From assembly GCA_965178125.1 (NCBI GenBank), contig OZ237762.1:186001-250000 (forward strand): a stretch of 64,000 nt of DNA. The letters run 5' to 3'. The stretch comes from Bilabrum cf. latius (taxonomy: Eukaryota). Position 1 is the first letter of the stretch; each line of letters begins with the position of its first letter. The position numbers and the translations under genes were made by a program. The notes under the pieces were generated by a model, which was not told the origin of the DNA, searched no databases, and saw only the letters and a list, made by a program, of their open reading frames with translations. Shown here piece by piece: positions 1-64,000 of the stretch.

Positions 1-1008
1 GTACGGGTTGCCGTTGCCGTCGGGCACACAGCTCGTCCTGCTCGTGTTCCAGAGCATGTACTCGTAGTTGCTGAGGGAGACAGAGGAGGCAAAGGGGCTG
101 GGCCCGAATCGCAGAGGGCTAGGGGGGGCGGGCCACTGCGGCTGCGGCTGCGACGAAGTAGATGGAGATGGAGATGGAGCTAGGGCAGGCCCTTGGGCCG
201 GGGCTGGCTACCTGCGGGGGGCGAGGGCGAGTGCGGCTGCGGCTGCAAGTCTCTGGCGATGGTCCTGACTGCCGGCCTGCACGGCGGGTTGTGCCCCCGG
301 ATAGTGCTCTGCAATCACCTCCCATATGGCCAGGTTGAAGTACGTGGCGGTCCGGTTCAGCATGTAAGAGTTCCAGACGTGGTAGTTTGAGCTCTGCCGG
401 ATGCTCTGCCAGAGATAGTCCGGCTAGGACTCGTTGAATTCCATGCCTTCGTCCTGCAGAGCAGTTTTGATCTCGGGCCAGCGCTGGTCTATCTGGATGT
501 AGAGGGCGCGCTGCTGCTTGCACTCGATCGAGGGACCCGGGTTGTCAAACAGCGGCCAGTTGGACAGCCATATCTCGGCATCGACGACGAAACGGTCTAA
601 TTCTCCTCCTATAGCAGAGTAGTTGCCAAAGAACTGCTCGAATCGCCGACGAACTTCGGATACCCCATTGTCCCACCACACCCCCGTGAATGTAGAATAC
701 TTGCTGGAACAGTTGGTCTCCGGCGGGAAGATGTTGTCGGCAGGTGAGTCCTCAATGCCCCTGTGGTACGTCCATGAGAACAACGTCTTCGCGAATGGCA
801 TGGCATCCGTGGCGTTTTTGGCCTCCAAAGCTGCCTGAGTGAAGTTGCTCTCATCTTTCAGCCAATGGAAGTACTGCACCGGCTTGCACTCGTCCCCGCA
901 CCCTGCAGGCGCGCTGGCAGGGGACCACGAGTCGCCAAAAAATTGATGGGGTCGGCATGCGCCTCCCAATGCGGCTCCAAGGATCGCGAAATGGAGAGAG
1001 GCATGCAT
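1..1008 (-). CDS. Hypothetical secreted protein, running off the left window edge
   Basis: ATG at 1008 gives a signal-peptide-like start (MHASLHFAILGAALGG). The frame continues past TAG at 424-426 and one more TAG near 208 to base 1 with no TAA/TGA. Confidence 0.6.
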
Positions 1009-1256
1009 GTCGGAGCCTGCTTGAGCCAGTAAATAGTAAAAAACAAAACAAAAAACATTATCAGCATTGTGGCAAACAGTATACTTAAATTTAGGCAGAC
1101 TTGCAGATGCTCTCACGCATTCTTGTGCTCGAAGCGTGCGCTAGTCGTCCCCCGCTGCACTGCAGCGGAACCTCCCCGGGAACTTCGGGCTGTGGCGGAC
1201 AACGGGCCGAACCGAAAATTGGGCTCGGGCAGGGGCGCCGTCCGATAGATAGACTA

Positions 1257-1385
1257 GTCCGCCATCTCAAAGTGCACGCGGCTCTCCAGCCCCAAGACAC
1301 GCACCCTCTCCTCCGCCCACTCCTTCTGCTCTCGGCTCAGGGTGATCCCCGTCACGCTCAAGCCGGGCACCATCAGCGGCATGCA
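1257..1385 (-). pseudogene. Short truncated duplicate of the CFA-synthase 3' region
   Basis: Encodes VPGLSVTGITLSREQKEWAEERVRVLGLESRVHFEMAD, matching 12724-12836; the similarity stops at about 1257. Confidence 0.75.
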
Positions 1386-2940
1386 CGGTGCACATGTGCT
1401 TCTTGAGATGACCTGCCTCCCCAAACCGCTTACCGCACACCCCGCACTCGTGATTGCGCTCCCCACCATGCACCACGGACAAGTGCTTCTTGAGAGTGCC
1501 TGTCCGCCCGAACCGCTTACCGCACACCCCGCACTCGTGATTGCGCTCCCCACCATGCACCACGGACAAGTGCGTCTTGAGATGGCCTGCCTCCCCAAAC
1601 CGCTTCCCGCACACCGCGCACTCGTGATTGCGCTCCCCACCATGCACCACGGACAAGTGCTTCTTGAGATCGCCTGCCCGCCCAAACCGCTTCCCGCACA
1701 CCCCGCACTCATGATTGCGCTCCCCACCATGCACCACGGACAAGTGCGTCTTGAGAGTGCCTGTCCGCCCGAAGCGCTTCCCGCACACCAAGCACTCGTG
1801 ATTGCGCTCCCCACCATGCACCACGGACAAGTGTCTCTTGAGATGGCCTGCCTTCCCAAACCGCTTCCCGCACACCAAGCACTCGTGATTGCGCTCCCCA
1901 CCATGCACCACGGCCAAGTGCGTCTTGAGATTGCCTGCCTGCCCAAACTGCTTCCCGCACACCCCGCACTCGTGATTGCGCTCCCCACCATGCACCACGG
2001 ACAAGTGCGTCTTGAGACTGCCTGCCTCGCCAAACCGCTTCCCGCACACCCAGCACTCGTGATTGCGCTCCCCACCATGCACCACGGCCAAGTGCCTCTT
2101 GAGACTGCCTGCCTACCCGAACCGCTTACCGCACACCAAGCACTCGTGATTGCGCTCCCCACCATGCACCACGGACAAGTGCGTCTTGAGATGGCCTGCC
2201 TGCCCAAACCGCTTCCCGCACACCCCGCACTCGTGATTGCGCTCCCCACCATGCACCACGGACAAGTGCTTCTTGAGATGACCTGCCCGCCCAAACCGCT
2301 TCCCGCACACCCCGCACTCGTGATTGCGCTCCCCGCCATGCACCGAGGACAAGTGCGTCCTGAGATGGCCTGCCTCACCAAACCGCTTCCCGCACACCAA
2401 GCACTCGTGATTGCGCTCACCCATGTGCACCACTGACACATGCCGCCTCAGGCTCGACATCGACCCCATCACCTTACCACACACCTCGCACATACACTCA
2501 ACCACAGCCACAGCCCCACCTGCCTCTCTCCGCCGTCTCTTTGAAGCAACCTAGATCCCCACCGCGGTACCCAGCCCAGAATCGGATCGCTGTCCCCGTC
2601 GGCTCCTGCCGCGCTTCTGGCCCAATGTGGCGGCTTCGGTGTCATTGACAGCGCTTGATACGTCCACAATGCGACTTGATGAAGAGATGCTGCCAGTAGC
2701 AACAGTGTCCGATGGCAGTCTGGCAGACGCTGCAGCGCTGCTCGCGCCAGACTCGGACCGGGCCCCTTGCTGCATAGCCACTGATTTCGCCGATCCACTG
2801 CTCCATTGCGCGTGTCCAATACCAAATGCTGGCTACTACGCTTCTGAACATCCAGGCTAGTCGTCATCGCTTCCGCTGCCACAGCTGCTGGAATCGCTCA
2901 CAAGATCAATCACTTCGGGGGCCACACTTCGGCTCGACAT
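1267..2940 (-). CDS. C2H2 zinc-finger array protein, copy 1 (13 fingers)
   Basis: Start MSSRSVAPEVIDLVSD. Contains 28-aa units HECxVCGKRFGxxGxLKxHLSVVH. One frame through TAGs at 2857, 2833-2838 (two in tandem), 2551 and 2113; ends TGA at 1267. Confidence 0.85.
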
Positions 2941-3449
2941 CAGCCCAGAGCAACTCAAGCTATCAGTCAAAGGATGCACCAATGCCACAGAGAACAAGAC
3001 TCTACGACAGATCCACACAAGAGGCAGACAGTACGATGCACCAGGCCAGGTGGAGTAAAGCACGAACGAACAAGTCGGATCGATCGCTTCAAACGGCAAC
3101 ACACACTCCGGCACCAGCTCAATCACAGTGATCCCCAAAAGCCAACAAAAAGGCTTCGAAGGTATCTACGCGACTCAAACCTCGAAAGCTGCCGAATGAG
3201 CCGAGCGACTGCTCGCCTGCGGCACCATCACCACTGCCAGCCTGAGGGGCGCCGCGCACTGTGGCAGAGGGAAAGATGCAAGGCGATACCGAGCCTGGCA
3301 CAGGTATCGCGGCCCAACACACCCTACATCACATACTTCATAAACGAAACTTCCAATGCAACGATGCCATCCACAGCCCATCCGACTCCATCCATCCCCT
3401 CACCTAATCCACATCCACATCCCCATCCACACAAACATCCCACATCCCC

Positions 3450-4085
3450 TCACTCCTCCGCGCCCCCCGGGAAATCGAACACAAGCACGTGCAGCCCAAG
3501 CGTCCTGCTCTGGAACCCGGCCTCGCAGTACACCAGGTAGTAGTTCCACAGACGGATGAACGCATCATCGAAGCCCAGCCCCCTCACCTCATCCAGCCTG
3601 CCGTTGAAGTTGCGCCGCCACACCCGCAGCGTCTCGGCGTAGTGCAGCGCCCTGTTCTCGCACGCGTGCAGCATCAGCCCGGACCGACTCGCCATCGCGT
3701 CCAGGAGCGCGCGCAGGGACGGGCAGCAGCCCCCGGGGAAGATGATCGTGTTGATGAAGTCCGCGCACCGGATGTACTCCTCGTACCTCGCCTCGGGCAT
3801 CGTGATGGCCTGCAGCACCAGCCGGCCCGTGGGCTGCTTCAGCAACCGACCGCACGCGCCCATGAACGTCCCCAGGTGGTTGTGCCCCACGGCCTCCACC
3901 ATCTCGCAGCTCAACACGCGGTCAAACTCGCCCTCGTGCGCTGCGGCAAACTCCCGGTAGTCCGCCATCTCAAAGTGCACGCTGCTCTCCAGCCCCAAGA
4001 CACGCACCCTCTCCTCCGCCCACTCCTTCTGCTCCCGGCTCAGGGTGATCCCCGTCACGCTCACGCCGGGGACCATCAGCGGCAT
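3450..4085 (-). pseudogene. Duplicated C-terminal fragment (211 aa ORF) of the CFA-synthase-like methyltransferase
   Basis: Nearly identical to 12213-12836, but lacks the SAM-binding motif I (VLDIGFGWG) present in the full gene. Confidence 0.8.
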
Positions 4086-5388
4086 GCACGGTGCTCATGT
4101 GCCTCTTGAGATCGCCTGCTTCCCCAAACCGCTTCCCGCACACCGCGCACTCGTGATTGCGCTCCCCACCATGCACCACGCCCAGATGCTGCTTGAGATC
4201 GCCTGCCTTCCCGAAGCGCTTCCCGCACACCCCGCACTCGTGATTGCGCTCCCCACCATGCACCAAGGCCAAGTGCTTCTTGAGATGGCCTGCCTCCCCG
4301 AAGCGCTTCCCGCACACCCCGCACTCGTGATTGCGCTCCCCACCATGCACCACGGACAAGTGTCTCTTGAGATGGCCTGCCTGCCCGAAGCGCTTCCCGC
4401 ACACCACGCACTCGTGATTGCGCTCCCCACCATGCACCACGGACAAATGTCGCGTCAGATCAGCTGCCCTGCCATACCGCTTCCCGCACACCAAGCACTC
4501 GTGATTGCGCTCCCCACCATGCACCACGGACAAGTGAGTCTTGAGATGGCCTGCCTCCCCGAACCGCTTACCGCACACCAAGCACTCGTGATTGCGCTCC
4601 CCACCATGCACCACGGACAAGTGCGTCTTGAGATGGCCTGCCTCCCCGAAGCGCTTCCCGCACACCAAGCACTCGTGATTGCGCTCCCCACCATGCACCA
4701 CGGACAAGTGAGTCTTGAGATTGCCTGCCCGCCCGAACCGCTTCCCGCACACCCCGCACTGATGATTGCGCTCCCCACCATGCACCACGGACAAGTGCCT
4801 CTTGAGACTGCCTGCCTCCCCGAAGCGCTTCCCGCACACCCCGCACTCGTGATTGCGCTCACCCATGTGCACCACTGACACATGCCGCCTCAGGCTCGAC
4901 ATCGACCCCATCACCTTACCACACACCTCGCACATACACTCAGCCACAGTCACAGCCACAGCCACAGCCCCGCCTGCCTCTCTCCGCCGTCTCTTTGAAG
5001 CAACCTAGATCCCCACCGCGGTACCCAGCCCAGAATCGGATCGCTGGCCCCGTCGGCTCCTGCCGCGCTTCTGGCCCAATGCGGCGGCTTCGGTGTCATT
5101 GACAGCGCTTGATACGTCCACGATGCGACTTGATGAAGGGATGCTGCCAACAGTGTCCGGTGGCATTCTGGCAGACGCTGAAGCACTGCTCGAGCTAGAC
5201 TCGGACCGGGCCCCTTGCTGCATAGCCACCCTTTGCGCCAATCCACTGCTCCATTGCGCGTGTCCAATACCAAATGCTGGCTACTACGCTTCTGAACATC
5301 CAGGCTAGTCGTCATCGCTTCCGCTGCCACAGCTGCTGGAATCGCTCACAAGATCAATCACTTCGGGGGCCACACTTCGGCTCGACAT
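3970..5388 (-). CDS. C2H2 zinc-finger array protein, copy 2 (10 fingers)
   Basis: Same architecture as copy 1. In-frame TAGs at 5305, 5281-5286 and 5005; ends TGA. Confidence 0.85.
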
Positions 5389-5864
5389 CAGTCCAGAGCA
5401 ACTCAAGCAATCAGTCAAAGGATGCACCAATGCCACAGAGAACAAGACTATACGACAGATCCACACAAGAGGCAGACAGTACGATGTACCAGGCCAGGTG
5501 GAGTAAAGCACGAATGAACCACAAAGATCGATCGCTTCAAATGGCAACACACACTCCGGCACCAGCTCAATCACAGTGATCCCCAAAAGCCAACAAAAAG
5601 GCTTCGATGGTAGGTATCCACGCGACTCAAACCTCGAAAGCTGCCGAATGAGCCGCGTGGCTGCTCGCCTGCGGCACCATCACCACTGCCAGGGGCGCCG
5701 CGCACTGTGGCAGAGGGAAAGGTACAAGGAGATACCGAGCCTGGCACAGGTATCGCGGCCCAACACACCCTACATCACATACTTCATAAACGAAACTTCC
5801 AATGCAACGATGCCATCCACAGCCCATCCGGCTCATTCCATCCCCTCACCTAATCCACATCCCC

Positions 5865-6500
5865 TCACTCCTCCGCGCCCCCCGGGAAATCGAACACAAG
5901 CACGTGCAGCCCAAGCGTCCTGCTCTGGAACCCGGCCTCGCAGTACACCAGGTAGTAGTTCCACAGACGGATGAACGCATCATCGAAGCCCAGCCCCCGC
6001 ACCTCATCCAGCCTGCCGTTGAAGTTGCGCCGCCACACCCGCAGCGTCTCGGCGTAGTGCAGCGCCCTGTTCTCGCACGCGTGCAGCATCAGCCCGGACC
6101 GACTCGCCATCGCGTCCAGGAGCGCGCGCAGGGACGGGCAGCAGCCCCCGGGGAAGATGATCGTGTTGATGAAGTCCGCGCACCGGATGTACTCCTCGTA
6201 CCTCGCCTCGGGCATCGTGATGGCCTGCAGCACCAGCCGGCCCGTGGGCTGCTTCAGCAACCGGCCGCACGCGCCCATGAACGTCCCCAGGTGGTTGTGC
6301 CCCACGGCCTCCACCATCTCGCAGCTCAACACGCGGTCAAACTTGCCCTCGTGCGCCGCGGCAAACTCCCGGTAGTCCGCCATCTCAAAGTGCACGCTGC
6401 TCTCCAGCCCCAAGACACGCACCCTCTCCTCCGCCCACTCCTTCTGCTCCCGGCTCAGGGTGATCCCCGTCACGATGAAACCGGGCAACATCAGCGGCAT
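5865..6500 (-). pseudogene. Duplicated C-terminal fragment of the CFA-synthase-like methyltransferase
   Basis: Same as 3450-4085, offset by 2415 bp. Confidence 0.8.
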
Positions 6501-7803
6501 GCACGGTGCTCATGTGCCTCTTGAGATCACCTGCCCGCCCGAACCGCTTCCCGCACACCAAGCACTCGTGATTGCGCTCCCCACCATGCACCACGGCCAA
6601 GTGCGTCTTGAGAGTGCCTGTCCGCCCGAACCGCTTACCGCACACCCCGCACTCGTGATTGCGCTCCCCACCATGCACCACGGACAAGTGCTTCTTGAGA
6701 TGGCCTGCCTTCCCAAAGCGCTTCCCGCACACCAAGCACTCGTGATTGCGCTCCCCACCATGCACCACGGACAAGTGAGTCTTCAGATTGCTTGCCTGCC
6801 CAAAGCGCTTCCCGCACACCCCGCACTCGTGATTGCGCTCCCCACCATGCACCACGGAGACGTGCTTCTTGAGAGTGCCTGCCTCGCCAAAGCGCTTCCC
6901 GCATACCCCGCACTCGTGATTGCGCTCCCCACCATGCACCACGGACAAGTGCTTCTTGAGACTTCCTGCCTACCCGAACCGCTTCCCGCACACCAAGCAC
7001 TCGTGATTGCGCTCCCCACCATGCACCACGGCCAAGTGCTTCTTGAGATGGCCTGCCTGCCCAAAGCGCTTCCCGCACACCCCGCACTCGTGATTGCGCT
7101 CCCCAACATGCACCACGGACAAGTGCCTCTTGAGATCGCCTGCCCGCCCGAAGCGCTTCCCGCATACCCTGCACTCGTGATTGCGCTCCCCACCATGCAC
7201 CACGGCCAGGTGCCTCTTGAGATGGCCTGCCTCACCAAACCGCTTCCCGCACACCCCGCACTCGTGATTGCGCTCACCCATGTGCACCACTGATTCATGC
7301 CGCCTCAGGCTCGACATCGACCCCATCACCTTACCACACACCTCGCACATACACACAACCACAGCCACAGCCACAGCCCCACCTGCTTCTCTCCGCCGTC
7401 TCTTTGAAGCAACCTAGATCCCCACCGCGGTACCCAGCCCAGAATCGGATCGCTGTCCCCGTCGGCTCCTGCCGCGCTTCTGGCCTAATGCGGCGGCTTC
7501 GGTGTCATCGACAGCGCTTGATACGTCCGCAATGCGACTTGATGAAGGGATGCTGCCAGTACCAACAGTGTCCGATGGCATTCTGGCAGATGCTGAAGCG
7601 CTGCTCGAGCCAGACTCGGACCGGGCCCCTTGCTGCATAGCCACCCTTTGCGCCGATCCACTGCTCCATTGCACGGGTCCAATACCAAATGCTGGCTACT
7701 ACGCTTCTGAACATCCAGGCTAGTCGTCATCGCTTCCGCTGCCACAGCTGCTGGAATCGCTCACAAGATCAATCACTTCGGGGGCCACACTTCGGCTCGA
7801 CAT
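6385..7803 (-). CDS. C2H2 zinc-finger array protein, copy 3 (10 fingers)
   Basis: Same architecture. The TAG at 6970 sits at the position where sister fingers have CAG, GAG, AAG or CGG. Confidence 0.85.
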
Positions 7804-8279
7804 CAGTCCAGAGCAACTCAAGCAATCAGTCAAAGGATGCACCAATGCCACAGAGAACAAGACTATACGACAGATCCACACAAGAGGCAGACAGTACGAT
7901 GTACCAGGCCAGGTGGAGTAAAGCACGAATGAACCACAAAGATCGATCGCTTCAAATGGCAACACACACTCCGGCACCAGCTCAATCACAGTGATCCCCA
8001 AAAGCCAACAAAAAGGCTTCGATGGTAGGTATCCACGCGACTCAAACCTCGAAAGCTGCCGAATGAGCCGCGTGGCTGCTCGCCTGCGGCACCATCACCA
8101 CTGCCAGGGGCGCCGCGCACTGTGGCAGAGGGAAAGGTACAAGGAGATACCGAGCCTGGCACAGGTATCGCGGCCCAACACACCCTACATCACATACTTC
8201 ATAAACGAAACTTCCAATGCAACGATGCCATCCACAGCCCATCCGGCTCATTCCATCCCCTCACCTAATCCACATCCCC

Positions 8280-8915
8280 TCACTCCTCCGCGCCCCCCGG
8301 GAAATCGAACACAAGCACGTGCAGCCCAAGCGTCCTGCTCTGGAACCCGGCCTCGCAGTACACCAGGTAGTAGTTCCACAGACGGATGAACGCATCATCG
8401 AAGCCCAGCCCCCGCACCTCATCCAGCCTGCCGTTGAAGTTGCGCCGCCACACCCGCAGCGTCTCGGCGTAGTGCAGCGCCCTGTTCTCGCACGCGTGCA
8501 GCATCAGCCCGGACCGACTCGCCATCGCGTCCAGGAGCGCGCGCAGGGACGGGCAGCAGCCCCCGGGGAAGATGATCGTGTTGATGAAGTCCGCGCACCG
8601 GATGTACTCCTCGTACCTCGCCTCGGGCATCGTGATGGCCTGCAGCACCAGCCGGCCCGTGGGCTGCTTCAGCAACCGACCGCACGCGCCCATGAACGTC
8701 CCCAGGTGGTTGTGCCCCACGGCCTCCACCATCTCGCAGCTCAACACGCGGTCAAACTTGCCCTCGTGCGCCGCGGCAAACTCCCGGTAGTCCGCCATCT
8801 CAAAGTGCACGCTGCTCTCCAGCCCTAGGGCACGCACCCTCTCCTCCGCCCACTCCTTCTGCTCCCGGCTCAGGGTGATCCCCGTCACGCTCACGCCGGG
8901 GACCATCAGCGGCAT
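8280..8915 (-). pseudogene. Duplicated C-terminal fragment of the CFA-synthase-like methyltransferase
   Basis: Same as 5865-6500, offset by 2415 bp. Confidence 0.8.
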
Positions 8916-10563
8916 GCACGGTGCTCATGTGCCTCTTGAGAGTGCCTGTCCGCCCGAACCGCTTCCCGCACACCAAGCACTCGTGATTGCGCTCCCCACC
9001 ATGCACCACGGACAAGTGCGTCTTGAGAGAGCCTGCCTTCCCGAAGCGCTTCCCGCACACCCCGCACTCGTGATTGCGCTCCCCACCATGCACCACGGAC
9101 AAGTGCTTCTTAAGATGGCCTGCCCGCCCGAAGCGCTTCCCGCACACCAAGCACTCGTGATTGCGCTCCCCACCATGCACCACGGCCAAATGCGTCTTGA
9201 GAGTGCCTGCCTCACCAAAGCGCTTCCCGCACACCCCGCACTCGTGATTGCGCTCGCCACCATGCACCACGGACAGGTGACTCTTGAGATGACCAGCCTG
9301 CCCAAAGCGCTTCCCGCACACCCCGCACTCGTGATTGCGCTCCCCACCATGCACCACGGACAAGTGACTCTTGAGAGTGCCTGCCTTCCCGAAGCGCTTC
9401 CCGCACACCAAGCACTCGTGATTGCGCTCCCCACCATGCACCACGGACAAGTGCTTCTTCAGATTACCTGCCCGCCCGAAGCGCTTCCCACACACCCCGC
9501 ACTCGTGATTGCGCTCCCCACCATGCACCACGGCCAAATGCCTCTTCAGATTACCTGCCCGCCCGAAGCGCTTCCCGCACACCCCGCACTCGTGATTGCG
9601 CTCCCCACCATGCACCACGGACAAGTGCCTCTTGAGATGGCCTGCCTTCCCGAAGCGCTTCCCGCACACCCCGCACTCGTGATTGCGCTCCCCACCATGC
9701 ACCACGGACAAGTGACTCTTGAGAGTGCCTGCCTCCCCGAACCGCTTCCCGCACACCAAGCACTCGTGATTGCGCTCCCCACCATGCACCACGGACAAGT
9801 GCTTCTTGAGAGTGCCTGCCTTCCCAAACCGCTTCCCGCACACCCCGCACTCGTGATTGCGCTCCCCACCATGCACCACAGCCAAATGCGTCTTGAGAGT
9901 GCCTGCCTTCCCGAACCGCTTCCCGCACACCCTGCACTCGTGATTGCGCTCCCCACCATGCGGCACGGCCAGGTGCCTCTTGAGAGGGCCTGCCTCCCCG
10001 AAGCGCTTCCCGCATACCCAGCACTCGTGATTGCGCTCACCCATGTGCACCACTGATTCATGCCGCCTCAGGCTCAACATCGACCCCATCACCTTACCAC
10101 ACACCTCGCACATACACTCAGCCACAGTCACAGCCACAGCCCCGCCTGCCTCTCTCCGCCGTCTCTTTGAAGCAACCTAGATCCCCACCGCGGTACCCAG
10201 CCCAGAATCGGATCGCTGTCCCCGTCGGCTCCTGCCGCGCTTCTGGCCTAATGCGACGGCTTCGGTGTCATCGACAGCGCTTGATACGTCCGCAATGCGA
10301 CTTGATGAAGGGATGCTGCCAGTACCAATAGTGTCCGATGGCATTCTAGACGCTGCAACACTGCTCGAGCCAGACTCGGACCGGGCCCCTTGCTGCATAG
10401 CCACCCTTTGCGCCGATCCACTGCTCCATTGCACGGGTCCAATACCAAATGCTGGCTACTACGCTTCTGAACATCCAGGCTAGTCGTCATCGCTTCCGCT
10501 GCCACAGCTGCTGGAATCGCTCACAAGATCAATCACTTCGGGGGCCGCACTTCGGCTCGACAT
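8800..10563 (-). CDS. C2H2 zinc-finger array protein, copy 4 (14 fingers)
   Basis: ATG at 10563. In-frame TAGs at 10480, two more just downstream, and 10177; 14 fingers; ends TGA at 8800. Confidence 0.85.
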
Positions 10564-12212
10564 CAGTCCAGAGCAACTCAAGCTATCGGCCAAAGGATGC
10601 ACCAATCCCACAGAAAACAAGACTATACGACAGATCCAGACAAGTGGCAGACAGTGTGACGCCCCAGGCCAAGTGGAGTAAAGCACGAATGAACCACAAA
10701 GATCGATCGCTTCAAACGGCAACACACACTCCGGCACCAGCTCAATCACAGTGATCCCCAATGACCAACAAAAAGGATTCGATGGTAGGTATCCACGCGA
10801 CTCAAACCTCGAAAGCTGCCGAAGAATCTGAAATCTCTGAAATCTGATTTAAGGTCAAGCATAACCGAACAATGGGTGCTGCGCAAAGACAGCATGACCA
10901 TGACGGTGGACTTTCGTCCGCAACCGTATACAGCGAGGCAAGCCCCACTGCACCGGCCCTAACAAGATCCCACACTCCCCACTCCCTCACCTCACTCTCC
11001 GCGAGCCACGAAACACTCACCACCCCACAAACACTCTCTCTGTTCGCCATAAATGGCCTCCCCATCCATCTAGTGCCTCGCTGGTTATAGCCCACACGCT
11101 CCTACCTGACATACCCTGTCTCCTGATATGCCTCCACATCTTCACCACTCCTCCGGAATAGGTCCCGAACAATCCTGCTCACGGGCAGAACCCCTCAGTG
11201 CTGCCGATCTCTCATAAGACAGCCCATCGACAGCCCAAATAAGACACACCCACCCAGTGCCCCTTGCTTCAGCCCACCTGGCGGAATCCCCAACCCGGCC
11301 AAGTGCCTCTCGCCCCTGTTACCCCGCACCACAATCTCCGCGGTCTCCGCGCAACCTGCAACGCATCAACCGCACGTTCCTTCTTGGTTTTCCTGGTCCC
11401 CTTGAAAACCTTCACTCGCTCACCTTTCCTCCGTTATAGGTGCTACACGAACTTCCTGTGCAGCAGTTGCTCTCTCCCTTGGACCTCCGCAAGCAACCTC
11501 AACAAGCCGTACTCTCCCCATCCAATGAGTACGCCCCGAACAGCAGACCTTCTCCCCCCGAGGCCCCTGCCCTTCTCGTTCTCGTGCCTAGTTTTCACTG
11601 GAAACAACTATTCTTGGCCCGTCCCAGGTTGTACCGCGAACATGCATCTCGCGCCAAGTCTTGTCACGGCAAGCGTTTTCGGCACAAAACTCTCACGCAT
11701 GTCCGGCGCCAAACTCGCGCCTCCAAAGACATAAACTATGAGTAATTTGTGAAAGTAAATGCCCACCCCGCCCGAATTCGCGCCCCAACCAAGACAAGGA
11801 GAACGGATGCACATCCAACGGCTATCAACCGATTGGCGCCAACCCTCCCACCGATCAACAGGCAGCTACTCTACTCACTTTCCCACCACGATTACTTTGC
11901 CCCACACATCACAAGTAATAGCCGGGAATTGCAAGCCCACCTCGCATGCACCCCAGAGGCAACGAGAACGGCAATAGAAGAACCCGAGCGACTGCTCGCC
12001 TGCGGAACCATCACCACTGGCAGGGCGCGCCGCGCACTGTGGCCGCCGCAGAGAGAAAGGTGCAAGGAGATACCGAGCCTGGCACAGGTATCGCGGCCCA
12101 ACACACCCTACATCACATACTTCATAAACGAAACTTCCAATGCAACGATGCCATCCACATTCACATCCACATCCCCATCCCCATCCACACCCACACCAAC
12201 ATCCACATCCCC

Positions 12213-15200
12213 TCACTCCTCCGCGCCCCCCGGGAAATCGAACACAAGCACGTGCAGCCCAAGCGTCCTGCTCTGGAACCCGGCCTCGCAGTACACCAGG
12301 TAGTAGTTCCACAGACGGATGAACGCATCATCGAAGCCCAGCCCCCGCACCTCATCCAGCCTGGCGTTGAAGTTGCGCCGCCACACCCGCAGCGTCTCGG
12401 CGTAGTGCAGCGCCCTGTTCTCGCACGCGTGCAGCATCAGCCCGGACCGACTCGCCATCGCGTCCAGGAGCGCGCGCAGGGACGGGCAGCAGCCCCCGGG
12501 GAAGATGATCGTGTTGATGAAGTCCGCGCACCGGATGTACTCCTCGTACCTCGCCTCGGGCATCGTGATGGCCTGCAGCACCAGCCGGCCCGTGGGCTGC
12601 TTCAGCAACCGGCCGCACGCACCCATGAACGTCCCCAGGTGGTTGTGCCCCACGGCCTCCACCATCTCGCAGCTGAACACGCGGTCAAACTCGCCCTCGT
12701 GCGCCGCGGCAAACTCCCGGTAGTCCGCCATCTCAAAGTGCACGCGGCTCTCCAGTCCCAGGGCACGCACCCTCTCCTCCGCCCACTCCTTCTGCTCCCG
12801 GCTCAGGGTGATCCCCGTCACGCTCACGCCTGGCACGGTCTGCGCCAGGCGGATGCTCAGCCCTCCCCACCCGAACCCGATGTCCAGCACCCGCATGCCC
12901 TCCCTCACCGCCCCCGCCTTGATGAGCGTGTCCAGCTTGCGCACTTGGGCCTCGTCCAGTGTGCCCTCCAGGCGCGGGCACGCTCGGAACGGCACGGGGT
13001 CGGAGGAAGGCGCCAGCGGCCTGCGAGGCTTCCCTGGGCTGCGTGTGTCTGACTCCACCGCGGAGGCGCCCTCCTCGCTGGGCATCGCGCCGAACCTCCC
13101 GTCCTCGTACTCTCGCGCGGGGGCCTCCCTGAAGTACCCGCACGAGTACATCATGGTCGTGTGGTCCAGGAACGTCTCGAACAGCCCGTTGGAGAGGTCA
13201 TAGTGCGCGTGGATGTTCTGCCTAGACCCCGCGATGGTGTTGTCCAGGTTCAGACGGTAGGACAGAAAGTTCAGGCTTGACCCGACCCACGAAGTCCACA
13301 GCGAGCTCGCCTGGAACCCGGACTCTGCCCTGTCTCTGTTCCTCAGCAGCACAGCGAACAGCTGGCCCAAGTCGTCCACGGACCACTGGCCCGCCACGTA
13401 GGCCCGGCCCATCCCCAGGCTGGACTCGGATGCAACCCGCAGGAAGTATCCCCAGTCGTGCACCGCCACGTAGGCCCGCGGCAGCTGCTCAGCCACACCG
13501 AACACGTGCTCGAATCCGTCGGGCATTCTCATGATTAGGCAGCCCTCCTTGATCCCAGACCGGAGGAATGACAGCACGGGGTAGCTCGCGGCGCGATACA
13601 GGGCACCCGTCCCTAGAGCCGCGCCCTGCTTCAGCACCCATGCCGCGGTGCTCAGCGGTGCGAGGGCAGCCGCCACCATCCCGCGCCCGCAAGGGTCTCC
13701 CCGTGCCCCTCCGGCTCCGAGCGATGCCGCAGCCCCGGCACCACCGCCCCGGGATGCGTACAGGGCCAGCTCGGCGGCGGGCTCCGAGGGAACAACGGTC
13801 TCGTGCACCGAGCGACAGGCCCACTTGGCCAGAGACTCGCGAGACCGCCGGGTGTCCAACCCGGAGCCCCCCGCTGCAATGGTTCCTGCTCTAGCCTCTA
13901 CATCCAATGCGGCTGGCAGCGCCGTGTGCCCACCCACGGCGCCCAGCGCATCCGCAGCCGGTGCTCGAGTGCGCGTGCGAGCCACAAAGTGCGCCACGGT
14001 CCCCGGGATGTCCCTCTCGTCCGCCTCTTGGAAGCTCCCGACCGAGCCCCCGTTCCCCGCGGCCCCTGGCTTGGCCTCCCCGAAGACTCGCGCGAGCAGC
14101 ACCGACAGCACCGCCCGCTCCCTGGCCCCGGGCACCTTCTGGAACAGCTCCTCCTGCACGGCAGCGCCGCCCGATGGCCTGGCCCCGCCCCGGAGTGCCA
14201 TGAGGCTCTGGCGAGCGGCCTGGAGGACCCTCCTCCCCATCGAGGCGGGGGAGGTGTCCACCCCGCCCGCACCATCGTGCACTGCAGCCGACCCTCGCGA
14301 AGCCAGATCGGACGCACTCCCCTGCTTGCTCTCGCTCTCGCGGGCCTTGCCCCTGCCCCCGTGCTTCCCTGCGGTCACACTCTCTTGTTCCCTGGCACCG
14401 AGCACGTGTTCCCTGGCTGCTGCCAGCACGTCCTGCAGCCCCGGATCCACCAGAGCGGCGCCCATCCCACCGGTCGAGCGCCCGCCCTCCTCTGCTGTGG
14501 ACCTCGCTCGGCTCACGATCACGTCAGGCATGCCCAGGCTCGGCTCGCGCTCGTGCTCCTGCGCGCCGCTGCTGTCCGGAGCCCCGCCTGCGATCGTGCT
14601 CATCATCTCGTCCAGCAGCCCCAGGAGCCTGCCTGCTTCGGTTTGGACGGCGGTACCCAGGGATGCTCGCAGGGGCGACTTGCCCTGGACCCAGGGATCA
14701 TGCTTTGCGGCGTAGGGCAGGTACGCCGCTGCTGCTGCTGCTGCTGCATGCTTGCCACTGCTCTTGCCCTTGGTGGCGTGCATGCGACCTGCAAGGTCAC
14801 CCGCAGCAGGGGGTACGCCCGCGGGCCTCGTTGTTCCCTGGCTGCCCTCGGCTCTCCTGCGCCGAGCAGCGGCCGCCTCTAGCGCGACACCAACTCCCGT
14901 GCTGGCCATCCGCCCCACCACCTCTCCATCCCCTTCCTGTCCGCTGTCTCCATGCATCCCGCTCCTGCTGCTGCTGCTGCCTCCATCGGTGGCGCTGGCA
15001 CTTGCACCAACGATCGTCGGGCCTGGGAGCGCGGCATACACCCGCGTGGTGTCTGCCTCTCCCGGCAGCCTCCACCACTCGGGCACAACGTGTGTCATGC
15101 GAGCGGCGACGCGCAGCCCCGCAGTCAGCCCGTCCTCGTGGAAACCGTTGGCGGCGTATGCCCCGCAGAACCACGCCCCCTGCTGGCCCTGCACCTCCTC

Positions 15201-16986
15201 CAGCATCCCCTGCGCCGCGACCGCCTCCTTGGTGTACTGCGGGTGCTCGTAGTGCATCTCCCGGAGGATGGTGCCCTCCTTGGGGCGGCGGCCGGGGTTC
15301 AGTGTGACGAACAGCTGGGGCACTCGCGGGGGCAGGTTCTGCAGGAGGTTGAGCCAGTAGGTGACGCAGCAAGGCTCCTGGAGCCCCTCCTAGGCGTCCA
15401 GGGAGGGCGAGTCACGGTCCTTTGTTCCCTTGCCCACGTAGTTCCACGCAGACCAAGCAGATCTGGCCTGGGGCATGAGCGTATCGTCCGTGTGCAGGAA
15501 GCACGTGTTGGGCTGGTACCTGAAGGCTCCCAGGACCCTCTTCTCGTCCTCGGTGGCGTGTTCCCCCAGGATCTGGAGGGCAGTGGGGGCGTGGCACGCG
15601 AACACCACCTGGTCGTACTCCCGTTCCACCCCTTGGGCATCCTTGAGGATGGTCACAGTGCGCATCTGGCCAGAGCCCGAGCCCGAGGATGAGGCCTGGG
15701 ACGAGGCGGCGGGGCTGGGTGTGCTCGGCAGCCCGACAGTTCCCTTGAGACCCTGGGGCACACGGCGAGCACCCGAGCCTAGAGCGTCACTGGCAACGGA
15801 ACCAGCAGACCCGCGAGGGCCACCGGATGCGTTCCTGGAGGAATGGGGGGATGAAGACGAAGACGAAGATGAAGATGGGCCCGCTGCAGACGCAGCCCCG
15901 CCCGTCCTGCTGCCCTCTCCCCTGCCGCTGACCTCGTCCTTCTCGTCCGCAGGGGCGCGGGCTGGCTCCACACGCCGGATTCGGCGGGCACTCGCGATGG
16001 GAGTGTGTTCCCTGGCAATCCCACCTGCCTTGCGGAGGGCCCCGAGGACGGCCTTGACGTACTGGCGGGACCTGCCCGTGACAGTCCTCCACTGGGGTGT
16101 TCCCAGCACCTGCAGCAGGTGGTGGTTCACAAAGAACCGGATGAGCGTCTCGGCAGGGAAACCTAGCACGTCCTCCGATGTCGCGCTCCAGACGGCCCCC
16201 ACCATGGGGATCAGAAAGAGGTCCTGAAACGCCTGCGAGTAGCCCTCTTGCTCGAGGTACTGGCCCAGCGTCAGGCCGGAGGGCTCCTTGCGCTCCAGCA
16301 GCTTGGGTGCCTCCTTGTTGAAGCGAAGAAGATCTTTTAAGAACAGGTAGTACTTCGGTTTCAGGAGATTTGCCGGCGTGGCGATGGGGTTGTTGCTGCT
16401 CCACTCCAAAGTCCGCTCCTGCAGAGAGACAGCGAAGCTCATGCACGTCGGTTCGTGCCGCACGCCAAGCTCCTGCGAGTAAAAAGGAAGCGTGAACTGG
16501 TAGCATGTACACCCTCCGATGAATTTGCATTCGTCGAGCCCATCTGGACGCTAGGGCATTCCCGCACAACAGCGACGGGGCGATCCGCACAGGGTGTGAC
16601 GTGGCTCGCCCTACTCACCTCAAAGAAGCCTAGCAGGTTTGGGTATGTAAGCTCGTTGAAAACGAGAAACCCAGTGTCTACTGGTGTCCCATCTGGCTGC
16701 GATGATAAGACTCAGCTGGCGCTTTCGGAATGGATTCTTCTGTCTGCGCTAAATGTTCGCAATGCGCAAGAGCAGCCACCCGGCGCCTCGCAGCTCATCC
16801 CGGGCCGAGTTGCACAAAATAAATACTACTTACAAGGTCAAATGTATCTGCGTGCCCCCCGAACTTGCCTGCTTCGTACAGGTCTACAGAAACACCTGGG
16901 TCCTTGCTCGCCAGCCACGAGCACCCAAGACCTGTCACTCCTCCTCCAACAATCGCTACACGGGTTTTATTCTTAGACGCCTGCAT
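12213..16986 (-). CDS. FAD-dependent oxidoreductase (amine-oxidase family) fused to a cyclopropane-fatty-acid-synthase-family methyltransferase, about 1496 aa
   Basis: Exons 16986-16834, 16696-16619 and 16472-12213, with GTAAGT/GTGAGT...CAG introns. Motifs: VAIVGGGVTG (Rossmann), VDTGFLVFNELTYPNL, AWSAWNY, CVTYWLNLLQNL, GFHEDGL, NIHAHYDLSN, VLDIGFGWG, WNYYLVYCEAGF. One in-frame TAG at 15390; TGA stop. Confidence 0.9.
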
Positions 16987-17150
16987 ACTGAATACAAACG
17001 AAAAGTCCAGACGCGCTTCTGCTATGGTTGTGAGCCCAAGACCGACTCGCGAAGTGGCAAGATCCCTTCTGTCAGATGATGCACACAAGATGCATCGTCA
17101 CTGCGCTCGTCACCCAAAACCGTGCAGACCACAAAGGCCCAGATAGAAGA

Positions 17151-18872
17151 ATGCCTGGACACGCCATTGCGTCTGGATGGGTATCGCATGCGAGAACACG
17201 ACCTTTCGGTCACGCTTTTCGGTACAACGTGGCTCGAGCTGCAGTTGATCTGGACGTAAGACACCCGGTCGATCTGCTCGAGTTCACATCCGTCAATTTT
17301 ATGCGTATTTGCGCTACTTTACCACCATGTTAACGACAACAGGACTAGAAAACACTATTTGGCGGGTGGTGGCCGATTGGAAGCACTTCTACCAGATGGG
17401 CAGCCGCAGCCTTCTTGGAGCAGGATCATGGGCAGGGACTAGACAACGACATCCGGTTGTCAAGCAGTGCAGCTCGTAGCATATCGCTAGCAGATAAGAT
17501 CCGCAATCTTGTGAAGACTAGGGCTGGCGCCAAGCCAACGGGGCGCGTGATTTTGCTCACTCATTTGAGCTACATGGGTTATTGCTTTAACCCCGTTTGC
17601 TTCTACTACTGCATGCATGCTGCAGGCACTCGCACAGAAGCAGGCACTATCAAGCATGAATAGATAGCAGCCATTGTGCTGGAGGTCACGAACACACCAT
17701 GGCAGGAGACGACGCACTACGTCCTGCACCCTGGGGTGGATGGCGTCAGGTGCTTCGCTGACATTGGGACTGCCAGTCAGGACTCGGCAGCAGAGGACAC
17801 TGGAGGCAAACCGAGTGCGGACACCCACCGTTCTGGCTGCGACAGATCTCGCGTGGATTGGAGCCGTCGGTCGGCTGGATTCGAGGAGCCCTCCCTGTGG
17901 ACCGAGGTCAAGACCGAGGCTGAATTCCAGGCGGCGATTGCAGGGGGCGGGGCGGGTGGGAATGCGCGGCGCCTGCGGTTCCGCTGGCCCAAGGGCCTGC
18001 ACGTGTCTCCCTTCTTTGGAATGGACCACGAGTACGACTGGATCTTCGCCCTGCCTGACGCGGGGGCGGGAACTGGGGCGGGTGACAGCGTTGGTGGTAA
18101 TGGTGATGGGCCGCACCAAGACAAGGCTGACGAGGCTGAATGCTTGGATCCCGAGGGAGACAAGGTGTCGGGGCCAGGCGGTAGCAGCAGGACGGCCGCT
18201 GGCCAGGAAGGGGTTGCACAGCAGGAGCGAGGCAATAAAGTGAGGCAGCCCCCCCCGGGCCTCCCTCTCACCTCGTTCCACGTGTGGGGCCGCAACACAC
18301 GGGACAGAGCCACGGTACTGCGGGAGGAGAGAGAGGCTAACAGCAAGGGCAAGGGATAGAGCGAGGACATAGCCAAGAGCAAGCCACAGGCAGGTCGGGG
18401 ACGAGCCGGCAGCAGACATGCCAAGCGAGACGCACATGAGGATGCGGATGGAGATCGGAACGATGCTCACGGTGCCCGCACGGGCCTGTGTGACGAGGAC
18501 AGACTCGTGGTGTTCAGCGCACAGACGCACTTGGTCGCGGAGCCGATCCAGTTCCTGCCCTTCTTGTGGCTGCTCCTGTGGAGGTTCCCGCTGATCACGT
18601 GGATGGTGCAGCTGCGGATCCACTGGCAGGCGCTCCTGCTCATCTGGAAGGGAGCAGTGCTGTTCCCCAACCCGAATCCAGCGAGCAATGACAACTGCAC
18701 GACCAGGGCCATCGAGGCAGTGGCAATGCCTGTGGTGTGGCTGCTCACCGCAGTCGGGCTCATGGAAGGGGGCAGCAGCAGCGGCGGCACCAGCACCAGC
18801 AAGGAGCGAACGGAAGAGGGGGGAAGGGGTGCCACGGCACAGGATATGGCTCAAAGAAAAAGGAAGACGTGA
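17151..18872 (+). CDS. DUF1365-family protein
   Basis: Exon 17151-17255 (GWVSHARTRPFGHAFRY...DLD), intron 17256-17342 (acceptor could instead be 17348), then LLTHLSYMGYCFNPVCFYYC, LEVTNTPW, KGLHVSPF and IHWQALLLIWKG. In-frame TAGs at 17661 and 18357; TGA stop. Confidence 0.85.
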
Positions 18873-19594
18873 CCAATAGGATGTTGTAGTCTTTGGAAGA
18901 TTTGATGCTCGGCACTCTGGCAGAGGTCGCACGTCCACCTCGCGTGCGACCAACTTGTAGCACATCGAATGCCGGGTTGATCCAGTGCAGCGACTACAGC
19001 CGTAGGTTTGAACGAGTTCTGGATATACCGTGAAGTAGTCTGCTATTTAATCATTGTACAATGGGAAGGCTGCATTACCAGAATACCGGTAGCTACGGGT
19101 AGCCCTGACCCCAAAGAAGAATCTCACGTGACCGATCTTGCCCCCTGTAGGCGCATTAAGCTCGGAGTGACACGCGATTGGAATCTTACTGAAACAAAGT
19201 ATGCGCGGCTTCGTGCACGTGCGGTGCTCTGGCGCCGTCTTGCTATCCTTCGCGCTGGTTGGATCTGGAAGCGCGGGCTTGAGTTAGCCAGCGTTGTCTG
19301 CCAATCCGTAGGTCATGTTCAATATGTTTGCTGCTGACAGTTCCGTCCCGTTGAACTGGAGCTCACTGAATCTTTGGGAAAGGGCGGTTGACAGTTGCAA
19401 CGGTAAGCTTGACGACCTGCATTGCATGCCTAGTAGATGCTACGGCGCTACCGCTCGTGCACGCCAACTTCAAGTTGGCACGATACTGTGGATGCTTCAA
19501 TTGGATCTTTGCACCATGCTTATTTAGCGCAGCGACTTGGTTCGTGCTGCCGAACTCGTCCCACCTCGAAGTGGCAGGCTGGGCCGGCAGCCGT

Positions 19595-22500
19595 ATGAGC
19601 GACCCCCTCCGGACTATCTCGAGCACGGATGCTCGCTTGGAGCAGGTGCTCCCTGCAGATCCATCCAGCTGCCAGTCCATGCTGGCGAGGCCCTGGTTCA
19701 ATTCCCCCCGTCCCAACATGTGGTCAACCCAGCACTGGGCATGGCCCGCCGCACCCGGCACCCCTCTCGGTGCCCCCGGTGCGTCCAGCAAGACCTACCC
19801 GAACATTGCCCGACCGGCCCTAGGAACGAACCACTACATCCCGGGGCTAGCCACCCAGCAGCAGGGGCCCCCGCAGATCACCAGTGCAGACCCACGGGCA
19901 GCCGCCCCGTCGCCCCCGCGCCGCTCTGCAGAGCCCTACACAGTGGAGGCATGGGCCATGCAGATCACGCAGCATGCTTCCAACCAGATATACGTGGAGA
20001 ACTACGGGATGTACATGGGCCATGCAGATCACGCAGCATGCCTCCAACCAGATATACGTGGAGAACTACGGGATGTACATGGGCCATGCAGATCACGCAG
20101 CATGCCTCCAACCAGATATACGTGGAGAACTACGGGATGTACATGGGCCATGCAGATCACGCAGCATGCCTCCAACCAGATATACGTGGAGAACTACGGG
20201 ATGTACATGGGCCATGCAGATCACGCAGCATGCCTCCAACCAGATATACGTGGAGAACTACGGGATGTACATGGGCCATGCAGATCACGCAGCATGCCTC
20301 CAACCAGATATACGTGGAGAACTACGGGATGTACATGGGCCATGCAGATCACGCAGCATGCCTCCAACCAGATATACGTGGAGAACTACGGGATGTACAT
20401 GGGCCATGCAGATCACGCAGCATGCCTCCAACCAGATATACGTGGAGAACTACGGGATGTACATGGGCCATGCAGATCACGCAGCATGCCTCCAACCAGA
20501 TATACGTGGAGAACTACGGGATGTACATGGGCCATGCAGATCACGCAGCATGCCTCCAACCAGATATACGTGGAGAACTACGGGATGTACATGGGCCATG
20601 CAGATCACGCAGCATGCCTCCAACCAGATATACGTGGAGAACTACGGGATGTACATGGGCCATGCAGATCACGCAGCATGCCTCCAACCAGATATACGTG
20701 GAGAACTACGGGATGTACATGGGCCATGCAGATCACGCAGCATGCCTCCAACCAGATATACGTGGAGAACTACGGGATGTACATGGGCCATGCAGATCAC
20801 GCAGCATGCCTCCAACCAGATATACGTGGAGAACTACGGGATGTACATGGGCCATGCAGATCACGCAGCATGCCTCCAACCAGATATACGTGGAGAACTA
20901 CGGGATGTACATGGGCCATGCAGATCACGCAGCATGCCTCCAACCAGATATACGTGGAGAACTACGGGATGTACATGGGCCATGCAGATCACGCAGCATG
21001 CCTCCAACCAGATATACGTGGAGAACTACGGGATGTACATGGGCCATGCAGATCACGCAGCATGCCTCCAACCAGATATACGTGGAGAACTACGGGATGT
21101 ACATGGGCCATGCAGATCACGCAGCATGCCTCCAACCAGATATACGTGGAGAACTACGGGATGTACATGGGCCATGCAGATCACGCAGCATGCCTCCAAC
21201 CAGATATACGTGGAGAACTACGGGATGTACATGGGCCATGCAGATCACGCAGCATGCCTCCAACCAGATATACGTGGAGAACTACGGGATGTACATGGGC
21301 CATGCAGATCACGCAGCATGCCTCCAACCAGATATACGTGGAGAACTACGGGATGTACATGGGCCATGCAGATCACGCAGCATGCCTCCAACCAGATATA
21401 CGTGGAGAACTACGGGATGTACATGGGCCATGCAGATCACGCAGCATGCCTCCAACCAGATATACGTGGAGAACTACGGGATGTACATGGGCACCAAAGG
21501 GTACGGTCCTGCCATCGAGAGGACTCCAAACGAGTGGGGGGTGCAGGGACTCGGCGGCTCTCGCCGGCTGTTGTTCCCTGGAGACCAGGCCCCCCTGACT
21601 GTGTGCTCGCAGTGGTCCATGGCAGAGTGTCCGCGGTCCACGTTCGAAGAGAGGTGCACCCCGCTGGACCGGCCCATCGCAGCAAATGACACGTGCAGGC
21701 ACACCGCGGAGTGGCCCAGCACCTAGTCGCCGCTTCAGTCGTCGCGCGACCTATCCCATGTCCAAGGAACAGCAGGGCCAGGGCCAGGGCCAGCACCAGA
21801 GCAGCAGAAGTGCCCACCGTGGCGTGGGGGTAGTTCGGAGATCTACAACAACACCGGAGTGACACCGGACTGGGCCAAGGAACTATCCAGGGAGTTTGGA
21901 ATCCAGCTGCGGCCAGCCAGCGCGTGCGCAGGCACGGCTGTCAGCGTAAAGAGCCAGGGCTAGGCAAGGGCCCTGCAATAGACACCCCGCTGGCACTAGG
22001 TGCTGGAGACCGTCTGGCCACCGGGCACTGTGGCTGTGCTTCCGTATGACGTCGACGTGGTGCCCAAAGGGGATGCGTCGGACTACGCCTGGCGCATCAA
22101 CAGGGGGTACGTGATCTCGGTGTTGCTGGACTCACCGCCTTCGAGTCTCAAGGGGATGCAGTCCAGTGAAACTGCAGGCAATTCATCAAGGTCAGACATT
22201 GTGTGCCAGGGAATATTCCCTGGCGGAGATCCCATCAACGGCGGCCCGCTGCCGGCCCGCCGCGTGATACTCGACGATGCGTCCTGCGTGCTGCACCGCA
22301 ACTGCACCCCGGCTACAGGCACCGCCACTGATCGGAACAGCAGCGAGTACCTAGCTGCCCTTGCGGGCTACAGCCACACGGCCATTGGGGGTCTCTTCCC
22401 ATCGGGTGTGACGGCGTGTGCCGTGGCGTACGATGTTGACTTCGATGTGACCAACTCGGACGCAATGGCCATCGACTACCCGATCGGGTAGAACTCCGCT

Positions 22501-25485
22501 GCATTCGCATTCGGTGGGCACAGGCCCCCGTTCGCAACAGGCACGGCGCTGGTAGAGGCAAGCCGGGGGCGATATGTCCCGGGAGACATGAGACCGAGAA
22601 TCATTCGAAATACCACATCAAGGCATACCCCCGCATCAACTGGGGTGTCCGACTGGCTGGGTGCATCGGGGTCTATTTTGCACCATACTGAACCTATTGG
22701 TGGTCTCCAAGCTGGGCAGACTTCGTCTCCGCACGCAGCACGGCGCGCATCTACGGCAACATATCCCTCGCCGGTGGTCACCAGGGCAGACGAAGGGATG
22801 GCCCTCGCCTCCTACAGCCTGTACAGGGGCGCAGTGCTGCATCGCCTGGTGCCGCCCGCGCCTCCCATGTCCCTGCCCCGGGTGCAGGGCGGGTACTGGC
22901 AGTGCCGGCGCACCTCGTTGGTGGGATCCATGGCAGGCAGGCCAGTGTGCAGGGCGGGCTGCACGAGCCCTGGGCAGGTCCCTGTCGATGTGCAGCAGGA
23001 GCAGTCTGCAGCGGCTGGCAAGGCGCAAGTTGTTACTGGCGGCGGGTGGCAGCTGGTCTCTTCAGTGGCCCGGCTGTGGTACGGGGAGTGGAGAGGGTAT
23101 CCACAGCTGATGGTGCCTGAATTGCTGTATGACCCTGGCAGGCTAGCCCGCGTGCCTGCCATCGGCCAGTTGCTGCACAATGGCCAGGAGGGGTCTACTG
23201 ACTGGCAACAGCAGCGATACGCTGACGGAACAAAGGCTTCCATGTCGTGCGAGGTCGACGTTCCGACGTGGAACCGCGCCATCTCCGGCCATGCGCAGTA
23301 GTGGCGGCATAGAGAGCCTGCCTCTCGTGCAGTGATTCGTTTTGACCTGTTCTTTGACAGGAACCAGTGGCCAGCGGCACAGACGCAGTACGTCAAGCAC
23401 CCAGGAACCGCGCCTGGGCTTGACTACCCCTCCCCCAGTGCAGACCAAGTCGCCTGGCTGCTAGAGGACGTGCAGGCGGACCTGAAGGACCTGGCTGGGC
23501 TGGGCTCTTCTGTGCAGCCGGTGCATGTGGAGCTGCTCGGGGTGGAGCTCGATCCACCGGGACCTCCCTTGATCCAGGGACAGGGAGCGCCGCAGCTGTG
23601 GATGCGGCTGCGCATGAAGGCTATATTGGAGTAGGAGAAGGATGAGGTTTCTAGTCTGAGTGAATGGGAGGTGTACGGAAACTCGCAGGGCTCGAATGCG
23701 AGCACAAGATCTAGCTTTAGATAGCGAGCGTGGTCGGCAGGCGCCATGGGGCATGGCATAGCGGATGTGCTGCGAGGACACCGCAGGGGTGCGGAGTTGG
23801 GCACCTGGCTGCTGGCAGTGGACCCCGACTCGGTGCAGCTGCAGGTGTTCGTCCCGTGTCTGAAGGGGATGGTTCGAACTATGGCCCCGATGGGCGAGTG
23901 CGAGCGCAGCTGGACTGAGATGGCGGGAGTGCCCGCTCTGTGGCTGGACATGTGCCTGCTGCTGCTTGTGGCAGTGCTGGTTGGAGTTTGCTGCCTAGGC
24001 CCCTGCTGCGGATCGGCGGGGCCAGAGCGCGCTTGCAGATCCAGGTACCCTTGGCATGGCAGCAGCCGAGCCATGCTGTGCGCGGCAGGGGGTCTCCAAA
24101 CGAGGCTCGCTGTGATTTCGGTGTTCGGTGCTAGTCTGGGCGTGCCCGCAGCCGCGTGGATCGGGTGCTTGGCTATGTTCTCTGCCGTGCGGGCTGGCAT
24201 GGTGCTGTGCGGCCTGGACGCTGCAGGGCTTGCGCTCAGTAGGAGCGCTGCGCCGAAACAAAGTAGTAGGACGGATGCATTGGAGCTGACAGTGTCTCTC
24301 AACGACGTCGAGCTCGATCTCACCGACTAGGATCGGTGGCCGCACACGAACAGTCCTGGCAGACGTGCGGGAGTGTTGATGTCGGCTGCATCGAGCAGAC
24401 GCACAGCCACAGCGGGTCGTGGCACCGCACCGGCTCCAGCCATCATGCATAAAAAGAACAGGATGCAGTTGAATCCAAGGAACCAGACCCAGTCTTTTGC
24501 CCGCTCGCAGGTTAAAGCCGCACAATGGCCGAGTCGAGGACACAGCACCGCATCCACTCGCCACATGCGTACCACCGGACGCCCTGAGCTAGGCATGAGC
24601 CAAAGTACGCCACCACTTGGCCCGGCCCTCAGGGTACAGGACAGCAGGGCTCGCCCTGCGGCGGCTCCATTGCTTCAGTGTTCCAGCCTTGGCGCGGCCG
24701 CGACGAGCTACAAGGACTGGAGCGTGGTGTAGCGGCTGTCGGCGTCACCTGCGCTGTGCACTCTTGTCCGCAGCTTGGCCTGCCTCCACTGGGAGGCCCA
24801 GTCTTTGCTCTGGAGCGAGCTAGATGAGACCGCATGCTGCTACAGGGATGATGCGTTCGCAAGGACCAGGTCATCATCTGATGCCTCCAGGCAGGCAGCT
24901 GCCGGCCTGCTGCCGAGTGCGGACGGGTCCAGCTCCTCAGGTGCGGACCCGAGTGACCAGTGCCAACGAGATAAGAATCAACCGCACAGCGATCAGGGCG
25001 TGGACGTTAGTCGCGCTGGAGATCTAGCTGAAACGAGCCTTTCGGCTAATGCTGCTGGCTTGCCAGTCCTTCCCTTGGCTGGAGCTGAGCTTAGCGGCCA
25101 AGAGCAGGATTCAGTGGAGCGAAAGGCGTCGTTCAGGCGCGGCACTACCCGATTCGGCAATCGATCTGAGGTTCTCCGGGCTCGTCGTGTGCGCGTGGTC
25201 ATGTATCACGGATGGTGGATGCGACTGTTCGAGGACGTGGTGGTGCTGGCGTGCGTCGCGTGGTCAGTGGCGTGCAGTCTTGGGGCATGCCCTGCAGCTG
25301 CCTGCGTACCCCGGGGTGGGCAGGAGGGCATAGTAGGCGAAGAAACAACGGATCGTGCGCTGGCGCTGACGCCGGTGCTTCTCGCTGGTTAGCGGTTGCA
25401 GCTCGCGGGTCTATCACTGGCTTTGGCGGGGGCGCTTGCACTTGGCGGGATTGTTGACCTTGTCATCGTGGTTTGGTGCGTCTAA
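19595..25485 (+). CDS. Large hypothetical membrane protein, frameshifted as assembled by a 64-bp tandem expansion
   Basis: From 21493 one frame runs to TAA at 25483 through 11 TAGs, with hydrophobic segments near 23930-24250 and 25200-25480. The upstream frame joins it only if the repeat copy number is 1 mod 3. The start codon is uncertain. Confidence 0.55.
19953..21492 (+). repeat. Near-perfect 64-bp tandem repeat, 24 copies
   Basis: Unit CATGCAGATCACGCAGCATGCCTCCAACCAGATATACGTGGAGAACTACGGGATGTACATGGGC. Only the first copy differs (GCTTCC vs GCCTCC). Confidence 0.95.
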
Positions 25486-25689
25486 TCCGGACCCATCGCA
25501 AATTACGTAACCTTACGACTAGCAAGCAATTGGCGTCTTGTCGTCGGCTTGCTTTATGACTTATGACCATACGATCCCCAGCCGGCTGATAGACAACAAG
25601 TCTAGATCTGGTGTTCAACAAATATGTAGCGGCATCACTGGATGGCCTACTTCCACGGATCAACAGGATGGATCCGTGCTTGCCCTGGA

Positions 25690-28600
25690 TCATCCGAACC
25701 GTGCAATCGGCGATCCCCCAGCCACGGACTACCGACTTTGGCCACTCTTCGATCCTGAGAGCCTGGTTGCGTTGACACTCCGCTATCCCAGAATGCCACC
25801 GCGACCAGTGCCTCGAGCAGATCGACTGCCGGACAGGGGCCTCCCCGCTCTGGTCGCATCTGCCACCTCGACTGAGTCGGTGGCCGAGGCCTCTGGAGCA
25901 GCGCTCTGCACGGCTGCCGAGGCCGATCCCCTGTGCGCCGCATGCGCAGCCAGCCTGCCTCTCGCACGCTGGGACCCTTTGCCCTGGTCACCAGAAGAGC
26001 CAGCCACTTGAGGCGGCTGCGATTGCGCGTCCTCAACGTTGGGAGTGCCCGCGCCATTCACGCCCTTCGACTGCAGCCGATCCACCGCAGTCCGAATGGC
26101 CGCCAAGCCCGCCCCCACGTCTCGCATCCACAGCTGCACGCTGTCCCTCAGCGACCGCAGCTGCCCCTCCGCCCGACGCACCCTCCCACCGAGCCTGGCT
26201 AATTTCTGCTGCACCCCTGCCTGTGGCGTCGCACCCGCGCGGGGCCTGGACCCTCCTCGCGCATCTGGCGAGCCGGTCGATGCTCCATGCTCTGCCACTC
26301 CTTGTTCCTCCAGGGGAGGCGGCACCAGGTATCGCTCCACCACTAGCTCCGTGGCGTCGTCCAGCTCCTCATCGATTGTCTTTGGCTCACCCTCAGCAGT
26401 TGCTGACCTCCCGCCAGCCGCTGTTCGTGACGAAGCACCGTTTCCGGCGCCGGCAGCTGCACTGCTCCCCGACACCACAGCCTCGCTCGAGCTGGCAGTC
26501 GGTGAAGCCGCCCTTGCTGCTCCAAGGCTGGGCAGGCCTCGAGCGGGCCCCAGCACATGGACTCTCAGGTCGCCAGCGGCACCGTCTGGGACACCGTACC
26601 CCTGCCCCACTGCAAACAGTCCGCTGTCGGTGAGTACCACTGCGCATGTGCTGCATGGGACTCGCGCGAATCTACTCTGCGGTTCGCCAAGCTCCCCGTC
26701 CGATGCCGATGCCGCCCCATTCCTCCAAGCCGCATTCAGCGCATCCCAGCCGCACAGGCCAGGCACAACCTCCTGCGAAGGGCAAGCCACAGCCAGGCCC
26801 AGCACCGCAGTGCCCTGCACCCCAGCCTCGGTCTCCTCCAGCCGCCTGGGACACGTCTCCTCCGCGATGGCCCGCCCCTCGGGGCTCAGACCCGGCACCT
26901 CTGGGGCTCCTCGCACGGCGAACGCCCGGCCCCCGACTCTCAGTGAGGCAGCCACCTCGATGCGGCTGGCCGGCCGGAAATACGCCCTCTTGAGGTGTGA
27001 CGAGTCCGGCATGGCTGGGTGCCTCAGCTTGAGCCTCCCATCGGGCCCGTACGATTTCTTGGGCCGCATGGCCAGCGCCGTCTCGAGCGCGGGCTTGGTG
27101 CCGGGTGGAGGCACCACCTCCAGGTCGACGGGCCAGGGGGCCGCGCTGCCGCCCGTGGAGGCCAGCACTCGGAGAACAACGGGCGCGCCCAGGGCCTGTG
27201 AGGAGGTCGGCGACTCTGTGACGGCCCCCGCTGTCGGTGGGGTTGAGGGAACAAAGGGATTCAGTGAAGGCACGAGTGCGCTCTCTCGACCCCCCACGAG
27301 GAAGGGGACCGACAGGTGCCGAACCGCCTTGGCGAACCTTCGTTGGGACTCGGAATCAGATCGGGTCACCCCAGCTCGCCCCTCCCCCGTGCTGCCTGAG
27401 GCCTCCTCGCTGCCGGCACCTCCTTTCCAAGCCCCGACCGGCCACACGGTCTGGCTGGGCACAGGCACCCGGCGGACACCTTCGTGCGCTGCACCCTCGC
27501 ACGCCTCGTGTCTCATGGCCCACAGGCTCACGGCCCCATCGTCCTGACCGCACGCCACCGCCCACCCGTCCATCTCCCTGCCCGTCCAGGCGACGCAGTC
27601 CCGCGGCACAGGCACTGGCACCAGCCGCACCGCCAGAGCGCGGGCACTCCCTGGCAGCCTCCACCGCCTCGATTCCACCCAGCACCCCTGCAGGAAGCGC
27701 CCCTCCCCATCCAGCCGGCAGCACCTGGAGAACAGCGACACGTCCCCCGAGGCAGACGACAGCACGGCCAGGCCGCGCCTCGCCCACCGCGGGCTGGAGC
27801 TGGCGCTGGCTGTGCCCTCCCAGGCAAGGCAAGTGTCCGTTGCGGTGTCCACCGCGAGTACCGCACCGGGAACGCGAGACGACTGCGCGGCGCCGGTGCC
27901 AGCTGCGGAACCGTCCCCGGATGTCTCTAGCGGGGCTTGGGGCGGCTGCGGCCGCGGCGCAGGCAGGGCTGGTCCTGCGGGGTCCGAGACGAGGACGAGC
28001 TGCAGACCGGCTCCGTCATCGATGGCGGCGGATGCACCCGCGGCCACCCCGCCGCCCTGGGGCAAAGCGGGCCGCCCTGGCCGCACGTCGAACTCGAGGG
28101 CGTGCGCCCCCCCCGATGCGACTAGCAGTCGCGTGCCGTCCGGGGAGCAGGTGCCTGGGGGGAGGAAAGCGATGCTGCAGGGATGAGCGCCACTGTGAGC
28201 GATGGAAACGAGCTCTGCTACTCCCGTTGATGGGAGCTGGCTAGACCCGATCAGGACGGGAATCACGCTTCCGAAACGCTCGCTGCCTGTCGGCGACGCT
28301 TTCACCAGTTCAAAGCATGTTAGCCACGCCGGCGACTCTGAAGTCTCGCTGCTTATGACTGCAAGGAGGGGCATAGTACTCGAGGACGACAAAAATCCCC
28401 CTGCCACCGGCCCATGGGGCCCAAAATCTCGTGGAGACGGCGCGAATGCAACCAGTTGTGGCTCTCCAATCAGCCGGGACGCCTTTCGATCGCCACTCCC
28501 CGCCCCGATCTAACACACACAAATGTCTGTAATTAAAGCATCGCCTCCCTTCAGACTTGAGCTGCTCGGCCTCAGTACGGAGAGCGTGACTCCAGTTGCC

Positions 28601-28737
28601 GATGCGACCGCCACGAGGCCAGTTTCGCTGCATACTGCCAGCCTGTTTGCAAGATTGGATGATGCGCCCGCACCAAGCCGCTATTTTACTGTATTTAAGG
28701 CTACTGATGTGGGCTGGATGGGCCTCTGAAGCGACAT
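25690..28737 (-). CDS. Hypothetical protein of about 1015 aa, probably beta-propeller/WD40-like with a C-terminal coiled coil
   Basis: ATG at 28737 to TGA at 25690 through TAGs at 28681, 28510, 25783 and about 25729. WD-like segments LSSASGDVSLF and ACGQDDGAVSLW. Confidence 0.6.
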
Positions 28738-28935
28738 CAAAGCCACAAAAGGCAATACAAATTTGAATTCGCAGTGTCGTTGACGTCGTCTCGGTGTGAC
28801 GACTAGGGCGAGCCTGCGTTTCAGTGACATGATGTCACATTGGCACCGCACTTAGCACGGGCCCCACAAGTCCTACCGCGCGGTCTATCTTAGTCTGCAC
28901 GGTAGACATCAGGCGAGCCGTCTGCCCACTCCCAC

Positions 28936-31574
28936 TCAGTCTCGTCGTCTTCGCTGCCGGCGAGGCCTGCTGCCCGCCCGGCCGCCCCTCCCCTTGTTCA
29001 CCTCGCCCTCGCCTTCATCCTCGTCCTCGTTCCCTTCATCTGCCTCGGAGTGATCCAACCCATCTCTTCCGCCACCCCCTCCTCTAAAATCGCCCCCCAC
29101 GCGCCCGCTTGCGCCCCCGCCCCCCTTCTGCCGCACCCGCCGGCGAGCGCGCAGCACAGACGGCACTCGATCCGGGTCCTGTCCCGCCCACTCCCCCTCC
29201 CCCTCCCCTTTCTCTCTGCCGCCACTGTCATCCCGCACTGTTCCCTGGTCCTAGTCCAGGTCCAGGTCCAGCAGCGACTCATCGCCGCCACCGCTGTGTC
29301 CCCTGCTGGCCGAGAGGAGGTGCCAATAGGCCGCGCACCGCTGCTGCACCTCCTCTGGAGGACCGATCCCGCCTTTGGCCACCCTGCCGCCGGACAGGCA
29401 CACCACCTGGTCTGCCACCTGTGCCGCTTGCTGGATGTGGTGCGACACCAGCACCACCGTGCGATGATTCTCGACAGCCTCCCTCCTCAGCTGCCGTAGC
29501 ATCTCGGCTGCATCGGGCGCGTCATAGCTCGCGTCAGGCTCGTCCACCACCAGAACAGGGGCGTTGGACAGCAGCAGCCGAGCGAATGCCAGCCTCCCTG
29601 CCTCTCCTCCGGACAGCTTCACCCCGGTCGGGCCCATGAGGGTGCCCCACCCCTGCGGCCAGCTGGCACTCACGTCCCGCAGACCCACCTCGTCTGCCAG
29701 CTGTGCCGCTTCGTCCTCCACGAGTTCGGCGCGGGCCAAGCGAAGGTTCTCTAGCGCGGTTGCAACCAGCACGTGGGCGCGCTGCGGGGCGGACGCGATC
29801 AGGCGCCGCGCATCCCTCAGCGGAACCTCCCTGGTGTCGACCCCCCCCACCCTCACCGCCCCCTCCTGGGGGCATCGCATCCCGCTCAGCAGCCCAATGA
29901 GCGTGCTCTTGCCCGCCCCGTTGCCCCCGCACACCAGTGTCACCGTCCCGGGCTCGCACCGAAAAGACACGCCCAGCACCCCCCGCTCGCCCTATGCGGA
30001 CTCGGAGTCACCTTGGTTGTTCCCTGGGCGATGCACGAACCGCGCACCCTCCACCTCAAGCACGACACCCCCCTGTCGGGCGTCCCCTTGCAACCCCCCC
30101 TTCCTCCTCCTCCTCGTCCCCATGCCCTGCACCAGGCCACGCACTCGCCTGGCTGCAGTCCCGTCAGGATCCATGTCTGGACAGCGGGCGCAATGGTCCG
30201 TGCCGGGGCCGGGGCGCAGTGTGACGAGTGCACCCTGCGTGCCATCCTGCTCTTTCCCCATCTCCTCTCCACCTTCTTCCCCGTCCTTCTTCTTCGTCCC
30301 GCCATCCAGGGGTAGGTTCGATCCACCGGTGGACTCGGCCTGCCTCCTCCCGCCCTGCACCTGCCTGCCCTCCTCCAGCATCTCGTGGAGGTGCTGCAGC
30401 ACGCCCATCTGCGCCCCCGCCCCCGCGATGGCCCTCCTGACCCTCCCCATGGGCCCGAACAGCCGGTCCACGTTCCCCCACAGAGCAGAGCAGTCCCCCA
30501 CGGACATGTCCCCTGCCAGCACTCGAGCCCCCGCCATGTACACGCAGGCCAGCAAAGTGCCCGCGTGCACCACCTGCTGCATGGTGGCAGACAGCTGCGT
30601 GGCCGTCCAGCCGGCTGCCTTTGCCTCCTGCTGCTTCCTGAAGGCAGCCCCCACCCGTGCCCTCACCTGATCCTCTCCGCACAGGCCCTTGATAGTGGCC
30701 GCCCCCTGGACCGCGACTGTCAGCAGCTGGGCCTGCCCCACTGAACGGGTGAGCCAGCGGCTCTTCATAACCTGCTCGGCCTGCGCACCCACGTGCAGGA
30801 CCAGCCCATCGGCCAGCACGCCCAGCAGGATGGCCCCGGCCACGTTGGGGAGCCGGTAGCGGACGAGCACTCGGTAGCACGTGTACACGACACCCCCAAC
30901 TGCAGGCAGGACCGTCCACAGCATCGAGTCAACGATGCGGTATCCAGCTGGCAGTGCGCGAGTGACGGTGGCCGCCACGTGACCTGCTTTTCTGGATTCC
31001 AGCCAGTCCGCATCGGACGCGAGGATCCGGTCCAGCAGCTTGCCACCGATGCCCTCCTCGACGACCAGACGGGCGCGGTACTGTAAGTAGTACCTCAGCT
31101 CATCGCACCCTCGCACCAGCACTATACAAAGTCCGTACCAAGCAAACACACTGACAAATTCGCTGTACCTGGCAGCTGCATCTGTGCTGCAGTCCTCGCT
31201 GTTGCAGAGCACGGTGCTCGCCAAGATGTCCAACGCCTGCCCCCTGAGGACCGGCGCATAAAACCTAGAAGCGTACGATGCGATCAGACATATCCAGACG
31301 AATACAATGTATGCGGCAGACTCCTGCATGACGAAAGTGAAGCATGTGCAGTATTCTAATTCATTCAAGCAGCATGCATGCACTCGAAAGCATCTACGCC
31401 CAGGTCAGCGGTACTCACAACTGTGCTTGGTAAAGCATATGGCTGGACAAACTCCCACACAAAGAGCCATGGGACCATCCAAAGCAAAGCAGTTCTGTCT
31501 CGGTTCGAGCGGGACGAACCACCGCAGGAAGGTTCGCGTAGCAGACGGTGCTTATGTGCCTCCGACCCCGTCAT
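28936..31574 (-). CDS. ABC half-transporter (TMD + NBD, ABCB-like)
   Basis: Walker A GGNGAGKST, signature LSGGE, Walker B VLVVDEP and H-loop SH. TM domain upstream in the same frame across TAG 29992; further TAG at 29251; TGA stop. Intron 31418-31324. Start is 31574 or 31478. Confidence 0.8.
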
Positions 31575-34500
31575 CCACAGAATACCCCTGCTAGCCACCA
31601 ATCTGCACCTGGCTGCCCCCCACTCTATCGCCGGCACCAGTGCCGCAGCACGCTCTCCCTATCGAGCCACCCTGCGCGCCTGCCTCCTCCCCTAGAGCAT
31701 CGGCCCCAGCACCACTGCCACTGGCACTGGCATGGCCCTCGAGACCCTCCCGAACCGCAGCAGTGGCTCCTTCTCTGGTGCTGGCGGTGGCATGCGCCTG
31801 GGGCACAGCCGCAAAGACAGGCCCGCTCCACATGGTGCGCCCGGGGTCTGGAGCACCAGAGCCAGCACTGCCACTACCATTGGCACTGCCGCTGTCCCCC
31901 CGCTGGTGCTCGCCGGCCTACAGCCGAGAAGCTTCCGCAACCGCTTCAGTGCCCGCCGCAGCGCCTTCTTCCCTTGTACTTGACTCTGGCTCGTCCTTGC
32001 CCCCCCCCACCAACTCCACAGCAGCTGCATCCCTGCCAGGGTCTGCCCCCGCCCTCCACACGTGGCCCTCCGCCCCTTCCTCCTCCCTATGCTCGTCTCT
32101 TCGCTCCAGCGCCAAATCGACCAAGGGGGAGGCGGGCGCGTACTGCGTCCCAGCCTCTCGGATCGTAAGCACCCGGGGAGATGCGAGCCACAGGGGCAGG
32201 CCGCTATGGCCCTGACTCTGACTCTGACTCTGACCCTGCATGCTAACCTGCCCTGTCTATGGTTGCCAGCCTGTCTCCACACTGCCCATGCCTCTTGCAC
32301 CCGATGATCCCCCCAGCGCACCAGCCTCAGGGGCACCAGCCCACGCCCCGCCTGCTGCACCACTGCTCTCCGCAGCAGCTTGCCGGGGCCGGGGCCCGTC
32401 CCAGCGCCTGTCCAGTCGCACGCACCGCATCTCCCCGAACTTGCCCAGCGCAAACACCGTGCCCCCATGCACGGTGAGCCGCCTGATTCCGTCCCTCTGC
32501 CGCATCAGCCGCAGCCGCCACACGATGCGCCCGCTGGGCACGTGGTAAGCTCGAAGCATCCCGTCGGACCCCCCAGTCAGCAGGCACCGACCCACTGCCC
32601 TGAGGCAAAGCACCTGGTGCCTTCGCGCGGGGTCGCGGAACGTTCGGCGAAGCTCCCCGCCGCAGCCAAAGTAGCTCACCGTGCCGTTCGCTGCACCCGC
32701 GAACACGCCCCTGCACTGCGCCTGCACGGTCCATAAGGGGCCCGAGGGACTGCTCCTGCTGCCTGTTTTCCGGGTCATGACCAGGTCCCATTTTAGAGGG
32801 GCGGTGGGGTGCTGCCTGTCTCCAGGATGATCACCCGGACCTGGAATGGTGGCTGCCACAGAGGAAGAGGAGGAGGAGGAGGCAGGTGTGGGTGACGGGC
32901 TAGGGGAGGTGGGTGTGGTCCTGGTCGGCTGCTCGCTTATACCGTGTCGCGATGTGGATGCGCTCTGCCTCCACCACTTCACCTCCCCATCCATCCCCAC
33001 CGTGACAGCGACGGGCACTCGGGCGCGCCCGTCGCACGGAGTGTACAGCGGTGGGCTGTCTTTGCCTGCGTCCGCGCTGCCCGTCCTCGCGGCACCATGC
33101 TCAATACTCTAGTCCCCCCACGCATCGGGCATCCACGCGAAATCCAGGTCTGTTAGGGCGCCTCGATGGCCGCTGTGTGACTGCCACGCTGTGTGAGCCA
33201 TGTGCGGAGAAACACGAGAACTGGATGTGCTGGATGTGCTGGGGCCGGACTAGGCCTACCTCTATACCTAGGCTGAAGACGAGTCGACCGCGATGGGTGC
33301 TGGTGCCATGGACGGGAGCGATGGGGGAACAGTTGCAGGGGATGCTTGGAATCCGCCGCCCTCCGCGACAAGAGTCCTGCCACTGCCACTGTTGTGCCCA
33401 CCACTGGCATCATCACGTCTCTCAGTGACAAGAGTCCTGCCACTGCCACTGTTGTGCCCACCACTGGCATCATCACGTCTCTCAGTGACAAGAGTCCTGC
33501 CACTGCCACTGTTGTGCCCACCACTGGCATCATCACGTCTCTCAGTGACAAGAGTCCTGCCACTGCCACTGTTGTGCCCACCACTGGCATCATCACGTCT
33601 CTCAGTGACAAGAGTCCTGCCACTGCCACTGTTGTGCCCACCACTGGCATCATCACGTCTCTCAGTGACAAGAGTCCTGCCACTGCCACTGTTGTGCCCA
33701 CCACTGGCATCATCACGTCTCTCAGTGACAAGAGTCCTGCCACTGCCACTGTTGTGCCCACCACTGGCATCATCACGTCTCTCAGTGACAAGAGTCCTGC
33801 CACTGCCACTGTTGTGCCCACCACTGGCATCATCACGTCTCTCAGTGACAAGAGTCCTGCCACTGCCACTGTTGTGCCCACCACTGGCATCATCACGTCT
33901 CTCAGTGACAAGAGTCCTGCCACTGCCACTGTTGTGCCCACCACTGGCATCATCACGTCTCTCAGTGACAAGAGTCCTGCCACTGCCACTGTTGTGCCCA
34001 CCACTGGCATCATCACGTCTCTCAGTGACAAGAGTCCTGCCACTGCCACTGTTGTGCCCACCACTGGCATCATCACGTCTCTCAGTGACAAGAGTCCTGC
34101 CACTGCCACTGTTGTGCCCACCACTGGCATCATCACGTCTCTCAGTGACAAGAGTCCTGCCACTGCCACTGTTGTGCCCACCACTGGCATCATCACGTCT
34201 CTCAGTGACAAGAGTCCTGCCACTGCCACTGTTGTGCCCACCACTGGCATCATCACGTCTCTCAGTGACAAGAGTCCTGCCACTGCCACTGTTGTGCCCA
34301 CCACTGGCATCATCACGTCTCTCAGTGACAAGAGTCCTGCCACTGCCACTGTTGTGCCCACCACTGGCATCATCACGTCTCTCAGTGACAAGAGTCCTGC
34401 CACTGCCACTGTTGTGCCCACCACTGGCATCATCACGTCTCTCAGTGACAAGAGTCCTGCCACTGCCACTGTTGTGCCCACCACTGGCATCATCACGTCT

Positions 34501-36249
34501 CTCAGTGACAAGAGTCCTGCCACTGCCACTGTTGTGCCCACCACTGGCATCATCACGTCTCTCAGTGACAAGAGTCCTGCCACTGCCACTGTTGTGCCCA
34601 CCACTGGCATCATCACGTCTCTCAGTGACAAGAGTCCTGCCACTGCCACTGTTGTGCCCACCACTGGCATCATCACGTCTCTCAGTGACAAGAGTCCTGC
34701 CACTGCCACTGTTGTGCCCACCACTGGCATCATCACGTCTCTCAGTGACAAGAGTCCTGCCACTGCCACTGTTGTGCCCACCACTGGCATCATCACGTCT
34801 CTCAGTGACAAGAGTCCTGCCACTGCCACTGTTGTGCCCACCACTGGCATCATCACGTCTCTCAGTGACAAGAGTCCTGCCACTGCCACTGTTGTGCCCA
34901 CCACTGGCATCATCACGTCTCTCAGTGACAAGAGTCCTGCCACTGCCACTGTTGTGCCCACCACTGGCATCATCACGTCTCTCAGTGACAAGAGTCCTGC
35001 CACTGCCACTGTTGTGCCCACCACTGGCATCATCACGTCTCTCAGTGACAAGAGTCCTGCCACTGCCACTGTTGTGCCCACCACTGGCATCATCACGTCT
35101 CTCAGTGACAAGAGTCCTGCCACTGCCACTGTTGTGCCCACCACTGGCATCATCACGTCTCTCAGTGGAACCAGAGCCGCCCAAGGTGAAAGGGCCCGAT
35201 TTGGAGTTTACCGCGGGCTACTGCTATCGCTGCTTGCCCCCCCGCCCCCGCCCCCGCCCCCGCCCCTTCTCCGTCTCCGCCTCCTGCTGCTGCTTCACGA
35301 CGAGCCCTGCCACGGCCAGGCTGCCGTCCCCGTGCCCCACCAGCAGCTGCGGCTCCGGCTGCTCCCAGCCTGCCGTCCTCGACCCTGCCTCCTTGGGTTG
35401 CGGGCCTATCACTCGCACGGCATACGCGGGCCCGTGCCCCGTGCCCCCTCCCTCCACGGGGCCCCCTGTGCGTGACGAGTGCACCCCCGCGAGGGGTCCC
35501 CTGCGCGGGCCCAGCAGGCGGGTGGCGCTGCGAGCGAGCATGTCAACGCTGAACAAGGCCCCGCTCCAGGTGGTCGCAAGCACGCAGGCCATGCCCGTGG
35601 GGTCTCGCTGCATGTGACGAATGGAACCGCTGCCCAGATCCACCCGGGCGAGCAGCCGCAGACCGCCCGCCTCGTCGCCAGCGACACTCTCGACGCGTGC
35701 GCCGTGCTCGCCCAATGATGACTCCGATGCGGGGCGGCCAGAAGTCATGCGCGTAAACTCTGGACCAGTACTGAGGTATGCTCGCACGGAGCCGTCTGAG
35801 TATCCAACTGCCAGTGCCAGGGGCGTGGGGCGAAGCCTGCGAAGGTCGCTCGGCGAGCACGTCTTGTGGTCCAGGTCAAACCCTACGTAACCGCCGTCTT
35901 GCAAGCCTTGTGATTTCAGACCCATTGCGATCGCAGCAGTTATGCCGCTTCTGCAGGCTTCGGGGAGTGCCACTTCATCTACTGAGCTCGGGCGAACGAG
36001 AACCGCGTCCGCCAAGACTGCTTGCGGAAAGCTCTCGAACGATGCCTGGACCCCCCCACAAGCCTCGCACGACGTAGAGGGCTAAAACCTTTGCATGCAC
36101 CCTGTAAAACTTCTCGAGACCGTAGAGAAAGACACGGCATCTTCGACCTCCAGATAGCTCAGCACGTTGACGAGTATTTCAGTGGAGTACAAGGGATTCG
36201 CAAGCTTCATTGTCAAAGTTCCTCCATTCCTATTGAAGGTATCCTCCAT
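31552..36249 (-). CDS. F-box/WD40-repeat protein, about 1565 aa, containing an in-frame 20-aa repeat x30
   Basis: N-terminal F-box-like PLYSTEILVNVLSYLEVEDAVSFSTVSRSF. WD40-like motifs AVGYSDGSVRAY, SGHRGALTDLDF, TVGMDGEVKWW and LTGGSDGMLRAY. Single frame through about 11 TAGs; TAA at 31552. Confidence 0.75.
33367..35167. repeat. Perfect 60-bp tandem repeat, 30 copies
   Basis: Unit GACAAGAGTCCTGCCACTGCCACTGTTGTGCCCACCACTGGCATCATCACGTCTCTCAGT. Encodes TERRDDASGGHNSGSGRTLV in the F-box gene frame. Confidence 0.97.
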
Positions 36250-36668
36250 ATCAAACCTCAGACACAGTGCTGTGTTGGTGCGCTGTATCTGCCTAGATCT
36301 AAGCTCAGTCAGAAGGAACGCGAAGTGTCACACCACTGCACCTTCTGCACCTGCCCGCAATATAGTAGCAAAATAGATATATGTCTTCGCGATTAGCAGA
36401 TATCACTACAAATTTAACTGCAGGAAACTGCCTTGGAATACTGGCGTCGTGAGGCTGGCCGGTTCCTTGGAATACTGGCGTCGTCACTGCCGATGCGGCA
36501 CCCTCAGCAGGCTGCTGATGCTGCAGTGATGTGCCAGTATCGATGTGGGTCCACCGTCCAGGGTAGCTGTATAGTCACCCAGCCACGTACAGTGCAGTTG
36601 TGGTTTGCTTTGCGATTATTCACAGTACATAAAATCACATCGTACGGACAACCAATCGCCCCGCAAGC

Positions 36669-38405
36669 TCAATCCCGCGACAGGAAGCTAAGCCCCGACA
36701 TGCCGCGCAGCACCTCCTCGTCGAGCACCTGCTCCTTGGAAGCCATGCGAGCCACGCTAGAGGACACCCTGCTATCACTCCTCCCTCCCTCCCGCCCTTG
36801 GTGGCTCTCCTCCATCCACACCCCGCTCACCCGCCCCGTGGAGCTGCCACCATCGTCATCGTCATCGTCAACATCAGGGTCCACCACCCCGGTGCTTTCC
36901 CTGATCGCTGCAGGCACACCTGTTGCCATGCCCCCCGCCCCCACCTGCAGCCCCCCCACAGCACCCCGGTGCACCTCCCCTCCCCCCGCACCGGCACCCG
37001 CCCCCTTCCGCTCCCCCGCTTTCGCCAGCCCGCTGCCCCTCACACCCACACCCACCGCCGCGGGCGAGTCCCTGATCTCCCGGAAGGAGATGTCCACATC
37101 GCTCCTCGTGTGGTGCAGCGGAACCGCCACCTCTCTCGCCCACGGAGCCGCTATGTCCGCGTTCCCCTTGTGTACCTTCATTCCCGCAGCGTCCCCTTGT
37201 GCCCTGGACCCGCTGGGGGCCAAACCCCTGGGCACTTCCTGCCCGGGGCCACCGTCCCTCAGCTGGTCAAAGCACACGATGCAGTCCGCCCGGGGAACAA
37301 CGACCGCATGAAAGCCCCGCGGGTTCTTCTGCCCGTGGTCGCGCTCCCAAAGCACACGCACCGCCCTCGGTGGCCTGTAGGCGTGCTCACCGCCACTCTG
37401 CGACGCCCCCTCGGGGCTGGTGGCACCCGCGCTGCTGCCTGTCGCACCCCCTTCCTCGCCGGGTGGGGTTCTTCGCACCAGCATGCGCTCCACGCTGCGG
37501 CGCCGCAGAAGCGGAACTGGGGCCCCGTGCTGTGTGACGAATGCAGATGGGGGTCGTGGGGTGCCGTCCGTCCCAATTGACAGCGCCGCTTGGGATGCCT
37601 CGGTAAATCGCGGGGCAGTGGATGTTGTCCCCGATGGGGGCGCCTCTGCCTCTGTGATAGGCGGCGCTGCCTCCCGCTCGCCTGAGGTACCCTCTATGCC
37701 CGTACCCGCACCGGTCCCCTTCTCCTTCTCCTTGCCCTTCTCCTTGCCCTTCCCCCCTTGCTGTGCAGCAGCCTCGACTCTGCTTGGTGGGCACTCCATG
37801 AGGACCCCCCTGATGTGCACCATGCCGGCCTTCACCACCAGCATGTGCGACCTGAAATCGATGCGGGTGGATCGGCTGCCCCCGTGCCACGCAGAGCCAC
37901 TCGCCACATGACTCGACTCTGCGGCGGGAACCACGCCCGTGGTGGCTGCTGCAGCGGCAGCACCCGAGGAGGCTCGCTCTGAGCCAGAGGGTGATTGAGA
38001 TGCTCGTTCCGGTGGCCACCCCACTAGATCTGTGATATGAGATGCATTGGAGCACGCCCAGCCGTGGTCTTGTCTTGCAGACCTGTCGACGACCGCCTTG
38101 CCTTCCGAAAGCTCATCTTCGCCCAGGCGTCCCGACCTATCGGACGCACTCTGTGCTGCGGGCCCGTCTTTGCTCTTGGAATCAGATTTTGCAGATAAAC
38201 TGTGAGAAAGTTTCACTGTTGGGTCCCCAGCACCCGCTTCTCGTTTCACCAGCCGCTGGAACTCAGACAGTTCTCGAGCAGATCGAAGGGTGTATTCGTC
38301 ATCGGTTCCCTGATCCTCTTGTGGAGGAAGTAGGCACCCCGTAAATCCTCTAGTAATAGGAACAGCTATCCAGTAATGATGTACCTGCTTTTGGACCGGA
38401 TCCAT
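36669..38405 (-). CDS. Hypothetical protein (578 aa), largely low complexity
   Basis: Long ATG-TGA ORF with the same composition as neighbouring genes; no family recognised. Confidence 0.55.
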   Translation of the reverse strand: MDPVQKQVHHYWIAVPITRGFTGCLLPPQEDQGTDDEYTLRSARELSEFQRLVKREAGAGDPTVKLSHSLSAKSDSKSKDGPAAQSASDRSGRLGEDELSEGKAVVDRSARQDHGWACSNASHITDLVGWPPERASQSPSGSERASSGAAAAAATTGVVPAAESSHVASGSAWHGGSRSTRIDFRSHMLVVKAGMVHIRGVLMECPPSRVEAAAQQGGKGKEKGKEKEKGTGAGTGIEGTSGEREAAPPITEAEAPPSGTTSTAPRFTEASQAALSIGTDGTPRPPSAFVTQHGAPVPLLRRRSVERMLVRRTPPGEEGGATGSSAGATSPEGASQSGGEHAYRPPRAVRVLWERDHGQKNPRGFHAVVVPRADCIVCFDQLRDGGPGQEVPRGLAPSGSRAQGDAAGMKVHKGNADIAAPWAREVAVPLHHTRSDVDISFREIRDSPAAVGVGVRGSGLAKAGERKGAGAGAGGGEVHRGAVGGLQVGAGGMATGVPAAIRESTGVVDPDVDDDDDDGGSSTGRVSGVWMEESHQGREGGRSDSRVSSSVARMASKEQVLDEEVLRGMSGLSFLSRD

Positions 38406-38611
38406 CTAAAATTGAGGTAGTAGACAGCGTTGATGGGCTGCAGATGGTCTCGCGATCAAGTGCAACGAAGCCTTGCGAACGTTCATTTCTGCGGGCTCGG
38501 TTTGCCAATCTCTATTAGGTTGGTGATTTGAGGTGCAGGAGGCCCATACATTGGGTCTCAATACTAGCAATAGGGTCTGCGATAGTATATCTCACTGGTT
38601 TCTGTATTGTA

Positions 38612-39010
38612 ATGGAGAATCCTGCTCTGGACCCATCCCGTCCGATCCCTGACCTGCAAGTGCGTACAGTCCGGGAGCTCAGGTCGGATGAGAAGCTGCT
38701 ATGGATGCGCCGCCTCGTCGTGCTGGACAAAACTGCAGAGTCGAGCACCAAAGAGGGGCTAACGATTTGGAAAGTGCTCGTGGCGGACGAAACAGCGTCG
38801 GTATTCCTGACAGCGTTCCATGATCGTGGCAAAATTCTGTGCCCTGGAGACATCATTGAAGTTAAGTTTGGATTCAGTCAGGTCAGAGGAGGCGAACTTC
38901 GCCTGTACATTGGCAAGCTGGGCCAGCTCATCCGCCACGGCCGCTGCATGGCGCTGTACGACGATTCCATCAACATCTCCGAGACGGGCTCGCTGGTGGA
39001 CGGCCAGTGA
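38612..39010 (+). CDS. NABP: SOSS complex subunit B / hSSB1-like OB-fold ssDNA-binding protein
   Basis: TKEG...VADETASV...PGDII...GF...LYIGKLGQL...G...Y pattern resembles NABP1/2; TGA stop. Confidence 0.75.
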   Translation: MENPALDPSRPIPDLQVRTVRELRSDEKLLWMRRLVVLDKTAESSTKEGLTIWKVLVADETASVFLTAFHDRGKILCPGDIIEVKFGFSQVRGGELRLYIGKLGQLIRHGRCMALYDDSINISETGSLVDGQ

Positions 39011-39402
39011 GACGAGCCTTAGGGAAGTTGGCCAGCAGCCACGGTATATATCATTGGCATGGCTGCCGCTTGCTTGCTTGGGTCAATCTAGATTTGGCAG
39101 CGACGGCGCGCGGCTGCCACACGGCACTGGGGCACCAGCACCAACACCAGCACCACTACGCTCTAGTCCATCCCCGATCCTCATCACACTCAAACGACCC
39201 CCGACCCAGGACGCTTCGATGCCAGCAGATCGGTGCGTCTAGGCTTGTCAAACTCATGTGTGCTCCACTCGATACACTGGCAGTGGACAAACTGCCGGCT
39301 AATCCAGATCTGAGCTGGATTGTGGATGCAATTGTAGAACGGTTCAGCCACGATTTGGCCATGGTATGCCGCCATGCAACCGGTTCAAGCACTCTGCACA
39401 CT

Positions 39403-39545
39403 GGCAGTAAGTTGATTCCGATACAGCATCACGGCCTCCCCAGTGACTGACGGCAGTAAGTTGATTCCGATACAGCATCACGGCCTCCCCAGTGACTGAC
39501 GGCAGTAAGTTGATTCCGATACAGCATCACGGCCTGACTGACGGC
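39403..39545. repeat. 49-bp tandem repeat, about 2.8 copies, intergenic
   Basis: GGCAGTAAGTTGATTCCGATACAGCATCACGGCCT recurs at 39403, 39452 and 39501. Confidence 0.9.
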
Positions 39546-39803
39546 AGCGCGTCTCCCACGCAGCGGGCGGGACGGGGCACCATCGCGGCGATGCAAAGGA
39601 TGCGTGGGGGCCATCTAGGAACGTTTATGTAGTCGAATAATTTCGCCTAACGGTGGTTGCCACTCTACGGTAATCCGCTGAAGGCTCACCGACGATACGA
39701 GGAGCGACGCAGGAATCTCTGGATGGATGTCGTGCCCGTTTGCCTGCCGCCACGCACTGGATGAAGTCTCGTTTTAATTTCGGAAGAATTAAATGCCCAG
39801 GAT

Positions 39804-40112
39804 TCATCCAGTGAATTCCACGCTTCCTCCATCTTCTCGTTTCTTGGCAAGGTTTGTCTTGAGGAGGCACAAATCAGCGAACTCTCTAAAGCGGTTCAAC
39901 CGAAGCTTTGCCTCGAGCTGGCCTTCTCTATCATCAGATTTATCTATATCTAGCAGCAATCGTTGAAGCTTTGGGTCTCGCAGCGCGGCAAGTACCTCGG
40001 CATCCTTACTAAGCTTGCTGTGCAACCTGTCCTCTACGATGAACCGATTCGGATCGTCAGGATCGGCAGCAATACCGTTTCTGTTGAACTTGCAACCTGC
40101 GTTGGCATCCAT
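39804..40112 (-). CDS. Small protein resembling the ZNHIT3/Hit1 C-terminal domain
   Basis: LRDPKLQRLLLDID...FREFADLCL pattern. No zf-HIT domain is visible, so an upstream exon may exist. Confidence 0.5.
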   Translation of the reverse strand: MDANAGCKFNRNGIAADPDDPNRFIVEDRLHSKLSKDAEVLAALRDPKLQRLLLDIDKSDDREGQLEAKLRLNRFREFADLCLLKTNLAKKREDGGSVEFTG

Positions 40113-40472
40113 GGTTTATACGGACCCACCGTTGGCTAGTTTGTATAATCCCATGGTACCGAAATCCATGGATGGTACAGCACCTCAACCCGGAACTGTA
40201 CCAATTGTAACGAATAGGTTATGTCAGGAAACCGGACCCCGTCTGCGCGTTGATCGCGATTATTTCATTTCTGTGGGACGCGTAATTTCTAGTGGTCATG
40301 GCTGAGCTGGCAGTGTAAGTTGATCATATTAATAAAATCCATCAAGACGTTGAAACGAATTGATTTGGCGGGATGGAGATGATTTGCAAGTCCATAGTGA
40401 AGTAAACCAATGGATGCTTGGAGCAGCAGTGTGCGATCATGCTTGAAAGACAGAGCGAGCAGAACTCGCAAA

Positions 40473-43400
40473 ATGGTAGAGTGCTTAAAGCAGAATACCG
40501 TCGACCTATACGGAATGCCATTTTTGGCACCGGCCGCAGCAGTTGCAGTTGGGTGCGTGCTCGCTGAGTCACGCTTCCGCCATGATTGTTTCTCCATACC
40601 CTTGCTGTTTACCGCAGTGGTGTCGACGCGATCGTCGTTTTTTGCATCTATCTTCTTGCGTTGCTTGTTATCGTGAGTCCCAGTCCACCAGAGCGGACGA
40701 AATTTGGACTGGCTGCCGTAGTACGCAACAGAGCCACAGCACCCGGTGGCTCTTCTGGTGCTTTTGGCCTCGTACTGGATTCGGTGTAGCATGCCTCTTA
40801 CTTCAACATTATCACAGGGATACTTGGGTAACCGCTAGAAGGAAGAAGAAACCCTCAGTGAGTGTTTAAACGCAACACTGAGCCCTTCTACATTCGCGCA
40901 CTGCTGTGCTTGGTTTTGGCGTACTTCAACCGGCCTATGGGACACGCAGCAACGTATTTACCTTGAAGTTCTAATTCTGGTTCGTATTTTTGTCGCAGAT
41001 GACCATTTCTTGGCCGGAAGAGGCATGGGTGTGAGCGACCATCCCGTCAGCTGCGTGCTTGCGAGCGCCTCGTCTAATCAAGAGGTTTGTCGCTGGAATC
41101 GTATCAAGTCCCAATCTACCTCAACCATGTTACCTTGTGCACGCATATACTTTCATTTTGCAGTCAATCGTTCTCTTTCGTGAGCATGGAAGCACATGTC
41201 AATCCGTAGTACGGTATCCTCGCACACTGTGGCCGAGCGATGCTTTGCGGTTTGCTGCTGGGCTACATGAGTCGTAGTTGTGTGCTGTTGTACCGTTTGT
41301 TTGGTCCTCTTGGTGCTCTGCGCCGCCGTATCTAGTGACTAAAGCCTGTCCCGCGCACCATGCGCGCTGTTGCTCGCCCGAGCTTCTTTCCGATCGCCCG
41401 CAGTGACCATGATGGCCTCCATTTTTAGCGCCTACACGATCATCGGCGTGCCCTCGGATGCCTTCAAGCTGGGATACGTGGCCCTGTACTGGGTGACTGC
41501 CACGAGCATCACTCAGGGAGGCATGCTCATCGTGGGCCCGCCCCTGCAGGCCCTCGCCAAGAGGCACGACTTCCTCTCCCCCGCGGACTACATCAAGTTC
41601 AGGTTCGATTACCAGCCGCTCACGCTGGCCATGTCCTTCGTGACCATCGTCCCGACGGCCATCTACGCCCTGGCCCAGTTCCGGGGCATCGGCTCCACCA
41701 TCGCTGGGCTGACCGGTGACGCCGTCCCGCCCATCGTGGCTGCGCTCGTGCTGGCCGTGATCATGCTCGCCTATGAGTACCTCGGGGGAATGCGGTCCGT
41801 GGCGTACAACGACTCGATCCAGGGGATGGTGATCCTCACCTCCTTCATCTTCCTCATCATCATCGTGGCCCGCGAGTACGGAGGGTTCGTCGGATCCGTG
41901 GAAGGGATCGAAACGTATGTGCCCCAGTTCACGCTCATCCCCTCGGGAGAGAGCCAGGTGGGCTACATCAGCTTCTGTCTGCTCTTCATGTGCTTCCCTT
42001 TCTGTGAGAAAGTGTGACGAGGGATTGCCCCACTCGCGCTGCGCGCCACCCCGCTGCACCCCCCCTTTCCTCCCGAGCCAACGACATGCTCCGCCTCCCC
42101 TACGTACCTCCCCTCCCCGCGACCCCTCCTTTGCAGACCCGCACCTGATGCAGCGAGCCTACGCCGCCAAGGACTCGAGCAAGCTCAAGACCACCACCGC
42201 GGTGATGGGCTTCATGCCGCTGTACGTGTCCTTCTGCTCCCTCATGCTCGGCATCGTGGCTCTCTCGAAATTCGCCAACGACCCCTCGGTGACCCCGGAC
42301 GAGACCTTCGCCCTGATCAGCACCGAGATCCTGCAGATCAACCGGTTCAGCTACTGGACGGTTGTGTTCCTCCTGTGCGGGAGCGTTGCGGCGCTCATGT
42401 CAACGACCGACTCCCTGCTCATGTCGGTGTCTTCCGCCTTTCTGAACGACATCCTCAAGCCGTACGTGTTCCCCGGCAAGGGCCAGGTGTTTTACGTGCG
42501 GGCGGCCAACATCACCACGCTGCTGGTGACCATCTTCTGCGTGGGCATGGTGGCGGCGGACATCGACCTGAGCACGCTCGTGGCCTTTCAGAGCAACATC
42601 CTCATCCAGGCGGCCCCCGTTTTCCTCTCGGGACTCATGTTCAGGGACGCTGTTCCCCGGTGCATGCTGGCCGGCGTGATCGTGGGCCTGTGCATCACAT
42701 TCGGGCTCATCATCGCGGACAAGGCCAAGGTGGGGGGCATGCACGCGGGCACTCTGGCCTCCCTCTTCAACGCACTCGTGGGCGTGGGCGGGTCTTATCT
42801 CTACAACGCCATGTACGACATGGCCCAGGAAGAGCCCCCGCACGACACCAAAGAGACAGACATGGCGCACAAGGACCACCCCGAGCTGGAGGGGGTGGAG
42901 ATGCCAGAGTACAGGGACGCTGACGCAGTCGTGGAGCGGGTTGCGAAGAGGCAGGTGTACCCCGACTCTCCCGCAATTGGACCCAACCAGGCCCCTTCAG
43001 TCCCCTCTGCGGACAAGGCAATGCAATCGACCGGTGCCATGGTGCCTGCGGGACCTCAGGGCAAGGGCAGCGATGCCGCCGCCCCGTCGACCACAACAGC
43101 AACCACAGGCGGCATGCCCACCCAGGGCAGCCCCGGAGAGGCCCCCATGACCCACGAGGGAACACCGGAGTCTGCTGCCGGCGACGCTGCGGCCATCCGC
43201 AGGACCACTTCCATGGCGGGTGACGGCAAGCCCCGCAAGTACAGCTCCCTAGCGGACCTTCTGCACCGAAGGCACGACGAGCCCCGCGAGATGGTGGACG
43301 GGGACTTCCCCCACCAGCGATGGTACGTGTGGGTGGCTCTCTTCGTGCCCCTGCTCTTCACCGTGCCCTTCTACCGCAAGCCCGGGGCGCAGGACGACTT

Positions 43401-43692
43401 CATCGCCGGGCTGCCCTCCTGGGCCTTCGTGTCTACGGTCTTCTCCTGGGTGCTCGCCGTGGCCATGGCCGCGTGCGCCTTTCTGTTCTGGCCCACCCCC
43501 CTTGGGGAGAAGGAAGCCGCCCTGCGGGAGAAGCAGGCGGCGCTGGAGGGAGGCGCCGAGGAGGGGGGATCCAAGGGCGCCGACAGCGGGACGGGTGTGA
43601 CGAGTGGGGTCGCGCAGGAGGGGAAGGAGCAGGAGGAGGAGCAGAAGGCGTCAGCTGGCGGTGCTGCCCCGGCCCAGGCCACCGTGGCCTGA
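40473..43692 (+). CDS. Sodium:solute symporter (SSS/SLC5) family transporter, multi-exon
   Basis: Short 5' exons splice to LLALLVIGYLGNR[TAG]KEEETLNDHFLAGRGMGSIVLFLTMMASIFSAYTIIGVP. Also YEYLGGMRSVAYNDSIQG, PHLMQRAYAAK and AALMSTTDSLL. Last intron 42004-42136; TGA stop. Start approximate. Confidence 0.85.
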
Positions 43693-44076
43693 ACCCCTGC
43701 AACTTCCTGTGTGATGTCCTCTCCGGGTCTCCTTTGTTTCCTGGACACACTGCAGCGGGGCAGCATTTCGTGCCACTGGGTGGGACGGTCTTGCCTGCTC
43801 GTGCTTGGATTGCGTGTCTGTGTACGTGTTGAATTGAATGGCAGCTGCGTGCAAGCAGCCTCAAGATCGATATTTGCGTCGTTAAAAAGTAAAGAGAGCA
43901 TGTTCGTGGGGGTTGGGGCTATGATATTGTATGAAATCAAGGCCGGTTGGGGGGAAGGCCGGTTCAAGGGCCGGTTGTGGCGTTCATTGTAACGTTTGAT
44001 TTTCGACAGAGACATTCTGCTGGTATTTTTCGAGAAACTATAATCGATCGCCCTTTACGGGTGCTTCATCGTCTAC

Positions 44077-46523
44077 ATGGCCGACCCAGGTCAAATAGAT
44101 GTTTTATCATCTTTTGATGCATCCCAATCGGGCAGTATGCAACGATTTACTCCCAAAAACGAGCGAGAAACTGGGCTCGACAGGAGCCGATTGCACTCTG
44201 CACAACCTAGGCTCCAAGCAGGCGAAGCTGGCCTACCGGCTTACATTCTGCGGTTGCAGCTAGAAGTATCAGATGATGACAACGAGCCCAAATCATAGGA
44301 TGGCTCAGGAGCTAGTTTAGAACTAAGCGGGCGAGCTACCGCGAGGCAGCAGGCCATGCGTGCGCTGCAGGAGCCTTCAAGCACCGATTCTGATCAAGAG
44401 GGGTATCTGCGCAGGCCACGGGCTCACTCAGCGGCTGCTTCAGGCCGTGACACCCTGCCGAGACTTGGAATGCTTCCGCGTAGAGGCGTGGTTGATGAGG
44501 TCGGAGTGGAGGTCGAGTTGCTCGATGCAGGCTCGCACGCAGAGCTCCGAAGGCAGCACAGGCGCGGCCACGGGGCAAGGAGCTCAGATGGTACATTTAA
44601 TGCAGTGGGAAAGGCTGGAGGAGGAGAGCGCAAGCACGTGAAGGCACCGACTCTGCCGGGCGACCGCACAGGGCCAAGCGATGCCCATCTGCTCGGCTCG
44701 TCGGGCGGCAGCTCTGTGACGACCAGCCACGGGGGAGATCTGCCGGCGACAGCGCCCAGAAAATCCAGGAGCACGCCGTTACCGCACCTGCGGTCGTCGG
44801 ATCCGGTCAGGCCTTCGTTGGACCACGGTCGCCGCGGGCGTGCACCGGACCAGCAGCAGCAGTTGCAGTTGTCTGCTCCTGCCAGCGGCTCGCCCTCCGC
44901 CCAGGGACGCTCCATCACGGCACAGCCGCAGCATGCGTATGACAGGACACACGAGAGCGGGAGCAGCAGCACCAAACAGACGCCTCCCATGCGCCCCATG
45001 CGGCGCGCAGACTCCGCCCCAGGCGCAACTGCTACAGCGGGTACAGGCACAGGCACAGGCACCGGTGCTCCCACTGAGGCACTGGCCAGTCCAAGAGTAG
45101 GCGCCCCCGCCAGAACCGCCCGGAGCGGATCCGGAGTCGGAGTGAACCGGCGGTCCGGGGTGCCCCCCCCGAGAGGGAGAGGGAGAGGGGGGGGGAGAGG
45201 GAGCGGGCGTCCCAAGCTGTCGTCCAGTTCCAGTGGGGTGAGGACTGGAAGGGGGTAGCGGCTGCGCGCTGCGTACATTTAGCGTCTAGAGGACCTGGCA
45301 AGGCGAAAAGAGGCCCAGGAACAGGAACAGGAACAGGAACAGGAGCAGGAACAAAACCAGGGGCAAGGGCAGGGATAGGAGATGCCACAGGATCAGGCAG
45401 GTAGTGGCAGGGGCGCGGCGGGGACCAGTACAAGTGCAAGTACAAGTGCAAGTACAAGTGCAAGTGCAAGTGCAAGTGCAAGTGCAAGTGCAAGTGCCGG
45501 CACTGGGGCCGCATCCGGCGCCGGTACTTCGTTGTCGGGCGCTGTACAAGCCACTGGGTCGGTGAGGCGGGTTCCGCAAATATCTAGGCGGCGCCGCGCG
45601 CGTCGGATTGTGCGGATTAGTGGGCATGGCCGGATAGGCCAGAGATCCGGAAGGCGGTAGGTGGCTAGTGCTGCAGGTGTTGGTGCAGGTGTTGGTGCAG
45701 GTGCTGGTGCAGGTGCTGGGACGGGCCAGCGAGCAGTGGGGGGGGCTGGAAGGGCTGCTGGTGCGAGGTCGGGGGGACAGTCAGGCGCAGGGTAGGATGA
45801 GGACGATGAGGACGATGGTGACGAAGAGGACGAGGTGGATGATGACGATGACGATGACGACGCTCACGCAGACGCGATGTCTGTTGCGGAAGAAGAGCAC
45901 GACGGTCTGGGCGGAGGCCTCAGGATGGGAGGCGATTCAGGGGCGGATGCCACGCTTCAGGGCGGGTTCGGGGGCCGTGGGGTGCATCGCGCGGGTCCGG
46001 ATGCTCCGGACAGCGAGTTCTGGAGGAGCAGGAGGAGGGGGGACAGCCAGGCCCCCGGGATGGGGGGCGGGGGGACGGTTGACGATGATGACGAAGACGA
46101 CGACGACGACGAAGACGATGACGATGATGATGATGACGCAGGTGAAGTCACAGAATCAGCAGCGGGTCGCGAAGGAGAAAGCCAGCAGCAACGGAGCGGC
46201 CTGCAACCAGGGGAGCGGCCGCCGCATGCAGCTACAAACATCGGAATCCACCGGTCCACCGGGTCTCGATCCCATGCACCCCTGGACGCCAAGCAGAAGG
46301 AGCAGAAGCAAAGAGAGCTTGACGAGATCAGGGCGGAGTTGCGGCGCGGAGCCCGAGGTGGCCAGCACCAGCGCCAGCAGCGCCACAGGCACGGGGCGGC
46401 AGGGGCAGGAGCCAGGCAGGCCTCGGGCAGGTACGTGCCGGGGCCCGCAGGGTCTGTCATATCCGCCATTACTCAGGCGTCGGGGCACAGTGCATCCACT
46501 GCCACTGGGGGCTGGGGCGGGCA

Positions 46524-46565
<42 letters not shown>

Positions 46566-48852
46566 CTCTCCCGCTGGGGGGGCGCACGGACTCAGGCTGC
46601 GAGGGAGGGTGGCTCGTGTGGATGCCGAGGCGAGGCGGGCCCTGTCCCTGCCAGAGAACAAGCAGCCCCTGTGGATCCGCCAGCTGCTGGCGCTGCGGGC
46701 GGAGAGGGCGGAGGAGCTGCGGAGGTCGCAGGTGGGCGGCTCTCGGCGCATGGAGGAGGTGCCTCAGGACGTGGTCAGGAGGGGGGACCGGCGGTGGTAC
46801 AGAAGCGACGGGCCGCACTCGGGTAGGTGCAGGCAGTGCGGTGCCGGCTTCACGGTGTTCAGGAGGAAGCACCACTGCAGGCTGTGCGGCGATCTCGTGT
46901 GCCACAGGTGCTCCCCCTACCAGCTGGGCCCCCTGCCGAGGGTGTGTCGCTGCTGCATGGCACTGCGGCGCGGGGCCGTCCTCTCGCTCCCCATGAGTTA
47001 CTTGGACCTGCACGGGACGTGGGCAGACTCGAGCCCGGAGGCAGAGGCGGCCCGGTCTCCGGAGGAACAGCGGCGGGCGGGCTTCATACGGGAGGCCGCG
47101 CGAGCCCTCTTCTCCTCTTTGCCGTGGCCCGAAGCGCCGGAGCTAGACGGGCCCCAGCGGGCTGCCCTGCAGGAGGCCTTCGAGCGCGAGCCGTGGACGA
47201 GGCCTGCGCGCGTGGGTGCGTGGGAGGGGTTCGACAGGAGCGACGAGATCGCGGACGCGGCTGCGGCGGGAGACGTTCTGGAGCTGGAGGAGCGGGCTGG
47301 GCGGGGGCACTCGGTGTCCGCGAGGACGTCCGTTGGCATGCTTGGGGAGGCCCCCATCCACGCGGCTGCGAGGGCGGGGCAGGCAGAGGCCATTCAGACG
47401 CTGGTGAGCGGTCTGGGGGCGCAGCTGAATCTGAAGTCCTTCACTGGGCGCACTGCACTGCACGTCGCAGCGGCCCACGGGCAGGTGGCTGCCGTGCAGG
47501 CGCTCGTGGAGCTGGGCGCGGACCAGGCGGCGCGCGACGAGGACGGGCTGACGGCCATCGACCTGGCTCTCCTGGCGGGGGCACAAGAGGCAGTGCGCCT
47601 GCTGGATGCCAAGCACAGGCGGCTGCACGAAATGCAGCTGCAGCCGAGACCCGACCTGCCGTCCGGCGGCATGTACCAGAGGCAGCAATCGCAGCAGGGA
47701 GCAGGGAAACCGAAGACAGAAGGGGCCTCGAGCGAGAGCAAGCCGAGAGACGAGAAGGAAGCGGGGGAATAGGAAGGGGGCTCCGGGTATCGGTTCGGTG
47801 ATCTCGCCCAGCAGCAGGAAACGGCGCAGGTGAAGCCCCTGCAGCCTAGGACGCTCACCCTGCAGCTCCCCGGGAGGCAGGAGATGCTGTCGAGCGGTCT
47901 GCCGGCCTTGGATCCGGCCGCACAGGCACTGCAAGCCAATCTGATTGCCCTTCGGAACGCGCAGGTGCACCTGCTGCACCAGCAGCAGTGGAGATGCGAA
48001 ATCGTGGACGCAGCAGCGGGGGCGCAGGCCAGCAGAGTGAGGGCTCTGCACGATGCACCGGCAGTGAGGGATAGACCGGGGGCGGGCCCTGCTGGGCTGC
48101 ACGACAGGGCCGCCCGGGCGGTGCGGTCGGCCTCCGACTCGCTCCCTCATGCGTCCTGCCACCCTGCGTGGATGGGCGGCCCCAGCCTTTCCATGCGTAC
48201 TAGGTTCGAGCGCTGCGGGATGATCCGTGCATCGAGACGGTTCCGTCGGCTGGCGGGGACCGATGAGTCCTCGCTGGTGGGCCGCGTGTGGCGGATCGGG
48301 CACATGTTTGGGCCAGACCGTGACATCGCCATGGCTGTCCGAGACATCCACTTGAAGCGGCAGAAAGAGGCGGGCCGCAGGGCGAAGAGGAGAGAGGACA
48401 GGGACAAGAGGAAGAAAGGGAAGGGGAAGGGGAAGGGGAAAGGGAAAGGAGACGGAGAAGAAGGGGAGGATGAGGACGGGGCCATGCAGGGCCAGGGTCA
48501 GCAAGGGGCGTAGGGTACATCAGGCAGGGAACAGCCTCGGGGGAACAAGGGCACCGGCCAGGCGGAGTCGAAGGTGGATGGCGAGGCGGGCCCAAGTGCA
48601 GATGCGGCTGCCTCCGCAGGACACGCAGCTGGGGCAGGCGATGCTGGATCAGGTGCTGCCAGTCCCCGTTCTATGTCCATCGCATCAGTGTCATCGGCTG
48701 AGACTGGGGTATCGGACGCCTCGAGTATGACCATGTCTGCGGCTGTCGGGGCGGGTGCCAAGCTGCAAGCGAACGACAAAGGAGAAGCACGAGGGGCACG
48801 AAACAGGGGTGTCGAGCAGAGCAGTGAAGGCAACGAACAAAGCGACGGTAGT

Positions 48853-48929
<77 letters not shown>

Positions 48930-50733
48930 CCCGCTATCGGCGGCTTCCTCAGTCGGGTCTGGCCCAGACGCGTTCATGCCCGGCGGGTCGGCAGACAGGC
49001 AGCTGATGCAGTCGCACACGTTTGGGTTCAGGACAGAGCATGACAAAGAGCAGGACCAGGAAGACGGCCATGTGCTTGCGACTGACCAGCCGCGTGCAGG
49101 TACTGAAGAGCAAGGGCAACGGCGAGGCCGAGGCGGTCAAGCCAGAGACCGAGATGAGGATTTGGACCAGGACCAGCAAGATGGGAGGACCGTGTCACCG
49201 GATACCCCCGTGTCACCACCCTCCCTCCCCGGCTCCCCTCTCTTCAGCAGGAGGCAGCCCACCCCCGCAGGCGAGGGAAGCGCCCAGGGAACAAGGGGGC
49301 CTGCCTCGAGCAGGGAACAGCACAGCCGTAGCCGCACGACGTCCAGCGGGAGCAAGGGCAGCGGTGGCAGCAGCAGGACCAGCCGCAGCAGCGGAGGCAT
49401 GAAGAGGCAGGCCAAGTCCGTGGGGGAGGCGCTGTCATCTGCGGGGTCTAGCAGACGAGGCAAGCAAGCGAGTGGGGTGGGGCCAGGGCCAGCCGCAGCT
49501 TCCATGCAGGTGTCTTCTCGAAAAGGACAAGGCAAATCATGGCGAGGTGGAGGTAGAGCGGGCCAGGGCCAGGGCCGGTGCACAGTGGGCACCAGCTCGC
49601 CCTTGGCCTCCTCGATCCGGCGATCCATCAGCGTGCCATCGGAGCTGGAGGCGGCTGGCGCTGTGATCGAGATGGCCGCCAGGGAACAACGCAGAGCCAG
49701 GGCTCGGGTCCGTGCTGGGAAAGACAGCGCGGCTCGGGACCCCTGCGCGCTTCCCCAGGAGAGTGTTGGTCTGTCGGTGGACACGTCGTCATCGCGGCCT
49801 GGCAAGACCTAGGCCCAGGCCCCTTGGAGCACAGTGGCCGGTGCAGACCCCGGGAGCACCGGATCCGTGGCGGGGGCGGGGTCGCGCGCGGGCCCGAGTC
49901 CCGCCCACTCGACCGAAGTGAATGGGGCCCTCAGCGACAGGGAGTCGCCCAGGGAACAGTCACCTGGCTGGGGGGGCTCCTCTCAGTTGGGACGGAGGGG
50001 CCTGGGGTCTGCTGAAATCGATGTCCCAGGCAGCGGCACGCCGGGTGCATCGCGTGGTGGTGCCAGGGTGGTGGGCGGGCAGGGGGGTGCATCAGCGAGG
50101 AGGGCGCGGCTGGGCCAGCGCCTGGCTCGCTAGCTGCCTCGGTGGGAAGCGCAGCGGCTGCACGAGTGGGGCAGGGCCAGGGCCGAGGTGGCGAGGCGAG
50201 CTGCCGAGGCCAGGAGGAGAGAGAGGCAGGCATTGGCCGGTGGAAGTGGTGGAGCGGGTGGTCCGGTGATGGACCGGGAGGGCGTGTGGAGCGGGGGAAC
50301 AGGGACAGCATCAGCAGGCATCCCTGTTGCTGGTCCGTCGCCCGATGCTCTCTCGCCCGGGTCCACTTCCGGCTCCGGGTCCGGGTCGTTCTCCGATTCT
50401 TTGTCCGGGTCCGGCGGGGACATGAGCGGGAGCGAGGGTGAGGGCGGGGGCGGGGGCCTGGACGCGATGGGGTTCGTGAAGGGGTCAGGCGTGGGTCTGT
50501 CGATGCTGCGAGGGACGGGGGCGCTGCGGAGTTTGGGGATCGAGGAGGGCGGGGACGGGGATGGGGACGGGGGAAGGGAGGGGCTCGGACTGGCGACGTC
50601 TGCCCCAACGAGGGGGCTGTTTGGGTGGTCCGAGGGGCGGCGGCTGGACAACACCATGTGGGGGATCGGGGGGGAGGCGGGGTGGGTGCTGCCGCTGGAA
50701 GATGATGACACGAGTCCCGAGGGGGAGCCGTGA
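44077..50733 (+). CDS. FYVE zinc finger + ankyrin-repeat protein, about 2218 aa, mostly low complexity
   Basis: FTVFRRKHHCRLCG FYVE signature near 46850, and ankyrin motifs GEAPIHAAA, GRTALHVAA and GLTAIDLA. Eight ORF-track fragments share one frame joined by 10 TAGs; TGA at 50731. Confidence 0.8.
48856..48927 (+). repeat. (CAG)24 polyglutamine tract
   Basis: Pure CAG run in frame with the FYVE/ankyrin gene. Confidence 0.95.
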
Positions 50734-50993
50734 GGCAGGGAACAATCTGGGGAACAACTAAAACCAGGATGGGTGGGGCCGTTCGGCTGCCACCGGACTA
50801 CTTGAATCGATGGAGACAAAAGACAGACATTTTCAAACGTCCACAGGTTCCAGGTTCCGCACTGCCAGTGGCAGTGCGCGGCGGGCGAATCCCGCTTCAG
50901 CAATAGTGGGAAGAGCAAGACGAGCGTCGGCCCTCCAATCCAATCTAGCATTGCTTCGGAAATGTTTGTTTCCCCCTCCTGGAACTCGTCCTG

Positions 50994-52148
50994 ATGTCAT
51001 CGGGACCTGCGGTGGATGATGTGATTGGCCTGTCGAGTGGCAGGATGAGCGACGACGGCGAGATTCCTCTGCCGGCTTCGTTTGACAAATCAAGTAGTTA
51101 GGATAATAACGTCTCCAAAAGTCGTCGCATCTTGCGTGCAGGAGCCAAGCAATCTCACAGCAACACCGAGAGGACCGTGGCAAGCCTACCACTGGCAGTC
51201 GCAAGGTCGGCGGGCACATCCGCTCCTGCCAGTGGCGACGATATCGTACTTGCGATCGATGCAAAAAAGTTTTCCGCTGTCATGCTTGGACAGAAGAGGC
51301 TGCGCTCAGCACGATCTGGACCAGAAGCAATGAAGGCAAATGGAGCAGGCGGCAGGGGAGGATGCCATGAGTGCAAGGTGTGTGGGAAGGTGTTGAGCTC
51401 GGCGAGTAGCTTGAGGGGGCACGTGTCAGTGGTGCATCTTGGCGAGCGCAAGCACGAGTGTAGTGAGTGCGGGAAACGCTTCGGGGAGGCAGGCAGTCTC
51501 AAGAAGCATGTGAGCGCGGTGCATCTTGGCGAGCGCAAGCACGAGTGCAGTGAGTGCGGGAAACGCTTTGGGCGGACAGGTGGTCTCAAGAGGCACGTTT
51601 CAGTGGTGCATCTTGGCGAGCGCAAGCACGAGTGCAGTGAGTGCGGGAAGCGCTTCGGGCAGGCAGGCTATCTCAAGAAGCATGTGATCGCAGTGCATCT
51701 TGGCGAGCGCAAGCACGAGTGCAGTGAGTGCGGGAAACGCTTCGGGCAGGCAGGCAGTCTCAAGAGGCATGTGAGCGCGGTGCATTTCGGGGAGCGCAAG
51801 CACGAATGCATCGAGTGCGGGAAACGCTTCGGGCGGACAGGCCATCTCAAGAAGCATGTGAGCGCGGTGCATCTTGGCGAGCGCAAGCACGAGTGCAGTG
51901 AGTGCGGGAAGCGCTTCGGGGAGGCAGGCCATCTCAAGAGGCACATGTCAGTGGTGCATTTTGGGGAGCGCAAGCACGAATGCAGCGAGTGCGGGAAGCG
52001 CTTCGGGCATGCAGGCCATCTCAAGAGGCACATGTCAGTGGTGCATTTTGGGGAGCGCAAGCACGAATGCAGCGAGTGCGGGAAGCGCTTCGGGCAGGCA
52101 GGTGATCTCAAGAAGCATATGCGCACTGTACATGGGGAGTCAAGCTGA
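50994..52148 (+). CDS. C2H2 zinc-finger array protein (9 fingers), paralog of the 1267-10563 cluster
   Basis: Start MSSGPAVDDVIGLSS resembles MSSRSVAPEVIDLVS. TAG at 51099. Units KHECSECGKRFGxxGxLKxHVSxVH; TGA stop. Confidence 0.85.
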
Positions 52149-52416
52149 TATTCAGTGCGTTGAACCTAGACTACAGATCAGGTTTGTGTGCATGTGCATC
52201 ATGTGACGGCCTACTAGTAGTACCGGTACTCTGCCGTGGGCTCCTCTGGCTTCCTGTTCAATCCACAGGACATGCGCCGGAGCGAGAGGGAGGGGCAGGA
52301 CGTGTCCGGAGAACAGATGCCGTCCTTGTCTTCCTTGACCAATTCATACCTTTCAATTCAACAGTTTAATCAAGAAGCACACACGCACAGTCGAACCAGC
52401 ACCTCCCGTCAGGATA

Positions 52417-52662
52417 CATCCAGGATCGGATCAGGTCAGTGCAGCTCCACCCATCCAGGATCGGATCAGGTCAGTGCAGCTCCACCCATCCAGGATCGGA
52501 TCAGGTCAGTGCAGCTCCACCCATCCAGGATCGGATCAGGTCAGTGCAGCTCCACCCATCCAGGATCGGATCAGGTCAGTGCAGCTCCACCCATCCAGGA
52601 TCGGATCAGGTCAGTGCAGCTCCACCCATCCAGGATCGGATCAGGTCAGTGCAGCTCCACCC
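52417..52662. repeat. Perfect 35-bp tandem repeat, 7 copies, overlapping the B9D2 stop codon
   Basis: CCATCCAGGATCGGATCAGGTCAGTGCAGCTCCAC; CAGGATCGGA recurs every 35 bp from 52421 to 52631. Confidence 0.95.
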
Positions 52663-53613
52663 CGTGCGTCTTGAAGTTCCTAGCCACAATGTCCACCCGC
52701 ACATGCACCGTGCCGCTTCCTGTGGTCACCAGCGAGCCCCTCTCCGCCCGCCTGGAGTACAGGTACGACGTCCTCGCCAGCCGCAGGTTGCCACCAAGAT
52801 AAAAGGCGCTCATTTCCTCTGCGGGGGACCCCACCGGCCTCCAGGTCGCGATCGAGAGGGTGTGCGAGCCGGGGGTCTGCGGCAACTGAGCCACACCGTA
52901 CCCACACAGGTCTAATCTGCCATAGTCGTCAAGCTGCCACACCTCTAGCAAGAGTCGGGGCCAGCCCCGCAAGCTGCCGGCCTGCATGTGCACGTCAATG
53001 GGATGCGCCCACACGGCGTCAGATGTCGTGTCGCCTTGATATGCCGTGTGCGTCTATCCGCCCATGTCGCCTTCGCTTACTTCCCAGCCAGACTCTGCTT
53101 CTAATCCCGCCTCGATCGCCCACTTGCAAGTCACGCCATCCGGAAACCCAGTCCCACCAACGATTTCGCCGGCAATGTGCAGGTGGGGCTGCTGAAATGC
53201 TCGAGAAGCTGCTGCTGCTTCCGCAAGCACGTACTCTGCGACAAAAAAAAATCGCTTCTACATTCACGTACACCTTTGGTTCACCGAACAGCGCGGCCTG
53301 CTCATGATAAACTCAAGTGCAACTCACCCATGGATTCAAGAATATCCTCTCCCCCTGCCGGCTCGAAATTACGAAATTGCAGGGTCCTTCCATACTCAGA
53401 CGTCATTGGTTTCATTGCGCTTGCCGACGACTTGAGGATTCCGGTTCTATCCAGTGCGTCTCTCCGCTTTGGGCTAGAACCTGATCGTTTTATCCCGCTA
53501 GAGCTACGACCTATCCTTCCACTCTCCCTGTCAGATTCCTTGGGCTCAGTTGAGGCCTGAATATGCAAGTGATCTTCAGCACTACGGCTATCCCCACCCG
53601 CGACAGCCGCCAT
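52646..53613 (-). CDS. B9D2: B9 domain-containing protein 2 (ciliary transition zone)
   Basis: LHIAGEIVGGTGF...CKW...G[TAG]TH...WAHPIDVH...GWPRL...EVW...D.YGR..LCGYG...LP..PG.H...TWRP. Intron 53327-53236; TGA stop. The N-terminal extension is less certain. Confidence 0.88.
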
Positions 53614-53767
53614 GGTTGGTAGGGTGTTCCAAGCCGTTGCATGGACGTGAATGTTCCGCACTGCTGATGCGCGGCGACAGTTGTGAAGTTGCGCGCACTT
53701 CCACTTTTTTCGCAGATTGTGAAGAAGTCCCCGTCTGGTGCCAAATCTGCTTTCAAGACTAATAAAT

Positions 53768-54733
53768 ATGGCGGGTAAGTTTTGCGTGGGCCTAATACAT
53801 ATAACGATTGATTTCTGTAACGATATGCCTGGTGGGCGCACCAAATTCTTCGAGATGCCGAGAACGGCCGCACGCTGAAACTCGGAAGGGGAACACGAAG
53901 AACCCCAGGTATTTTGCCTATTCAGCACTCTGTATCACCCTAAGTTCGTTTCTATAGTACCAATAATAATTTGACCCATGTCATGCGCTCTTTCGCAGCT
54001 GTGGATGCTGGTGCGGCGACTCGGGTGTGTGAGTTAGATAGCGAGAGCCCACGGACATTCTACACCGCTTTCCATGCTTTTGAATGCTGATTATGAAATT
54101 TCGACCGGACATTGTATCGAAAGGCCATTTATTACATGTTAACGGAACGCAGACGTGGGAAACTTGTCGTGGGACACCACTGACGAGGGCCTGATGGACC
54201 TCATGGAGACCAAGGGCGCGGTGACTGATTGCAGCATCATGCGCAGGTACGACGGCAAGTCCAAGGGCTGCGCCATCGTGACCTTCGAGTCCGCTGACGG
54301 CGCCGCCGCAGCCATCGAGGGCCTCACTGACACGGAGCTGGACGGCCGCAAGATCTTCGTGCGCGAGGACCGCGAGGCGCCCGGCGCCGCGGCCTCCAAG
54401 CCCCGCAAGGAGCGCGCCCCCCGCAAGGAGCGTGCCCCCCGCCGCGAGCGCGCCCCCCGCGCCGAGCGTGCCCCCCGCGGGGACCGCCTGCCCGGCACCT
54501 CTGTGTACGTGGGCAACCTGTCCTGGGACGTGGACTGGAGGATCCTCAAGGACGCCTTCGCCAAGTACGGGGCCGTGTACTCGAACGTGAAGACGTACGA
54601 GGACGGCCGGTCCAAGGGCTTCGGCATCGTCCGCTTCGAGACCCCGGAGCAGGCCGCCCAGGCCATCTCTGAGATGCACGAGACGGAGCTGGAGGGCCGC
54701 CAGATCCTCGTGCGCGAGGACAGGGATGCTTGA
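53768..54733 (+). CDS. Two-RRM RNA-binding protein (Gbp2/Hrb1-like)
   Basis: Exons 53768-53774, 53999-54028 and 54153-54733 give MAAVDAGAATRVYVGNLSW. RNP1-like SKGCAIVTF and SKGFGIVRF; VREDR ends; TGA stop. Confidence 0.85.
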
Positions 54734-55140
54734 ATCTGAATCTGATCGATTACTTGCGTGCAACCCGGTGACCATGATTGTGGATGTGGCTGTGGGTGTG
54801 GCTAGCAGTAGCAGCAATGAGAGATGGGATTGAGGGGTAGACCATCTCTCTTTCCTCCTGTGCTTAGAAATGATGTGGATGCGTGGCGAGGTGTGGCGGA
54901 GTGGCGAGGCGCGGCGGAGTGAGGCGAGGCGCTCGGATTCAGGCTGGCACTGTTGAACAAAACAAAATCGTGCTCTGCGAACCAAACAAGGAGCCAGGCA
55001 CGTGACAGTTTCACCGGCAGCAGCCAGATTGTTCACCTAGCTCCGAGTTGCCCACAAGTCAAGTGCAACGCTTGGCGGTACATACGGATTATACGGCACC
55101 AGCATGGCACAATTAGATAAACCTGTTACAATTTGTTAAA

Positions 55141-56481
55141 ATGGCCCGAAGTATATGGCAGGTATCTACTGCTTTGCCGCGCGCAGTGGCTGCAAAGTTT
55201 TATCGGCAACTGTGCTCTGGAACTAGTCACAAGTCAGCCAGTATTTATCAAATGCACGTGTCAAACTTGCCTAGAAGTATAACATGGTTCCAGCTAGAAG
55301 CACTAGCGTGGCCAGCTCGCGTTGAGTACGCATGGGTTAGCAAAAGCCCTGTTCCGAGTACATAGCTGGGCTGGGGCATCTTGCGGTTCTCCTCTGCAGA
55401 TGAATACAAACGAGCTCAGCATCACTTGTCCATGACGAAAGTAAATGGATCAATTCTGCATTGTAAGCATGACGATAGGCTCCAGCAGCGCTTTAAGCAT
55501 GCAGCAATGGAGGCGATGCTATCGAGCATGCAGGCCCGGGACGACGGGGACAAGCCGCCCGAGCCTTCCAGGAAGAAAGGACGCTCCAGAGCGCGACGAT
55601 TATTGTCTGGACTTCACGTGCAACGAAGCTCCAGCTATCGCGAAGAAGCTCTGAAGGAGAGCATGGGCGAGGCCGAAGAGGACGACGACGACACTGCCGT
55701 GCAGCCCGGGAGGCAGCTGTGGGACGTCGGGGCGGCGACTGATCCCCATGCCGCAGCACCGTCCTCGTCTCAAGCTGGTGCCCCGGTAGGAGCAGACCCC
55801 ACCGCCCCACTGCACCCCGCAACTGCCCCGCCGTCCAACAAGCCCGGAACCCTTGCCAGTCACTCCCACAGCCGCAAGCAGCAGCAGCAGCAGCAGCTGG
55901 GCCAGCAGCTGGGGATGGAGGCGGGCCGGCGGGCCACGGCGGGTGGTGCTCCCGCCCCCCGCAGATCGAAAAGGCACGGGCCAGGCAGTGTCCACCTGCG
56001 GCCCGGATAGCGACTCCGAATCCATGCCTCCGCTGGCAAGCACTGGCGGGCTGGGTATGCGGTGGAGGGCAAGGGCAGCAAGGCTGGCAGCCGCGCGGCG
56101 CCCTAGGTTCCGCTTCCCGAGCTGCAACACCACGTGGGCGAGTCTGTGCACCTGCCAGAACTGCACTCGTCACACATTGTTGCCTCGGGGGCCGGGCCTG
56201 GCAGTGGCGCAGGGGTCACGGTGGACGTGGAGCGGGGGAGGCCGAGCAAGCAGGCGCTGGTGCGGGCCTTCCAGCTGGCCTGGGGAACACTGCGGTAGGA
56301 GAGGGGTGCCAAGGGAGCTGAATGGAGCGAGGGGGAGTCTGACCGGCTGAAGGAGGAGTTCCTGGCCGCTGTGGAGGAAGGGGGGGCTGCTGCCGGGGTG
56401 CTCGGTGGTGCCAATGCATCCCGCACGATGCGGGCTGGCGACGAGCACTCGGTCAGCGACCGCGACCGGGGCAGGCAATGA
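55141..56481 (+). CDS. RRM-like protein with a possible mitochondrial presequence
   Basis: MHVSNLPRSITW...[TAG]LGWGILRFSS is an RRM pattern split by TAG 55363. Further TAGs at 56008, 56104 and 56296; TGA at 56479. Confidence 0.6.
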
Positions 56482-56644
56482 AAAGAAATGCACAGATTTA
56501 AGAAAGATCCTGATAGTGTGACGTAAATCGGCTTGAGGTGTTTCTCCCCGACAGGCGATGCCTCACATCAGGTCCAGATCGGAGCGAAGGATCCTTTGGC
56601 ACGTGGCGCGAGCTTTCCATTCACATTTGGAAGCGAATTAGGAA

Positions 56645-57379
56645 ATGGCAGCTCTCAACAAGGCTCTCCGTTCACTTTACCGTTCGTCGCTTTCGCTCTC
56701 CCGCCACTCGGCCCGCCGGCCCGTCCCGGGAAGCTCCGCAGTTCAGCAGCTGAGCTCCGCAGCATCCCAATCGTTCGCGCTGCCCGATCTTGATTACGAC
56801 TACGGCGAGCTCGCACCCCACATCGCGCCGCGCATTATGGAAGTGCACCATTCAAAGCACCACCAGACCTACGTTACGAACCTGAACAACGCGATGGAGC
56901 AGTATGAGAAGGCGCAGGCCACGAACGACGTGGCACAAATGGTCGCGCTGCAGAACGCCATCAAGTTCAACGGCGGTGGCCACGTGAACCATACTATCTT
57001 CTGGAAGAATTTGGCCCCCCCTGAGAAGGGTGGAGGCGGTGAGCCCGAAGGCGAGCTCGCCAAGTACATCGAGAGCGAGTTCGGCTCGTTCGATTCTTTC
57101 AAGAGCACATTTGCCGCGAAGACTGCCGCCGTGCAGGGCAGCGGCTGGGGCTGGCTCGGATATGACAGCGGCAAGGACAAGGTCGTCTTCCAGGCGATGG
57201 CGAACTAGGATCCGCTCTCAACGACCGGCCTGGTTCCGCTGCTCGGGGTTGACGTGTGGGAGCACGCCTACTACCTGCAGTACGAGAACCGCCGCCCTGA
57301 CTACCTGAAGGAGATCTGGAGCATCGTGAACTGGGGCGACGTGGCTGCACGCCTGGCAGACGCCAAGAAGGGCAACTGA
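56645..57379 (+). CDS. SOD2: Manganese superoxide dismutase, mitochondrial type
   Basis: [34 protein letters not shown][TAG]DPL and DVWEHAYY. N-terminal transit-like peptide; TGA at 57377. Confidence 0.97.
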
Positions 57380-57712
57380 GCTCCCGGCCTCGACTGCGAT
57401 ATGGCAACCATTGATTTGTGTGTAGCCTAGCCTGAGGGCGCGAGGTAGGCCCAGCCAAGGAACCACATGGGCCCGCGCATGCTCTCTACTAGAGTCGTTG
57501 CTGTCGAAGTGTGTATGCGGCGGCATGACTCGGAGTTCCCAGGTATGCACTGCGAGCCGCAAGTTTCCACTTCGGTCGACCCTGCCAGGGGTGGCCCGTG
57601 ATGGTGCATGCGATCTGGATCTTCCGATCGTGAGCATGTACAGCTGATGAGATCTGCATCATCTACTACATACTTTATGTCCTATCCATGGTTGATTCAT
57701 TCACGTGATCGA

Positions 57713-58555
57713 TCATTCCACCCCGAACGGATCACCTGCATCCTCTGCCCCTTCCCCTTCTTCTCCCTCTCCTTGCTCTTCCTCGGACTCTCCATCATCC
57801 GCGCTATCCCCTGCCGCTGCTTGCGGTCTACTGCCGTACGCCTAGTCATCCCCTTCTACACTACCCCCGGATGGCCCGTACAGACTCGAGCCTTCCTGCT
57901 CTTCCTCTTCCTCCTCCCCCTCCCCCTCGCTCACCCCCAGCACTGCCGCCCGCGACAAGTTGGCCCCGTCCACCCTGCCCCACTGCGAGGCAGGCCCAAA
58001 TGCACCCATTTCACCAAACTTCTCGCCACTACCTATCCGCTAATCAGCATCATCGCCACCGTACAGCCGCCTTAGGCGGGCGAGCGCAACCTCGCGGGAG
58101 GTTGGCGGGAGCAAGTCGCTCGTGTCCAGCATCTCGTCGTACCCCAACATCCTTCCGCGAGTGGCCCTAGCATTCTAAAACCCACCCACAGACAGCATTG
58201 CACCAGCAAACGTAACCATAAGTGATAATACCACTTCTACTATGACCTGCAACGTGATAGGTGTGGGTAGGCGGTAAGCATAAGCTTGTAGTGTTCGAGC
58301 ACAGCATCGGAAGCAGCTCAGCCAGTGCATCTCACGTCAATAGGAGCATCAACTTCAATATCCAGTCCGTATCGCTCCGCTACCAAGTTCTCATCTGCGC
58401 AAATAATTCGAAATGACTTGAAATATACTTCTTTAGGCTGAATTTGCGAGGGAGCCACTCGCACCGAGCATCACTGCCTTACACTGGATGTACGAGACAC
58501 CAGCATGAACCATCAAGGCGATACCCGCGGCAGTTACAAGTCTACCCAACAACAT
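57713..58555 (-). CDS. EMC5/MMgT-like small membrane protein with an acidic tail
   Basis: Three exons: MLLGRLVTAAGIALMVHAGVSYIQ / YENLVAERYGLDIEVDAPID / VIVEVVLSLMVTFAG. Three in-frame TAGs; TGA at 57713. Confidence 0.6.
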
Positions 58556-58678
58556 GCTAGATTTTGCCCAAAGATTTTTACAGCGTAGCAAAGGGTCGAT
58601 CTGATTTTTGCAGGGCGAGCATACGGTAAGGTGCAGTTTCGACAAAATGGCAGTTGTACCATTCGAAGCCACTGCACC

Positions 58679-61600
58679 ATGCAAGACGAATTGGGTGGAT
58701 TCTATGACGAAGCAAATGAAATTCTTGGTGTTAGCAGAGAGGCTCACCGCTCTCATGGGGGCGCCCCAGACGCGGATGCCCAGTTCGCACGGGCAATGCC
58801 ACCTCACCAACGGCAACCGCGACGGGATGTCGCACGTAGGCGAACCGAGCGCCGATCTCCGAGAGCGCGGGGAGTAAATTAGCACTCACACACAGCCTCG
58901 CATCAGCGCACGAGCGTGGCAAGCCGTCCGAAGCATCCCCGCCGGCAGCGAGAGATGACAAGAGCTGAGCGTGCCCGTGCGGCTGCCATTGCAGAGCAGC
59001 GGGTGGTTGCCTCGACGGAGTCGCACATGGCACAGCCAGGTACAGCTCGTAGTTCGTTGCCATCGATACGTGGCAGTGGTTCCTCTGGGGCTGCTCCTCT
59101 AGGTGCCCAGGGCAGCAGCGGCATGGGCTCGCCGAATTCCAGGCGAGCAGCTGCACAGAGTGTCGCGCAGCGAGCACGCCGCCGAGCCTCCGAAATGGAG
59201 GGCAATATTGCAGAATAGCCCGTGTCCGCACGGCGAGGTGAAGCAGGCGCCGCGCCCTCTGATGCTGGAGACGGCGCCTCTAACGCGCAACACCACCCGG
59301 CGGCTGGCGGCGCTCGTCACACTGGCCCCTCCCTCCCTAGCCGCCTGCGCGGGGACGCCACGGTGGAGGAGCGAGCCGACCACGCGCGGCAGCTGGTGGT
59401 TGCCTTGCGGCGGGAGGACCGGGAACGGAAGGCGAGGGCGAGGGCCCGTCTGGAGGCCGAGACCAAAGGGGTGGAGAGGGAGCTGGCCCTGTTCGACGAA
59501 CTGAGACAGGCCAAGGAAGAGCAGGTGAGGGAGGAGAAGGAGAGGCAGAAGCAGGAGAGGAGGGAGAAATTCCTCAAGAAACAGGCAGAAGTGCGGGCCC
59601 GTATCGCGGCCATTGGGGGAGGGGGCAAGGGGGCCTAGGGGACGAGGACCAGGGCAGGCGAAGGGGCTGGCAGGCAAAGGCACGGACCCAGTGGCAGTGG
59701 CAGGGGCAGTGGAGCAGGTGGGCGGAGGCATGGCGGTGGGGTGCGTGGTCAGGGGGGGCGAGGGAATAGGGGGTTCGAGATGGGGGTTGCACCCCCCGGC
59801 ATGGGAGCGGGGGGGATTCACCTGGGGGTGCATGGGGGTCCCACGTCCGGGAGGCACCCCGCTGGTGGCGCCAGGACTAGGGGAATAGGAATGGGAAGGG
59901 CAGGGGCTTCGTCTGGCCGGTCCCGGGGCGGGGTTGCGGGTGCGGGTGGTGTGGCGCGACAAGCCGACGGGTCGTACCTGATTCCTCCCTAGGGTGTGGA
60001 GATGCCCGGCCTGGAGCTCGGGCTCGGGGCTCAGGTGGTGCCTCTGGGGGGGCGGGCCATGACCCCGAGGGAGGCACAGGAGAGGGAGAGGAGGAGGGCG
60101 GCGGACCCGAGGAGCGGGGGCAGCGGGGGCAAGCGGAGAGGGGGTATGGGAGCCGGGGGGAAGGGCACGGGCAGGGGCACGGGCGGTGGGGGTCTGGCGA
60201 GCCCGGGGCGCGGGGGGCACCGGAGGCACGGTTCCGGGGCTGCAGGCAGTGCCAGGAGCAGGGGCAGTGGGAGCTAGAGGCAGAGGCAGCGGGGGCTAGG
60301 GGCCCCGCACCGCAGTCCCCTGCAGTCTCCTGTGGCAGCGGCAGGCAGCCCGGGGTCGGGGTCGAGGATGCACGTGTCGGCCGCGAGGGCCCTCTCGATG
60401 GAGAGTGATGGTCCCCCACCAGGGGGGGAAGGGGTGCGGCCCACTCCCCCCCGCGGCCGTGCCGCTTCTCCCATCCCGAATGCCGGAGGCTCAGCTGGAT
60501 CAGGGGCAGGGGCAGTGGCAGGGGCAGGGGCAGGGGCAGGGGCTTGGGCCGCGAATGCTGTTGATGGCGGGGAGCACACGGGCGATCACGGGCCGCACTC
60601 GTCGTACCCCCACCGGGGCAGGAGACTGCACGCCCATGGGCGGCATCCGCACGATGGTGTGATGAGTGAGGAGCGGCACGCCCGAGGGGAAGAGGGCCAG
60701 TTGAGGTCTGTGAGCCACCCTAGACACGAGCACGATGAGCACCAGGCGCACCCCCCTGATCACCAGTGTGAGCAAGGCGAGGACGAAGCGGGGGAATGGG
60801 AATAGGAAGATTAGGAAACCGCGGGTGTGGATGAGGACGACCCGTACGCCGCCCCCTCCCCCAGAGCATCTGATGCGGCCCCCTCCCCCAGAGCATCTGA
60901 TGCGGCCCCCTCCCCCAGAGCATCTGAAGCGGCGCCTTTACCCAACCAGTCCGATGCCACTGCACCTGCTCCAGTGTCGCGGGCAGAGCGCAGGAGGCTG
61001 CGGCTGGAGGCCATGGAGAGGAGGAGGAAGGAGCAGGAGCGAGAGACCAGGGAACAATCAAATGCATTGCATGACGGTGCAGATGCAGCCGTGGATGCTT
61101 CCATGGAGGGAGAGGGGGAGGGCAAGCTGGACCAGGAGCATGGGCTAGAGCTAGAGAGCGGTCCGGATCCGGACCATGGGCAGCGTGCCAGCTCTCCTCT
61201 GGGGTCTCCTGTCAGGGCACAGGGCAGCGAGGGAGCCTCTAGCCCTGGTAGCAGCAGGGGCAGGGGCAGGAGCACATCACGCGCGTCAGGGGGCGCTCGG
61301 TCGGCAGGGCGGGCGGGACGCGGTGAGGTGGACGTGTCTCCGGTGCGTGTGGAGGAGCTGTCACCCAGACGGAGGGCGGGCCAGGGCACAGGCGCGGGGG
61401 GTGCGGCGGCGGCCGAAGCAGGTCCCTCGCACGGTGCCGATGAGCCGCCGAGATCGTCCTCGCCGGCGGGTCATGATAGGCATGCCAGCGGGGTGTCCAC
61501 AGCGGAGGAGATCGAGGCGCTTGCGGATGCACCATTTGAGGCAGGGGGTCTGTTGGGCGGTGATAGCGATGGAGACGACGAGGAGCTGGAGAACGGAGAT

Positions 61601-63454
61601 GCAAAGGTTAGCGAAGATGGGGACAGCAGGGACAGAGACGGGATCGATGGAAGCGAGGGGCCATTGGCGGCGAATAGCCTAGGTGGTGGTGCCGAGGAAG
61701 AAGGAGAAGAGGAGCCATTGGCGGCGAATAGCCTAGGTGGTGGTGCCGAGGAAGAAGGAGAAGAGGAGCCATTGGCGGCGAATAGCCTAGGTGGTGGTGC
61801 CGAGGAAGAAGGAGAAGAGGAGCCATTGGCGGCGAATAGCCTAGGTGGTGGTGCCGAGGAAGAAGGAGAAAAAGAGCAAGACATGGGGGGTGATGTGGAT
61901 AATGATTCTATCGGGGAGCAGCCTTAGAAGACTGAGGAAATCCCTGACGACTTGGCCAGCCAGAAGGTAGAATCGAAAAGCCCGAGGGAACAAGCTGACG
62001 GACCCGTAAACTCCGCCGCGGATATCGAGGCCTTGATGCAGCAGCCATTCGGGGAGCACATCGATGCTGACGGCGGCACTGCAGACGGCAATCTCGGCTA
62101 TGATAATATTGCTGATGCTGCAGACGAAGCTGAGACTGGTGCTGCAGACGAGACTGGTGCTGCAGACGAGGCTGAGACTGGTGCTGCAGACGAGGCTGAG
62201 ACTGGTGCTGCAGACGAGGCTGAGACTGATGCTGCAGGCGAAGCTGAGAATGATGCTGCAGACGAGACTGGTGCTGCAGACGAGGTTGAGACTGATGCTG
62301 CAGGCGAGGTTGAGACTGGTGCTGCAGACGAGGCTGAGACTGGTGCTGCAGACGAGACTGGTGCTGCAGACGAGGCTGAGACTGGTGCTGCAGACGAGAC
62401 TGGCGATGCAGTCGAGGCTGAGACTGGTGCTGCAGACGAGACTGGTGCTGCAGACGAGGTTGAGACTGATGCTGCAGACGAGGCTGAGACTGGTGCTGCA
62501 GACGAGACTGATGCTGCAGACGAGGTTGAGACTGGTGCTGCAGACGAGGCTGAGACTGGTGCTGCAGACGAGGTTGAGACTGATGCTGCAGGCGAGGTTG
62601 AGACTGGTGCTGCAGACGAGGCTGAGACTGGTGCTGCAGACGAGACTGGTGCTGCAGACGAGGCTGAGACTGGTGCTGCAGACGAGACTGGTGATGCAGT
62701 CGAGGCTGAGACTGGTGCTGCAGACGAGGCTGAGACTGGTGCTGCAGACGAGACTGAGAATGATGGTGCAGACGAGGCTGAGACTGGTGCTGCAGACGAG
62801 GCTGAGACTGGTGCTGCAGACGAGGCTGAGACTGGTGCTGCAGACGAGGCTGAGACTGATGCTGCAGACGAAGCTGAGGCTGATGCTGCAGACTAGACTG
62901 GTGCTGCAGACGAGGCTGAGAATGATGCTGCGGGTGAGGCTGATGCTAGCACTCTGGAGCAAGCAGGTGATGGCACCACCGTGTTGTCCTCATCGGCTGG
63001 GCTGGATCAGCCGTCATTCGTGCTGGCGTCGCAGGGTGCAGGGGACTGTGGTGCATCCCCCGCACACGATGCTGCGGCAGGCGCCTTCAGCCCTGGGGGC
63101 GTCAACGATTCGGTGCTGAGCGGCCCCTTGGACGATTTGGAGAACACAGCGGACCTAGATGGCACAGTGATGCTTGCAGGATCTGTGGTGCTGCCACCGG
63201 GAGCGCTGGCGGGAGCGGGAGCCGGAGCAGGGGCGTCAGCCGGTGAAATGTTGGCTGGTGCTGGGGGATAGGCACCCGTGGGTGGTGGAGAAGAGAGCAG
63301 CCGCCTTCAAGACAGCCAAGCAGGCCATAAGGATGCAGTGCGCGGGCATGAGAGTGCAGATGCACCATCAGGGGGCGGGGAGGATGGCCAAGCGAACGGA
63401 ACTGACGGACACACCGGTGAATTTGAGTAGGACAGTGTCGACGGGGGCAGCTAA
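58679..63454 (+). CDS. Large low-complexity protein (about 1591 aa) with a coiled coil and acidic repeats
   Basis: Nine ORF-track fragments in one frame joined by 11 TAGs; ends TAA at 63452. Confidence 0.65.
61661..61870 (+). repeat. 54-bp coding repeat, about 4 copies (PLAANSLGGGAEEEGEEE)
   Basis: Copies start at 61661, 61715, 61769 and 61823. Confidence 0.9.
62113..62930 (+). repeat. Degenerate 18/24-bp coding minisatellite, AADE(AE)TG
   Basis: Mixed GCTGCAGACGAGGCTGAGACTGGT and GCTGCAGACGAGACTGGT units. Confidence 0.9.
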
Positions 63455-63759
63455 TGCACATGAAATACCTAAGTGACTTTAGACTACGCTGCGTGGTTTT
63501 TGTTCTGTTTTGTGCTTTTCTCCTGCGGCGCCCAAGCCAACACAACTCCCTTGCAGATCGCAAGCACACGCCTGTGACTACGACCATATCGTGAGGTTGC
63601 CGCCACACCCACACACCACCCATCCACTCCATTATTCATCCATCCTCAGGAGTACAGAATCGATTGAACACTCCGCACTCCAACCTTCGCTGAAAGCTTC
63701 GCTAGCGCTGGCAGCAGTAGCAAGCAATCCGCCATCTCCCCAGGGACAGTCCCTGGCGC

Positions 63760-64000
63760 TTACACGCGCTTCACCCTGTACCTGTGAGTCACCTGCACGC
63801 TAGCCTTGCCGCCAGTCGGCCTGGTCAGCACCCATCCGCACTCCTCCTTGGGGCATACAACGATCGCGTTGGCGTGGCTGAACACGGTGGTGATGGTGCC
63901 GCAGTTGCTGCACTCGATGTCCAGGAAGTTCGAGTTGGGAGTCTGAACAAGACGAGCCTTCTTGTGCATGGTCTTCTCATCGGCAGCGCTGGGGTTCAGC
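63760..64000 (-). CDS. RPS27: 40S ribosomal protein S27, 5' end outside the window
   Basis: HKKARLVQTPNSNFLDIEC..C..ITTVFSHA...C...L.RPTGGKA; ends with TAA at 63760-63762. Confidence 0.93.
   Translation of the reverse strand, partial: LNPSAADEKTMHKKARLVQTPNSNFLDIECSNCGTITTVFSHANAIVVCPKEECGWVLTRPTGGKASVQVTHRYRVKRV

Follow-up and report, generated by a model that had tools for sequence, protein, structure and literature searches.

Within the 64-kb stretch of genomic DNA analysed here as a whole (designated the window), the nuclear codon UAG very probably specifies glutamine at all positions and in no special context, with UGA as the main and UAA as a minor stop codon, and this code very probably originated in the common ancestor of the window organism and a related species represented by a 9.7-kb contig, L001. 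Changes of this kind in the nuclear code are rare, with few other lineages on record. The code corresponds to the known pattern of NCBI table 15, the lineage being probably a new one, and a search of the literature revealed no lineage matching the window organism.

In-frame TAG codons and gene ends

The gene models (Table 1) were obtained from open reading frames (ORFs) by trimming of 5' parts without coding signal. In the 13,507 codons of the resulting 18 models, 62 in-frame TAGs are present, distributed over 15 models, and not a single internal TAA or TGA. The initial annotation, which had proposed TAG as a sense codon in most genes with TAA and TGA retained as stops, is thus borne out for the window. 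Its count of about 80 in-frame TAGs was a fair one (99 in 20 TAA/TGA-bounded ORFs taken as genes before trimming, 62 thereafter), but some of the TAGs counted belong to leaders and one, at position 53260, to an intron. When TAG is read as sense, frames are joined to ORFs of 2229, 2104, 1670, 1591, and 1468 codons; in the standard code no ORF is longer than 1058 codons. In the other two frames of the coding places TGA is more frequent than TAG (215 versus 20), and the ratio of 62 TAGs to no TAA or TGA is therefore beyond chance. In a codon-usage frame test, frame 0 had the top rank before and after most TAGs, and also in the 104-codon tail of the ABC half-transporter. Since 30 different codons directly follow the 62 TAGs, a readthrough context is not apparent. 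UAG accounts for about 11% of the glutamine codons in the 18 models, in which CAA and CAG occur 87 and 399 times, respectively.

Table 1 Features of the 64-kb window
Feature	Position	Strand	Evidence and remarks	Stop
Four tandem C2H2 zinc-finger genes	1267..10848 (1267-3174, 3970-5679, 6385-8094, 8800-10848)	-	Pfam zf-C2H2	TGA (all)
Amine oxidase-like + cyclopropane-fatty-acyl-phospholipid synthase (CMAS) fusion	12213..16619	-	Pfam CMAS, E=1e-65	TGA
DUF1365 gene	17334..18872	+	Pfam DUF1365, frame test	TGA
Probable gene, internal tandem repeat	19171..25485	+	14 TAGs in open frame	TAA
Gene of unknown family (g25690)	25690..28851	-	Frame test	TGA
ABC half-transporter	28936..31404	-	Pfam ABC_tran, ABC_membrane; PDB	TGA
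F-box-like protein, 23-residue unit x ~30	31552..36327	-	11 TAGs	TAA
Gene of unknown family	36669..38591	-	L001 ortholog with 7 TAGs	TGA
OB-fold protein, SOSS-B1 type	38609..39010	+	PDB match SOSS-B1; no TAG in coding part	TGA
Sodium:solute symporter family gene	41343..43692	+	Pfam SSF on both pieces; no TAG	TGA
FYVE + ankyrin protein, 2229-codon open frame	44044..50733	+	Pfam FYVE, Ank; 10 TAGs	TGA
Fifth C2H2 zinc-finger gene	50709..52148	+		TGA
B9D2 (ciliary transition-zone B9 protein), second exon	52646..53235	-	Pfam B9-C2, E=1e-44	TGA
B9D2 intron, GTGAGT...CGCAG, 92 nt	53236..53327	-	Joint 53235->53328 in X5, X6, X7, absent in X1	
Two-RRM RNA-binding protein	54153..54733	+	Pfam RRM_1; no TAG in part shown	TGA
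Gene with RRM-like N-terminal part	55006..56481	+	Frame test	TGA
Mn superoxide dismutase (MnSOD)	56645..57379	+	Pfam Sod_Fe_N, Sod_Fe_C; intronless	TGA
Low-complexity protein (g58442)	58442..63454	+	12 TAGs; TGA two codons after stop	TAA
Ribosomal protein S27e exon	63760..63999	-	Pfam Ribosomal_S27e	

Some purely statistical counts also gave signals for TGA. The summed length of long ORFs was higher with TGA as sense (37,270 codons) than with TAG as sense (27,917 codons), a length control which was not clean; long open stretches flanked 26 of 295 TGAs versus 46 of 206 TAGs on both sides, and a sliding coding score with a loose threshold returned 17 TGAs beside 28 TAGs. These signals are consistent with open off-frames in GC-rich DNA (58-68% GC in the genome, 62% in the window) and with terminal stops lying inside the smoothing window, and they lessen the weight of arguments that are statistical only.

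The 22 open frames whose ends were examined terminate with TGA (19) or TAA (3), and none requires TAG as terminator, as had been stated initially. The TGA stops listed at 12213, 18870, 43690, 50731, and 57377 and the TAA stops at 25483, 31552, and 63452 were found as given; the TAA at 63760, assigned to RPS27, is probably intronic judging from its sequence context (CAG/GTGACT...TTTCAG/), and the next exon would end with TGA. TGA is clearly a stop codon: it terminates the homologue-matched C-termini of MnSOD, the CMAS protein, and the RRM protein, in the latter at the same place as in the L001 ortholog. TAA is likely to be one as well, less firmly and from fewer cases, namely three ORFs of the window and two of L001, with a homology-defined end only for B9D2 of L001. 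None of the homology-defined C-termini of MnSOD, CMAS, RRM, and window B9D2 coincides with a TAG.

The initial annotation had named retention of TAG in mRNA as a check of the code. Contigs of runs X5 and X7 from one study and of run X6 from another join across four GT..AG intervals which are kept in the DNA contig of run X1, and on account of these joints the contigs of these two studies are considered RNA-derived; their run type (RNA) was guessed automatically and is backed solely by the spliced joints. Of 17 TAGs tabulated between positions 52700 and 60840, 13 are present in the RNA-derived contigs, with no other letter at any of them. Among these are the B9D2 TAG at 53054-53056, unchanged in X5, X6, and X7, and all five TAGs of the gene with the RRM-like N-terminal part (55114, 55363, 56008, 56104, and 56296); in g58442, five of eight TAGs within the stretch compared are included, and across MnSOD the contigs span 56632-57661 with no deviating letter. 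The introns are of the GT..AG type and 88-124 nt long; they comprise that of B9D2, which contains the TAG at 53260 and follows an exon 1 with the start ATG at its end, and one upstream of the RRM exon (54029-54152, joint seen in X7).

In several genes homology or coding signal extends across the TAGs. In the oxidase domain of the CMAS fusion, PDB alignments lie in one frame on both sides of the TAG at 15390-15392, which is located in a loop. Both TAGs of the ABC half-transporter (29992-29994 and 29251-29253) are in loops outside the aligned domains, and the tail past the second one still scores as coding. The four tandem zinc-finger genes, built of 87-nt units, carry conserved TAGs in their N-terminal parts. 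The coding signal of the probable gene at 19171..25485 is weak and begins only at about 21700. The start of the OB-fold gene was inferred from the L001 ortholog, and the symporter gene lies in two frames, indicating an intron or a frame change between its pieces.

Glutamine as the probable residue encoded by TAG

The assignment of TAG to glutamine, also proposed initially, is supported by two conserved sites, by ortholog codon pairs, and by the persistence of the codon in spliced RNA-derived contigs. The motifs named at the outset were all located: N-TAG-D in MnSOD (57206), G-TAG-T in B9D2 (53056), FG-TAG-AG beside FGQAG in zinc-finger units, and GQGQG-TAG at 45376 in the FYVE/ankyrin protein, for which L001 contains a C-terminal ortholog. 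In MnSOD the TAG (57206-57208, context N-Q-D-P) is placed by an ungapped PDB alignment opposite the invariant active-site Gln143 of the human enzyme, and this site is glutamine in every PDB chain shown except for an engineered mutant; another TAG, at 56639, precedes the start ATG. In B9D2 the column holds Q in ten, K in three, and H in one of 14 homologues. Homology crosses the TAGs without gaps in MnSOD, the amine-oxidase domain, and B9D2.

L001 stems from a related species found in metagenomes, has a GC content of 54%, and encodes a B9D2 that is 88% identical to that of the window. Its six orthologs contain 20 in-frame TAGs and no internal TAA; four of the ORFs end with TGA and two with TAA. 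Among 20 ortholog codon pairs between the window and L001, CAG/TAG occurs six times and TAG/TAG once; as a reference, true glutamine codons are paired with glutamine in 36 of 82 cases. A likelihood test on 19 pairs placed glutamine about 10 ln units above serine, asparagine, alanine, and glutamate. More distant B9D2 relatives are devoid of in-frame TAGs, and three of them terminate in TAG; as the trait is common to the window organism and the L001 species and absent in these relatives, it very probably arose in the common ancestor of the two.

That UAG encodes a different residue here, for instance Glu, Lys, Leu, Ser, or Tyr, which would have parallels in lineages with other UAG changes, is highly improbable given the MnSOD and B9D2 columns and the likelihood test, although strongly conserved columns exist at only two TAG sites. 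FG-TAG-AG occurs in two finger units, with E, R, or K at this position elsewhere; one tandem repeat has TAG where other units carry Glu, and several ortholog partners of TAG are A, S, T, or R. The column at 17661 of the DUF1365 gene, whose second TAG is at 18357, is variable and uninformative, and a test of glutamine neighbours did not single out TAG (9 of 62, versus 30% for glutamine and a mean of 12%). The F-box-like protein contains the stretches Q-TAG-Q-TAG-P and A-TAG-V-TAG-R-TAG-A-TAG-S.

Alternative readings of UAG and UAA

If both UAG and UAA encoded glutamine (NCBI table 6 type), UGA would be the sole stop codon and sense UAA would be rare because of the high GC content. The predominance of TGA at ORF ends and at the homology-defined ends checked would agree with this, as would a TGA within three codons after the TAA of g58442 and of L001 B9D2. 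We nevertheless regard it as unlikely, since the CAA:CAG ratio would predict about 13 internal TAAs beside the 62 TAGs, where none is found, and since reading TAA as sense adds to the genes at most a short tail without coding signal. TAA is likewise missing inside the L001 orthologs despite their lower GC content, and in L001 B9D2 it stands exactly at the conserved C-terminal position. An ambiguous UAG of the kind found in Condylostoma, karyorelicts, and Blastocrithidia, which is read as glutamine internally but terminates translation of some genes or close to the 3' end, has still less probability. It could account for the L-TAG-TAA end of L001 B9D2, for further in-frame stops within 10 codons past the stop in eight of 22 ORFs, and for TAGs 7 to 12 codons before TAA or TGA in three ORFs (g58442, the F-box gene, and g25690, which has two TAGs among its last 31 codons). 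However, three against about 1.2 expected is not a significant excess, and ambiguous codes deplete the codon just before true stops, whereas the TAGs in these three genes indicate no depletion toward 3' ends; the lack of TAG at homology-defined C-termini and the coding tail of the ABC half-transporter also argue against ambiguity.

There is hardly any probability that the TAGs are untranslated, i.e. nonsense codons of pseudogenes, C-to-T assembly or sequencing errors, codons removed by splicing, or codons corrected by RNA editing. One counted TAG is indeed intronic and several lie in 5' leaders, but the absence of in-frame TAA and TGA, the gapless alignments, and the same TAG usage in an independently assembled related species speak against it. 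X1 and contigs of three other runs are identical at the TAGs, and no joint falls at any coding TAG. For the 13 sites unchanged in spliced contigs, editing, splicing, and assembly error are excluded and this reading is refuted.

With UAG as glutamine, by analogy with the account in PMC5304391, a tRNA-Gln bearing the anticodon CUA, which differs from tRNA-Gln(CUG) by a single mutation, would decode UAG and would be unable to read UAA, and the N-domain of eRF1 would lose recognition of UAG while keeping that of UAA and UGA.

Comparison with known nuclear codes

UAG alone is reassigned, with UAA kept as stop, also in Rhizaria sp. exLh and in Scotinosphaera, in which it is described as leucine and serine, respectively, instead of glutamine (PMC5304391, PMC8271138). 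UAG and UAA together encode glutamine according to the accounts of ulvophycean green algae, hexamitid diplomonads, oxymonads, and Amoeboaphelidium protococcarum; these share with the window the change from stop to glutamine and TGA as dominant stop, but not the absence of internal TAA (PMC8271138, PMC6299283, PMC5304391). Amoeboaphelidium genomes are given as about 40% GC (PMC10608142), versus 62% in the window. The contigs of the MnSOD and RRM genes have no TGTAA signal ahead of their 3' ends, which speaks weakly against core chlorophytes. In chlorophytes TGTAA serves as poly(A) signal.

Among ciliates, UAG is reported to encode glutamine in Protocruzia tuzeti and two phyllopharyngean lineages, the same codon change as in the window and likewise with UAA as stop (McGowan et al. 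2024, PMC11687900). The window is a multigene stretch of 64 kb with GT..AG introns and high GC, unlike the chromosomes of those ciliates. Their macronuclear chromosomes are AT-rich and often gene-sized.

The fornicate Iotanema spirale has a nuclear code with UAG alone as glutamine, the pattern of NCBI table 15 (Panek et al. 2017, PMC5304391). As described there, UAG aligns with glutamine and is never a bona fide stop, UAA and UGA terminate, and UAG is a minority glutamine codon (about 8%, against about 11% in the window), all as in the window; Iotanema genes end mostly with UAA (104 UAA, 15 UGA), in contrast to the window, and the evidence is transcriptomic from 126 genes, compared with one 64-kb window and the contig of a relative here (PMC5304391). 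The genome features of the window organism differ from those of the described UAG-only lineages, and from Iotanema it is set apart by its GC content and by a MnSOD with an N-terminal extension. This extension of 43 residues may be a mitochondrial presequence, which would imply an aerobic lifestyle.

Gene content and TAG triplets within open frames

The window has a GC content of 58-68% and carries about two dozen eukaryotic genes, distributed over both strands and partly assignable to known families. Neither the 64-kb window nor L001 and L002, two metagenome contigs discussed below, yielded tRNA genes, and no match to an Rfam family was found in the window; the genes of the window do not include eRF1.

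Annotated features of the window and intervals spliced in contigs of public sequencing runs
Feature	Position (strand)	Remarks
Mn superoxide dismutase (MnSOD)		
B9-domain ciliary protein B9D2		
Two-RRM protein		
Ribosomal protein S27e (RPS27e) exon	63650-63999 (-)	with region 3' of exon
ABC half-transporter		
Sodium:solute symporter		
DUF1365 gene and amine oxidase/cyclopropane-fatty-acid synthase fusion	12213-18872	head to head
FYVE and ankyrin protein		
F-box-like protein		
C2H2 zinc-finger genes 1 to 4	1267-10848 (-)	in tandem
C2H2 zinc-finger gene 5	50709-52148 (+)	
Several low-complexity genes		no family
Spliced interval	53236-53327	
Spliced interval	54029-54152	X7 only
Spliced interval	~58245-58335	89 nt
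Spliced interval	58395-58482	

The head-to-head gene pair represents a bacterial-type trio of amine oxidase, DUF1365, and cyclopropane-fatty-acid synthase carried by a eukaryote. The four tandem zinc-finger genes consist of 87-nt (29-residue) C2H2 units and have near-identical N-terminal parts; the fifth, located 40 kb from the tandem, is built of the same type of 87-nt unit. Near-perfect long tandem repeats are also present within ORFs at 33200-35200 (-), 19800-21600 (+), and 62112-62943 (+), and the F-box-like gene contains about 30 copies of a 23-residue unit.

No open reading frame (ORF) exceeds 1058 codons with the standard code; when TAG is read as sense, the longest ORFs reach 2229, 2104, 1670, 1591, and 1468 codons. 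The frames bounded by TAA or TGA that were taken as genes (20 in number) enclose 99 TAGs. In a frame test based on codon usage, with the scored gene itself left out, the reading frame ranks first on both flanks of most TAGs, and the failures concern chiefly the 5'-most segments, which we read as leaders. Trimming of these leaders gave 18 models with a total of 13,507 codons, among them 62 TAG, 399 CAG, and 87 CAA codons, no internal TGA, and no internal TAA; at least one TAG occurs in 15 of the 18. This set is exclusive of g57713 and g19171 (gene models named by their start), the ORF at 1-1266 (-), the OB gene, ZNHIT3, and the RPS27 exon. As g19171 has a weak coding signal and its repeat part lacks stops in each of the three plus frames, its 14 TAGs were kept out of the 62.

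When each stop triplet in turn was treated as sense, the codons summed over ORFs of at least 500 codons remained almost unchanged for TAA (10,001, compared to 9,783 under the standard code). The corresponding sum is larger for TGA (37,270) than for TAG (27,917), the longest TGA-sense frame having only 1204 codons; for these sums it should be considered that no stop triplet is as common as TGA and that GC-rich DNA has long open off-frames. At least 100 open codons on both sides were found for 46 of the 206 TAGs with at least one such long side, compared to 26 of 295 for TGA and 1 of 57 for TAA. With a sliding coding score computed regardless of stops, the loosest threshold retained 28 TAG, 17 TGA, and 1 TAA, and the off-frames at the same coding places held 215 TGA versus 20 TAG. 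These frame statistics favour TAG as a sense codon and are indecisive by themselves, the controls being only partly clean. Together with the alignments described below, the frame test bears out the initial annotation in its claim that most genes contain in-frame TAGs past which the frame continues.

Decoding of TAG as glutamine

The residue specified by TAG was approached by alignments to homologues. For MnSOD, TAG was masked as X and the protein was aligned to solved structures; the alignment is ungapped, and X faces the Gln of the N-Q-D-P motif of the human enzyme, which we take to be the catalytic outer-sphere residue. Among the chains shown, only one, an engineered variant, has another residue at this site. 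For B9D2, no solved relative was found in the PDB; in the 14 homologues covering the TAG column, it is occupied by Gln in ten cases, by Lys in three, and by His in one. MnSOD and B9D2 provide the two strongly conserved TAG sites to hand. In the amine-oxidase domain, both sides of the TAG align in one frame, with the TAG located within a loop; the TAGs of the ABC transporter lie outside the aligned PDB regions, and the DUF1365 column is mixed in a profile search (R 40, E 17, T 16, K 14, A 13, and Q 13 of 149). The TAGs of these three genes occupy variable positions and are therefore silent on the residue. In the OB-fold ORF, the TAGs precede the start, and a Gln-neighbour test did not set TAG (9 of 62) apart from the mean.

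Searching metagenome contigs with the B9D2 alignment led to L001, a contig of 9,663 nt with 54% GC from a related species, and to L002, which is identical to L001 over its own length. The B9D2 proteins of L001 and the window are 88% identical, the DNA about 72%, and L001 additionally contains orthologs of five other window genes. The gene order differs: in 9.7 kb, L001 (1-9663) unites orthologs of genes that the window carries at 36.7-39 kb, at 52.6-56.5 kb, and at 50 kb. The six L001 orthologs have 7, 0, 7, 1, 4, and 1 in-frame TAGs. In the six alignments, TAG is paired with CAG six times, with TAG once, and with other codons 13 times, the latter mostly in poorly conserved parts; where flank identity is at least 60%, TAG faces Q at four sites and TAG, A, and R at one site each. 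The rate of pairing with Gln is 6 of 19 for TAG and 36 of 82 for ordinary Gln codons. When a likelihood was derived from the substitution counts in these alignments, Gln exceeded the next-best residue by about 10 ln units. In-frame TAGs are absent from more distant B9D2 loci (at most 51% identity), three of which terminate in TAG. The change is therefore common to both species and unseen in the next relatives found.

Contigs of four public sequencing runs match part of the window. X1 covers 52700-60490 as one unspliced contig, whereas the contigs of X5 and X7 (one study) and of X6 (another study) join over four intervals that are bounded by GT..AG on the gene strand (see table) and hence derive from spliced RNA; the RNA nature of X5-X7 is read from these joints, the run type being otherwise a guess. 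Among the 17 TAGs tabulated in 52700-60840, 13 are present in the X5-X7 contig pieces, with all letters unchanged and neither gaps nor joints at any coding TAG, and the MnSOD and B9D2 sites are present in all three runs. For the 13 covered sites, this excludes editing, splicing-out, and assembly error, and retention of TAG in mature mRNA, for which the initial annotation had proposed a check, is observed in two studies. Of the other four, those at 58586, 59636, and 59990 lie outside the covered pieces, and that at 53260 sits in an intron skipped by the contigs and is not coding. All TAGs named as examples in the initial annotation were located in the window. The start ATG of B9D2 is formed by the last bases of exon 1 (ATGG/GTGAGT, slash at the exon end; window 53228-53340, minus strand), so that the coding part of this exon amounts to one codon and one base. 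The public predicted protein P0002 is 99% identical to B9D2, has Q at the TAG column, and differs in an intron-derived N-terminus; its source is either another strain with CAG at this position or a gene caller that reads TAG as Gln.

Many genes have UAG translated into an amino acid, which is most likely Gln, with no fixed downstream context, the 62 TAGs being followed by 30 different kinds of codons. The initial annotation, which had proposed TAG as Gln beside TAA and TGA as stops, proved essentially right: from the active-site Gln of MnSOD, the B9D2 column, and the ortholog pairs with their likelihood, we consider it extremely likely that TAG encodes Gln, and the full statement including both stops is very probable.

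Terminators and other code models

TGA ends 19 of 22 window ORFs and TAA the remaining three; TAG is needed as an end by none of these and by none of the six L001 orthologs, of which four end in TGA and two in TAA, few of the ends being defined by homology. The TGA ends of the MnSOD, CMAS, and RRM genes agree with homologues, and UGA is a terminator, as initially annotated. TAA is less firmly supported as a stop than TGA, and the sample is small. Reading TAA as sense adds only short tails that lack a coding signal, and L001 B9D2, ending in L-TAG-TAA, stops exactly where the window protein ends in L-H-TGA, which fits TAG as Gln followed by a TAA stop. In two TAA-ended cases, a TGA follows within three codons. 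The stop coordinates of the initial annotation were all found; the TAA at 63760, assigned there to RPS27, is probably intronic, since the exon is followed by CAG/GTGACT ... TTTCAG/ (slashes at the exon boundaries), and the triplet lies within the apparent intron, of about 107 nt, so delimited. The predicted next exon encodes ..RRLECGVFNRF.. and would end in TGA. Further in-frame TGA or TAA triplets occur within 10 codons 3' of the stop in 8 of the 22 ORFs (e.g., at +1 and +3 of the RRM gene) and may represent back-up stops.

If both UAA and UAG specified Gln (NCBI table 6 pattern), UAA should occur in frame beside UAG. The absence of internal TAA from 18 models with 62 TAGs and from the six L001 orthologs argues against this code, as does the failure of TAA-sense reading to join coding ORFs anywhere in the window. 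An ambiguous code of the Condylostoma, karyorelict, or Blastocrithidia type, in which the reassigned codon also serves to terminate genes and is under-represented immediately before genuine stops, would predict TAG ends and few TAGs near the termini. In the small sample of the window, no ORF must end in TAG, and three genes carry a TAG 7 to 12 codons before the stop, slightly above expectation and not significantly so; these late TAGs speak against the position-dependent ambiguity of some ciliates. UAG-only reassignment to Gln could be brought about by a tRNA-Gln(CUA), one anticodon change away from tRNA-Gln(CUG) and unable to pair with UAA, and would be accompanied by an eRF1 that has lost UAG recognition. 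The same combination of tRNA-Gln(CUA) and altered eRF1 has been argued for Iotanema (excerpts of PMC5304391).

Relation to described UAG reassignments

The code of the window is the NCBI table 15 pattern. In the sections of PMC11687900 and PMC5304391 at hand, Iotanema spirale, Protocruzia tuzeti, and two phyllopharyngean ciliate lineages are described as having reassigned UAG alone to Gln, and one rhizarian as having reassigned it to Leu; UAG is translated as Ser in Scotinosphaera (PMC8271138, in part), which PMC11687900, in the part at hand, lists together with Iotanema, Protocruzia, some phyllopharyngeans, and the rhizarian as cases of UAG and UAA parting ways. The window differs from the described UAG-only lineages by its high GC content, by a long multigene contig with ordinary introns, and by an MnSOD whose N-terminal extension reads as a putative mitochondrial presequence. 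Its main stop is TGA, in contrast to Iotanema with 104 UAA and 15 UGA (PMC5304391, in part). In the literature covered, with subscription journals and supplements outside it, no paper on a GC-rich non-ciliate lineage with UAG as Gln was found other than on Iotanema. An ulvophyte affiliation was not supported, as the Trentepohliales-Cladophorales-Dasycladales ulvophytes are reported to use TAR (PMC8271138, in part) and no TGTAA was present near the two 3' ends examined. An aphelid affiliation was rejected, Amoeboaphelidium having about 40% GC and reportedly using TAG and TAA (PMC10608142, table 1; PMC6299283; both in part).

We tentatively suggest, at slightly less than an even chance, an independent and undescribed origin of UAG-only reassignment to Gln in a GC-rich lineage that comprises at least two species, builds cilia, is probably aerobic, is neither ciliate nor fornicate, and uses UGA as its main stop. 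If this is true, the AT-pressure explanations usual for UAR reassignments cannot apply, and the lineage would test the capture of UAG under GC pressure, where mutation favours UAG and not UAA as stop codon. Nuclear code changes are rare and the separation of UAG from UAA is rarer still; the window combines this uncommon type of change with an unusual base composition. The genomic DNA, together with the already public spliced transcripts and sister species, would allow dating of the change, and the lineage would permit a search for the suppressor tRNA and the eRF1 substitutions. For annotation, gene callers need table 15, because the standard code would truncate most long genes. Very long open frames are also found antisense to real genes, e.g., 11746-16227 (+) with 1493 codons under TAG-sense opposite the oxidase-synthase gene; they are an effect of GC content and can mislead ORF-based gene calling.
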